NCBI GenBank assembly: GCA_002633005.1
Contig: NMRA01000181.1
Location: 1 to 64,000 of the forward strand
From: Phoronis australis
Lineage: Eukaryota > Animalia > Phoronida
Direction: 5' to 3'
Length of the DNA stretch: 64,000 nt
Shown here: in pieces, positions 1 through 64,000 of the stretch
How the letters are laid out: each line of letters opens with the position of its first letter
How positions within the stretch are numbered: position 1 is the stretch's first letter
Program-made: the position numbers and the translations under genes
The notes under the pieces: model-generated
The model's database searches: none
Told to the model about the DNA's origin: nothing
Seen by the model: the letters and a program-made list of their open reading frames with translations, nothing else

Positions 1-1238
1 TAGGCCTAACCAATCAGAAAAAATAGGTCAAAGGTCATTGAGTGCAAACTAAAATTTTGAGCTAGAGACTTCAGAAATACGTATCTGTTTACTAAGTGCG
101 ATTGAGTTTGAATTTTAAATTTTCAGGTCATTTGGTGCACCCATGGGGTCATTAAGTGCATTTTTCTTCTGAAAGTTTGACCACTTGATTCATCTTGTAT
201 TCTGAAGTGCTTAAAGTAAAACATCTGTGATTATTAGCATTAACCACACTTTTAATCGAGTTAACAATTACTCCCTCATCGGGGCTCATAATGCACGGGA
301 AGAGGTCAATTAGTGGAAAGGTCATCAAAAAATTAATATGTAATTTCTCCTACAATTTTAAAGAATTCCTTTTCATCTTGGTAAGCGGGTTGCTGTCAGT
401 AACTTCCCATAATAATTCCAGTAATGCGTTCGCGCAAAGTCCGTTATTGTCACGCCGTGACAATAACCTTTCTAGTTCTTATTCTTCTTGTTCTTATTCT
501 TCTTCCGACCAACTTTGAGGCTTAATAACTCCAAATTGGGTGCAGGTACGGTCTTTAAATTCAGCATATGACTTTTGGCAGTATATAAATTTTGATTGGT
601 TATATAATCATATTCCATATTGCACCGGAAGAGGTCTTTTGGTGCAAAGGTCATGTAATTTTTAAAATGCTACTCCTCCTTCAGTTTTAAAGCTATTTTT
701 TTCAAATTCGGTGCACAGGTATAAGTCAACATGACTATTTAAAAAATCACTTTTCTAACTAATCGGAATATTCAATCAGGTGAAATAGGTCAAAGGTCAT
801 TAGGTGCAAACTAAACTTTTGAGCTAGACACTTCAAATTGACAGGTCTGATTGCCACAGGTAAATCAAATCGGAATCCGAAGTTTCAGGTCATTTAGTGC
901 AAACATGGGGTCATTAGGTGCATTTTTCTTCTGAAAGTTTGACCAATTCATTCATCTTGTATTCTGAAGTGCTTAAAGTAAAACATCTTTGATTATTAGC
1001 ATTAACCCCACTTTTAATCGAGTTAACATGTACTCCCTCATCGGGGCTCATAATGCACCGGAAGAGGTCAATTAGTGGAAAGGTCATCAAAAAATTAATA
1101 TGTAATTTCTCCTACAATTTTAAAGAATTCTTTTTCATATTTGTAAACGGGTTGCTGTCAGTAACTTCTCATAATAATTCCAGTAATACGCACGCGCAGA
1201 GTCCGTTATTGTCACGCCGTGATAATAATCTTTCTAGT
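1..1238. repeat. Direct tandem duplication of a ~762-bp interspersed-repeat module with internal sub-repeats (AAAGGTCAT) and a short (TATTCT/TTC) microsatellite at ~475-505
   Basis: 1-~475 aligns with ~757-1238 at offset 762, e.g. GGGGCTCATAATGCAC at ~281 and ~1043. The near-identical ORFs 291 and 1053 come from this duplication. Confidence 0.85.
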
Positions 1239-1539
1239 TGGACACCCTGAGCTCAGTTATTTAGTTCACACTTACTTTCGCGTTCGTGTAAAAAATTACC
1301 TGTTGCGAAACCTATTTTTGTTACTGTAACGTGAACCGGCACGTGCAATTACGTATACGTCATAATTCACGTTCACATCGCTTTGAGAAACCTCTCTACT
1401 GGCTAAATCAAAGCCAGTGACCACGCTTAAATTACTGTCATTAGCTCCGCTAATGCTTAACTGCAACAGCAGGGTTCCTGATTCGAATCCGCGTTGAAAA
1501 TTAGTCTTTTCGCTGATATGTCTTGGACAATGCACTGAG

Positions 1540-1782
1540 CATATTGCCGGAAGGGACAGCGCAGACGAATAGCTACGACTTGAGCTGTCGCCTGCTTCAA
1601 GTGAACGATAGCAGAGCTTACCATATTGCCAGGGGGCCAGTGCAGACGAATAGCTACGACTTGAGCTGTCGCCTGCTTCAAGTGAACGATATCGAACCTT
1701 ACCATATTGCCCGGAGGGACAGCGCAGACGAATAGCTACGACCTGAGCTGTTGCCTGCTTCGAGTGAACGATAGCTGAGCTG
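1540..1782. repeat. Minisatellite, 3 copies of an 81-82-bp unit
   Basis: CATATTGCC starts at 1540, 1622 and 1703. The core GCAGACGAATAGCTACGAC(T/C)TGAGCTGT..CCTGCTTC.AGTGAACGATA recurs three times. Confidence 0.9.
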
Positions 1783-4700
1783 ACAGTTCTTGCCAAGGCG
1801 AAAACAATTGAATGAACCCATGATTAGTTCATTTCTCGTATTTCCACAACTTGTCGGAGCTGTCAGCTCCTCTATAGTTCACATGCAGTTCAGCACTTGT
1901 CGAACAAACGGACAAAACATGAATCAACGAATCATTAAGTCAGTGACGTCATGTACAGAGTTGTTGACGTCAAAGCCACTGTTTCTGTCCTTTTGTTTGT
2001 TTGTAGCTATGAGCTACTCCAGTAACCGTGACTCTTGTAAATGAAATTTACTGCCTGCTTTCATGGATGTTTTGAAAAATATGCTTTTCTATTTCATGAA
2101 TTCGTTAATTATTTTTTCATCCCAAAAACAAATATCGCGTTCTTCTTGAACGGTGAAGTGAGCAGTAGGCTAGATTCAAAATGCGTACCAAAGCATGTCG
2201 GGATTCCATCAAATAAGCAATGGAAACTGAACGCGCTTCGTCCGTGTGCTCGAAATCATGATTTGATGATTCCCACTCTCCATCACAGACATTTGAATTA
2301 GGCCACTTACCGTTATGGAATTGGTCACAAATTGTTCCTTAGTTAAATTGGTGATAATTTCAGGGCTTTGAAAGAAAAAGATAGTTCGCTGTTATAGTAA
2401 GGCTGTGCAATTTGGCTCGTCACCAGGGTGTACCACTTTATGCGCCGAGAATGGTCTGGACTAACAACGAACAGCCAGTCACTTCTCACCTCAGTATATA
2501 GAACACGTTGAGACCAATTTTACAGCCTCAGTAGTGTGTATCAAAAGTTCGCTTCTTGGATGAAACGTATAGATTTACGGTTTAAGGTTATCTCAAACCT
2601 TATTCACAAAAATGGCCATTTTTACTATATTTCACCTGTGTCTAGTAAAATACCTAATATTCATTCTCGGGGAACTTCAAATACAAAATATATACTGCGT
2701 AGCGAGAAAAAAAATTAACAGAACCACCTTGGAACCGCACAACCACTTGGATATTTGTTTACTAGCCTACTTATCCGAGGTCGAAGGTTAAAGGGCTTTC
2801 AATCAAATCGAATCTCCCGCCAGGTACAGAACAGCTTCGCACACCTCAGTCCTTTCATTCACAAAATTGTCATAACATTTAGTTAACGAGGTGTACTTAT
2901 GGTAGAATGATGCCGGGGAAAACAAAGACAAAATGTGGTTTTGATCCTAAGGGAGTTGTGCGTCTACATGCATACGAGCGTTGAGAGAACGAATGCTACG
3001 GTCGCCTCAGGCCTCTGTGGTCATGAAACACAGCAAGTTGTGAAAATTTAGCGATAAATCCTCACCCTAATTCCTTCATTCAATTAATAAATTGGCATTT
3101 CAATGTTTCGATCTCATGCTGACGACATGCTTTAACCACCGATTCGATTTTTGTTATCCATTTCTTGCTTGGTTTCGTATCAGTCTCCCAGCACGTGACG
3201 TGTACAGGCTAAGTGTATAACAATGAACTGTGACCTATTTCTATAACAGTAGGGCAAAGGTCGCAAACAACAGTAAGAGTTAGCTGGGAACAGTACGTTT
3301 TAATGATAATTAAGTTAATCACGCACTGCAAAATCAGTTGACATTGCGAGTGAATGTTGAAATAGCGAATATATTTAAGGCTTGTATAGGTTATTGGTAC
3401 CGAAAACCAGTTTTCACCGAATAATTAACCTTAGACGTTGAGATTTTCACTCGTCCCAGTTAAATCGGCTTTTTTCTCGGCTTCGGCAAATCGACTTTAT
3501 TTGAACTTAGGAACACGAGTTCTCAAAAATACGGCATGGTGGATTTCGCTGATACTAACCAAATTTAATATTTAGTCACCAGTCTCAAAAACTGTGTTAG
3601 GATTTTCGATATAAAGGCCTATTTTTTTGCGTAATGTAACAAAGACGAATACGACTTCCGTTTTTTTTTTTGAAAGATACCTTACGTTTTGCGAGTTGAT
3701 TTGTCATAGAAACCAAACGAAAAGACTAATCTAAAATTCCTGACAGCGTTTTGAGGTAACAGTTTTTTTAAGTTTTCATTTAGAAAAATATCATGAAAAA
3801 CGACCGAGGGGCTATTTTGCTCAGAATGTACCTTTCTTAAAAATAAAATTTTGACTCAAAACAGGTTTTTACGTAAAAATAATAATGGTACATTATTGGG
3901 GACAAATGACACAACAAGAATAATATATCTTTTAAGTTGTATTGGGAATTTCAGGGTCACAGCTCTACAAATAAATATTTCACAGAAGGAACCAGGTGGG
4001 TTCCTTATTTACAAAAGGTAACACACACTTGCATATGTACTATAAGGCTAAGAAAAATAAAATATCTACAAAAATCCTACAGAACACCATTATACGAGAA
4101 GGCGGCAACAGGGTCTCACGAATAATGATACCGCAAAAAGTCAAATAAAGGAGACAACACCAATTAGTACACAAATCAGGAAGCAACTTGGTCTACAAAA
4201 TATGACTGTCAGTAAAAAGGCCTAGCACCGTATCAATGTGTTCAACGAATAATCTAGAGCTAAGCAAACGGACAAATAACAGTTGTGCCGGCTACATCAG
4301 GAAAAGATGGGCACATCTGGTCAGTAAATGCAAGTAAGCCTAGGGTTCGGGTGTCATGAAAGTTTAGTCTAGAAAGTTCCATTGCTGTCACGAGGTCGTC
4401 AGCACTATGCAAAAAGTTATTATGTAATTACATAAGAGTGAAACCACAGGCTGGCCCATTGCCATGAACTCTGGGTCTATGAGCACTCCAACTGAGTTTG
4501 GGCTAATGAGATCCCAGTGTGCTTTGGTGACGAAATTTTAGGAAGTAGGATGGGTACTTTTGCGTGGAATATAGGTTAACAAAATGAAAAGTTACAAGAT
4601 TTTTTTGAAATCGTAAATTAAAAATCTTGTGTTAAATTTTCGTATTCCGTAATCTTTTTTCGTTCAGAAAATATGTACTTTTACTAGTTGACAAAGCTTA

Positions 4701-5739
4701 GTTCTTTTGATAGAGTCGACTGAATAAGGTAATTGGAGATAACCTTAAAAATTAATCCTTTCCGTTACCGGAATTGAAGTTGGCGTTTACAAAAATGTAC
4801 AACTCTCGTTGTTTTCACCAAGAACTGTAATCATTCACTGGCATTGGAAGGAAATCACAAAGTGAATTTTTAATTTTGAGATGCATCTCCCTGACGACAC
4901 CAGCAGCACATCATACGTGGGAGGGCGTTGCCAATAACAGAGGCATCCTGTGGAAATTCGTGACGTCAACTCAGTTAACACAAACGGGAATTTGCAAAAA
5001 GGATTACCGGTATTGGGGTACCGGTACTGCAAGGCAAATAATCATAGGTCTACAAAGAACCCCGAAATGGGTAAACCCGTTCTGCGATCAGTCTATCTCT
5101 GTCATTTTTTGTGCACTTGGATCTATGGATACGTTTCCCTCCCCAAATCCATTATCATGTAGACAGCTACATCTTCGAAAACCGGTCGGCTTATTTCGAA
5201 CACCGATAATGGAAACCAATTCAGTATCGGATTTTGAAACTGGAATTTAACATCAATGCGAATTTTTTTTTCTTGATTTGCATGTTGGACATTCAAATAA
5301 AGAGCAGTATCGCGACTCATGACTGACAATACGAATGCATACGAGGATAAAACTTAACGTATTGATAACATTACGCGTAATACTGAATCTGACTTTAAAT
5401 TTAACACTCATTGCGCAAGTTTGTTTACTTGTGGTGATCCAGGACTGGCAAAGACGTTTCGCGATTCGGTAATAATTTATCTCTCATTAATAATACACAT
5501 TACGGAATCAATCAATTGTTACACCCAGTTTCTGCTCACGAAATCACAACATTCAGTGATCGAGTGGTTCATGAAACTTTCATATTACACCTGCTGTTCA
5601 TTTCCACACGCCGCCGCCCAGATCTGCGCGAGCTGGTTACTCAACGCACGCAGCTTCCTCAACACTGCAGTACAGTGTCGACTCTACTCTAAATAAACAA
5701 AAAAATCGGAGGATGCACTGGTGAGCAACGTCAGTCCAA

Positions 5740-6500
5740 TCCGGCATAAGACACAGGACACGGGTTCTGTTGTCTGACTGTTTACCAAATATCATGAACA
5801 CCCATCAAGGAACTTGGTAGATATCAAGGCACTACTGAAGTACTAAAAACCAGCAGTCAGATTTATCCAAAAATCCATGTCAGTTGTACTCTCAATAGAA
5901 ACACGTGCCGAATTTCATGAAGAATCGTCAAACAATTTATATCGGAGCCATGACAGGCAAAAAATAAATTTGCCAAAAGAGAGCGCCACTGTATTCGAAC
6001 CTGCTCAAAACTCGCCGGTCAGCCGTGCACTTCCCAGAATGAACAGATCATACTAATTTTCATGACTATCCTTATAGTGATTTGGTCGATTGTGAGGCAA
6101 ATGTCAACAACCAAACAGAAAAAATAGCAACTAGGTGGCTCGGAATACGCTGAATGCATTCAAAAACAAGAAGTCGGTGTCATTTCTACATGTGTAGCCT
6201 ATTAGCCAAATTTCATGTAAATCCGTGAAGGAACTCCGAATACACTGACAGATGAAAATGTAAAAAAGCCACTAGGAGGCACAGCGGCAATTGGATCCGT
6301 CAGAATGTCGTCGCTATCGCTTGTCAATTTCATACAAATACACTTGCCAAATTTAATAAAGTTCCTGCAAGGGGTTCAGACAAAAAAAATGCCACCAAGA
6401 GGCACTACAGTACTTGGAGCCGTCCGAAAATCATCGTCAGCGTCAGTCGTCCTCTTTTCAAAGGGAACACACTTGTAATGACTTCAAGAAGTCTGTATCA
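5740..6500 (+). repeat. Degenerate copy of the modular (HINE/Helentron-like) interspersed repeat family also at 24913-25495 and 46930-49980
   Basis: Shared motifs GCCACTAGGAGGCAC, AAATTTCATG.AAATCC, CAATTTCATA.AAATACACTTGC.AAATTTAATAAAG and TCCGAAAATCATCGTCAGC. Boundaries approximate. Confidence 0.65.
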
Positions 6501-7704
6501 TTCGACAACAATCAATTTTTGTTTTTTCGGCCGCAAAGTAATAAGGTCCCGTTTAAGACAAAAATTGATCTTACAATCTCTCTTATGATAATTGCCGAAG
6601 AAAGCCGGTTTTAGCCAAGCAAGTAATTATGAGTGCTTCAGTCTAGAAACAATTCACAGAAATTATTTCAGAAAATAGCAGTTATGAGCACATTCTCAGA
6701 CTCTGCACTTTTAATCAGAAATAATGGTGTGGAGGGAGAGACTAAATTTCTGGCTTAACTCCTAAGTCATTTTCCATACAACAGACCCACAGTCTTGTTC
6801 AGTTGTCGAAAAAGGGTGAGTAATTACTGTTATTCGGTGCATTATTTCTTTATCACTCTAGTGGTAGATTCCGTTTGTAAACATTCCAGAAGAGTAGCAT
6901 ATCCTTCTTGTTCGCTCTAGACTAAAAGGCAAACCATCGACACAATATTTCACCCAAGCCTTTCTAAACCAAGATAGTAGGTATTTTCCATCCCTAAACA
7001 AATTGTTCAGGACAAAAAGTAAATCACAGTGTCAAAGAGACATCTGTTTTGGCAGCCAGTGTTAGCCAACCCTTCTAAAATTGGACCACATATGATTTCT
7101 CAATTTCCTGTTTAGTAGAAAACAATTGCTAACAGGGGAAATATTTCAAGAACTTTTTAGAGTTAACATGTTTCGTTCGCAATGTTCACATTTCGCTTAG
7201 CAAAAGGAAGTGAAAATGCACCTTGAATTTCAAGCACCAAAGTCTGAAACAGCGCGCTACAACACACAAAAGATGGCGCTAACATTAAGGACTGTGCAAA
7301 TTTTAGAAATTTCACAATCTATTTATTTATGCCTATTAAACGCCGGTGGTAGAGGCTTCTTGCCCACAAACGTTCACGAATTTTCTTCACGCGAACACCA
7401 ACAGCATTTGTGCACTGAAACGCGACGAACGAATATCCTTTGGTTGCGCACCTTGACATTTTTTGCAGAGACAATTTCAATGAGAACGGCTGGTGGTGAC
7501 TGAGTCACCATGCAAGCTGATAGTAATCTACATTGACCTGACGCAAATTCCAGTCATTCTCTCCATGTGTTTATGAACAACGTAACTGCTCCTGTGAGTC
7601 CAACTGCACGTGGCCTTCAACTGAGGATTAGTCAAGACACAAAAACGAGTTGATAACTTGGCCCCGATGGTGAGAAAGTTCGCACCAGATGAACTTCACT
7701 TTAA

Positions 7705-8719
7705 AAGGGAACTGTATTTTATTCTGAATAAATTCTGGATAGTTTTCTATGAATTGTTGATTAATTTCACAAATAATTCAACACCAAAAATTAAACTTAT
7801 GTTCTCTAACGAAGCTCAAAAAATTACCGGCTTGGAGCGCTGCTTAGTCTCGTGACGTATTTGGCGGGGGCAAAGTCACTGTCCTGTGTTAGCGTGCAAT
7901 CAAGTAGCGTTTTTTNNNNNNNNNNNNNNNNNNNNNNNNNNNNNNNNNNNNNNNNNNNNNNNNNNNNNNNNNNNNNNNNNNNNNNNNNNNNNNNNNNNNN
8001 NNNNNNNNNNNNNNNNNNNNNNNNNNNNNNNNNNNNNNNNNNNNNNNNNNNNNNNNNNNNNNNNNNNNNNNNNNNNNNNNNNNNNNNNNNNNNNNNNNNN
8101 NNNNNNNNNNNNNNNNNNNNNNNNNNNNNNNNNNNNNNNNNNNNNNNNNNNNNNNNNNNNNNNNNNNNNNNNNNNNNNNNNNNNNNNNNNNNNNNNNNNN
8201 NNNNNNNNNNNNNNNNNNNNNNNNNNNNNNNNNNNNNNNNNNNNNNNNNNNNNNNNNNNNNNNNNNNNNNNNNNNNNNNNNNNTTAAACCTGTAGGCCTA
8301 TATCTAGTATACACTGAGCTTTGGGCCAAGGCTTGGGTAACCCGGCGATGGTATGCGATGACCATCCCTTTAGAAGACGCCTTTTTCGAAGAGTTTGAGC
8401 AACCAGGTGCCATACAAAAAGGCATAGCGAACCTTTTACAGCACTGTGGCAAACAATAAAAAAATAAGGACGATTGATACAATGATAAATTACGATGTAA
8501 ACTCTTCAAATATGACATAAGCAATGAATGTGCAAAGCAGCCGATACCCCGCCGTTCACGTCACTGACACATCAGCCAATCAGCGATCGCTTTCAGAATT
8601 CAGTGTTTTGACCATGAATACGAATTGGCTTTTGTTTGGCACGCAAGTCGGGCAAATGTGAGTTTTATTTGTATGTTAGAACCGATTAACTGCAACATTA
8701 TTTTGACTACAGTCCCCTT
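7705..8719 (-). mobile_element. Probable Kolobok-like non-autonomous DNA transposon with a THAP N-terminal fragment (spans an N gap)
   Basis: TTAA (7701-7704) then AAGGGAACTGTA at the left; TACAGTCCCCTT then TTAA (8720-8723) at the right. Minus strand from ATG 8425 reads MPFCMAPGCSNSSKK...AYHR, a THAP-type MPxCxAxGCxN start. Gap 7916-8283 makes continuity unverified. Confidence 0.55.
7916..8283. other. Assembly gap (N run)
   Basis: Run of N. Confidence 1.
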
Positions 8720-11700
8720 TTAAGCTCAGTACACGAATTCAACCCAAGTTGATCTGTGCTGCTTGATGACGTCAACTCCGCGTGCGGAAAAACATCCCAT
8801 CCTTTCCAACTTGAGAGCAGGTTGGAAACACAACCAGTTAATCACACGGAGTACACTAAACAGCGGACTTGGCACCCCCATCGAATACAGGTGACTTGTG
8901 TCTCAAATAAGCCCACTTCTCCCGTCAAAAAACAACCTTTGATTTAGCCCAACTTAGTGTTATAAAATCGATAAAACCAGTCTCGTGTCCCTTGAATAGA
9001 TTAGAAAAAATTCTAGACTCGGGGAAGAACCGGCAGGTCGTCATCGCTTCAGACCACGCGGTTTAGTTTCAATCGTTAAGACAGCCAACGCCCGGGCGTT
9101 TATTCGGAAAGGGGGGCGTGTAAACGGAAAGTCATAGCCTCGACTGATATGAAAATATCAGCGATTTTGTGCATAAAACGTGTTCTTTTATTTTTTATTT
9201 TAAGTTAATAAATACACAGTTCGCCAACACTTTGTTCGTTTTTATAAATGATAAATGCTCCAAAAACTGACTTTGTGGCGAAAAGTTGACGCTAAGTGGC
9301 CTTTTAAGAGGACATTTTTCCAATAAACGCCCCACTATCTGGACACTTGACATCGGGTGGGCTTATCTACGAAAATCCCAGTAAGGCTTCACAGACTGGA
9401 GTATAAAACAGAATTTATACGTCGGACATTTCGTTGGAGTAGGCTTTTGAACGTACGGTAGAGATTAATAAAGTAATAAACTCTCTTACTCTCCAGTTTC
9501 TATGGAAACGCCTGTCCAACAGAAGAGACTGATCATTTTTGTGGCACCAGTTGTTTTCTGAAGCGCTGGGTCAAGAACTATCTTCTGGTGTCCGCCAATA
9601 GTTGCACCATGAGGGGTGAACCAAATCGAAACTAAATCACTGTTTCGTATCTGACTAGTACGCCGTAGGCCTTTTATTTGCGATCCAAACTCTCACAACA
9701 TCAAATATTTCTATTGCGAGAGAACTTAAAACATTCGTCAGCGAAGAACCGGGGTCCTTCTTCCGGTGGCGGGTTCAGATGGGGCCCGGCCATGTCTCCC
9801 TTAAAATTCTCCAAATCATTGTGAATATGTGACAACTAACTACCGTACTCGACAGTGGAACCCCAGCAAATATATTGCAGACATTTCGATTTACTTATAC
9901 AAAAACACAACGGATTTTGGTGTTTACTTCCACGGTGATGGTTTTCTTTCTATTGAGGAAGTTTTCTGATTCTCGATCGTCACTAGAGACTAAAAATCGC
10001 TACAGGTCGTGAATTTTTTTCTGGAAAATTAGTACCGGAATGTTTTAATTCCAAACAACCCCAGTGTGTGAAAATCGTACACTTGCACAGGTATTTCCAC
10101 TCCAAATAGTATCCCTAACTAGCCACCCCACCCATTTACTCAGCGTAGAGCAGTAGCACCAGGTTCAAGATGGTACACCGGAGTTTGACGAAAATAACGG
10201 TTATAATTCATGTTACCGTAAACCCAATATTTAGATGTTATGCGCAGAAACGAATCCTGACATTCGATCCGGGTACCAGAAATTCCCAAGACCGCATTTT
10301 CGAACACTGCAGTCTCTAATATTTATCTTGAAACAATTAATTGGTGTACACAAAGTCCGACACAATGCCAACCAAATATCGGTAGCATCAACGTGATTGT
10401 GAGAAAAAATATGATAACTCGTAAAATCTTGTTTAGTTTCAATTCCAAATAATTTAAAGCCAATAAAAATAAAAAAAACAAGGAGTAACTCTAGGAAAAC
10501 CTAAGTCACATATAAAATACATTCTATTAATAACAAAATAAGAAGAATTTAAAACAATTTACGAATGACGAGTTTAACAAGTACACAGACTGTCTAAGTC
10601 CTAATGACTTCCTGGTCCTAGTAAATAACCTCTGTTAGCACACTGCGGCGATGGAGTATGATGTCATAATCTTGGGCAAATTGTACGGATATTCTTGCCC
10701 AAAAGCGGAAACAAGAGCCCACATAGATAAGAACAAAGACAATCTATTCTAATGGAAAAATAAATGAGTGCCTAAAAGCAATATAAGCCACCAGTTTTAT
10801 TTAATGCAAAATTCCTTGCACAACGCTACATAACAAGTACTTCAATCTTGTTGAAAAGACGTGGTGAGTGAATATTTAACATCTTTCTTATTGAAGTATG
10901 GCGTTTATAAGCATTGTTTGGGGTGTTGTTAGCTTCGATCAAATTAGAGGGACATTAAAAAGTTGATTAATGGAATAAGCCGTAGTCCTACTGTTAAATC
11001 AAACGCACTACCTAACCAGTTACAGAATAATCCTCTGTCACCACAGACTAGTATGCTGTCACTGAACTAAATTCAAATCAACAAGCGACAGCGTATTTTA
11101 AGCGTTACGACACCAAACTTGATTTCGCAGAATGTTTGGCAGACAAAGGCGAGAATTGGTGATCAGTAATAAAATCAGAAATACACAACGGATTTCGTTG
11201 TTTTATAACCCCTACTCTGAACCTAAGCTAGTAACTTCAAGAAGTCTACCCATGCAATAAAAAACTCAAAAACGCATTCTGTAGATACTCCACCTGCAAT
11301 TCATCAATTATTTTGAAAATTCCCTATCTCATTCTTGTTATTTTGAAAACATTTCATTTTACGCGCTGCACGAGGTTCGATTCGGTGCAACGCGACAAGT
11401 TATCTTCAAACGGAAACTAAGGAGCGAGTTCTCAAACAACGAACAGTAAGGTTGCGTAATCCTGTATTGACAGTTCTGCCCATTCAGCCAAACATCAACA
11501 AAAATTAACTCGGCAAAATAACGTATTTTCAGAAAGCAGAAAGTCTATTTGATTTTTGCCTTTATTCCAATTTATAATCGATTGGGTTACGGGAACATGT
11601 CGTAAAGAAATTCAGCAAAAAAGAAAGACACGTTCATAACACACCCAAAGGCATCGATAACTCCACCAAATTTCGTTTGATATAGATGTTCAAAATAAAA

Positions 11701-13072
11701 TCAATCTCAGAAACGCCGTTACCGTTGTCTAAATGATCATTTCGTTCTCGCGTTTATGCAATTTTTGATTAGTTCATAGAATCGTGAAGTCCTATTTATG
11801 GTGATCAGTCTTGCAAAAGTGAGTCGTCTCAAAATAATTCCCAACAACACTTTGGAGAAAATGCTTAAAACTTAGCATCTGAAAGTTTCATTTGAATCAG
11901 CCATTTTTGAGACATGTTTCGAATTTAGCCTCAAATGTGTATATTTTCTTGGGTTCCACATAACTTTAACCAGGTCGCTTGGAAAGATAGAGAACTTCTC
12001 TATAGAGCTCCATGATTATTGCAAAATTAAAAGGCAAGAAGAAAGTAAAAAAGCCTTGATGAAAAAGCTCGTAACACCTGTTGTAAGCTCGTTCAATCTT
12101 CACATTCTAGTCCTGCTTCACTGTCGTTCACTACGCGTCATTCAAGCAGTTCATTGATCTAAGAAGACTATTTCATGATTGTGCTTCTAAACTTCAGCTA
12201 TGATCCTTTGAACCCAAGTCACAGACCAGTAGACACCCAAACCCGTGGTACAAATTTGTAAACCCGCGGCTCCTATTGTAAACTCCACACGTACAACTAA
12301 GTTGACTGAACTCCAGTCGGGGATCAGACGGGCGTGGAATATGATCCCAGCGACCGGCATTAGATTAACGAGTGGGGTTTGGGGCGCGAGTAGAGAAATG
12401 GTATGCAATGGTATTTGTGTCTGCTGACCCTAATCTGGGATTTGGTGGAACGTAGCTGGAATTTGAGAGGCACGGGGATGGAATCCTTCAATTCTCTTCT
12501 ATTTTGTCGATGTAATGAACGTTACCAAATCTTCATGGGGGAGGTGAGCATATTCACCCACATCCCTTGTCTGCATCTGCACTGCATTCAATCACTTTGC
12601 GCACGTTGACCTGGCACTCATGCACAGCTGGCCAGTGATCCTGTGGTCGCTTGCATGAAACGCTCCCAAGATGAGGTACTCGGCACTTCCTGAACTTTTC
12701 ACCGCATTTGTGAACATGTGAAACACTGTTCTTTCTCATGCTCTGTTATTCTCATTATTACGTAACTTTTGGTTTTGATACCAACCAAGAGTAAACTCTA
12801 TGTTGAATATTCAAAATTTTTGAAAATAAAAAGGATTTTTTCACGCATCGCCCCTAATTTAAGTCCCCAATTTTCTGATTGAAATACGGTCTCATTTCTT
12901 AAATATAACACTAGAAACAGTCGTTAGTCAGAGATAAAATGATAGAAACATACAACACTAAGTCACAAATAAGCAGCAAACTTAGGAGATTTAGTCGGCC
13001 CCTATTTGGGATTCCTGCCTACACATACTTAACTATGAACAACGAGATGCTTCTCGAATTTTTTCAGACAAC

Positions 13073-13267
13073 ATGGATTCGACAGCAAAGAGCTTTTGTA
13101 TCACGCTTTTAATAACGATATAGATGTTTGCGATGCTGGCAAATGGCGACTTGCTGGATACTACCCTGGATTGCTTAGTGAGAGAGTACAGATACAGAGA
13201 AGAGACGGCCCACTGTTGGGATATGGTCGATGTTAAAGCCTGCTGGGGAAGATGCAGAACATTAGAG
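13073..13267 (+). pseudogene. GPB5: GPB5-like glycoprotein hormone beta subunit, copy A, coding exon 1 (in-frame stop in the signal peptide)
   Basis: Acceptor TTTTCAG (ends 13067), then ATG 13073: MDSTAKSFCITLLITI*MFAMLANGDLLDTTLDCLVREYRYREETAHCWDMVDVKACWGRCRTLE, then donor GTAAAC at 13268. TAG at 13121-13123. CWGRC is the cystine-knot CxGxC motif. 195 nt, the same length as copy B exon 1. Confidence 0.88.
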
Positions 13268-14362
13268 GTAAACAGTGTAACCATAGACTATAATCTAGGG
13301 TGTAACAAACAGCGACGAAGAAACTGCAAACGCAAAGATGCGCAAGCCCACGTACACCGGTAGAGAGAATTGGCCCGTAATTGTATTTGCGACATTTCAT
13401 GAATGGGTCTACGATTGTTTAGAGCAATCAATAACACATCGCAAGCCTCGGAATTTTGACGAAATTTCAAGAGGTTTTGCCCACGCCATAATATTAGACT
13501 CGTGTAGGATTCTTCCTGTTCTGCACGCCTACAAAGTAAAACTAACAACTAAGCATGTTTTATTAGCATCAGCTGCAAGTTACAATAAGGTTTGTCACAC
13601 GATTTCTGACTTGACAAATTTTGGTTAAAAGACAATCAGAAATTATCTTGATTTTAATTGAAAACAATTAGTGTAACTTATCTGTTTAGCACTTTTTGTG
13701 ACGGACGTACATAAACGGCACCATTATATCCCTGAATTAGCCTTTGACCAAGAGAGGTCGCCGGTGCGCGACGGGTCAAACGATATCAGGATAGTTTAGA
13801 CACCATGTGATGGCACAAAATTCATAACGCGATGGAATTCTCATAAATTGCTCACTAATGAAAAAAAGCAACACACCGTTAAAACAATGGTACTTTTGAG
13901 GTCAATTAAACCCTCCAAATGGGCTCACATATCCACAATTGAAAGTTACATGAAAATCAATTCAAATATGGGTCATGAATTTAGAGAGATTGTCCTTTTA
14001 GAAGAGACCAGAAATAGTAGTATTGTCCCAATTTATTTTTTTTTACCTTTTCACGGAATTGTCCAGATATCGATAGAAATTTACTATCAGGTGACTTGGA
14101 GTACGTATAGTGAAAACCATGAACATCTAAGTGGACAACCATCTTGGTGTGTGTATCGACGGTCAAAAGCTCCCTATATCTAAAGTCGAACGTTGACTAT
14201 TGCTGTAACACTTCGGATTTGCTGTAGCCTCACGACAATATCAACACAGTCCAAAACCAAGGCGGCTGGTGCGAAACGTTTTGACTTTGTACAGGGGAAC
14301 TGTTACCAATGCGACACCAATACAACGGTGTAATGACCCACCTAATTTCATTTTTTTTACAG

Positions 14363-14556
14363 CACCCCTACTACAAGAAGCCTTACAAAATTTCGAATCA
14401 TGTAGTCTGCACGCACGACTTGTACGAGACCAAGACGGTTTCCCTGACAAATTGTCAGCCAGGATACCAGGCAGAGACAGTATCCATCATTACGGCCAAG
14501 GAATGCAAATGTAAAATATGCGACAAAAAACAACCCACTGCACCGCGAATTTTTGA
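14363..14556 (+). pseudogene. GPB5: GPB5-like copy A, coding exon 2 (1-nt frameshift before the final Cys)
   Basis: Acceptor TTTTTTTTACAG ends 14362. Reads HPYYKKPYKISNHVVCTHDLYETKTVSLTNCQPGYQAETVSIITAKECKCKICDKK. Adding one base at the A6 run 14525-14530 restores TTHCTANF* (TGA 14554-14556), colinear with copy B NTHCTTN*. As assembled the frame runs on to 14641. Confidence 0.88.
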
Positions 14557-15728
14557 AACAGGGACTCCTTGGAGATTTCGGCACATTAACAAATTTAAAA
14601 ATGCATCATTTTTATTATTTTTGTATCCACTAAATAATTAAATTTCCGTAAGTACTTTATAGAACTAAAAGTTAATGAGTAACACAGGACGTGAAAGTGA
14701 GCCTAACCGTATGCACATGAAAGTTTCAAAAATTCTTTAAAGTAAAATTATTGTAAAGTGTTTCAAATTTACCAACAGTTAAACACTTCAAAATTTCCAG
14801 ATTCTTTATGCTTCGAATAATCGTGAACCGAAAAGACTGAAAATTCCAAGTCCTGTGCCTGACGTATGTGCTTACTTCTAGATGATCAGCTAAAAAGTGG
14901 TAGAAAAACACCGATTAAACAGTACTACTATATGATGTTGACCAGATATATATTAAAAACCCGCCTTCCAGCAAGACAAGCGTTTGATTTAGACCACTTA
15001 CAGTTATGAAATTGATCTCAAATTGTTCCTTACAACCCATCACTGTCTGTGACCAGGGTGTACAAGTTAGTCCGTCATGGCACGTCACGTGGCGCGTCAA
15101 GCATGGTCTCAAGGAATCACGAAATGACGGTTATTTGCAACCTCAGAAGTCACTTCTCATCTGAGTACAAGACAAGTTGAGCCTGTTTTTAAAGTGAAAC
15201 GTACCGTAAATCAAAAGTTCGAAGATCGCGGGTTTACAACTGGATTAAAATGCACTGCTTCATCGATCATTCAGGTTTTACCAGCCTATCTTAATAAATG
15301 CCAGACCTTAAAATAGGCGTTGAAAGGTTTGCCTTATGAGTGGAATTGAGAAATTGAAGCAAATGTGAGTGAAGACACTCTATGGATTGCCACCTGTTTC
15401 TCCTCCGCACCCTCGATCACTACCTGGTAATTTCACTCCGAGGCCGACAATTTTTCTCCCATCTACCCCCTGTCGAGACCAGTATTACCTGCACCTTCAC
15501 TTCGTCGACACAAGTTGTACCTCTCCGACATGTGTTTGCCTACTTCCATCCCTGTGTGGTCATTTCAACAGGGCCGGAGGAATGTAAACATTCTTTGGGG
15601 TTTAACAAAAACTGATTCAACTTCGCCAAACTTTCATCATCCCGTGGGGCGGAATTTCAGACTCCTCCCTACCACCATGACTTCGCCAGTCCCGCCTTAG
15701 TCGTGCGAATTTTGATGTTGGGGAGGCG

Positions 15729-15856
15729 CAGTGGCGGATTAAGGGGGCCAAGGCCCCCTAAAATCCTCCCATGTTCCATTTGGCAGCTCAGGGGTACGAA
15801 TGTTTGGCGTAATACTTTTACCTGTCCCCCAATTCAAAATCCTGGATCCGCCCCTG
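15729..15856. mobile_element. Short MITE
   Basis: Imperfect TIRs CAGTGGCGGATT...GGATCCGCCCCTG; TSD not clean. Confidence 0.6.
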
Positions 15857-17079
15857 GGAGGAGAGGGCAAAAATTAATGAAACACCTTGATGGGGTTTAC
15901 GAGATACAATTGCCTACTGCCGGTAGTCAAGGACTGTAAAATACCCGATGGTGTGTTCTTCCATCGGCTGTTGCTTGCAAAAAAACAAAAAGCCCATTTT
16001 TTATTTTCTTAGTCAGACAGCAAACAGATGTTAAATATTAGCCGAAATCACCAGCACGTCGCAAACTGGACCCCAGAGCACCTCAAATTGCTAAAAATCA
16101 AATACTCCGGTACACAGAATGGGCAAAATTTACCGAATTTTGGCACTCCAATGAAGATAAACAGAAACCCCACTGAAAATGATAGAGAGATTCAAAGATT
16201 TTCCCATTATTTTAAACAGTTTTAAAACTACCTTACCTCCTGAACCGCTTTGAACCAAAATTGGGCTATTTTGGGACAAAATATGCATGATGCTCCAACT
16301 TAAAAAATATGGTCCAAAACTGAAACAAACATTTTGAATATATCTCACCAAGACGTCTGAACGAACATTTTTTTTCAAGATTTGAGTAGGTGACCCTAGA
16401 GTCGACCTTCATTTGCTACCATGGAATGGCAGTTAATAGGTCTGAGGCCTGTGTCTCAAATAGTTGTTTTTTGTCGGACTTTCGGCTAAAACTCAGGTCT
16501 ACGGGTGGCTTAAGGAGAGAATTAGTTTTGACTATTCGTAGTCAAAACGTAAAAGCCAATTTAGCCTCCTTAGAGAAAAGGCCGATAACGACCTCAATCC
16601 AAAAAAAATTCTAATTTGAGTATTGAACAATATGAGACCAGTTTTGTTACGGTAAGTGATCTAAATTGTTTTTCTCAGAGGGCGCGGATTTGCTGCCCCT
16701 TTAATATTCTATTAATTGCAAAAGCAAGCTAAACAAAACTGGAGTGACAAATTTATCAAGGTAGCCTGTGACACTGCATTGAAATCTAGAACAAGTTCGA
16801 TTTCCGTCAGCCCACCAGATAACATCTGTTATGGGACGTGTATAGCACCTTCTCTCAGAATTGCACTACAGAACGGAGCATGGCGTACTGACAACTCAGT
16901 GTTGGTTATGTATCTAACGGTGGTTAATGACGATAGGAATGGTTTCCGCTTGGTACAATAAGGGGAAAATAAAAAAAGCATACTATATTTTCCCAGGTAC
17001 AATGCAGTTTTCCAGCGAAACCAAAGTAATGGTCTGTAAGAGACAGTGGGTAATGTTATATCTCTTGATATCGCCTTCG

Positions 17080-17565
17080 TATACTTGCCAACTGTCCGCT
17101 CCGGGCGGGACAGTCCCGCCTTTTCAAGGTTTATCCCACCCTCCCTCTACACTATCAAGATGTCCCACTTTTTGACAGCCGGCCAAATTATATAATATTG
17201 TGATATTCCACGCCACACAATAAACACTGTTAAGCCCGGAAAGTTGGGGAGTTAATACACCTGTGATTTTCTGTTCAAGCAAAGAAAAATACTGCCAGGG
17301 TATTTTGACCCTCGTAATTTTCTGACGGAAAGAAAAAAAGATCGCCGAGACTTTCTCGGTCGCTTGCATTACACGCGAATTCAGTTCGAGCAAAAAGGAA
17401 AAAATAATAAAAAAGAATAAAAGGTAAAATATTTCATTTAGCTTATGTTTCTGTCTGCTTAGTATGACGCTTCAAACGTCGTAGACCCAAGTGTCCAGCT
17501 TTTTATCGAAATGTCCATTTTAACCCGGGGTCTCGTTTTTTCATTCTCAGATGTTGGCAACTATG
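17080..17565. mobile_element. MITE (hAT-like termini)
   Basis: TATACTTGCCAAC at the left, GTTGGCAACTATG at the right. Flanks CCTTCG / ACTTCG resemble a degenerate TSD. Confidence 0.5.
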
Positions 17566-20500
17566 ACTTCGCTTTCGAGTTCGTTTCTTCTTTCTTATGT
17601 TCTATGTAATGCTACGTAGTCGTGTTTGCTTTGTTATCACTTAAATGTTAATGAGCAAAAAAAAAAACAAAAAAACATACAGCTATTGATTCCAATAGCA
17701 TTCTATCAACACTAACCAACTGACGAGGTTTCCTAACTATTCCCCAGTCAAGGCCCGTGTATTCATAGGGAGAGCCAGCGAAACAAAAACTGTGTTAATA
17801 ATGTAATGAAGTTCGACTGTTTGCCAGAAGGCGTAAAGCAGTCGTCATTTTAAGACATTTTCTAACTTTTAAAGCATTTGAATAAGATTTTAAATAACAG
17901 ATAATTTCATTTGAAAATGTTCATTTTGCATCCAGTTTATGTTACCTTGGCGTTTAATAATAGCGCGGGACATCAACTTTCAGAATGACGTCATACTGAA
18001 CAATAGGCAAACACAAGTGAAGACGAATTAATCTTAACAACAAGTTCACCTTGAATTTTTTAAAAAGTTATATTTCGTTTTTTTTTGCCCACTACAAATG
18101 CAAAGTTGTTGGGGTCACCACAGCCGCATATACAAAGGCACCACCACCACCACAAATGTGAAATGTACATGGGTTAGTGAAAATTGATATCCTTTTTAAA
18201 CGGATTAATTTCGTTGTCGGATTTCAGTTTTACGTTTTGAAAAGTTTGAATATATTTCCCAACTTCCTGATTTGCTTACGTTCACAGTCGGCATAACTAA
18301 AGTAAACGCTTTTTGCGGAATTGAGAAAAGGGCATCAATATAAAATTAAATGCAAAAGAAGTTTTGTGACGAGCGGACCAATCTATGCCTGGTTAAGATG
18401 GCCAGCCTTCGTTCATAAATTACTTGACTTCATTTCGACGACCAGTCCCGAGACAGAACAAATCGGAGTGGTTTAGTCTCTGCTATGCTATTAGTAAAAA
18501 GACACTTATCTTCAAATTCGTTGATTGGATTATAGAGGGCGCTACGTTTCAAAATGCACTTGAAGGTAGCACTCAACAGTTTTGCTGATTATGGTCTTGG
18601 CAGCTGCAACAGTTTGTTGCACACTACGTACAAAACCTGAAAAATGTATCAAAGACGTCAATGATTCCCTTTTTCATCCGGAAGAGCAGCCGGCAAATTA
18701 AAAAAACGGACAAAAATACACCAAATCTGCTAAATTTCAACTTTCTTCTTGCAAGCAGTAAAGGTTTGATAAAAGCCAAATCTGAAAATAAAATGGGCCA
18801 AGGTGTCAAGAACTGGTAATATTTCACTCAAAGCAGACTCAACAATCAAGGTAATGTCATTCGTAGACTTCACATGTAGCACAAAATTTAAAATGCCCAG
18901 TCAACCCAGCGGGCGCTATTTATTAATAAAATTGAGGCATGTACAAGGAAATGTAAATTCAAACATGGCTCTATAAAACTAGCGAGTGCCACCAAATTTT
19001 ATTTTTCTTTTAACTCGAGAATACGGTCCACGAGTTTGAGTACGTCCTGAAAGGACTTGAGAAAAGTTCGGATATCCCATCTGATGAGCGTTACTCCAGT
19101 AATGCGTATGTGAGCAATTTACGGGTCTGAGTAGGCTTTGGTGGTAAGAGGTAGTAGCGAGCAGAAGGAGGGGGGGGGGGGGGNCCCCGGGCAACCACAA
19201 TGCTGGAGGGCATCCAATCAATATAAATACTTTTCTGAAAGTGTGACTGATCTGCAAGTAAACTGAATAAATTTTTGTTTTACGTTTCATTTCCTTTACT
19301 TTTCTTAGTACTAGGCTCCATGATTTGAATAGAGAGAGGGGCATCCAACAAAGAAATCACCAAACCTCTGCACACTACTGGTCGCAGGCCCAGTTGTGAC
19401 TGCCATCAAGATAGGTCCGATTTTTTTATCTGCTCGTGTTTTTGTCAATAGATGTCGCAGTCACAGCTGGCGCCTCTCGGGTGATAGGTGCTACCTAGGT
19501 TTTGACATTACAGCCGGTGTTCTTTATAGTCATACGGATGATGACGAAAGTCGGCAGAAAATCAATAGAGAAGACGAGCGAACCAGTCTCATACCGTGAT
19601 GGTAGCCCCTGTAACTAGGATTACGGGCTTTGTTGAATTAATAGGATTGGCAGTTTTACAAAGATTAGCCCGCTAGTAACTTGCTCTCAATGACCTTTTT
19701 GTTTTTGTGAATTAATGCGACAGATCAATAACAAAGTAGTAAGCAATGAATAAACACTAATTGTTTTGAGAATGCCAACTTTGTGACAAAAATAATTCAT
19801 GTTTGGCAGAAAATAGCATTAAAGGCTAATTATAGCAAACGGAAACAACGTGGACAACAGAGCACCAAACCTGAGTATGACTTTAACAAGTTTAATTGTA
19901 GTTCAAAAGATCAATAAAGATGTGTCGTCATACTAATAGAACATCGGGGAAATTGGAAGACACAATAGGCCTACGTACAAACAAGTGACAACATGGAAAT
20001 AAAAATTGACCATTTAGTGTCCACTGCGAAATGGCTCTACGGTAGTTTTCCTGAACAATATGTATTTAACAAGTACACAACAATCTTCCGCAGAAATCAG
20101 GCCAACATTAAAACTTGGAGTGACCTCAAATTTCCGCAGAATAATGTCGACGACACCTCACCTTGGGTGGAGTGTAAACTTGAACTCATCAGCGACACAG
20201 TGAATTCTGAGAAATAATTATCGATTAACACATGGGCGCTTAATTAGTAATTGTTCGTGTATTTTTAACCGCAACCTTGCTGCTGCATATTGACCGGGAG
20301 ATTACTACAGTAGCACATGAGGGTCAAAATACAGTAACATATAACCTCAAATTCCTGAAGGCTGATGAGCGGAAGATTGATAAAAACTATCAAATCGTAA
20401 TTTAGAAGAAACGAAATTCCTGGGCGGCAATCTAATCCGACTGAGTGTCAACCACTCAAACAGTTAAACGACGTTGCAAAACTTAAGTTAACTTATGACA

Positions 20501-22247
20501 ACGTTGATGGGCTCAGACAAGGTCTTAGTGAACTGGCTTAGTTTTTATTTCCCTGGACTTCTCCATTTGAAGTCAGTCAGTGCTCACTAAACAAAACACC
20601 AACACAAATCGACACTTGTTCTGCTTGGCAAGTTTCAAAGCACAGAGCAACGAGCAACTGTTTCAGCTGAAACGCGCTAATTAACATTACCTACTGAGAC
20701 AATAGTCTGTAACAGGGTAATTTCCGATAGGGGAAATGTCTCTGTAAATAAATAATCACAGTCTTTTAGATTTTCTAAAATTTCAAGAACGTGCCAAGCG
20801 AAAATGAAAACTTCCGTCAAATATTGTCGAACAGCAATACTTTGTGCATCAGTTCGTATCGGTTTCAGTTCCGACATAAAAGGAAACAGTGAAACATTAG
20901 AATTTCAACAGTCGCCTTTCAAATACCTGACCGAGCAATCGCCAGCTGCTAAAGAGACAATCTTTGACTTTGGCCAGTATGGTCGTCAAGGGAATTGCAT
21001 GAAAATTATTGAAAGAAATTTAAATTCAAAGAAAGAATTATTGACCGAACTGACCTCATGGCTTTGGAAGCGCAAATGCACATGTGAAAAAGTTACTGCA
21101 GAATATGGTTTGTAGCGGGCTGAATAACTAATTATACACAGTTCATTCTAATAAATAAATTACCACTATTAGTGCTTATTTCAGAGATTATTTTATCTGG
21201 CTAAAAATGGGCGCTGTGTTCAAACTGTGGCACAGCAAAGGTGACGTATGCACAATGCCGTGGTCAAATTGGGATAAGCAGTTGCGTATGCATCCGATTT
21301 ACCCGCATATTGCCAGTTTTCATGAAAATCAGAAGTTGAATGAAATGAGTTTAGAAACAAGAAGTTATTTTCATGTTGAAACGAACAGTCACAGAAATAA
21401 AGAAAAACAAACACCAAACGTAGATGATGGAATGAAGTTGGAGAAAATTGTAGACTTGGAGAGAAAACAAATAAATTCCAACAACAAAAATTGGCCACTG
21501 GATCGAGGGGCACGGTCGGGCGGGAATCAAAAACACTAAAGAAACCATACCACCTTACTTTTGGGTTTGTTTATTGTAACAACTACCATGGTGTGTTGAT
21601 TCCCGGATGACGTTCTCAAGCAAATTATTTTTGATCACGCTCAGCCTCAACTGGGAAAATGACGTCGCGTTGATTACACCCACGAAAAATTCCGACCAAC
21701 TCCCTTTCAACACAAATGTGGGCTTGACCAAGGCACTAGGAGGATTTGAAGTAGGATGTGTAACAGGGAGTATGATTTACGGCTTACTTACGTAAACATT
21801 CGATTGCTTATAACACTGACGCACGTTGTTCATCGACCAATAACAGATGCGCTGCTGAATCTATTATCTAGCGACACCTATGAGCTGCACTTGAAGTCTA
21901 AACGTTTGGAAGAATTATTCCAGAAGCAGAGCTTTAGAATACAAGACGTGAGAACGACAAAGAGGTATGTTTAGTGTGGAGGAAAAAATGATATTCGAGA
22001 GACCAGACAAATGATGAAAAACATTGTTAGCCTTAATACTTCTAATATCACCACGTAGTTCAAAGTGGCGTGTATGCAATCATGCACAAACCAGATGTAC
22101 CACAGAAGCCTACACGGAAAGTGCATAATGATAAGACGTTGTATGTTCATAATTTCGAAAGACTGAACTGAGAACCGTTCAGCTAATACTGTGTAGCTAC
22201 AGGGAAAGAACAATTCAGTAAAGAACGATTAAAAACTTTCAGGTAAT

Positions 22248-22442
22248 ATGGAGAACTCGGTAAAGATCTATTACGGTGCGTGTTTGATACTGCTAGCATC
22301 CTGCGCTGTGCTGATCTCTGCGAGAGGCATCGACACAACTCTAAGCTGTCTTGTTCGAGATTACTCCTACAACGAGAGCACGACTCACTGTTGGGATTTT
22401 GTGGCTACAAAAGCATGCTGGGGGCGATGTGACACGTCTGAG
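22248..22442 (+). CDS. GPB5: GPB5-like glycoprotein hormone beta subunit (thyrostimulin beta), copy B, coding exon 1
   Basis: MENSVKIYYGACLILLASCAVLISARGIDTTLSCLVRDYSYNESTTHCWDFVATKACWGRCDTSE: hydrophobic signal peptide, Cys1-4 with CWGRC, N-glycosylation sequon NES. Phase-0 donor GTACGA at 22443. Confidence 0.95.
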
Positions 22443-23696
22443 GTACGACTATTATAATATAAACGGCACCGAGCGATTCGTCTATACACTTAAGTAGCAC
22501 CAACACTAGTAATTTAAATTTGTGTAAATTATTCAACAGGTAATTGCAAGAACAAACTCTGATCAGCTCATTTCCTATGAATAGTAAATAAGCCCAAACT
22601 GTGCATAAAAATCAAGTTGTATAATTATGTTTGTAAAAGAAAGCTGTGTTAAACTGGCCAGCGGTGCCACTCGAATGTGCTCAAACCTCGCACGATCACC
22701 CCTTTTCTGTGGACAGGGTTGGTTATGGGTTTAGGGTTCTTTTTGACACGACACCAACAGGTTGCACAGTGAGTAAAACACGAGTTTTGCATTTGGTCAA
22801 ATGTAGTGAACTTAGTAAACCTTATTCAACTTAGCTCTTTGCAAAAATGGTTTGGATACTGGAGGTACTGATTATACTTGCACGCGGAACTTTCAAATTT
22901 AGTTTCATTTAAAGTTAGAATGTGTGATTTCAAGCGTCATCAAACAGAATTCTATAGTACTATGTTCATTTTTGGCCATCACGTTGAATATGAGGATAAA
23001 ATTGGCGATCAAGATTTTATAAAACTCCATCTTTATTACAAGTACTCGACGTTTCACAACTTCCACTGAACTGTATTATCTAGAGAATGAATACACACAA
23101 CATGCAAAACATATGGCGGGAAAATTACAGAGACCAATCAACATTCTAAAGATGAAAACAATTCTGTTAATAGGCATGTGTGTGCCGGTTACGATATATT
23201 TTGACGTTAGAGTTTTAGGTGCTAGTAAATTCCTTCTGTTTGTAAAAGAAAGTTTCAAAATTTTAAAACACAAACCCCAACTCAATAGAATATCGTCAAC
23301 CTTTTACATCCAGCTATTCACGTAGTCTCTGTAATTTTCCCGCCATAAGTTTCGCATGTTGTGTAAATTTATTCTCTTGATAATACTGCAAAGTGGAAGT
23401 TGTGAAACGACGAGTACTTTTAATAAAGACGGAATTTTATGAAACCTTCATCGTCAATTTTATACTCAGAATTCTGTAGATGTCATTCATGACATTTTTT
23501 ATTTCTGAAGTTAAAAGAAACATTATACAAATGGATTCCAAAGGTTTTTGCTTTGTCTTCGATCTGCAGATTATTTCATCGGTGGAAATTACGTCGCTTT
23601 TGTTTTTACAAACGGCGGCGACCATCCAACTCCCCTTGTGTCCGTTCATTTTAGCTGCTACAGATCATACCAAAAACGACTGTCATCTCGTTTCAG

Positions 23697-23888
23697 TATG
23701 CTTACTACAAACTGCCTTACAAAATCTGGAATCACCAAGTCTGCAACTACGACTCGCACGTGATCAAAACTGTTCACTTGACCAAGTGTCATCCAGGATT
23801 TAGACCCGAGCCAAAAGATATCATTTTCGCAACGTCGTGCTCGTGTAAGAAATGTGATGAGAAAAACACACACTGTACCACCAACTAG
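23697..23888 (+). CDS. GPB5: GPB5-like copy B, coding exon 2
   Basis: Acceptor TCTCGTTTCAG ends 23696. YAYYKLPYKIWNHQVCNYDSHVIKTVHLTKCHPGFRPEPKDIIFATSCSCKKCDEKNTHCTTN* (TAG 23886-23888). Spliced protein is 128 aa with 10 mature Cys, CxC motif and no seat-belt, i.e. the GPB5 pattern. Not in the ORF track. Confidence 0.95.
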   Translation, partial: YAYYKLPYKIWNHQVCNYDSHVIKTVHLTKCHPGFRPEPKDIIFATSCSCKKCDEKNTHCTTN

Positions 23889-24214
23889 ATGTAGGCCTAA
23901 GGATCACCGAGCCGCTTTGAATCTCGGGATTGGACAGTCCCGACTGAAACGAAGATTTGAAACGAGAAATACTACCCGTCACTGGATTGATTTCATTGTC
24001 ATGGAATTAGCATGCAAGACACCACATTAAAGTCATTTGTTCTGCCTCGTTAACTATGCACAAGAACAGTGGCTGCGCAGCCCGCCGTCGAAATATCTCA
24101 CGTTTTTGTGGGCAACCTAAATCTCATTAAGTCACTTAGTTGTGTAAATACATGTTTTAGATATTTTCTGTTAAGAAGTCGTCTGGACAGAGTTATGTTG
24201 CGTGGGACAAGTGC

Positions 24215-24220
24215 AATAAA
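24215..24220 (+). promoter_or_regulatory. Candidate polyadenylation signal of GPB5 copy B (alternative at ~24354)
   Basis: AATAAA about 330 nt after the stop, followed downstream by T/GT-rich tracts. Confidence 0.4.
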
Positions 24221-24912
24221 TCAAAATTCCCGTAATGTAATAATACTACCAGAGGCGTGAAACTTCTCACGTATAGTGAATTTTGTTTGTTTGGCTTAAA
24301 AATCAAATGTTTGACAATGATAATTTATGTTTTTGTTTTCTTCTTTCTAATTAAATAAAATTATTTTTGACAATGAAGATTTTAAAATTGCTTGGGCATT
24401 GCTTGTACGGGTATGCGGCATAAGTCACGGTTTGACCTTGAGTGCAAACAAACTACAACATTCGAAACCAACAAGGTATGGATGATACCGTGCAAAAGAA
24501 AAACAGTCTTAGTGTTTTTGAAACGGTATACCATTACCACCAACAGCCGTCACCACTATCGTGAGACCCAACACTGAACGTATCCATGTGACCAATTAAC
24601 AGTGTCACCGCATTTTTAAACGGACATAATCAGTTTAAGGGTCAAAAACTAGGAATTGTCGTTGGGTGGATAGACGTTTTAGGTTTGATCACAGCTATAG
24701 AACAGAATCTTGTCATTTTGTGATTTTATTACAAATCTACAATTCTCGCTGCGGCTGTCTGTCATTCGTCCAGCCTGGTCACAGGATCCGTTAAATACAC
24801 TTACGATACTTATCGGGTGCCTTAGCTACGGGAGCAAGAACTAATCTCGAAAAAAACATTCTCTTCTCGCAGACTGCACCACTTTAAAGCTGCTAGAAAA
24901 CCGACTTGTGTA

Positions 24913-25495
24913 AACAAGAGCAAGGCGGAGCGTTAAAATGCGCACACAACTGTACCACAAATGGCGTCACTTCTAGGAGTTAGTATTTAAAAAATGGCCA
25001 TTTGAAAGCACAGAATATATTGAACCCATCCAAAATGAGAAAGTGTCGTCTTTCAAACTATTTGCCAGAGTTCATGAAAAATCCGTCAAAGAACTCCAAA
25101 GACACAAGGAAAACGAAAAAATAAAATGCCACAATGAACCACAGCTATAGTCGAATCCATCCATTTGATGCCAAGTTAACAAGAATGCAATTATTGCAAA
25201 ATTTCAAAGACATATTGTAAGGGGTTTAGGCGATACAGCCGTAGATGCGAAAAAATGTCACTATGGGACAGTAGTTGGACCCCCTTGAAAACCAACGTCA
25301 CTCATGCTCTTGTCAGTAGAAACACATCTGCCGGGTCTGTTCGAAAGTCGTCGTCCTCTGTCGTCAGCCCCATAGGAACAAACTTGCCAATTTTCAATAA
25401 GATCCTTCAAAAAGTTTAGGAGTTACTACCGCGGAGGCCAGACAGAGATGAAGACAATATGCACCCGCATTTAAATATGTGGGCACATAAAAATG
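24913..25495 (+). mobile_element. Helentron-associated (HINE-like) modular element
   Basis: Begins AACAAGAGCAAGGCGGAGCG, homologous to 47237. Ends GACAGAGATG...ATGCACCCGCAT-TTAAAT-ATGTGGGCACAT-AAAAA, a 3' hairpin also seen at ~49926-49978. Internal modules are shared with 5740-6500 and 46930-49980. Family assignment is inference. Confidence 0.55.
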
Positions 25496-25623
25496 ATTTA
25501 GACCACGTCACCGTCATCAACGTGGTTCTAACTCCTTCCTCACTCAGATTAGAAGTGATTCTTAGGCTCGGGAAGAAGTGTCAGTGCATGAGATAATGCT
25601 CGGGGTATAAATTACAGGAAGGG

Positions 25624-25759
25624 GCAGGCCAACGTACTGAGCAGGCCAACGTACTGAGCAGGCCAACGTACTGAGCAGGCCAACGTACTGAGCAGGCCAA
25701 CGTACTGAGCAGGCCAACGTACTGAGCAGGCCAACGTACTGAGCAGGCCAACGTACTGA
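25624..25759. repeat. Perfect minisatellite, 8 x 17 bp (GCAGGCCAACGTACTGA)
   Basis: Eight identical head-to-tail copies with no spacers. Confidence 0.97.
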
Positions 25760-26478
25760 GCCTGATCTCAAGCGCTAACCAATAGACAGTTCTTCACTCA
25801 AAAAAAAAAAACTAATCTATCTGAGCAACATGCACTGAGACAAGTTTTATAACCGTAAGTGGCTTAAATCTAGTCATTTTTAAATAAGGCGGATTTATAG
25901 GAGCTTTAAATTACTAACTGCATGCTCATGCGCACTTTTAACTGATGCCAGAAATGTTGGACTGTATTGCATGCTTTATTTAACTATGATTTTAATGCAA
26001 ACTTGAAATTTCCAGAATGTGCAGGATATTTGCTACGTGATCTACTACGTTACAAAAAGCGAGCAATGAGTCAGCTGGTGGTGGTCGACCATAGTACTGC
26101 GTTCCTTGATAGCGAATCACGAGAAATACATCATGTGAATGCCGCCAATCGGGTCCATGTTCGTCATGTAACTACATATTTCGATGTGGTTATAAATGGC
26201 TGCCATCTATATCCAGCCCCCGTCCATTCGTGACTGTATCTTCTAAACCATAGGATTATTATGAATTTTACAAATGTAGTCTCATCAGTACTCCTGACAA
26301 CGGATGACGACTACTTTAGCACAGATCCGTCTACAACTGTGTCCCTCTGGTGGCAATTAAGTGCTGCTTTTCTGAGTTCCTTGACAGATTTTAATGAAAC
26401 TTAGCACTTATGTATCTATTACGATGACGACGGCATCCGTTGTATCATAACGTTGGCCGCTAGGGGTAAAGGGTTACC

Positions 26479-27058
26479 GATAAATTACGCAATTCACGAG
26501 AATAAAGAGCATACATTTAGGAGCATACGATGATCTGTTAAGGTACATGTAGGACCCTAGAAAAAAGACCAAATTTGGCTACCTGAGGAACATCATATAT
26601 GAGAAATAGGTGATTGGATTCATATGAACCTTTTAAATAGTATGGTTAATGTACTGTTCTCAAAAACTCTGTTAGGGATTGTTTTAAAAATGTTCCACTT
26701 TTGGATAAGAGATATCAAAAATAGGACGTTTATGATTTTTAACAAAAAATCAAATGTTAAATAAAACTGTAACAGGAATTTTGAGACTCTAGCTTCAGTT
26801 GGACATTTATACTAAACGGCGAGCTTAAAATTTGATCATATTATTGATGTCGTTGTTCGGCCATGAATGTACCTATCTTTTCTGCTAAATTTCATCAAAA
26901 AGACATGGTAACGTGACCCAAGGAGTTTTTGCTAAAAATCAAATTCTACAGTTTCTACTTTTTCCAGAAAATTTATACGTTCAGAGTTACATTCTGCAGT
27001 TTTGTAGATATTTAGCTAAATTGCAAAGAGTTGTCAATATGGTCCCACATAGCTTTAT
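26479..27058. mobile_element. Degenerate MITE (TTAA-type); related fragments at ~45030-45400
   Basis: Left TTAAGGTACATGTAGGACC vs right GGTCCCACATAGCTTTA (imperfect inverted). Internal AAAACTCTGT...TTCCACTTTTG and ATTCTACAG...GTTTTGTAGATATTTA recur near 45100-45370. Confidence 0.45.
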
Positions 27059-30000
27059 TGCTCGAAATATTTACGTTCGTTGTGTTGGGGTCGCGTCGCA
27101 TAACTTATGGGCAGCACCTTCCTAGTGCCAGCGCCGGGCCAACGATTGTATCACGGCCGACGCGATAAAAATAAATAAGATTTATCTCCCCCTCCCCCCT
27201 TGTCTTGCTGGTTGTGCCTCACAAGCCGACACGACAAATTAGCCAGAGTGAATCCGACAACGAGGGCGAATATGAAGAGCACTGACCCGATTAACGTCGT
27301 TCAGGTGAATGAATTCCGACTTTTCCGCTAATGAACACAGTGACACAGTCACCGACTACCAGCGACTTGTTCGATGACTTCTTGTGACGTTGGAGATCTC
27401 GTAGTCCGAAATTTATTAAATAGTTAACTTTCAACATTTTTGAAATACATGTAATCCAATCAGTATTTGTTTAACACATTATTACGTGTTTCAATGATTT
27501 CTAGAGTGGCTTTCATACATTGCAATTTTTTCGAAACAAAATTTCGTGCGTTTAATTTTCCTCAACAATGTCTTCATTATTAGTGGCCAACGTGACAAAG
27601 ACAAAAAGTTAACTGACGATTCTGCGGAACACATAATAATCGATAATCTTAGCATCCTGCTTAAGCTGTATATCGCATCACGGTGTCGCACACACGAACA
27701 AATGAAGGTTTGAGAAACAACTGTGAGTTGAGATAGAAATACGCAAAAGATTTAGGAAACTTAATTATGCCCCTATTTGGGACTGTTTCATGCAACCGGG
27801 CATCGTAACACTGTGAAAAAAAACTGTTACAATGAAAATGTGATACATCCGGTTCTAATAGATCAAAAGCGAAAACTCGTTTTCACAGTATTTTGCACCA
27901 TTTTATCAACGTGAATTGTATGCACGACTCCATTCTAAAATTATAGTCATACTCATTATTACTATGCTACTTATCTTTCACAATTGAAATTTTCTCGAAC
28001 ATATAGACCCGCATACGTGTAAAGTATTTAAATAAGAATCGCAGGAAGTCGAAATATTCTCCAGACTCGTTTGCTCTAGCCAGTGATCAGGCAAGCACCA
28101 GCATGAAAAAAGGAAAAAATAATCAACGTAATATACATGCAGTTAGGCCCACGCACACAACGCTATTGAGAAAAATCAAACCAGACTTTGGTGGGGGACT
28201 GAACTGGGCTCGGCACCACCACCACACGCGCAAGCCTTGGTGGCGGACAAGCGTTATAAAACATTCAATAGCATACAAATCAGGCCAAGGAGTCGCATAC
28301 AAGCTTACCTAAGGCTACACACCAGGATGGATTATCGATTCGATCCAATAAAGGTATTGACATTGTCAATTCAAACTGTGCGAATGAAATACACACGTGC
28401 GGAAGTTGGGTTTACTCCATACTACGGATGTTCGGTATTCGCTCAGCAGAGCTTGCATAAGGCTACGCACCATTGCTGAATAATGTATTGATATGGCCAG
28501 ATCTGTTTATTTTCTTATTGTTTCATTTTCATCGACGCTCTCAAAATGGGGTTATGATACAAATACGTTCAAAAGTCAGCCAGTTATTCACGTAACTTAG
28601 TTATTTGTCATTCCCGTCTTACATTCAGAGACAAATCCGTGGCGCTTTCCGCAAATATATCTCAAGACACGCCAAATGCTCTAACAATTCACTGAATATC
28701 AGTTGCACAAATCCTGAAGACTGAAGTTCCTTCAGTAGGTATAACACACTTTTCCTGAGACTTCGGTATTTTTGCTATTTTGTCGATTAATTTTAATTAG
28801 CCTAACTACTTTCGATAAGTACCGGTACTTGAATATCTGCAATGTATCAACAATTTTTGCTAATAGGGACACAATGTCAACAGTAACTTCCACATTATTT
28901 CATTCTAAAGGGCGGATCAAGGAAGCTGAGTTTAGGGACAGGCTCACAAGCACTTCACCATGTCCAGTCAACACGCTATAAACGCATGCCAATGCCCGAA
29001 AAATGCGTGTTTCAGGGCAAAAGACCTTTTCCAGCAGTGCCGGATTAACCATAAGCTATCCGAGGGACATGGAAAATGAGGACCGAATCTCGTAACCGAC
29101 TGAAAAGTTAAAAATTGTGGCGCGGATGACAGGGGTGGAATCGCGAAACTATCGGCGACCACAGGATTGAAGGAGTTGAGGCGACCGGTTGAAGGGGGTT
29201 GACAATATGAGAACGGGGAGCTTAAATACCAGTAGAGCATCCTCAGCAGTGGACAAGCAGGTGACCAACCTGTAGCCACTAAAAATTTGCTGGTTTGCTT
29301 GAAGGGTGATGTTTGGTTATTGGATACTTCCTCCTTCTGGGAGCTGCGAAATCCGGTGAAACTTGGTGGAATTCTGTGGACGGAATATCGTCTCGGAAAC
29401 TTCAGTTACAGGTTCGTCTATTTTCGGATAACGTAATGACTAATTTGAAATCTGTAATGCACTGTATGAAATTTCTGGGCAATTCTCGAAGGGTTTTGGA
29501 TGCCTGTTGCAGAATATTTTATTGTATTTCAGCACCATTTTGGTTTAGCCATCGTATAACACAACTTTCACTTGTTGTTTACTGTCACTTTCTCTGAGAA
29601 CACGAAACGTTTATTATCTTATAGTCAAGACACATCTCTTGTTGTTTCCAACGAACCACTTCTGCGGACAGCACATAGCCGAACCGTATTTTGGACCACA
29701 TTTTTTGGAATCGGTAGGAAATTTGCTTTCGGAATCTGATGTTGGCTTTTGTCGAGCATCGGTAGGGAAGTGGTTGTTTTGTGGTGAAAAGTGCCGATTT
29801 TGCATTTTTTTTCCCTATTTTTCTTAGTCTAGCTTGGTTTTCAGTGGTAGTGAAAGGGTAAAAATACAAGAGTAAAGTTTCTGTGCTCATCTGAAGCTCA
29901 AAATTATTCTTTATTTGCATGCAGTTTTTGACAGCGTGAAGAAAAGGTGAAGAGTCCATTGACGTGTGTTCTGATAGGCAACCCCCTTTAAGAACTGTTC

Positions 30001-30109
30001 TGTGTCTTATTTTGCAGAGTCTTATCGAGTGACCACGTAAATGATGGCATCGTTTATGTAAACTTGTCTTTGATTGCACATAGCGAATAACATTCAGCGC
30101 GTTGATTAA

Positions 30110-31401
30110 AGGCGAAGGCAACCTTTTTTCATGTCACTTTTATCAAAAATAAGGTTCGTTGATTATCTCAGACACATTTTTCACTTAATTACAGCTTTTC
30201 GTAATTTGATTAATTTCTCGTCCTCTACTCCGGAAGTGACATTTTGGGAGGCAAGAGTTTCGCGCCAATTTCTTTTCATTATAGTCTGACTTTGACAGTT
30301 GTCGAGTCAGTCATTGTTCTACCTCGTTCGGTCGTCGTTTGCTTTTGTTTACAAGTCAGTCAACATGCCATGCTGTAGCTGAGTGCCGCGATGTACTCAT
30401 TATCGTCTCACACGCGCTTTGGGTACCTTGCGTCGCTTTCTGAAGGATGACACACTTCGCCGTAGTTGGCTAGCTCATTCATGTGAAGAACACAGCGCTA
30501 TCCGTCCACGCAACGTACAAAGCAATGGAGGGTTACCGAGTGTGGCAAGCATTTTCTGCCGTCAGATTATGACAGATATGTACGCTGAACTGATGAAGGT
30601 CCCTGCGAAACAACGCATGAAGAAGGGTACCATACCGTCGCTGTTTATTCCCGGCAGTGCCCCGTCGCCAACACCGAGAAGTGCGTTTTTGAAGCGAGAA
30701 GACTATGTACAGTGACTGGAGGCACTTCATCTACTGTTACCCGTGCCTCCGAACGTATCTCATTGCGTGCAACTAGCAGCGATTCGCCCTGTGCTGTTGT
30801 CTCTAGCCCAGAGCCTGTAAGCAGCCCTGCAGCGATGTTGAGTAGTGGGAGTGAATACAGGCCCAGTTCAACACCCAGTGAAGAGGACAGTTCGTCATCC
30901 AATGAACAGATCGGTGAGCCTAAGTTTGATAAGTTTATTGTGGACTTGTATTGGAGCTATTTGGAAGGTGCCAGGTGGGTGGCGCGGGAGTCACACGGCG
31001 GGATGTAAGCAGTTTGGGTGCTCAGATCACCCTCCAATGGGAGTGTGTCGCGGGACACTCGGGCAAGTGGGGCAGTTCTTCCTCTGTACGTGAGACGATA
31101 ATGAGTACACCCCAGTACGCAGCAACAGCGTGGCATGTTGACTGACTCGTAAGCAAAAGCAAACGACGACCGAACTTATCACAACCGAGGTAGAACAATG
31201 ACTGACTCGACTGCTCTCACAGTCAGACTACATGAAAAGAAATTGGCGCGAAATTCTTGCCTCCCAAAACGTCACTTCCGGAGTAGACGACGAGTAATAA
31301 ATTAAATTACGAAAAGCAGTAAATAAGTGAAAAATATGTCTGGGATAATCAACGAACCTTATTTTTGGTAAAAATGACATGAAAAAAGGTTGCCTTCGCC
31401 T
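30110..31401 (+). mobile_element. Kolobok-like internally deleted DNA transposon with ~245-bp TIRs and a decayed THAP-domain transposase 5' fragment
   Basis: TTAA TSD at 30106-30109 and 31402-31405; termini AGGCGAAGGCAACC...GGTTGCCTTCGCCT; long TIRs ~30110-30350 and ~31153-31401. Internal frames give MPCCS*VPRC...FLKDDTLRRSW...(frameshift)ECGKHF...MKKGTIPSLF (THAP C2CH plus AVPT-like box) and later WECVAGHSGKWGSS. Confidence 0.85.
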
Positions 31402-34400
31402 TTAAGAAAAAACTACGAGTCGATTACGTAAAAGTGCGCGTTGAATAAGGGCAGAGCGATGACCGTTCAAGAACATTGGTTACGCACATTTCAATGGGCA
31501 GAAAGGTACTCGTTCAAGAACCCTTTGGCGCTTCGTACCAAACAGCCGTTGACGCGGACCAACGGACTCAACAGCGTCACAGATAATTTTATTTGGAACT
31601 GCGAGATATTGTCTTTTAGTTTCCTCTTTCAAGTCCTCTATTGTTGCTGCTCTTAAAATAAAATTGTCTCAAGTTTGCATTTCTTAACATTTTTGTGTGT
31701 CCAGCAACATTGCGCGATGAATTTACGCTCTCCAAAACTAAGTGGTTTGTTAGCCAGCACGTGACTGTTCACGCGTCTACTTTTTCCCCAAAATTAATAG
31801 AGTAAGTCATGGCGCACAGTAACTGAATTTGAACTCCCGGTATTGTACTGAAGCGTGATTACATTTTTAGAACACTCTGTACACGTGCACTGTAGTTTAA
31901 TGTCGAGTCTTGATTTCGTTAAACCCTGACTTTGTAAGAGGAAAACCCTTTAGTTTTGAACCGGGTGAGTCAACGCGTCCGGTTTTCCACATAGACTGAA
32001 TTTTGGCGTGCTAAATTATCTAACACATATTTTACCTTGGTACGAAACTGCAGATGGACTTCCGAACAAGCACATAATCTCATTTTAAAAATTCTTCGGT
32101 TATAAATGTGTTTCCTCGTCATTGAAAGTAGTTTAACGCCAACAGATATCCGCACTAATCAATCCATTAATGCACTTGTGGTCGCAAATTGCAAAAATCG
32201 AACACCGCTACAGGTAATATCACATAAACATGTTAATTAAATTGGTCGTTAACCATCATAACCTGGTTTAATTACAGCGATTTGTGAGCAATGTATTGAC
32301 GAAAACAAGCAAACAACGTTCTTTTGATAAATATAACCACTTTCCCAATTTCCAAAAATATTAGAATGCGACGTATTTCTTCATTTCCTATAGCTTGTCC
32401 TTTCCCCCGAAACTCGCTTATATCATCCCAGTCAGACCATCATTCCACAGGACTCCAGTGATTATGACCCTCTCGTCTTCTACGTGTGCAATTCGGACCT
32501 TATAGTATAATTATTATTAAGTTTTTGTTATTTCCATGTGCGTGTGGAGCATGTTAGCTTTGGTTATTAGCTCAACCATCCTTGCCATATAGAATTATTT
32601 GAGTCATGAATATGCAGTCTCTATTGTTTACTTGTGTGTAGTTTTTTTACTACACGTCAAGCATTGTAAAACTATGTAAAACAGCATTCAAAACTAGCCT
32701 TCGCATTGGCGGCATCTAACCTTCTCGAAGCATCCATGCCACACAATGTAAGCATACAGTTTACTTTCTCGTAAAATTTTATACAAGCTACGGGTAGAAA
32801 AAAATTCATCAATTCATATCCATCCACCGGTCCGTTCGCCAGTACATTACAGACAGATAATAAAAACCACGATCTTAATTGTTTACACACAAATGAAGTC
32901 AACGTTCTAACGTACTTATTAGAACAATAAGATGCTTGATATTGGTATGTTCGTTCTTTAATTAGAGTTCAGCTCATGAATGTTTTGTGACCCGTGTCTC
33001 TCAGAACTGGTTGGAGACGTAATGGAGGGAGAGGTTTGTAGACACAACGTACTCAGTACTTTATATTCGCACACAAATGCCACACCATTTATGAAACAAA
33101 CTCAACAGGGAAAAGGAAATTTTCTCCTTACGCACCCTATCAATGCTAAATAATACCAAAACCAAATGTACGCTACACCATCGCACTAAAAATGTCTCAA
33201 ATCTTGCCATGTGCACGTAAGTATTAAAGAAAAATTCGAACGACCAAAACGCTGCATCTGTCGCCGACGACAATCATTCATACTAAACATCTGCAAGTGT
33301 ATCATCTTTAGAACAACTGGACATTGTTTATACTGATTAACACGGAGAAATGCTCCCTGCCAATCAAGGAACCAAAGACACTTAATATTTTTACTTGTTG
33401 AATCCATGATTTAATCTGAAACGCTTGAATTTGAACAGAATTATTGCAGAAACTTATACTTGGGCCAATCGAAATATAGCTTATTTTTTAGGTTTAGTTT
33501 TGCAAAAGCTTCCTCTGTGTTCTGATTGATTTTTACCCATGGTTCATTTCTAGACTACGGTACCATTTCATTAACATTTAGTTCAATTGTTAAACGACAT
33601 CAAAACTATCGCTTACTTATTACAGCGTGGCGCCCGATAGAAAGTGGCATTGGCATTAAAGGAAAATTATCGCTTTTTTGACTGAAAAATGCATTTTTGG
33701 GATTCCAGTTGGATGCGATAGACTTCTTGAAAAAGTTAACTTTGACCGGATCATTTTGTTTGTGTGATTTCAAGACAAACCGCCAGTTGTCACCATTGTG
33801 AGGTAGACATTTGCAAAATCAAGACCGGTGACTTGTATCCAATGCTAACACCAGCGTGTATTATCTTACTGGTATCTGTTCAGATTATCTCATGCGATAC
33901 AGCATTACCTTGTAATAACGAGTATCAAAAATAATGCCAAGTGACCAGTTCTGCTTTTCATAACTGGGCTTCATTTCCTCTGCTTCCCCTTATCGTTAAT
34001 TGTCTCTTAGACGACTATATTATTTTTGAGCGGACTCACGAAAGGACGATTTCCACGAGTTGTTGATATGCAGCTCCAGGAGAGCTAACTCGTGGATGAA
34101 ACGGTGTCGTCACCTCGTGAATGGATGGACATACTCTGCCATTCATTGAATGGGGTTTTAGCTCCGCACTCAGAGTGACCAGGGAGTTTTCTGGTTCGAT
34201 TCAGAGCGGTTCATCTCCGAAAATCACCCTTTAAAAGCGCGTTTTTCATTAAACGGGGCTCTTGTCTCAGAAAATGGAATATCACCCTATTCAATTATAG
34301 AATCCACGAGGTGAAGTGAAAAGACGGTGTTGTAGACATTTGTGTCACAAGGTTCACAAGTGGGGCTGTTGTGTTTATAATGAACGATAAAAGCAAACGG

Positions 34401-35229
34401 CGGTGATAAGTAGCAACGCCATTAGATGATGATGTTGTGTCTGACCATAAATTGATGTCTAAGTGACGCCTCCGTCCCTCATAGATTGGTCAAAACAAGA
34501 ACACACCCATGGCAACCTAATTTGTGCTTAATACGCAAGGGATGGAATAATAACCAACACAAATATGCTTCATAAAAATCGAATAAACAGACTATCAGGG
34601 ACGCGTATTTCCCCGTCACTCCTACGCATAAGCACAAACTGGTCTTTACCATTGACAAACTTGGACACACTAATTTCTTCAGAAGTCTGTGGAACCACAT
34701 CTTTAAAACACCACACACGGCTAATTAGGTCAACCCATGATAGCACACTTCAAACTGGAATAAATCAATTTAGAGGCGGTGAATTTTCCCGTCGGTGTAA
34801 TCAAACAACTCAGTTCGGTCCATGGTTATATCATGTGTAATAAAAGTCCCCATATCGCTGTATCAAAAACCAAGATACTGAGAGGGTTCCACAACAAATC
34901 AATGCTTTTCAAAAATGGCGCTGCATGTGCCTTACTCAAAAACGGGATTGAATGCTTGAATAGGAATTTCAACCTTTAGCTAGCCCGAAAGTTCTGTAAT
35001 TTCGTTTAACAATATGCGCATAATTGAAACGTGTCACAACACTAATGGGGGTTATTATAGGCCAGTCATGTTCAGGCCCGTGGCCAGCATTGCGCGTGGG
35101 GTGGTTCGAATTTCTAGAACGGTGGACCTTCGATATTCTGCAATCGTCGACACTGTAGAGTTCTCGGTAAGGCCCTTGACGCAGCTTAATTAGGGGGGCT
35201 CTCATCTCTACTTTCCTGAGATAAGACGA

Positions 35230-36530
35230 AATTTGTAATACCAGAAATCACGATGCAGTAACGGTTGCTCGTAAAGAACGCAGCTCAAATTCGGATGTAA
35301 TGTAGCCCAGAAAGTATCGCGGACCTTACCGTTGAAAGTGTCGCGCGTAATTACTACGGAGACTTCGCTCGTATTTTACGAACGAAATCGTTATATCGAA
35401 TGAGAAATTGGTTTGTGAGCTCTGAAGCAGTTGTGCGCTCGTAACTTTACACTCATATTTTTCGCGCGTAGACCTAGTTTTACGTTCGTAATTTTACGTA
35501 CGTATTTTTGCTCGTAATTTTACCATCGTAATTTCACTCTCGCATTTTTCACGTTATGAAGTATTTTGAAGGTATAATCTCTGGTGCAAATTATAAAAGT
35601 GGAAAAGGTTGAAAATATCAAAGACCGGCTGAAATGTTTTTTTTTCTTGCTGTCCTAACCATCCCAAGCACTTGAAATTTGTCCCTTTTAGTACATATTG
35701 ATGTGCCAAAATGTATATCTAGTAGGTTGTCTGACAATGCTTTTATATGATTTGTTAAAAAACCATACTTTTTCATTTATTTACGCAAAGTTTCATTCTT
35801 TTACTGTTAACAATAGGAGGAGGCAGTGTGGCCTAGAGTGATAAGTGCCCGCTTTCTTTACTCAAGATCGTGGGTTCGAGTCCCGCTGGGTCACACTTCT
35901 AAACGCTTGCGTCAGGTTTCTAGCTCCTCAGCTCGGTTTTAGCTATATATTAATAAAGCATAAACAGTAATCCGTGCAGTGGGCCCACATGCGCGGCCAG
36001 CGCACGTCTGGTACAACATGTATCAGACCTCCTGCAATTATTTTTTACTCTTAACAAAGCGTGCAGATGACGTATGACATTGCAAAAAACATTGGTTCAA
36101 AATGGTTTTAGGTGGTTATGCAGAAAATTTTTTAAATGTTGTTGGTAAGTCTCACTCTTTATTCAAGACATTTGAATAACAAACCATTTGCATAGCAAAA
36201 ACAGTATCAACTGCGTATTATTTTAATGGTGATGGTCTCGTGGACTCGTACATTATGACTATACTTGCTAAAAAATTACGAGCAATAAATACGGGTGTAA
36301 AACTTCTTTAGAGCTCACGTGACCTGCAAACCAATTTCTTATTGGATATAGCGATTTCGGTGGTAAAGTAAGAGCGAAGTCTCGGTCGTAATCACGAGCG
36401 TAATTATGGACAAACGATTTCAATCTGAAAACACAAGCGAAGTCTCGGTTGTGACCACTAGCCCAATTATGGGCGAACAATTTCGGTCGTAAAATACGAG
36501 CGAAATCTTGGTCGTGCGGATTACAGCCCA
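35230..36530. repeat. Long imperfect inverted repeat (foldback-like) built of ~60-bp CG-rich sub-repeats
   Basis: 35345-35425 (GTAATTACTACGGAGACTTCGCTCGTATTTTACGAACGAAATCG...TTGGTTTGTGAGCTC) is the reverse complement, with mismatches, of 36311-36395. 35500-35520 pairs with 36272-36292. Confidence 0.7.
35816..35900 (+). mobile_element. tRNA-derived SINE head / tRNA-like pseudo-sequence
   Basis: A-box-like GTGGCCTAGAGTG and B-box GGTTCGAGTCCC with tRNA spacing; the acceptor stem does not close properly. Confidence 0.6.
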
Positions 36531-38526
36531 CTATTCCAAAGGCTCACTACTTTGAAAGGGCCTTCTTGGAAAGCAGTGCTATCACTGAAGAGGCCACCCT
36601 CATTTTAAATATCACAATAATAAAATAATGAAATAAAATAAGTTCACTCACTCAGAAAATATCTAAAATTTTGGACCCAGGTGTAGTTTTTATATTTTTG
36701 CATGCAAAAATAAACTACACGCGGTTATTTGATGCAATCAGGGTTGTAGCTATACCGAAAACAACACCCGGGTAATAAAACACTTTATTTGGATTTCATG
36801 CGCATGCGAAATTGCAGACATGTCTTAAGAATACATAAAAATGAGTACGTACTTGCATTTCTAAAAGAGAACGAAGTAAGAATATTGATGAGTTATCAAC
36901 CACGATACGTTTATCAAATCCGTGTCAATGTCGCATCATTTCATAGCGTGACTGAAAGGTTTAGGACCACTGCGCCTCAACCTCACCCACCGGAACCACG
37001 CGCATGGCCATACCGAAACTAAATGTAGTTAGGAGGCTACCTTGTCCCTGCCATTCTTCACAAAATCGGAGAGTCTCATTCAGTCTTATAAAATTTAATA
37101 CCAGCGTTGGTCGCCGCAGCCTTGACCCGCGTCCTAAATGTTGTCCCTCAGTGCTTGAGAAGGAGTCGTTACTTAGATCACGATTGGCAGTAATTGGAAC
37201 TGAGCTCATTTGTAAACAATGTAATCAATGTTTTAATAACTATTCAAGTCTTGCACACCCTTAAAATGGTTACTAAATGGACACAAATAAAAAAAACTTT
37301 AATCACGTCAGTTCCGACTCATCAGCAGACAATCAGAGTAATGAGCTGTCGGAATTCTGGTGAATTGTGAACGGTGGAAGTAAAGAACTTTCGAAGGTAA
37401 CCTTCGGAGTAGTGAACCATCGGAGTACTGAACCCCCGCAATTGTAACACGTAACCTTGGAAACATTCTTAATGAAGTTTGTTGCTCGTATGAAATCTGC
37501 GAGGCGGTGCACCATTGACAGTAGTTGTAGTACGAGTAGCTGCAACAATTTCGTTGCTGCTGTGCATCTATATCCTAGCTTTAACGGAGAGGCTGGGGCT
37601 GGACCTTTTCCGCGNNNNNNNNNNNNNNGGGGGGGGGGGGTTCGATCGAACCCTCCGAGCCCCCCCTGGCTACGGGCCTGAAATTGTTTTTGTACACTAG
37701 ACACTTGGAGTGAAATCGTTTACCTTATATCATTCATTCAGTCGTTTTTCTAAAGTCTTTACAATGGGCGAGAGTTACATTCGCCTGTATCACATACCCA
37801 GATAAGGCCAAAAAGCATATTTGGTTCTGGCCTATTTTTTGGGAAAATAGGGTAGGTGGTGCAATACTTTTTAGTCGCTCATTTTTCCAAAAATGATCCG
37901 TGATTGTGTACTTTTACTCATCGCTTGACAAATCATGATGTCGGTTCAAATGTTGCGCACAACTTTCCTAAAAAACACCAGCGCAGGTCTTAAAATGGGT
38001 CGGGATTAAGATCAGAACCAACTGTTTTTCCGCTTAGAAGAAAACAGTCGTGAAAGTGGATCCTGACATCCTAAACCCCATTAAGGAGGCAGTAAACCCC
38101 CGCGACTGCTATATGGCGTTACAAAACTGTTATACAGTGAATCTCACTTGCTGTCATAACGGATAATAGGATATCTCGGCTATTTGCCATGAAATGTCAG
38201 AAACATCCATTTCCCCATGCATGTATAGTAACCATCACAATGTTAAGATTTATTGTCATATTCTCGGATATTGTCATTAAAACTCAGTAAAATTGATTCT
38301 CACCCGCTTATTAACATGCGTACCGCTGCTTTTCTATCTAAAAACCAACCCAATTCATCTTCAATTCAATTGCCTTATCGGAGCTAGGCGCCGAGGGTAA
38401 AAATCAGCTAATTTCCCGCTTAGCTGCCTTACTCTCAAGACTGTCTATTTACTGTATTATAACAGTTAACATCGAAACCGACATCGCGTGGGTATGACAT
38501 AGAGCGGACTCCACTGTAGTAATAGG

Positions 38527-39710
38527 GTAGTAGTATTTATTCATTATAGTGACAAGTACAATTAAATCAAACAGTTATAGGTATAACATTCGTAAGAAAG
38601 ATAAGTACCCAACCCAGTTGGGCTTATTAGTCACTTTAACCACACAACTCAGATGTAGCCCTGCCAAAAATGCGTCGGTTTCTAAGTTCAAAAGCAGATT
38701 TGATATATTTGGCAAATTGCCTAGGAAAATACTGAATAGCAGTTTAACGTATCTAATCTGCTGAAATCTACAAAGTTCGGGATTTGAAGTGAAACATTAT
38801 TAAATAGAATAGACCTCCGTGAGTCATAAATAGAACAATCAAACACAAAGTGTAGCTCATCCTCCTCAGAGCCAGAGTCACAACACAAGCAGTCTTTCAC
38901 TTACAGGAGTGTTTACATAACGACCAGTTTCCAAGTGCAATGAGAGATTTCCTGCTCTAAGCTGAGCCAGAAGAGACCGCTCGGAACGAGATAAATTAAT
39001 CTTTACAAACGACTCAGTTAAAAACTTGTGCTTAAATAAAATGTAGGTTGTTAACTTGGGTTTAGTTAAACAATTTCGGTCCAAGCATGTTTCGCGTATT
39101 CAAATAGCTTGTTTCGAGCATCTATTATGTTACAAGTAGTCAAATATTGAAAACAGGATTGCATGCCAGTTATGTTAAGCAAATTTTTTATTTCGTCTAT
39201 CCAACCCATTCTACCAACAGAGTAGTCTCATAGAAATACCTTCTTCAGCAACCTATCACCACCTGTGGTTACTAGTTTGTTCCAAAGACGCAGCATATTC
39301 AATTTAAATCTATTTCCGGTGGAGTCCCACCCCATATCGCCACTAACAGCATGAGTGGCTGTAGGTTGACCCCTAAATAAAAACGCATCGCTCTGTTTTG
39401 TATATTTTCATCATTACCAAAATTTTTGTAACCCCTAACAGATGACCCGTAATCCAAAATTGGTGCCACACACGAATTAAATGATGTTTTAAACGATTCG
39501 AATCTTAGATTCTTGTTATCACGGAATGTTGAGCATAATTTCCCTAACGCTCTACCAGAAGCTTCAGATCAAATTTTCTTTGAAGTCAAAGTGTTGATCC
39601 AGAATACAGCCTAAATATTTGTATGAGGATTTATAACTGATGACACTGTTCAAAATAAATTCAAAATTGCTTCTAGGCATAGACTTAGCTCGAAAATGGA
39701 CAAACCTACC
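38527..39710 (-). mobile_element. 5'-truncated, decayed non-LTR retrotransposon (LINE; RT C-terminus plus C-terminal zinc-binding motif)
   Basis: Minus strand frames: SYKYLGCILDQHFDF (RT motif 7 YKYLG) near 39600; KPKLTTYILFK...RSLLAQLRAGNLSLHLETGRY...ERL...EEDELHFVFDCSIYDSR near 38820-39070. 3' end AATAAA then (TAC)n at ~38527-38545. Multiple frameshifts. Confidence 0.85.
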
Positions 39711-40140
39711 TATTTCTGTTATAAATTGCGCAAAACAGGAGCAAAAATTATGTGTAAAATGATTACTTTCTCAAAATAACAGACAGCACAGTTTGTCGAG
39801 AGCTTTTTATTAATACGGGTAATTTATCATCCTTTTCACGGACCAATGTCGGGCTGGGTTAGCAACAGAGGCACTTCGCCATCATGCTACACAAAAATGC
39901 TGAGGTCATGGCGACACTTGAAGACATGAGACTGACTGAAAATAAGAGTGGTCTGTTTTCCTACCTCATGGTCCGTATGGACGTTCTCAGTAACTTTGCT
40001 CTTTTTTAACAGTTACATGATTGTGAACCAAAGCTCTCAATTCTTTTCTTCATAACTCAATTTGCAGTCTAACCACATTCTTTTCTCCAGAACAACTATA
40101 ATTCCGTGCTCAGGAGAAATGAACGTCTCTCAACGAAACG

Positions 40141-40473
<333 letters not shown>

Positions 40474-41500
40474 GATAAGAGAAAAAAACGAGTACGGAAG
40501 AGTAGAATGGCGTTTTGTGAAAACTGCAACTGCTACAAAGAGCTGTGTCGCAGGAAGGAGTACGTCACCAACGAGGCCTGTGCGGAGTGTTTCGAGAGGA
40601 AGATTATCTACATTAAAACGTGCCACAGTTAACACGAGCTAGGGCTATTTTCAAGTAACCTTCTTATAAGTCACGTCGCCCTGAAAACATCAGGTTGCGT
40701 GGGATATGAAAATGCGTAGCTGCACTATTTCTGTATTGTATTTGTTTCATTGACCACCGTAAGCGCGGACGTAGGCAAAAGGTATCTGTGTTTGAACTAC
40801 AGACCGAGGAGCTACCGTCGTTCAGTGTCCTGCGTTGCTACAATGTAATGAGTTTTCTGACTGTACAAGACGTTGGCGCGACGTCAATGTAGTCTACAGT
40901 ATATTAAGCTTTGCTTTGCTTCATGCGACCTCAGTCTAGAAAACAGAGTACAGTTCCACGAACATAAAGATGGCACTAAAATAGTCAACTTCATATGCCA
41001 CAAGATTGTACGTTTTTTTGCGTTTTTAGTGCCAATTTGAGTTAGTTAAAACTTGGAGCCATTTTGTTGGTGAAACATCAGGTATTCGACAACGAAACCA
41101 TAACAATTCTGGTACTTATTTTAAGAATATGTTGAAAAATATTTGGAAAAAGGTTTGAATACATCCGTTTGCCTTAAATTTCGTTCTAAGACGCTCTTCA
41201 GTAAAATGAAGGTTGTCTTGAAAACGGACTTGCAAGACACAAATGTTTATAATTCAAATTTGGACCAACACTTCTGCTGGATCTGTAACACATTGGCAAA
41301 ATTTCACTCTATCTTAATTATGTTAATATCATTTGCTTGTGCACTCTCCTGCTTCTAATAGTTCAGCTGGTATATGAGCCGTAACCGTGACTCAGTGAAC
41401 ACTTTTCAGAAAGGCTGCTGTGGACTACCAGAATGAAAACATGGACGAAATCGCAACTATTACAAACATAAAAATTACACCTTGCCAGATGCGTAAGGAT

Positions 41501-41506
41501 TTTATT
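41501..41506 (-). promoter_or_regulatory. Candidate polyadenylation signal of GPA2
   Basis: TTTATT on + (AATAAA on -), about 525 nt past the GPA2 stop. Confidence 0.4.
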
Positions 41507-42029
41507 TACCATAGAATAATTTACAACCTTAAATAAATTAAATCAAACGTGTACTGACATAAACCCACTTTTAAGCACACTCATTGCCACATCAACTGGC
41601 ACCAACCAAATTACAGTAGCCAACATGAGCTACCTATGGAATGTTTCATCTCTTGCACGAGTATGCTGTCAGTTTGTGCAACACAAATATAACACACCTG
41701 AGACAAGTATACAGGGTGCCCAACAAACAGGAACAAGATAAAGAGCTTTTTGTCATGAGTGACAACTTAAAAACCTTGAAATGTAACAACCCTCAGAATA
41801 AATAGATGCTGACTAATCAAGAAAACCCCCAATGAGATTATGTTTTCTAAATCCACCAAGTGCTTGCAATCTGAATCCTCTTGATCTCACTTTTCTCCCT
41901 CCATAACTTTAGAATTCAAATTTATGAATCGTTTTTCACAAGTGAAGATGTCCGATTGTCAACAATAAAAGAAATAGTGAGCAAGCCCATGTCTTCGGGT
42001 CTGACAAGTAGACCAAAGCACAGCGACCG

Positions 42030-42149
42030 TTACTTCTTTAAGTCATAAATCACAACGTCTCCGGTATTGCAATAAAGGCACTCGCACTTGGCAGCAGAAC
42101 GGAATTTGAAAGTCCTCATTCCTCCAATACATCTCGCTCTGTATGAGAC
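42030..42149 (-). CDS. GPA2: GPA2 glycoprotein hormone alpha-2 (thyrostimulin alpha), coding exon 3
   Basis: Acceptor TATCTTTACAG then VSYRARCIGGMRTFKFRSAAKCECLYCNTGDVVIYDLKK* (phase 0). Contains FxSAxxCxCxxC. Not in the ORF track. Confidence 0.93.
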   Translation of the reverse strand, partial: VSYRARCIGGMRTFKFRSAAKCECLYCNTGDVVIYDLKK

Positions 42150-45100
42150 CTGTAAAGATAGAATCAAAAACAACATCAAGGATCCATTTTATCAAAGGCC
42201 AAATGACAGGTTGATGCTAAACGATAAAGATAGCAGAGGACAATACTTATGGTAGCAATGACTTTCAAAGTTACAGAGTTTTTCAAGACACCTGGGCTCA
42301 TTTTACCAAAGGTTGTAGGCACAGTTTCGAATAAGAACATGGCAACTTTGTTTTTTGTTAACTAGTGTGAATGTGAAATAGGGTGAAGGTCATGTCAGAT
42401 GCAAGTTCCAATTTATTAAAGACAAGCGCCATGTCGCATTAGTTACAACATGCATAGGACCATCTTATTAGTATGTATAAATAGATTACTCCATGAAACT
42501 CCACTAAAGGTTTAATGGCGCTATTTGCATACAGAAAGTCTTGATGGTGCACTATTATGACCAAATATCCCTAGGTTAAGAGAACTTCAACAAAAATTTC
42601 ATAAATAGTGATAAGTTATTTTTATAACTATACTCTAAATTTTCCGCATCACTTCAAATTGGACACGATACTCTAAAGCAATGGTACAGTTTAGCTAAAC
42701 TGCAGAGCATTTTTTTCATCAGTAAAATCTAATTTCCTTTAATTATGGAAATGCATTTGAGTAACACACGGTCATACATGGCACTTCATCTTACAGTGAT
42801 CACCTTAAAAGCATTTTACCTATGTCCACTCTAACATTTTCTCATCAAATGCTAATTTCATCCCTAATCAAGTTCATTATAATTATCCCTTGTTCGCTAT
42901 TCTTGCTGTGGCAGACCTAAGTGAAGTAGCAATTACAGAATACTTAAGGGAGTAGAATGCCTTATGAATGTTGAGAACAAAATTCAGTTAACTATTGAAT
43001 TGTAAGTGGGAGAACAAGTGTTAAATAAAGGACTCACACGTCATTCATCAAGTTTTTAAGCAAAAGCATCAGAAGGCATGTATTTTGGTTACAAGAACGT
43101 AATCAATCACCCAACGGATATTAGCAGCCATGCATTAAATGCCTAATGACTCACACTTAACAAGACCCATAAATTTAAACATGATTAACAAATATTAACA
43201 GCAGTGTTGATTTATTTCACCAGTGATTAATTAGTGTCAAGAAAATGAGATTGAGACAATAAACAACTGTAAACAGCTTAATACTACTCTAATTCTAAAG
43301 GTGTTCTGAGGGTGAAGCTGTTATCGACAAACAATCTAAACCGGATTCCATGACAGAAGAAATGGTTCATTTCTTTACAACTCAAACAAAGAATGCAAGA
43401 TCTGATTGATGAAATAAATTTCCTGATTTCTGCGAACAGCTTAATATGTAAGGCAGCAGGAGACAATCTCTCTTTTGTCCACTAATTAAAAAACACCCCA
43501 CGTCCTTCGAGGACAAGCACCAGAAAGAGAAGAACATGAATTTAAAAGACTGTTAATAGTTAACCTAGCATGTGCCCTATTCAATGAGAAGTATACAGGC
43601 CAGCTCCAACCCAAGGTGTGAGACTGCCGTTGCCTGCATGTAGCATTCCAGCAAAGCAGCTGCGTCAGTAATACAAAAGGAAATTAAAATAACAAGTAGA
43701 TTTGATGTTAGAAGATGTGACAATTAGGCCTACTATTGCAAAACAACAGACAACAGACCATAAACTGTGCTACGTTTCTATTCAGCTCACTCAAAGACTC
43801 AGTCACAGAGCAGGGTAAAGAATGACGGTCATATTTAATATCTTCTTCTGTATGGGAACAAAGTGATTAGGACACAGCACTTGGAGAGCTCACACCACGA
43901 AGGCAAGCAATGAAAATTATTCAGTTTAGTTTCTTGAGTTTAGTCATAGGTGACCATGAAGCCCAAGATAAACAAAGTGATCAAGGCAAACTGACAACCA
44001 CCACAGAATGCTAGTTGAGTTGCTGTGGTGTACATGGGGGTATGCTGAAATGGCACCAATCAAAGCTATATTGAAGACGAGAAGACAAGTAAATTAGATA
44101 ATTTTCGAGTTCAGGCGTTTTTGACTGTCCACCTGCATCATCAAATGCTACAGACATGTCTTCCTTCCAAGAGGTAAACCTTTGATGTAGACCACTTGCA
44201 GCTATAAAATTGGTCTCCCCTTGTTCTTTACTCAGATGTGCTTGCAAACAACTGACAAAGCTCTCAAGTCCCCTACAATTCATCTAAGGAACATCTTGAG
44301 AGCCACTTCATAATGGTAAGTGGTCTCAATAAAAAGCTAGTCTTTGTCATGAATGGCATGTTTATAACAGCTTTAAGTAATTGTCCACAAATGGTTGAGT
44401 AATTGACAGTTCAAAACTACCTACCTATTGCAAAAAAGGTAAATAGCCTCAGTTCATTTCATCCTAATGCTTGTTGACTGAATAATACTTATCCCTTTCA
44501 TACAGGATGAAACAGTCGCTTACTGTAAGTTCAATAAACATCCCAATGCTCACATTTTCAGTGTATTACTTAACTACTACCTGTACCACTATTGTGGTAC
44601 ATTACTAGAATTTATTGTGTTCCCAAAAATCACAGCGTATCCCTAGAACTACTCAGGCTGGAAAAACATGTATGCAAATTAAGGTTATGCATGACCCTGC
44701 GAAAATGTTCAATTTTGGCTGTGGGGGGGGGGGGGNGGGGGGGGGGCATGGCATCTCTAAAGTAGCTAAAGGCATTGATAGGAAACTTTTAGATAAGATG
44801 GTTCATGTTCTTTTCTCCAAAACATTTTTAGGTATTGTTTTTAAATTGGTCCACTTTTGCATGTGGGGCTATAAAATAGGACTTTTTGTTTTTCAAGAAA
44901 AAAAATCCATAAAACAAAAATGAAACATGTAACAGCATTTTTGAGATCTGATCATGAACTTTTGTACTAAAAAAATGATCATGTTACTGATGCCATTGTT
45001 TTTCCATCAGGCTACGTACCTTTCTTTTTCACTAAATTTAACAAGAACTACATGGTCACGTGATCCAGTTTATGGCCAATTGAAAAGTCAGAAATCAAAT

Positions 45101-46195
45101 TCTACAGGCTGTCTGCTTTCAAAAAATATATTTTTCATCTTAAAGTTTTGTAGATATTTATCTTGATACTCAGACCTGTCCATAAGGCCCCACACAACCT
45201 TAAACTGACAAAATATCATTAAGAAATGCAAATCAGTTTACAGTGGACGTCCAGGTAAATGTTACGGAGGACCTGCGAAAAATGTCCACAATTTACAATG
45301 ATGCTATGCTTTACGCAGTATACTCCAAAACTCTGTGATGAATTGTTTTTAAAACTTCCACTTTTGCACTAAGAGATTAACATATTTATGAAAACTCAAA
45401 AGATGCAATATGTACCTAAGAACTATATTTACACAAATCACCTTTTGGTGACAGAATTACTGGAGTTGGTTAAAACAACACATCACAAGAGATCTTAAGA
45501 TAAACAACAAACAAGCAAAGGTAATGATGGAAGACATTTGACTATTTTCAATCCTAAAATAAACATATCATATGTGGTCTAAAAATAATCAACGCTAACT
45601 AAATGACAATTAATCCCACCAACAACTGCAATGAGCAATCGATCAACTTTTATTTCTCAAAAAACAAAGACCAACAAAGATTCATTTATTCTCACAAGAT
45701 ACATCTGACAATTAATTTTCGAATACCAGGTGTACATTTGAAAAATAACATATTCTGATCTTTCTTGCAGCCTACTGGAACATGCGCACAATCTAACTTG
45801 AAAAGGGGGAAACAAAATAAAGTTATACATATTTTGCTCTGACAGTAAGACAGGCAGAACTCTAAGTTAGCTGAAATACTGACAATGAATGTTTTCACCG
45901 ACAGTCTCATAAAAATAGACTACACTGACAACTTGACAATTTGTACATCAAAGGAAAGTCAGTAATAGTCACTTATAGAGGTCAGTATCTGAAAAAACAG
46001 AATTCTTCGCTGAATAAGCAACAAACTGATTCTCAAAATTCAGGATCCTGCAAGTGACCATTACTGGAAAGCTTAAGGCCAGGAGTCAAATATCATTCCA
46101 AAAGCAGGCCTATGAACTTATCAGCAAACAAATTTTCAAATATTCCTGGTATTACTCAATGTGTGGACAAAAGAATACAAGCTCCATACTCTTAC

Positions 46196-46371
46196 CTCAT
46201 GTGTTTCAACAATATTGCAACAAGACGACCTGGATGTATAAAGCTGGCTTGGGTTCCTTGCTAACAGTAACTGTCCTGTTGGTACACTATAACTGACGCA
46301 ATAGCCACGGCATGCATTGGTAGTGGCCCAGAAACTCACACATCCATGTACAGCTATTTTTTGCCTGTGCC
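46196..46371 (-). CDS. GPA2: GPA2 coding exon 2
   Basis: Acceptor TCATTGTAG, phase 1: (G)HRQKIAVHGCVSFWATTNACRGYCVSYSVPTGQLLLARNPSQLYTSRSSCCNIVETHE, donor GTAAG. TTNACRGxCxS and the CC doublet are GPA2/alpha-subunit hallmarks. Confidence 0.96.
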
Positions 46372-46929
46372 CTACAATGAAATTTAAAAAGGTAAATAGA
46401 AACATGTGCATAGTTGTTTGAAACGAGCAGGATTTTTGAAAAGACACAAAAAATATTGTTGTAATGCGATGCAACGGTCAATATGTATGTTAAGGTAATA
46501 CTGAACATTGTTTGAGATCACTTTCAACAAAAAATTACTGAACCCATTTCATTAGAGGGCATAAATTCGGTCTTACCCAAGACCGTCGTAGGTTCCATTT
46601 CAACAATTATTATATCTACAATAAAAACTCTTCAATTTGGAACAAAAATATTAGCTAAAACTGCCACATTGCTACTGTTCAGAGGCTTCCCATTGTTGCA
46701 AATGCTCAAGATATCACTTATTGTTGTCTGGAAATAGCTACTCCACACAAACCATGATAAAAGCAAAGTATTTTTTCTGAAAGGTTATTTTTTTGTTGAG
46801 AAATTTGACAGTGAATTTTCACCTGTATACCACATTGTGTCCCAAACTAGAGTATTTTAGCATCAGCTTGAATTGTGACAGTAGCAATACTCCTGTAAAG
46901 GCATAATTGTCACCTTGATGGAAACCTAT

Positions 46930-49900
46930 TTGCCAAATTTCCGAAAATCCAGCAATGAACTCCAAAGATATGGAGGCAAATGTAAAAAAAACTAAAACTG
47001 CCACTAGGAGGCACACCTGTAGTCGGATTGGTCTCTAACTCTTCGTCATCTTTTATCATCTCCATAGGAACATATCTGCTACATTTTATAAAAATCCTCT
47101 AAAGAGTTAAGGAGATACAGCAGTGGATGCAAAAAATAAAAAATGCCAGTAGAGGTCGCCACAGTAATTGAACTTGTCCGAAAATCAGTGTCAGCTGCGG
47201 TCTTCTCATCAGGAAAATATCTAAGGCAATTTTCATAACAAGAGCAACGTGGAGCATTGAAATGCAGACACAAATGCACTACAAATGGTGTGCTTTAAGG
47301 GGTACTTATTTGTATCCTAAAAATAGCCACTTTCTGGCACAAAATATGTCGAATCCACCTGGAAATGCAACATGTCATTTGTTTAACAGAAACCCGTCAA
47401 GGAACTTTAGAAAAACAGAGGAAATGTGGAAAAATTAAAACTAGGGAGCACAGCATTTGTTGGATCTGTCTGAAAGTCCTTGTCATCAATTTCATATAAA
47501 TACACTTGCTAAATTTAATAAAGATCCTGCAGTGGGTTTAGGAGATACAGCTAGGATGCAGAAAAATGGCACTAGAAGGTGCCACACTAGTCGAGGTCAT
47601 CAGAAAATCATTGTCAACTGTTCTCTTTGCACTAAGAACAGTAAAAATGGCCATTAGATGACACAAAATAAGTCGAATCCATCCGAAAACAAGAACATGT
47701 CATTGTTTCTTTAATAGAAAGCTATTTATTAATTTCATAAAAATCCATCAAGGAACTTCAACAGAACTGATGAAAAAAAATTAAATTGCCACCAGGAGGT
47801 ACTGACAGCATTTGTCGTATCTGTCTGAATGTTGTAGTCCTCTGTAGTCAATTTCATGTAAATAAACTTGCTTCATTTAATAAAAATCTTGCAATGGGTT
47901 TCGGAGATACAGCTATGATCACAAAAAACAAAACTGCCATTAGGAGGCGTCACAGTAGTCGAAGTGGTCGTAAAATCACCATCAGCAGTCCTCCTCACAG
48001 TAGGAACTTTACCAATTTTTAAAATCACCCTTAGACTGGTTTTGCTGACAGAAGGGTGGATACCAAAAATAGACTCGAAAATGGCAAAAATGGCCACTAG
48101 GTGGTGCAAAATACCTTGAATCTGTCCGAAAATGGAAGGAAAGTGTCACTTCACTAACAGATATGCCTATCCGCAAAATTTTATGAAAATCTGTTGGGTA
48201 CCTTTGAAGATACTGAGGTAAACATAAAAATATAAAATTGCCACTTGGGGGCACACCGGTTGTCCGATTTGTCCAAAAGTTGCTTTCGTTTGTTGTCCAC
48301 TCAAATAAATATACTTGCTACAGCCAAGGGTGCAAAATCAAACAAAACTGCCACTAGGAGGCACCAAAGTAGTCGAAGTCCTCCGAAAATAATCGTCAGC
48401 CGCGCTCTTCACAGTACAAACATATATGCCAATTCTCACAATCATCCTTAGAGTGATTTGGTTGATAGAGGGGCGGACTTCAAAAAACAGTGAAAATGGC
48501 TGCTAAGTGGCACAAAGTACCTCGAATCCACCCGAAAACAGGAGAATGGTGTCATCTAATTAATAGATGCCTATGTGCCAAGTTTCAAGAGGAGGACCTT
48601 TGTAGATACAAAGACAAATGTAAAAAACTAAAATTGCCAGTAAGACACTGGTAATCGGATCCATCCCAAATTCATTGTCATTTATCGCCTGCTTCATAGA
48701 AACACATCTGCCAAATCTCATCAAGATCCTGTGAGGGGTTTAGAAGATACAGCTGTGGACATATAAATATGTTGGCGCATTAATTGATCCTTTAAATGCT
48801 TGGGCATATTTGAAGGCAGACCTCAAAAATGGACTAAAAATGTTCAAAATTGCCAACAGGAGGCGCGGAATGGTACGTCAAATCCATCCGAAAACGAAAA
48901 GGCATCATTGTCTCTTTTATACTGAATTTCATGAAAATCCATCACGGGACTTGGAAGATGAAGTGGCAAACATAAAAAGTAAGTTTCTGCCACTACGGGA
49001 CACACCTACACTAGGATTGGCCTGGAAATCCTCGACATCTGTTATCATCTTTGTAGGAAAATAGCTGCCAAATTTCACAAAAATCCTCCAAAGAGTAAAG
49101 GAGGTACAGCCATGGACGCTAAAAAAATTGTCACCTGTTGTTCAACCCGTCCGCAAATCAGTGTCAGCCGCAGTCAGGAATTCACCTGCAAATTTTTATG
49201 ATTCTTTGAGCAGCTTGGCGTATAGGAAGGTGGACATCACAAACGCATTAAAAGTTTTTAAAATTGCCAGAATACGTCAGATCTGTCCGAAAACCAAAAG
49301 GCGTCATGGTCTCTTTAAAGCCTAACTTCAACGGAATTTTGTTACTTTAGATGTATTGGGCTAACCAGATAGTCCTAGCAAAGCCTTAGTAAAATAAGAA
49401 AACGCGAGTTCAATCATGCAAATGTAAGCCCGTCAAATGTTAAGTGAAGCTGCCTTTTCGAGCCATGTTGCGTCACCGCGAGATTCCAGCACAAACAACA
49501 AAAGGTTGTATTGAATAGGGGTCTGAATAGAACACCATCGCCTGCGGGTGTTTTTTGCAGCTGTTTGAATTAAAACGTGATTCTCGCGGAGACGTAGACA
49601 AAAGCAAGCCAATATGCCAAACAGTGCGTAACATTTGACAATTTATGGCACTGGTGGGCTCAGAGCGATGCTCTTAACATACTGTAGGAACCAAATTTAC
49701 ATGTGTTACCACTGAAGATAGGCTTTATTAAAATCATTTGCTAAATTTCATGCAAATGTATCAAGGAACTCCAATGATACAGAGATAATAATAAAAAAAT
49801 AAAAGTGCTACTAGGGGACAGAGCCGCAATCAAATCAGTCCAAAACTTGTGATCGTCCGGCGGTCAGCTTAATTTGAACACACTCACTATTCAAATCTCA

Positions 49901-49980
49901 TTATGATACTGCAAGGGTTTTAGGAGACAGAGATGACGGCAATATGTACCCACATACAAATATATGGGTACATAAAAGTG
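46930..49980 (+). repeat. Cluster of modular HINE-like repeats filling the first coding intron of GPA2
   Basis: Many degenerate copies of GCCACTAGGAGGCAC, TCCGAAAA and AATTTCATGAAAATCC modules. Element start AACAAGAGC at ~47237. 3' hairpin ATGTACCCACAT...ATATGGGTACAT-AAAA at ~49943-49978. Confidence 0.7.
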
Positions 49981-50107
49981 ATGCTAACGAGTGACAATCA
50001 CCAACAGGCAATCTGAATGAAAACCATCCAGCTACCTTGACAGTGATCCAACCAATCAAAAACCTTACTGCACAAAGTTTCAAACTAAAAGCTAAAACAT
50101 AGCTCAC

Positions 50108-50222
50108 CTACTAAATGACAACCAGGAGCGTCCCAAACATCAGCACTTCTTACGATGTTTATCAAATGGACAAGAACACACAGAAACTTCATGAGTTGCA
50201 GCGACTCCTTTGAAATATTCAT
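50108..50222 (-). CDS. GPA2: GPA2 coding exon 1 (signal peptide plus Cys1)
   Basis: MNISKESLQLMKFLCVLVHLINIVRSADVWDAPGCHLV-G then donor GTGAG (phase 1, matches exon 2). Alternative start at the Met at 50192. Spliced CDS 115+176+120=411 nt, 136 aa, 10 mature Cys. Confidence 0.92.
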
Positions 50223-52661
50223 TTTCAGATATCACAGCCTGGCGTTGAGACGAGAGCCGAAAAGCAATATATTCTGATTTGTATTTCCCTGTTTTCACCT
50301 AAAAACAGATGAAAGAAAATGAGCTGAATTAAATGTCTGCATTTGACATAGCTAACAAAATAACGTAATCAGGAATATCACATGAAGGAATATTGCAAAA
50401 CCGTAATAATCAGTCAAGTTGATCACAGAGGCACTAATCCATGTTAATAACGGAATCAAAGAACAAGCACTACAATTAAAAACTAAATGACACAACGCTC
50501 CATGTTTCTAAAGGCATCAGCAGCTGTAAAAGCATTCAATTTATCACAGGACCACTTTGCAAAACCAGTGCTGTCACTCAGTTTCAACTTGGTTGTCCTG
50601 TGACAAAGTTGCACGCTTCACCATGCTTTTAGACATGAAGAGAAATGTCAGAGTTTTTAGTTATAACGCCTGTTCTTCAATTCTTCATTTCAATATGGCC
50701 AAAGACTGATGTACAGAAGTAAATGTTAATAAAGAGCACTGAACCACAATTCTAACAGAAACAAGAATAACTTCTAATGATGAGTTCCAAAGCTTGGATG
50801 CCTTTGATTAAGTCACGTGTCAATTTACCTGAGCACTGGGAAGCAGTACCAGAACACACAAAGCATTGTGCACAATTAGTGTCACGGCTCTTAAAGCAGT
50901 GTCAACAGCTGACTCTAGTGTCCCCTTTTAGCAAAACTTTGCTAATCAAGATGGAAAACACAGCTGCTACAGTGTCACAAAAATTGTCCTAGCTGAGAAG
51001 TTCTTTCAGATATAAACAATATCGTAACTGCATTGCTTATTTGGATATAAAAGCAGGATTTTTGTCTTCTTTGAGCCAAGTTGACAATACATATTTCTGA
51101 AATCACTAAGTTGCTATGGTAATATAACAGAGGCAGCACCAACACCACCAAAGAAAACTATTTAAGAACAAGGTGTGCCACTAGTCAAAATATTTAGTCA
51201 AAAACACACGTCTTATAATAAAATGAACTTAGATTTAGTGCAAACACTCCAGGAATGTCGTCTTAAGGGGGCGAGAACCAAAATTAGATTTGGATAGCTA
51301 AATATACTACCCTTGATTCATTCTTTTATCAAGTATTGATAAATCAGCCAACACTAACATTCAGAGGATAATGTAATGTTATCATTATTTAGTCAAATCT
51401 CTGTCTGGCCCCATAACACAGAAAGTTGTCCAGTTTCAAGCACTGTAAGACCATTGCTGATACTTAAGTTTATGTTTTAGTCAAATTTGCTAACAAGAAT
51501 ACTTTACCAAAAACGGTAATATAAATACCCAACTAAGTTATTGTTAAAGCTGTATTTTGCCTTGCCTAGCTGGCTAAAATTCGAAAATCAAAATGGGCTT
51601 TCTATTCTCACAAAATTGGTTACATAATATTCCTTACTGCGGCAGGATTCTATACCCACAAGCACATCGAAACCAACAGCGATTCAAAAAGTGCTTCAGA
51701 GTTGATTGGGGTTGGAAAACTCTAAAATTTCAGATTAAAAAATGACGCATGCATGTACACATTGCTTGTGACTTGAAGCCAGCTTATCGGGCAATAACTC
51801 ATGATCTCAAGAGTGTGGTAATGTTTTTAAATCCCAAAGCACTTCCGTTAAGAATTCAACATTTACAGCTCAACCAGGAGCAAAGTGCAACTTAAAGAAC
51901 TAATTATTCAGCTTCAGACACTGTCATATATAAATCATTACTTGATGCCATCTATGTGAAAAACATCTCATGCCCTAATGATAAAGACTAAGCAATGGAA
52001 GGAGACCTAAAAGAAAAAAATCCCGGTGACAAATGATTGATTTCCCGAGCGAGAACAGCGGTATAATTGGGTTACACACAATCAATTAATTAAAAATTAA
52101 AAATTTATTTTTTATATTGTTGCTGCATGAACATCACCACACCCCCCCAATTTGCATGATGCTAACTGTCATAGGAGGATGTTAGTCGTTCTCCCAAAGG
52201 TTTTTAACATCTGAAAAGCTCATGTAGTAAAGCTTTCAGGTTTGGCATTGGGAACAGGGACTATTGGTAAGCACAACTTAGCACAAGTAAAGGTCATTGG
52301 ATGGTGAAGGGATCTAGCGACTGTCTGATTTAGGGGCCACTGCTGATGGAATTTTTCCAGGCCTTGGATAAGACCTTAGGACTACTTTGTGATCAGGCAG
52401 CGTGTGAGCTCAGTGTAATAGACACCTATGACACTAGGGTGGTATGTTCAAAGGTGGTGGCAGGGCATTACAAATATTTTTTTTGAAATTTTGTATGAAT
52501 TAACTTTGGAGTTCATTTCGCAACGTTGAACGATGACAAAATCACAGGTGGCTAATCAAAATGGTATTTCTTGCTACGATACGAACAAAATTAAAGTTAC
52601 AAATGAAAGATGCTTGACTGCGCCACATGACCTAAAGAAAAGTCAATAAATGACTAAAATC

Positions 52662-52742
52662 ATATCACAACTGAAGGTATGAATATAGGCAAGTGGAGAA
52701 ATATCACAACTGAAGGTATGAATATAGGCAAGTGGAGAAATA
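52662..52742. repeat. 39-bp exact tandem duplication
   Basis: ATATCACAACTGAAGGTATGAATATAGGCAAGTGGAGAA x2. Confidence 0.9.
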
Positions 52743-55700
52743 CCACTGTAACCAATAAAATGTAAACCTTGAACTTGCAACAAAAGAACAAGACTGAATG
52801 TAATTAACGATGAAATCAAACAATTTGCATCAGCCTTGTGCCAGCAATTAAGGCAGGCAATTAGGCAGCCATTTCTGATGTTACGTTTGGAAAAAATACA
52901 AATTCTGGATTATCCTGGTAGTATGTATTCCATGAAGTAAAATACTCTAGCTCTGCAGTACAGTCATGGAGTCATAGGTGATGTAAATGGTAACGCCTTC
53001 ATACTGCATTCGCCTCCATCACACTCCCCATTGACTAAAACGGTCGGATTGGTCACTCGTGTCTGCTTAATGCACGTGAGTGCAGATCCTGGATGCAGTT
53101 GACCAGTCCTTTGCATCACATTCTATTGTTCCATGGACAGCACGCACTCACCACGGCAACAGTACTTAAGAGAAAAAAGTGTCTCAAGATAACCAGGGAT
53201 CTTTACATCCCTCAGTAAAAACTGTCACCATGGTGACACCTCGCAATATTCCTAAACTGTGAGTTTCAGCATGCATGCAGGAAGCAGCTTGTCACATTCT
53301 GAGGCACAACCTACACAAGCAGTCTGAATTGAACTGTGTGTACGCTAATACAACAAGCAAACAATCTTACACCAGAAGACGCAATTAAAATATGCAGTAC
53401 ATAAGATCGAAAACAATAAAAAGGTCGCTATGCCAGCTTACAACAGTTCACTTGCAAACTGAAATATAGAAAAAAATTAAAATCTCTAAACCATTAATTA
53501 CTTGCAAAAAATATGTCGAAACTTCACTTTAATGTGAAATACCTAAGACTGTCAGAGTCCATTTTCTGAAAATAAGCACCTAAACCACGTAAAATGTTGT
53601 CATTTTCAAACAAATTATAGACCTACCCAAATATCATTTCATACCAGGACTGGACAAACAAAATCCAAACCAGTCTCAAACTTGAGATCATTAACAGCAG
53701 CTTAACCTAATAAGCAGCACTTAATCAGCATTCACACAGATAGTATAACTACTACCTACCTGACTCCCCGGCTGTAAGACTAACGACCATACTATGCTCA
53801 GACAGTACTTAAATAGTTCTCCACACTTGCAGGAAGTGAAGGGGTGTACAGGTTGCTAGGCAGGAAACAGTAGACCAAGTTGGATTACTCATAAATGTAA
53901 TGCTAGTCCAGTGCAGTGATGACGTAATGCTTAAGTCATCACAAGCTCCCCTAAGCCTTTCCAAAGGCACTAATTTTAATGAAGTAATTTTGAACTTCCT
54001 GCGAGGAAAGTGGGCTGCCAATTGTTTTATTCAGAAAGAATACTTCTAGAGCTGAAGACTGACGGTTTGCATTCAAAACTGGTATACAAGTAATCAAAAA
54101 GATTGAGCAAATCAATAAGTTAAATAGCAGCTTTTGAAAGAAAGTTTACTCTTAGTCTTTACTTAGTTTAATTTATGAACTTTATAATTCGAAGGGACAA
54201 TAAACAATTATCGCCATTTTCACGAATGTACAAAGTGTACGCTTTAGAGGGGTAGGGGAAAGGACTTGCTGCTGGCATATATGCTTTTGACATATGTAAA
54301 TGGCGATGTCAAATTTCAGAAGTCACATTGTAAAAACATGGCAAAACAACCAGCAGCATTAATGTCACCAATATCTAGCCAGGCAAAGCAAAATACACAA
54401 AGAATTGTTCAAAAATAACGTTTGTTACCACCTCCCTTTACCACACAACATTTGACTCAGAAGCAAACTTACAGTTTAAGGGCAGCAAACACCGCTGACC
54501 TTACATACCACCATTTTTTTTGTAAACTTTCAGGGGGAGGGAGGGGATCGGGAAAACCATATGGTTTGTGCACATGAGAAAATAGTGATAACTGCGAAAA
54601 GTTGCAAATTGAAATTCCATTTTTAAATGGAAGTTATCAGTTGAAATAAACCGTTACTACAACCACGTAATTCCTTGAGAAAAAATAGCTGCCTTGCAAC
54701 GCTTGCCAACTCACAAATTTCTAAAGTTCAAAACACCGGACATCAGACCACAGACCTCTTTGCTACACTTTGAGCCACATATTTTTAGTGACAAATGTTT
54801 GTCTGTATTGAGTGCTACATCAACGGGTCAAAAATGGACGTCAGAGAAAGATAAAATAAGGATGAAGCAATAGATTTAACCAAAAACACTTAAGAACTCC
54901 ATTCCCATCACTTATAAACATAGAATAAAACAGGAAGTGTTAACTTGCCTAAGCTCACAGTTTGTTTTTATGCGAACATTGGAAAATAAAAGCAAAAGTG
55001 GTCATTGAAATGGGATGTTTCCAGGTAATAGCCCAAACAGTGCTCAATATAACTTTAACCAACAACAGGCAAACAATGATTTGAATGATGTCACCAAAAT
55101 GGCGTTTCGGAGCATTCTCTAACAATTATCTTAAAAATGCTTTAATTTTGAAAAAAATAATGGCTCAAATGACCAGTTTTCAACTTCCAAAGATTTATTA
55201 CTGCATTGCTGTAGACAACGGATAGTTTACTAAATATTGCTTTGTGAAACATTTACTCAGTGTAGAAACCTTGATCATACTAATCATTTTTGTTGAAAAG
55301 TGGACAAAAATGAAATTCCTATTTTCCAATATATATTGTCCTAAGATGACGAATGCTTAATAAAGTTGTCAACAACGGACATCCCCTGTGGAAGAATGCA
55401 TTCTGTTGTTCACAACAAATGATGAAGTATATTGCTGCAGCAGTGACTGGTCAAACCTCATCAATTTCGGACAAAAAATAATTATCAAAATAGGTACTCG
55501 TTTTTTTTAAAGGCTTCTAACACTGTTATGAACGCCCACAATCTAACATCTTAAAACCATGGTCACATGGAAGCTGTGAATTCTAGAACTTTAAAAGGGA
55601 CATTACATTCACTTTGTGTCACATATCTTCCAACAAAAATTAAAAATTACCTTATTTGTCGGCCATATTGCTTCCTAAATTGGTGGCATTTTACCACACT

Positions 55701-56706
55701 GAATGGAAAATGACAGAAAAAGAATTTATGTTCAACATATGTCCTGGTAACTAACAAAGATGAGCACAATCTGGGTTTCCAGATATGAAACGGAGATAGA
55801 GGGTGATAAAACAAAGGTAATCTTTTATGACAACACAGTGGTATAAGGAATATGGTATGAAAAATAATATCAACAATAAAATATTACGTTCTGGAATGAT
55901 GGGCACCAAAAAGTGTATGAAAAAAAATCCAACTTGAAAGGTTCTAATGGGTAGAATTTCAAAAATGATATCTATCTAAGACAAGGCTGGAATAGAAGGG
56001 TGGGGTCTAATGACAGACACAGACCACAAAGCAATAAATGTTACTATTGGCCCATGACAGTGTCATCAGCTTAGCAACAATGTGCTGTCTGTTTACTCAC
56101 GTCAACACACCTCCTTGGAGATGCATTTAAAACACACTGACAAGCAGGCGGCACAGTAAAAAGGACACCAAGCTCCAAGAATAGAATACATCATGACTAA
56201 TTGTAATCAATTGAAGCTAATAACTGGGGCACCTCCCAAATCGGGACTAAATTTAGTAGGCAAAATAAGGCAGTTTATACCCTAAAGGGAGCCAATCAGC
56301 GCAAATCACAGGTGGCATGACGTCATGCTTGAGAGCACAGCTGCAGAAATTTTAACAAAAAACATTGAGAAAACTAGCGTGTCAGACTGATTTTTTACTC
56401 GCCTAAAGCAATTTGCAGTGCTGGGAAGCAGTGCAAAAGGACAATACAACACAGAGCATAATATAGTAGATGTGGGACAATACACGTCTATGTACTACAA
56501 CCTATTAATGGCAAACTTTACATAAATTACCAAGTAATTCAAGATTAAAACTGGCTGTATGATTAACATTGGCTATAAATAGTTTGTATCTGGCAATGAA
56601 TCTGAGCATTATCTGAAAATTGTGACTAGGGTAATATAAGCTCTAGACTTGTTTACAAGCATAAGTCTACTGAGAACTTGTGTGTAGAACTAATGATCTG
56701 TATACA

Positions 56707-57782
56707 CAGTGGCGGATCTAGGATATCACAAGGGGGGGGGCCAACATTTTGTGCGGCTGTAAGCATTTGCGCAAACTGAACCACGATTGTAGATGCGCAT
56801 AGCACCGAGTGGGGGGAGGTCGGGAGGGGGGTTTGCCCCCCTCCCGCCCAGGAAATTTTTCTGTTTTTACCTCTAAACATCAAGCATTTTCCTTGATTCC
56901 TGAAGTATTATTCAAGAAAAAAAAAACAGAGAACGTGTCAAACAGGAAAACTGAACGTACCAAAGACTTGAACTCACGACCTGGTGGTTAGAGAGCGCGT
57001 GCGTTACCACTACACCACCAAGATTTAACTAGCAAACTTATACTAAAAGACCTACTTGTTTATGGTCCACAGCGTTTGCGCGCGAAACCTACTTCTTTTC
57101 GTAATGCTTATTACACGTTTTATATTTTGTGCCATGAATTCGTAACAAATTTGTCGTATTTAAAATAGTCTTCATATCCCCAAAAGACCAAATCCGTTTT
57201 TCGTGTTGGCAATAATGACGGGAGTGCTTTGGAAATCTTCTAAGTTAAGGTTTGACAAAGAGAGTATTGCGTCATTGCGAGTTGGCAATAATGACGGGAG
57301 TGCTTTGGAAATCTTCTAAGTTAAGGTTTGACAAAGAGAGTATTGCGTCATTGCGAGTTTCTGAGTGATTAACTAAGGCTTCGATTAAAATTCACATCTT
57401 ACCAGCAGCTTCTGTTTTTTCATCGTCACTCAGGTTCCATTCTCTTTAAAAAATGAAGTAAATTTTCTTCATTGCAAAGTGGAGCAGACGACGAAAACGG
57501 AGTCCTAGTGCGCAGCGCCACTGCCGGTCGCCTGGGATATCGCGGGAGAGCCTATACTTAGCCATAGTTCCGTTACGAATGTGCCGTGTTCCGAATTTGA
57601 CACTTGAAATTGGGTTTGAGCCCCCCCCCAACACTAAAACTGCACACATTTAAATCTTTTTTCATCCATATAATTTTAATTACCGGGGTTAATTAATAAA
57701 CTCACCATTTCCCTACGCTCTTACTGTTTTATTTTTTTTTTGCGGCAGCCAAGGGGGGGGCCCCCCCCTAAATCTGCCTATG
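56707..57782. mobile_element. MITE with 5-bp TSD (ATACA), containing a tRNA-like segment and a 76-bp tandem duplication
   Basis: ATACA|CAGTGGCGGATCTAGG...CCTAAATCTGCCTATG|ATACA. Minus-strand A/B boxes at ~56960-57020 (GGTGTAGTGG...GAGTTCAAG). Duplicated 76-mer at 57205-57358. Confidence 0.7.
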
Positions 57783-58332
57783 ATACATAAGCAGCATCTT
57801 GCATCACAACAGTGAGAAATGTAAAGCCCCGTGCAGTGTCATTATTTCATTTCATGTTTTTAGATGGATCCTTTGTTATTTTTTTAATAAGTTGATTTAG
57901 GATTCCTACTTACAAACGATAAAAACCATGAACTGAGTATTTCACCAACTGTAATGTGAAGATTCACCACCACGAAACGTATTTATTCCAGTTTGAAGTT
58001 TGCAACTACAGACGACTTAATTAGACTTATTTGTGAAATACTGTAACTCTTAAACAATTACTTAGAACACAATATGGCATTGAAACAAGCAGAATTATGG
58101 GGCATGCCAAATATCTCAATAAAGACAAACATTACGAAAAGTTCAATTAGTGGTTTGTACCATAACTTGTAACAAACCCCACCCAGTGAACATTTATTAA
58201 TTGCGGTAAAAATATATACAACATTATTGGCTGTCCAAATTCAAGACTTGTGATCAATGTAAAACGATCATTCACCTCCAAGTTACACACATGGGGACAC
58301 ATGAAAATTATCTTGCAGTGGCTATTTTCAAT

Positions 58333-58473
58333 CATGGGCGGCGCAACACTGAAAAAAGTGGGTAGCTATGGCCCCCAGCCCCTTGTGGTGCACCGGCCAT
58401 AGACCATGGGCAGCGCAGCACTGAAAAAAGTGGGGGGCTATAGCCCCCTGCCCCCTATGGTGCGCCGCCCATG
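58333..58473. mobile_element. Dimeric mini-MITE with 5-bp TSD (TCAAT)
   Basis: TCAAT|CATGGGCGGCGCA...TGCGCCGCCCATG|TCAAT; interior is two ~70-bp direct copies. Confidence 0.85.
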
Positions 58474-60885
58474 TCAATGATTATGTGAACTGGCAAGTCT
58501 ATTTTTAGATTCTGCTGGTACAAAATGCATTGCCGATCACATATTTCAACAATATAATGAATGTCAAAAATCGTCCCATGTCCTAATCATCAGAATCAAC
58601 AAAATTCAATCTGTTTGAGTTCAGTGGACTTAATTAAGAGACTGTCTTACGCTGGAGAACTTTTAGTTTAGGTACATGGCATGCGGAAAATAGATATAAC
58701 TGACACAATTAATAATTTGTGTGTGAAGTTCCTGAAGAAGGAATTGCTTCACAAGATTCCTTGTGGTTTAAACAGCAACTCGAGCAATAGGAAACATCCA
58801 AAACAGAGCTCTTGAGCATTGTGAAAGCATGAATGTGATTTCCGTGTGACCAAATTTCTGATTTTTGTGAGCTAGGCTGGCAGAATTGAAAACACATTTC
58901 TTTCATTCACGGATAAGTGATGTTGGATGGTTTTGCGTGTATAAATTGAATCTCCTGGGCACAAAACCAGTAATTTGACAGAGGGAACTTCAATAGATGA
59001 GGTATACAATATGTGCTACTCAGCATGGTGACTTTTTCATGAACAGTTTCCCTATAAAAGAGTGCACTTTCAAACAAAATCACCTGCCATTTCAATAATA
59101 AATTTAGAACAAAATGGTTCACTTTGGAAATTGGGAATTCAAAATTCTATAAATGGTCCCTAATCCTACAACTAAAATCTAAAAGATGGGTGTGATTTGC
59201 TTGACATGGCATCTCTTCTTGTACTATTTCAGGTATGATGAGTAAAAAATGCAGTTGTCCAAGAATCACGATGAAAGGGTTACCTTATTACCTAAAAAAC
59301 GGCAGAGTTTCTTTAACACAACCTAACACAAGGGTGACCTTTTAATGGAAGGGCTCTACAAATGGGTCCCCTTTTTGACACCACTCTAAAAATGTGTGGG
59401 TATCCTAATTGTCCAACTGCAACACATGAATTATATAGTAGAGCACCCCTTAGACAATATGACAGCACGGAATGTATAAAAAGCAGTGAAATCCCACAGC
59501 CTGAAATCCCCATTTTCATCAAAGGAGAGAAATAAATGCGCTGAACTTTTGTCCACCAAGCACTCTAATGCCACCTTGTGATATAGCACATTTCATAACC
59601 TTGCTGCTATATTAGAAAAAGATTATCGTTTTAAACCATGAAGAGTCCGTTGTTCACATTTAAAACTAAATACTCTGTAAAATGGTTCACTTCACACAGA
59701 AACAATGGTCTTGTCAAAGGCTGACCCATACATTACGCAGCAATTAAAATAATACAAACATAGCACTTGAATGTGTTTTTCCAAAAAAAGTAGCCTGAAG
59801 GTTCACTGACCTAATTTCTTTCAGGCTGCCAATTAATTTCACAAACAAACTCAAATGTCCCTCTTTTCCACGATTTCTAGCACAGGATTTCGGGTTAACA
59901 AGACAATTTTCAAAGCACCTGACAGCTGCTCATTTAGATGTGAAAAAAGTACAGTGGTACACCTCTGATAATTCAAAGCTTTCTTGCCAGTCTAACAAGT
60001 TGAAACACCAAATCACTAACAGGTACAGAAATAAGCACCAGCTTTGTTTTGGTGGTGGTTAGCAACAAGTTGATGGTTCCATAATGATCCATGATGCTGA
60101 ACCATTTTGTAAAGCGGAAGCACATAGATGTAAAATTGAAGTCAAGTCTGATGTGCAGGACTGTGACTTGTTAAACTGGTAATGCCAGCGAAGAAACACG
60201 TGTTTCACCTGAGAACAATAACCAGAAGAGTAGGGTGGTCCATTCTTTCAATTTGAAATAAACCAAAAACAAAAAGGCAATTTGTAGTAAAAGCTTTTAT
60301 TACGTAAATATTAAAAACACATGGGTACTCATAGAGTGATTTTCTAGCCCATCTCATCTTAACAGCTGTCCGTTGTTACCCAGCGTAACTTAGGTGAAGT
60401 ACCAGAATATTTAACACCAACTTGATGCAACAAAAATGTTGTTTAAAGAAAAACCTCAGCACCTAGAAAGACAAGAATAATTGAAAAAAATACTTTTATT
60501 AGCATTGTTGTGAATACACATAATTTCTGATAACATTTTCTGATGAAAGATTAATGACATATTAACTTCAAAATGATATCCTGCTTGGCACGGTTTATGA
60601 AAAAATATAAAAGCATGGAGATTTTGAGACACCCTGGTGAGAAAATAACAGATGAAATTTGAATCTAATACTGGAAATAAAACTTACTTAAGTTAGCGAC
60701 GTTGCGTCCGTCTCTCACGGACTTCAGCTTGGCTATTGATGTTATTATTATTCTAGCTAATAGATGGCGTTTTAACCAGACGGCGCGGCACGTGTGACAG
60801 ATTGAACTTTAAACTACCAAATTTATTCAAAGAGGGACTGTTGATGTGTTCATGTAGAGCTTCTTTGACACCCCTTCTGAACCAA

Positions 60886-60942
60886 TCATCCTCATAGTCT
60901 AGGATACTGACATCATCCTCATAGTCTAGGATACTGACATCA
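60886..60942. repeat. 27-bp tandem duplication
   Basis: CATCCTCATAGTCTAGGATACTGACAT x2. Confidence 0.9.
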
Positions 60943-62101
60943 CCCGTATTGAAATCATGTCCAGTGGCGCTTAGATGACTAAAGATAGCCGAGTCATAAG
61001 TGTCCCGGTAAATATAAATGTCAGGTTTACTCTAAATTGGGGAAATTTTGCCTCACTGCAATCCAGTGACACCAACAGTGAACATGGTAACCAGTACCAC
61101 CACATGGCTGGCATTGCTATATTGGCATGTTACTAAAAGTAATAAAAATGAACACTGAGAAAAGGCGTCATGTTTTGCATCTTGACAGTTCATTTATTCA
61201 AAACCTAAAGGGAGTAGAAAAAGCAATGGGATGTTGGTGGGAGGCAAATTTATAAATGTTATTATCATATCGCATGAGACAAGTCATTAATAATTAAATA
61301 AGACGTCAATTAGACAGCACCAAATCCATTACAAAGCCTTCGTAAGCACAAGGCTGCATTCTCTAGGCCCAAGACATCCGTAAAAAAACCTGGTGAGATC
61401 ACTTGCAATGCATGACGATATCTTGCGCCAACTTGTGTTTCCACAAGTTCCTAGTGTCTAAGGAATGTAGTACTGTTTGCTCCATCACAAGGGGTGTATA
61501 AAGACAAACAGTTGGAAGTAAACACCAGCACCAGCTCCGCTGCAAGCACTGAAATTGATTCTCTGCCAAGTAAATGATTTACAACTGGAGACCAATGTTG
61601 TGAAGACTCGAACAATATTATTGCTGCACATTACTAGACATACGCAAACATTAAACTTTGCTAAAGTCCTTACATTTTCATTGTCACATTTAATTGAAAC
61701 TTACAACAAATGAATATGTTGCAAGCCACTGTTCTAATGAAAAGCAAAACAAACTTAAAGGGGCATTTCACTGCTGTTTGGCAGTCAATGATGAAATCTT
61801 GACCAGACCGAAGTGCTTTGAGGCTTAAAAAAAACATTACCACTGTCATCTGATCATGAATTGTTGCCGTATGAGTAAGTAACTCAAGTCATTGGATATG
61901 TGCACAGGTGCCATTTTTGAACACGCAACTTTAGGTTTGGCCAAAGCAAGTAAACTCTGAAGCCCTTCCCTTGTTAAGGAACTTCATATAGCATCTTATC
62001 ACAGTAACCGAGATAAAGAGATTGGTTTTAAGAGAGCAAAGGGCCTAATAATTATCAAGCTAAACAGGGTGAAACGCAATAACTTTTAACCAATCCACTA
62101 G

Positions 62102-63928
62102 CATGCGCGCACAGGGCTCGACGCTATTCAAATTGCCAGGTCGCATTTTGCGACCTAGCCAAAATCCCAGGTCGCATTTTCAAAATCCAGCTCGCATTCG
62201 TAAATGCCAGGTCGCAAAATTTTCCCGCCATTTTTACGCGCCAAAATAGATTTTTTAGATCATCTAGAAAATGTTTAGATTATGCTCTTATCTGCAGCGT
62301 TAAATACTCACAAATTTCGGATCTCAAAATTGACTTCATTCATGCAGGTACGGCCTTACTGTTCTTCACGACCGCCATTGAAAGACTCTAGAGCGCAAGG
62401 CAAGTTGCCGGCGTGAAAGTTGAATCAGTGCTCTCTAACTGACTTGTGCATTGGAGTAGCTAAATTTGCGATGTGAAAAGGGAGAAAATGCCCGTTGAAA
62501 AAGTATCTGGGATTTTGTTAGATCTGGTCTGCTACTGGCCGTCATCAAAGTCGTTAACGATTCAAACTAACTCGGGTAATCGCGAGTTTGCTCTTCAATA
62601 CTCTCCAAGTACGGGAANNNNNNNNNNNNNNNNNNNNNNNNNNNNNNNNNNNNNNNNNNNNNNNNNNNNNNNNNNNNNNNNNNNNNNNNNNNNNNNNNNN
62701 NNNNNNNNNNNNNNNNNNNNNNNNNNNNNNNNNNNNNNNNNNNNNNNNNNNNNNNNNNNNNNNNNNNNNNNNNNNNNNNNNNNNNNNNNNNNNNNNNNNN
62801 NNNNNNNNNNNNNNNNNNNNNNNNNNNNNNNNNNNNNNNNNNNNNNNNNNNNNNNNNNNNNNNNNNNNNNNNNNNNNNNNNNNNNNNNNNNNNNNNNNNN
62901 NNNNNNNNNNNNNNNNNNNNNNNNNNNNNNNNNNNNNNNNNNNNNNNNNNNNNNNNNNNNNNNNNNNNNNNNNNNNNNNNNNNNNNNNNNNNNNNNNNNN
63001 NNNNNNNNNNNNNNNNNNNNNNNNNNNNNNNNNNNNNNNNNNNNNNNNNNNNNNNNNNNNNNNNNNNNNNNNNNNNNNNNNNNNNNNNNNNNNNNNNNNN
63101 NNNNNNNNNNNNNNNNNNNNNNNNNNNNNNNNNNNNNNNNNNNNNNNNNNNNNNNNNNNNNNNNNNNNNNNNNNNNNNNNNNNNNNNNNNNNNNNNNNNN
63201 NNNNNNNNNNNNNNNNNNNNNNNNNNNNNNNNNNNNNNNNNNNNNNNNNNNNNNNNNNNNNNNNNNNNNNNNNNNNNNNNNNNNNNNNNNNNNNNNNNNN
63301 NNNNNNNNNNNNNNNNNNNNNNNNNNNNNNNNNNNNNNNNNNNNNNNNNNNNNNNNNNNNNNNNNNNNNNNNNNNNNCCGAAAGTGTTAGCCAATGAAAC
63401 GCGTCAAAGATCGATTCTGTATATCCCATGTTCACGCGACATGCTTACAAGTCATCGGGAGGGCAGTTCTCGGTTAGTGTTCTTTTGAACTTCTATTTGG
63501 CAACAACCAAATAACAGTCGGATTAACAAGACCTGATTCGTATTTGCCGGGTATCTGTTGAGAAGTGTAAAAACTCAGCTCGCATTCGTTGGAAATTTCA
63601 GGTCGCATTTTCCGACTTTATACGAGCTGACAAAAATCTCAGCTCGCATTTCCAAATTTCAGGTGGCAAATGCGACCTGCAGCTCGTTATGTCGAGCCCT
63701 GGCGCACCCAGGGGGGCTCGGAGGGACTTGAACGAGCCTACCATTTGGCAAAGTGGACAAAAAGGTCCGCCTCAGAGAAACAAAAAGTCCAAAAAAATAG
63801 AAAACCAGACAAAAGTCCACTAAAAATTCAGGAATTTGGCAGATGCACAATTCATAGCTCTGAGGGTACCCGTTTTTTAATAAAAAAATTTGAGCCCCCC
63901 CCTATATTTTAAGCTGGATGCGTGCACG
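62102..63928. mobile_element. Older MITE interrupted in its left TIR by the 62112-63701 element
   Basis: Removing the insert and one TSD restores CATGCGCGCACCCAG, which is an imperfect inverted match to CTGGATGCGTGCACG (ends 63928). Confidence 0.6.
62112..63701. mobile_element. DNA transposon (hAT-like) with 11-bp perfect TIRs, 5-bp TSD GCGCA and subterminal GGTCGCATTT repeats; interior is an N gap (62618-63377)
   Basis: GCGCA|CAGGGCTCGAC...GTCGAGCCCTG|GCGCA; repeated (AG)GTCGCATTT / CTCGCATT motifs at both ends. Confidence 0.85.
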
Positions 63929-63932
63929 ATTT

Positions 63933-63968
63933 ACACACACGCGCGCGCGTGACACACACACACACACA
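63933..63968. repeat. (CA)n/(CG)n microsatellite
   Basis: ACACACACGCGCGCGCGTGACACACACACACACA. Confidence 0.85.
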
Positions 63969-64000
63969 AGTGGGTCGTTTCAGTGCATGTAAACATTGTT

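Follow-up and report, generated by a model that had tools for sequence, protein, structure and literature searches.

A GPA2/GPB5 locus in Phoronis australis with an old and probably dead tandem copy of GPB5

Gene content of the locus

The window analyzed here, a 64-kb stretch of a Phoronis australis contig, carries three spliced cystine-knot genes, located by a six-frame scan and the reading of splice sites: two GPB5-type betas on the + strand and one GPA2-type alpha on the − strand. All introns of the three genes are bounded by GT..AG, and the arrangement read by the earlier note, two betas and one opposing alpha, is present as it had placed them. The first beta, copy A, has coding exon 1 at 13073..13267 (+), comprising a stop-interrupted signal peptide and Cys1–4, and coding exon 2 at 14363..14556 (+), comprising Cys5–10 and running to a stop in register with that of copy B; the phase-0 intron between them (13268..14362, +) retains an intact GT..AG. 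Copy B consists of coding exon 1 at 22248..22442 (+), with a signal peptide, Cys1–4 and one N-glycosylation sequon, and coding exon 2 at 23697..23888 (+), with Cys5–10 and the stop. Each beta features a single phase-0 intron, at codon 65 in both. GPA2 runs on the − strand from coding exon 1 (50108..50222; signal peptide, Cys1 and a phase-1 donor) through coding exon 2 (46196..46371) to coding exon 3 and its stop (42030..42149).

Exon 2 of either beta scores above the Pfam Cys_knot cut-off of 24 bits (29.8 bits for copy A, 37.5 for copy B), and GPA2 exon 2 retrieves 111 proteins without names at E<=0.001, with identities of 38–60% and a best value of 4e-15. Word-index homolog searches with copy A exon 2 and GPA2 exon 2 gave no match, although relatives exist (the 111 for GPA2). 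Sequence searches of the PDB returned weak matches only, FSH beta at E 0.03 and an alpha chain from C. elegans at E 0.05, with exon 1 giving noise, and Cys_knot clusters in the ESM Atlas were taken as a lead only. Scanning the 64-kb window in six frames with a sensitive search turned up no fourth cystine-knot gene. Among ten other long frames of the window, nine had no Pfam family and the tenth a sub-threshold family only.

The predicted GPA2 protein of 136 residues shows the alpha pattern, with ten mature cysteines including a CC pair at 89–90. Beta B is a protein of 128 residues with an open spliced frame, an N-terminus that is hydrophobic, and so signal-peptide-like, by hydropathy only, and ten mature cysteines at 34–123, its chain ending five residues past the last; it has the GPB5 ten-cysteine cystine-knot pattern without seatbelt cysteines. 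Both betas end 5–6 residues past Cys10 and have no seatbelt region. By eye, GPA2 and beta B agree letter for letter with the Phoronis australis Trinity proteins GlyHoA and GlyHoB in the supplement of PMC8557429, in every exon of either gene. This identity with published transcript proteins confirms both splice models and demonstrates that both genes are transcribed. The assignment to the GPB5 and GPA2 families made by the earlier note is borne out by Pfam, by the ten-cysteine patterns and by these published entries.

As assembled, the linkage of the three genes spans small scaffold gaps (N at 19184 and 37615–37628) and an uninterrupted stretch of 331 A (40141–40471), which lies between beta B and GPA2 and is probably itself an assembly artefact. 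These gaps, and a further one at 44736, each adjoin a G run. Several repeats also lie in the window. A 1.3-kb element at 30106–31405 has inverted repeats of ~300 bases (88% alike) and a Cys-rich frame fragment that resembles a THAP start and has no Pfam match; it is probably a degraded DNA transposon. Within the beta B intron is a MITE-like pair of inverted repeats of 144 bases that are 87% alike (22991–23468), and 1.7 kb 3' of beta B lies a perfect tandem array of a 17-base unit in 8.1 copies (25624–25761). GPA2 intron 1 contains an internal array of degenerate repeats (46900–48950), and the same family recurs 3' of beta B (24913–25156) and near 6 kb (6018–6380). The window start features a 467-base direct repeat (88% alike) and a tandem array of 81–82 bases (11–1239, 1520–1800).

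Lesions in copy A and the reads that cover it

Copy A carries two disabling lesions. The first is an in-frame TAG at 13121–13123 (+), at codon 17, within the signal peptide and 144 bases upstream of the exon junction. The second is a run of six A at 14525–14530 (+), one base short relative to the copy B frame, which places Cys10 out of frame and gives the protein an unrelated tail; the shifted frame continues to 14641. The disulfide map in PMC9910494 pairs the tenth cysteine with the ninth, outside the knot, so that the frameshift alone would perhaps be survivable. The TAG stop is the fatal lesion. By descent copy A is a GPB5, with homology, the same ten cysteine columns and the same phase-0 intron, while as a working gene it lacks an open frame with a signal peptide and ten cysteines. 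The retained intron, the position adjoining its parent gene and the disabling lesions mark it as a probable unprocessed (duplicated) pseudogene. The earlier note had spoken of a 'repaired' copy A: this rightly implied a broken gene, but went no further than a hint, and the actual lesions are two, the TAG and the six-A frameshift.

These lesions bear directly on the present-day system of one alpha and several betas that the earlier note had proposed. With its stop and frameshift, the copy A of this genome is unable to specify a normal secreted subunit, and such a system is therefore unsupported; within the 64-kb window the one alpha is accompanied by a single intact beta, B. Any transcript made from copy A now would specify a peptide of just 16 residues and, with a stop this early, would likely be degraded through nonsense-mediated decay; no secreted product would be expected from this genome.

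One alternative is that copy A is an assembly artefact or an alternate haplotype, or its lesions sequencing errors; in its favor, one lesion lies in a homopolymer and scaffold gaps separate the genes. A single contig of DNA run X1 spans 12600–15012 (2,413 bases) at an ordinary depth of 49, with 0 differences and 0 gaps, and contains both lesions. That a short-read contig reproduces both lesions indicates that they are not assembly errors, and protein identity of only 60% together with unrelated introns rules out an alternate haplotype; an artefactual origin is hardly credible. The four listed DNA runs share one sample, possibly the one from which the window was assembled, and contigs drop variants. 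The lesions are thus shown for a single sample, and the agreement with X1 excludes error in the assembly but leaves room for polymorphism.

The RNA data covered 1,844 million letters of run X5 and 1,641 million letters of run X6 (18–19% of each run) and the contigs of run X8, with tissues not specified. Across 12600–16200, depth was 0 on both copy A exons in all three, a result obtained without a positive control from B or GPA2, and the RNA reads that did fall on this interval lay on repeats only. Short high-copy repeats lie 3' of beta A, at 14973–15032 and 15826–15857, and their copies at other loci make them abundant in the RNA runs. Three A-specific motifs had 0 matches in the 3.9-million-character supplement of PMC8557429.

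A product might still be made from copy A by stop-codon readthrough, by RNA editing, or from a Met start after the stop, the last yielding a nine-cysteine beta with a new tail. A Met does lie directly 3' of the stop, the knot cysteines are spared by the frameshift, and natural betas without the last cysteine pair are known from C. elegans (PMC9910494) and from echinoderm GPB5.1. However, the product restarting at Met18 has no hydrophobic signal core (best 11-residue hydropathy 1.29, compared with 3.06 for B), Cys9 would be left unpaired by the frameshift, and no RNA reads were seen on the A exons, in runs read without a positive control. We consider continued production from copy A highly improbable.

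A different alternative accepts the lesions and limits them to this individual or its population: intact alleles elsewhere would give the species one alpha and two working betas. There are only two lesions, the decay simulations described below permit a very short time since loss, the DNA comes from a single sample, and P. australis is deeply structured, with a COI distance of 0.115 between two regions (PMC3978224). Against this, two separate lesions share one haplotype, which requires time after the first, and the contig is unbroken over A at depth 49, with some neighboring contigs at 29–40, which is consistent with, without proving, both chromosomes being alike. Moreover, no A transcript appears in the three RNA runs, again without positive control, or in the list available from PMC8557429. 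Intact alleles elsewhere in the species are thus unlikely, though they deserve to be taken seriously.

Divergence of the two betas and time of loss

The mature betas align without amino-acid gaps. The earlier note had counted about 60% identity (61/101) by hand, and with the broken codon omitted we find 60 of 100 codons identical in residue; in exon 1, 26 of the 38 mature residues agree. Nucleotide identity between A and B is 0.71, 0.74 and 0.48 at the three codon positions. A codon model of A vs B gives dS 1.9, dN 0.32 and dN/dS 0.17, with a likelihood ratio statistic of 35.2 against a ratio of 1; values of 0.08–0.3 fit and values of at least 0.35 are rejected. This ratio is a pairwise average over both branches, not assignable to A's branch alone, and dS approaches saturation. 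The two betas are old paralogs that have long been under purifying selection, averaged over the A–B history. The old duplication and long functional history suggested by the earlier note accord with these values. By its own account, a universally dead copy A with a dN/dS near 1 would have told against this reading; the copy is indeed dead here, but the ratio is 0.17.

The lack of obvious similarity between the introns was likewise upheld: alignments of the introns and 2-kb flanks of A and B score 24, 26 and 28, within the range of shuffled sequences (maxima 30–32). Identity of 60%, unrelated introns and the short-read contig together sustain duplication in situ over a haplotype or an assembly duplicate.

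For all this divergence, copy A retains 10 of 10 cysteine codons and its GT/AG splice dinucleotides. In neutral-decay simulations (substitution-only, 2,000 each), the share of runs that kept all cysteines and splice sites with at most one stop fell from 20% at 0.05 substitutions per site to 3.2% at 0.1 and to 0.2% at 0.15. The retention of all ten cysteine codons and both splice sites suggests that copy A likely died recently. Set against approximately one substitution per synonymous site on each branch, the simulations suggest that A likely became non-functional within roughly the most recent tenth of its existence.

To place the duplication, the betas were compared by eye with those of other phoronids and of brachiopods. 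The supplement of PMC8557429 includes 14 beta entries; three Phoronis species contribute one apiece, each of the B type. The Cys1–Cys2 spacing is 14 in A, B and the other Phoronis betas, shorter than in six brachiopod betas (>20) or in C. elegans beta5 (23; PMC9910494), and is likely a phoronid-specific shortening. Spacings close to this, of 15, occur in one crinoid and one hemichordate entry. Because the short first loop is common to A and B and absent from these six brachiopod betas, their duplication likely followed the phoronid–brachiopod split. Lingula anatina resembles P. australis as a lophophorate with one GlyHoA and two divergent GlyHoB (PMC8557429 supplement). Unlike the phoronid pair, the Lingula betas are each known as an intact transcript and each has a long first loop, which suggests that their duplication was separate from the phoronid one. 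The independent duplication claimed by the earlier note thus appears correct.

Within Phoronis the signals point in two directions. At six sites A carries a residue present in at least half of these brachiopod betas, and the B-type proteins of the three Phoronis species agree on a different one. A single site groups A and B with P. ijimai to the exclusion of P. psammophila. Counting by hand over 101 positions gives 61 identities for A–B, 57 for A–ijimai, 51 for A–psammophila, 91 for B–ijimai and 76 for B–psammophila. Site polarity favors a duplication before the australis–psammophila split, and A's higher identity to australis B points the opposite way; the branching order of A is a hand comparison of sequences, not a tree, and phoronid species relationships are unsettled (PMC3978224).

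This higher identity (61/101 to P. australis B, by hand, against 57 to P. ijimai and 51 to P. psammophila), with the single site joining A, B and P. ijimai, is what would be expected if A had been copied from B more recently, in the lineage of P. australis itself, and had diverged rapidly under relaxed selection without ever having a separate role. That history is difficult to reconcile with a dS of ~1.9, a dN/dS of 0.17, the absence of intron or flank similarity and the retention of all ten cysteines, and the six outgroup-state sites in A would require reversions. We regard a young duplicate as very unlikely. An old origin is preferred, in which A would have arisen by tandem duplication after the phoronid–brachiopod split, likely before P. 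australis and P. psammophila separated, and would have served as a second beta over most of its existence before being knocked out late. During that time A probably formed a second dimer with the same alpha, differing from B in surface residues and in its lack of B's glycosylation sequon.

The hormone pair among known systems

Taken together, we favor, with a probability of about 0.7, the reading that this is a known type of GPA2/GPB5 locus, in which the intact alpha and beta B likely form one thyrostimulin-type hormone and the old tandem copy A is likely a recently dead pseudogene. By analogy with the family (PMC9910494, PMC4341566) and going by work in fly, worm and vertebrates, alpha and B would form a secreted, non-covalent cystine-knot heterodimer with no interchain bond, although the stability of GPA2/GPB5 dimers is disputed (PMC4341566). 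By the same family analogy, this dimer would activate a type-A LGR receptor and raise cAMP; the phoronid survey, in the available part of PMC8557429, left LGRs out. A working system of one alpha and two betas is unsupported in this genome and likely existed in the lineage's past.

A bolder and more tentative reading, which we regard as rather improbable, is that a second GPB5 evolved independently, that both betas have been selected since before the australis–psammophila split, and that two hormones persist in other species or populations, this genome being caught just after a loss. If true, it would bear on the first rise of beta-based hormone specificity without a seatbelt, and would offer a natural comparison, with and without, of the effect of an extra beta in an invertebrate. 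Should intact A occur in other phoronids, two betas on one alpha could be compared for receptor use.

On the preferred reading of an intact pair and a dead paralog, the locus resembles other bilaterian GPA2/GPB5 systems in its ten-cysteine alpha and beta, signal peptides, absent seatbelt and neighboring genes, and differs by the broken second tandem beta. GPA2 and beta B are the same proteins as the published GlyHoA and GlyHoB, of which the accessible parts of PMC8557429 give transcripts only, without genomic linkage and without copy A. Neither copy A nor a phoronid GPB5 duplication was found in open full texts or in that supplement; subscription journals, bioRxiv supplements or the genome annotation could hold it. 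Copy A is apparently an unreported paralog. What the analysis adds is the genomic arrangement of a hormone pair already published, together with an unreported, likely dead paralog, a duplicate that was long under selection and lost late, and one more independent duplication of an invertebrate beta.

Invertebrates with more than one beta have been described before, in starfish, crinoid and Lingula, and the multi-beta kind is not new. The prior description that the earlier note had allowed for thus exists for other invertebrates, including the sister phylum, but not for copy A. In both Asterias rubens and Antedon mediterranea, three betas accompany two alphas (PMC4772807, PMC9793003), and ophiuroid and sea-cucumber GPA2/GPB5 sets are discussed in 10.1101/129783 and PMC6586643. 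These echinoderm expansions are alike in having several divergent betas in one invertebrate, and differ in that the alpha is duplicated too and the copies are expressed. Most echinoderms retain one receptor despite several betas (PMC8286064).

The seatbelt gives vertebrate betas their receptor specificity (PMC4341566). LH, FSH and TSH betas have twelve cysteines and a seatbelt, both absent from the phoronid betas, and the parallel that the earlier note had drawn with these hormones is weak because neither phoronid beta has a C-terminal seatbelt and most multi-beta echinoderms make do with one receptor. Closer to the fate of copy A, vertebrate GpB5a and GpB5b are duplicates of which some lineages have lost one (PMC6752823). 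Unlike the tandem phoronid copy, these and the LH/FSH/TSH betas derive from genome duplication. Further background is given in PMC4079206, PMC3280201, PMC11521371 and PMC5996578.

The Notospermus (nemertean) entries in the PMC8557429 supplement have consecutive gene numbers, a numbering that is consistent with a general linkage of alpha and beta. GPA2 itself has a 12-residue extension past its last cysteine (42030–42070); the entry for P. ijimai has it too, and those for brachiopods have a shorter one.
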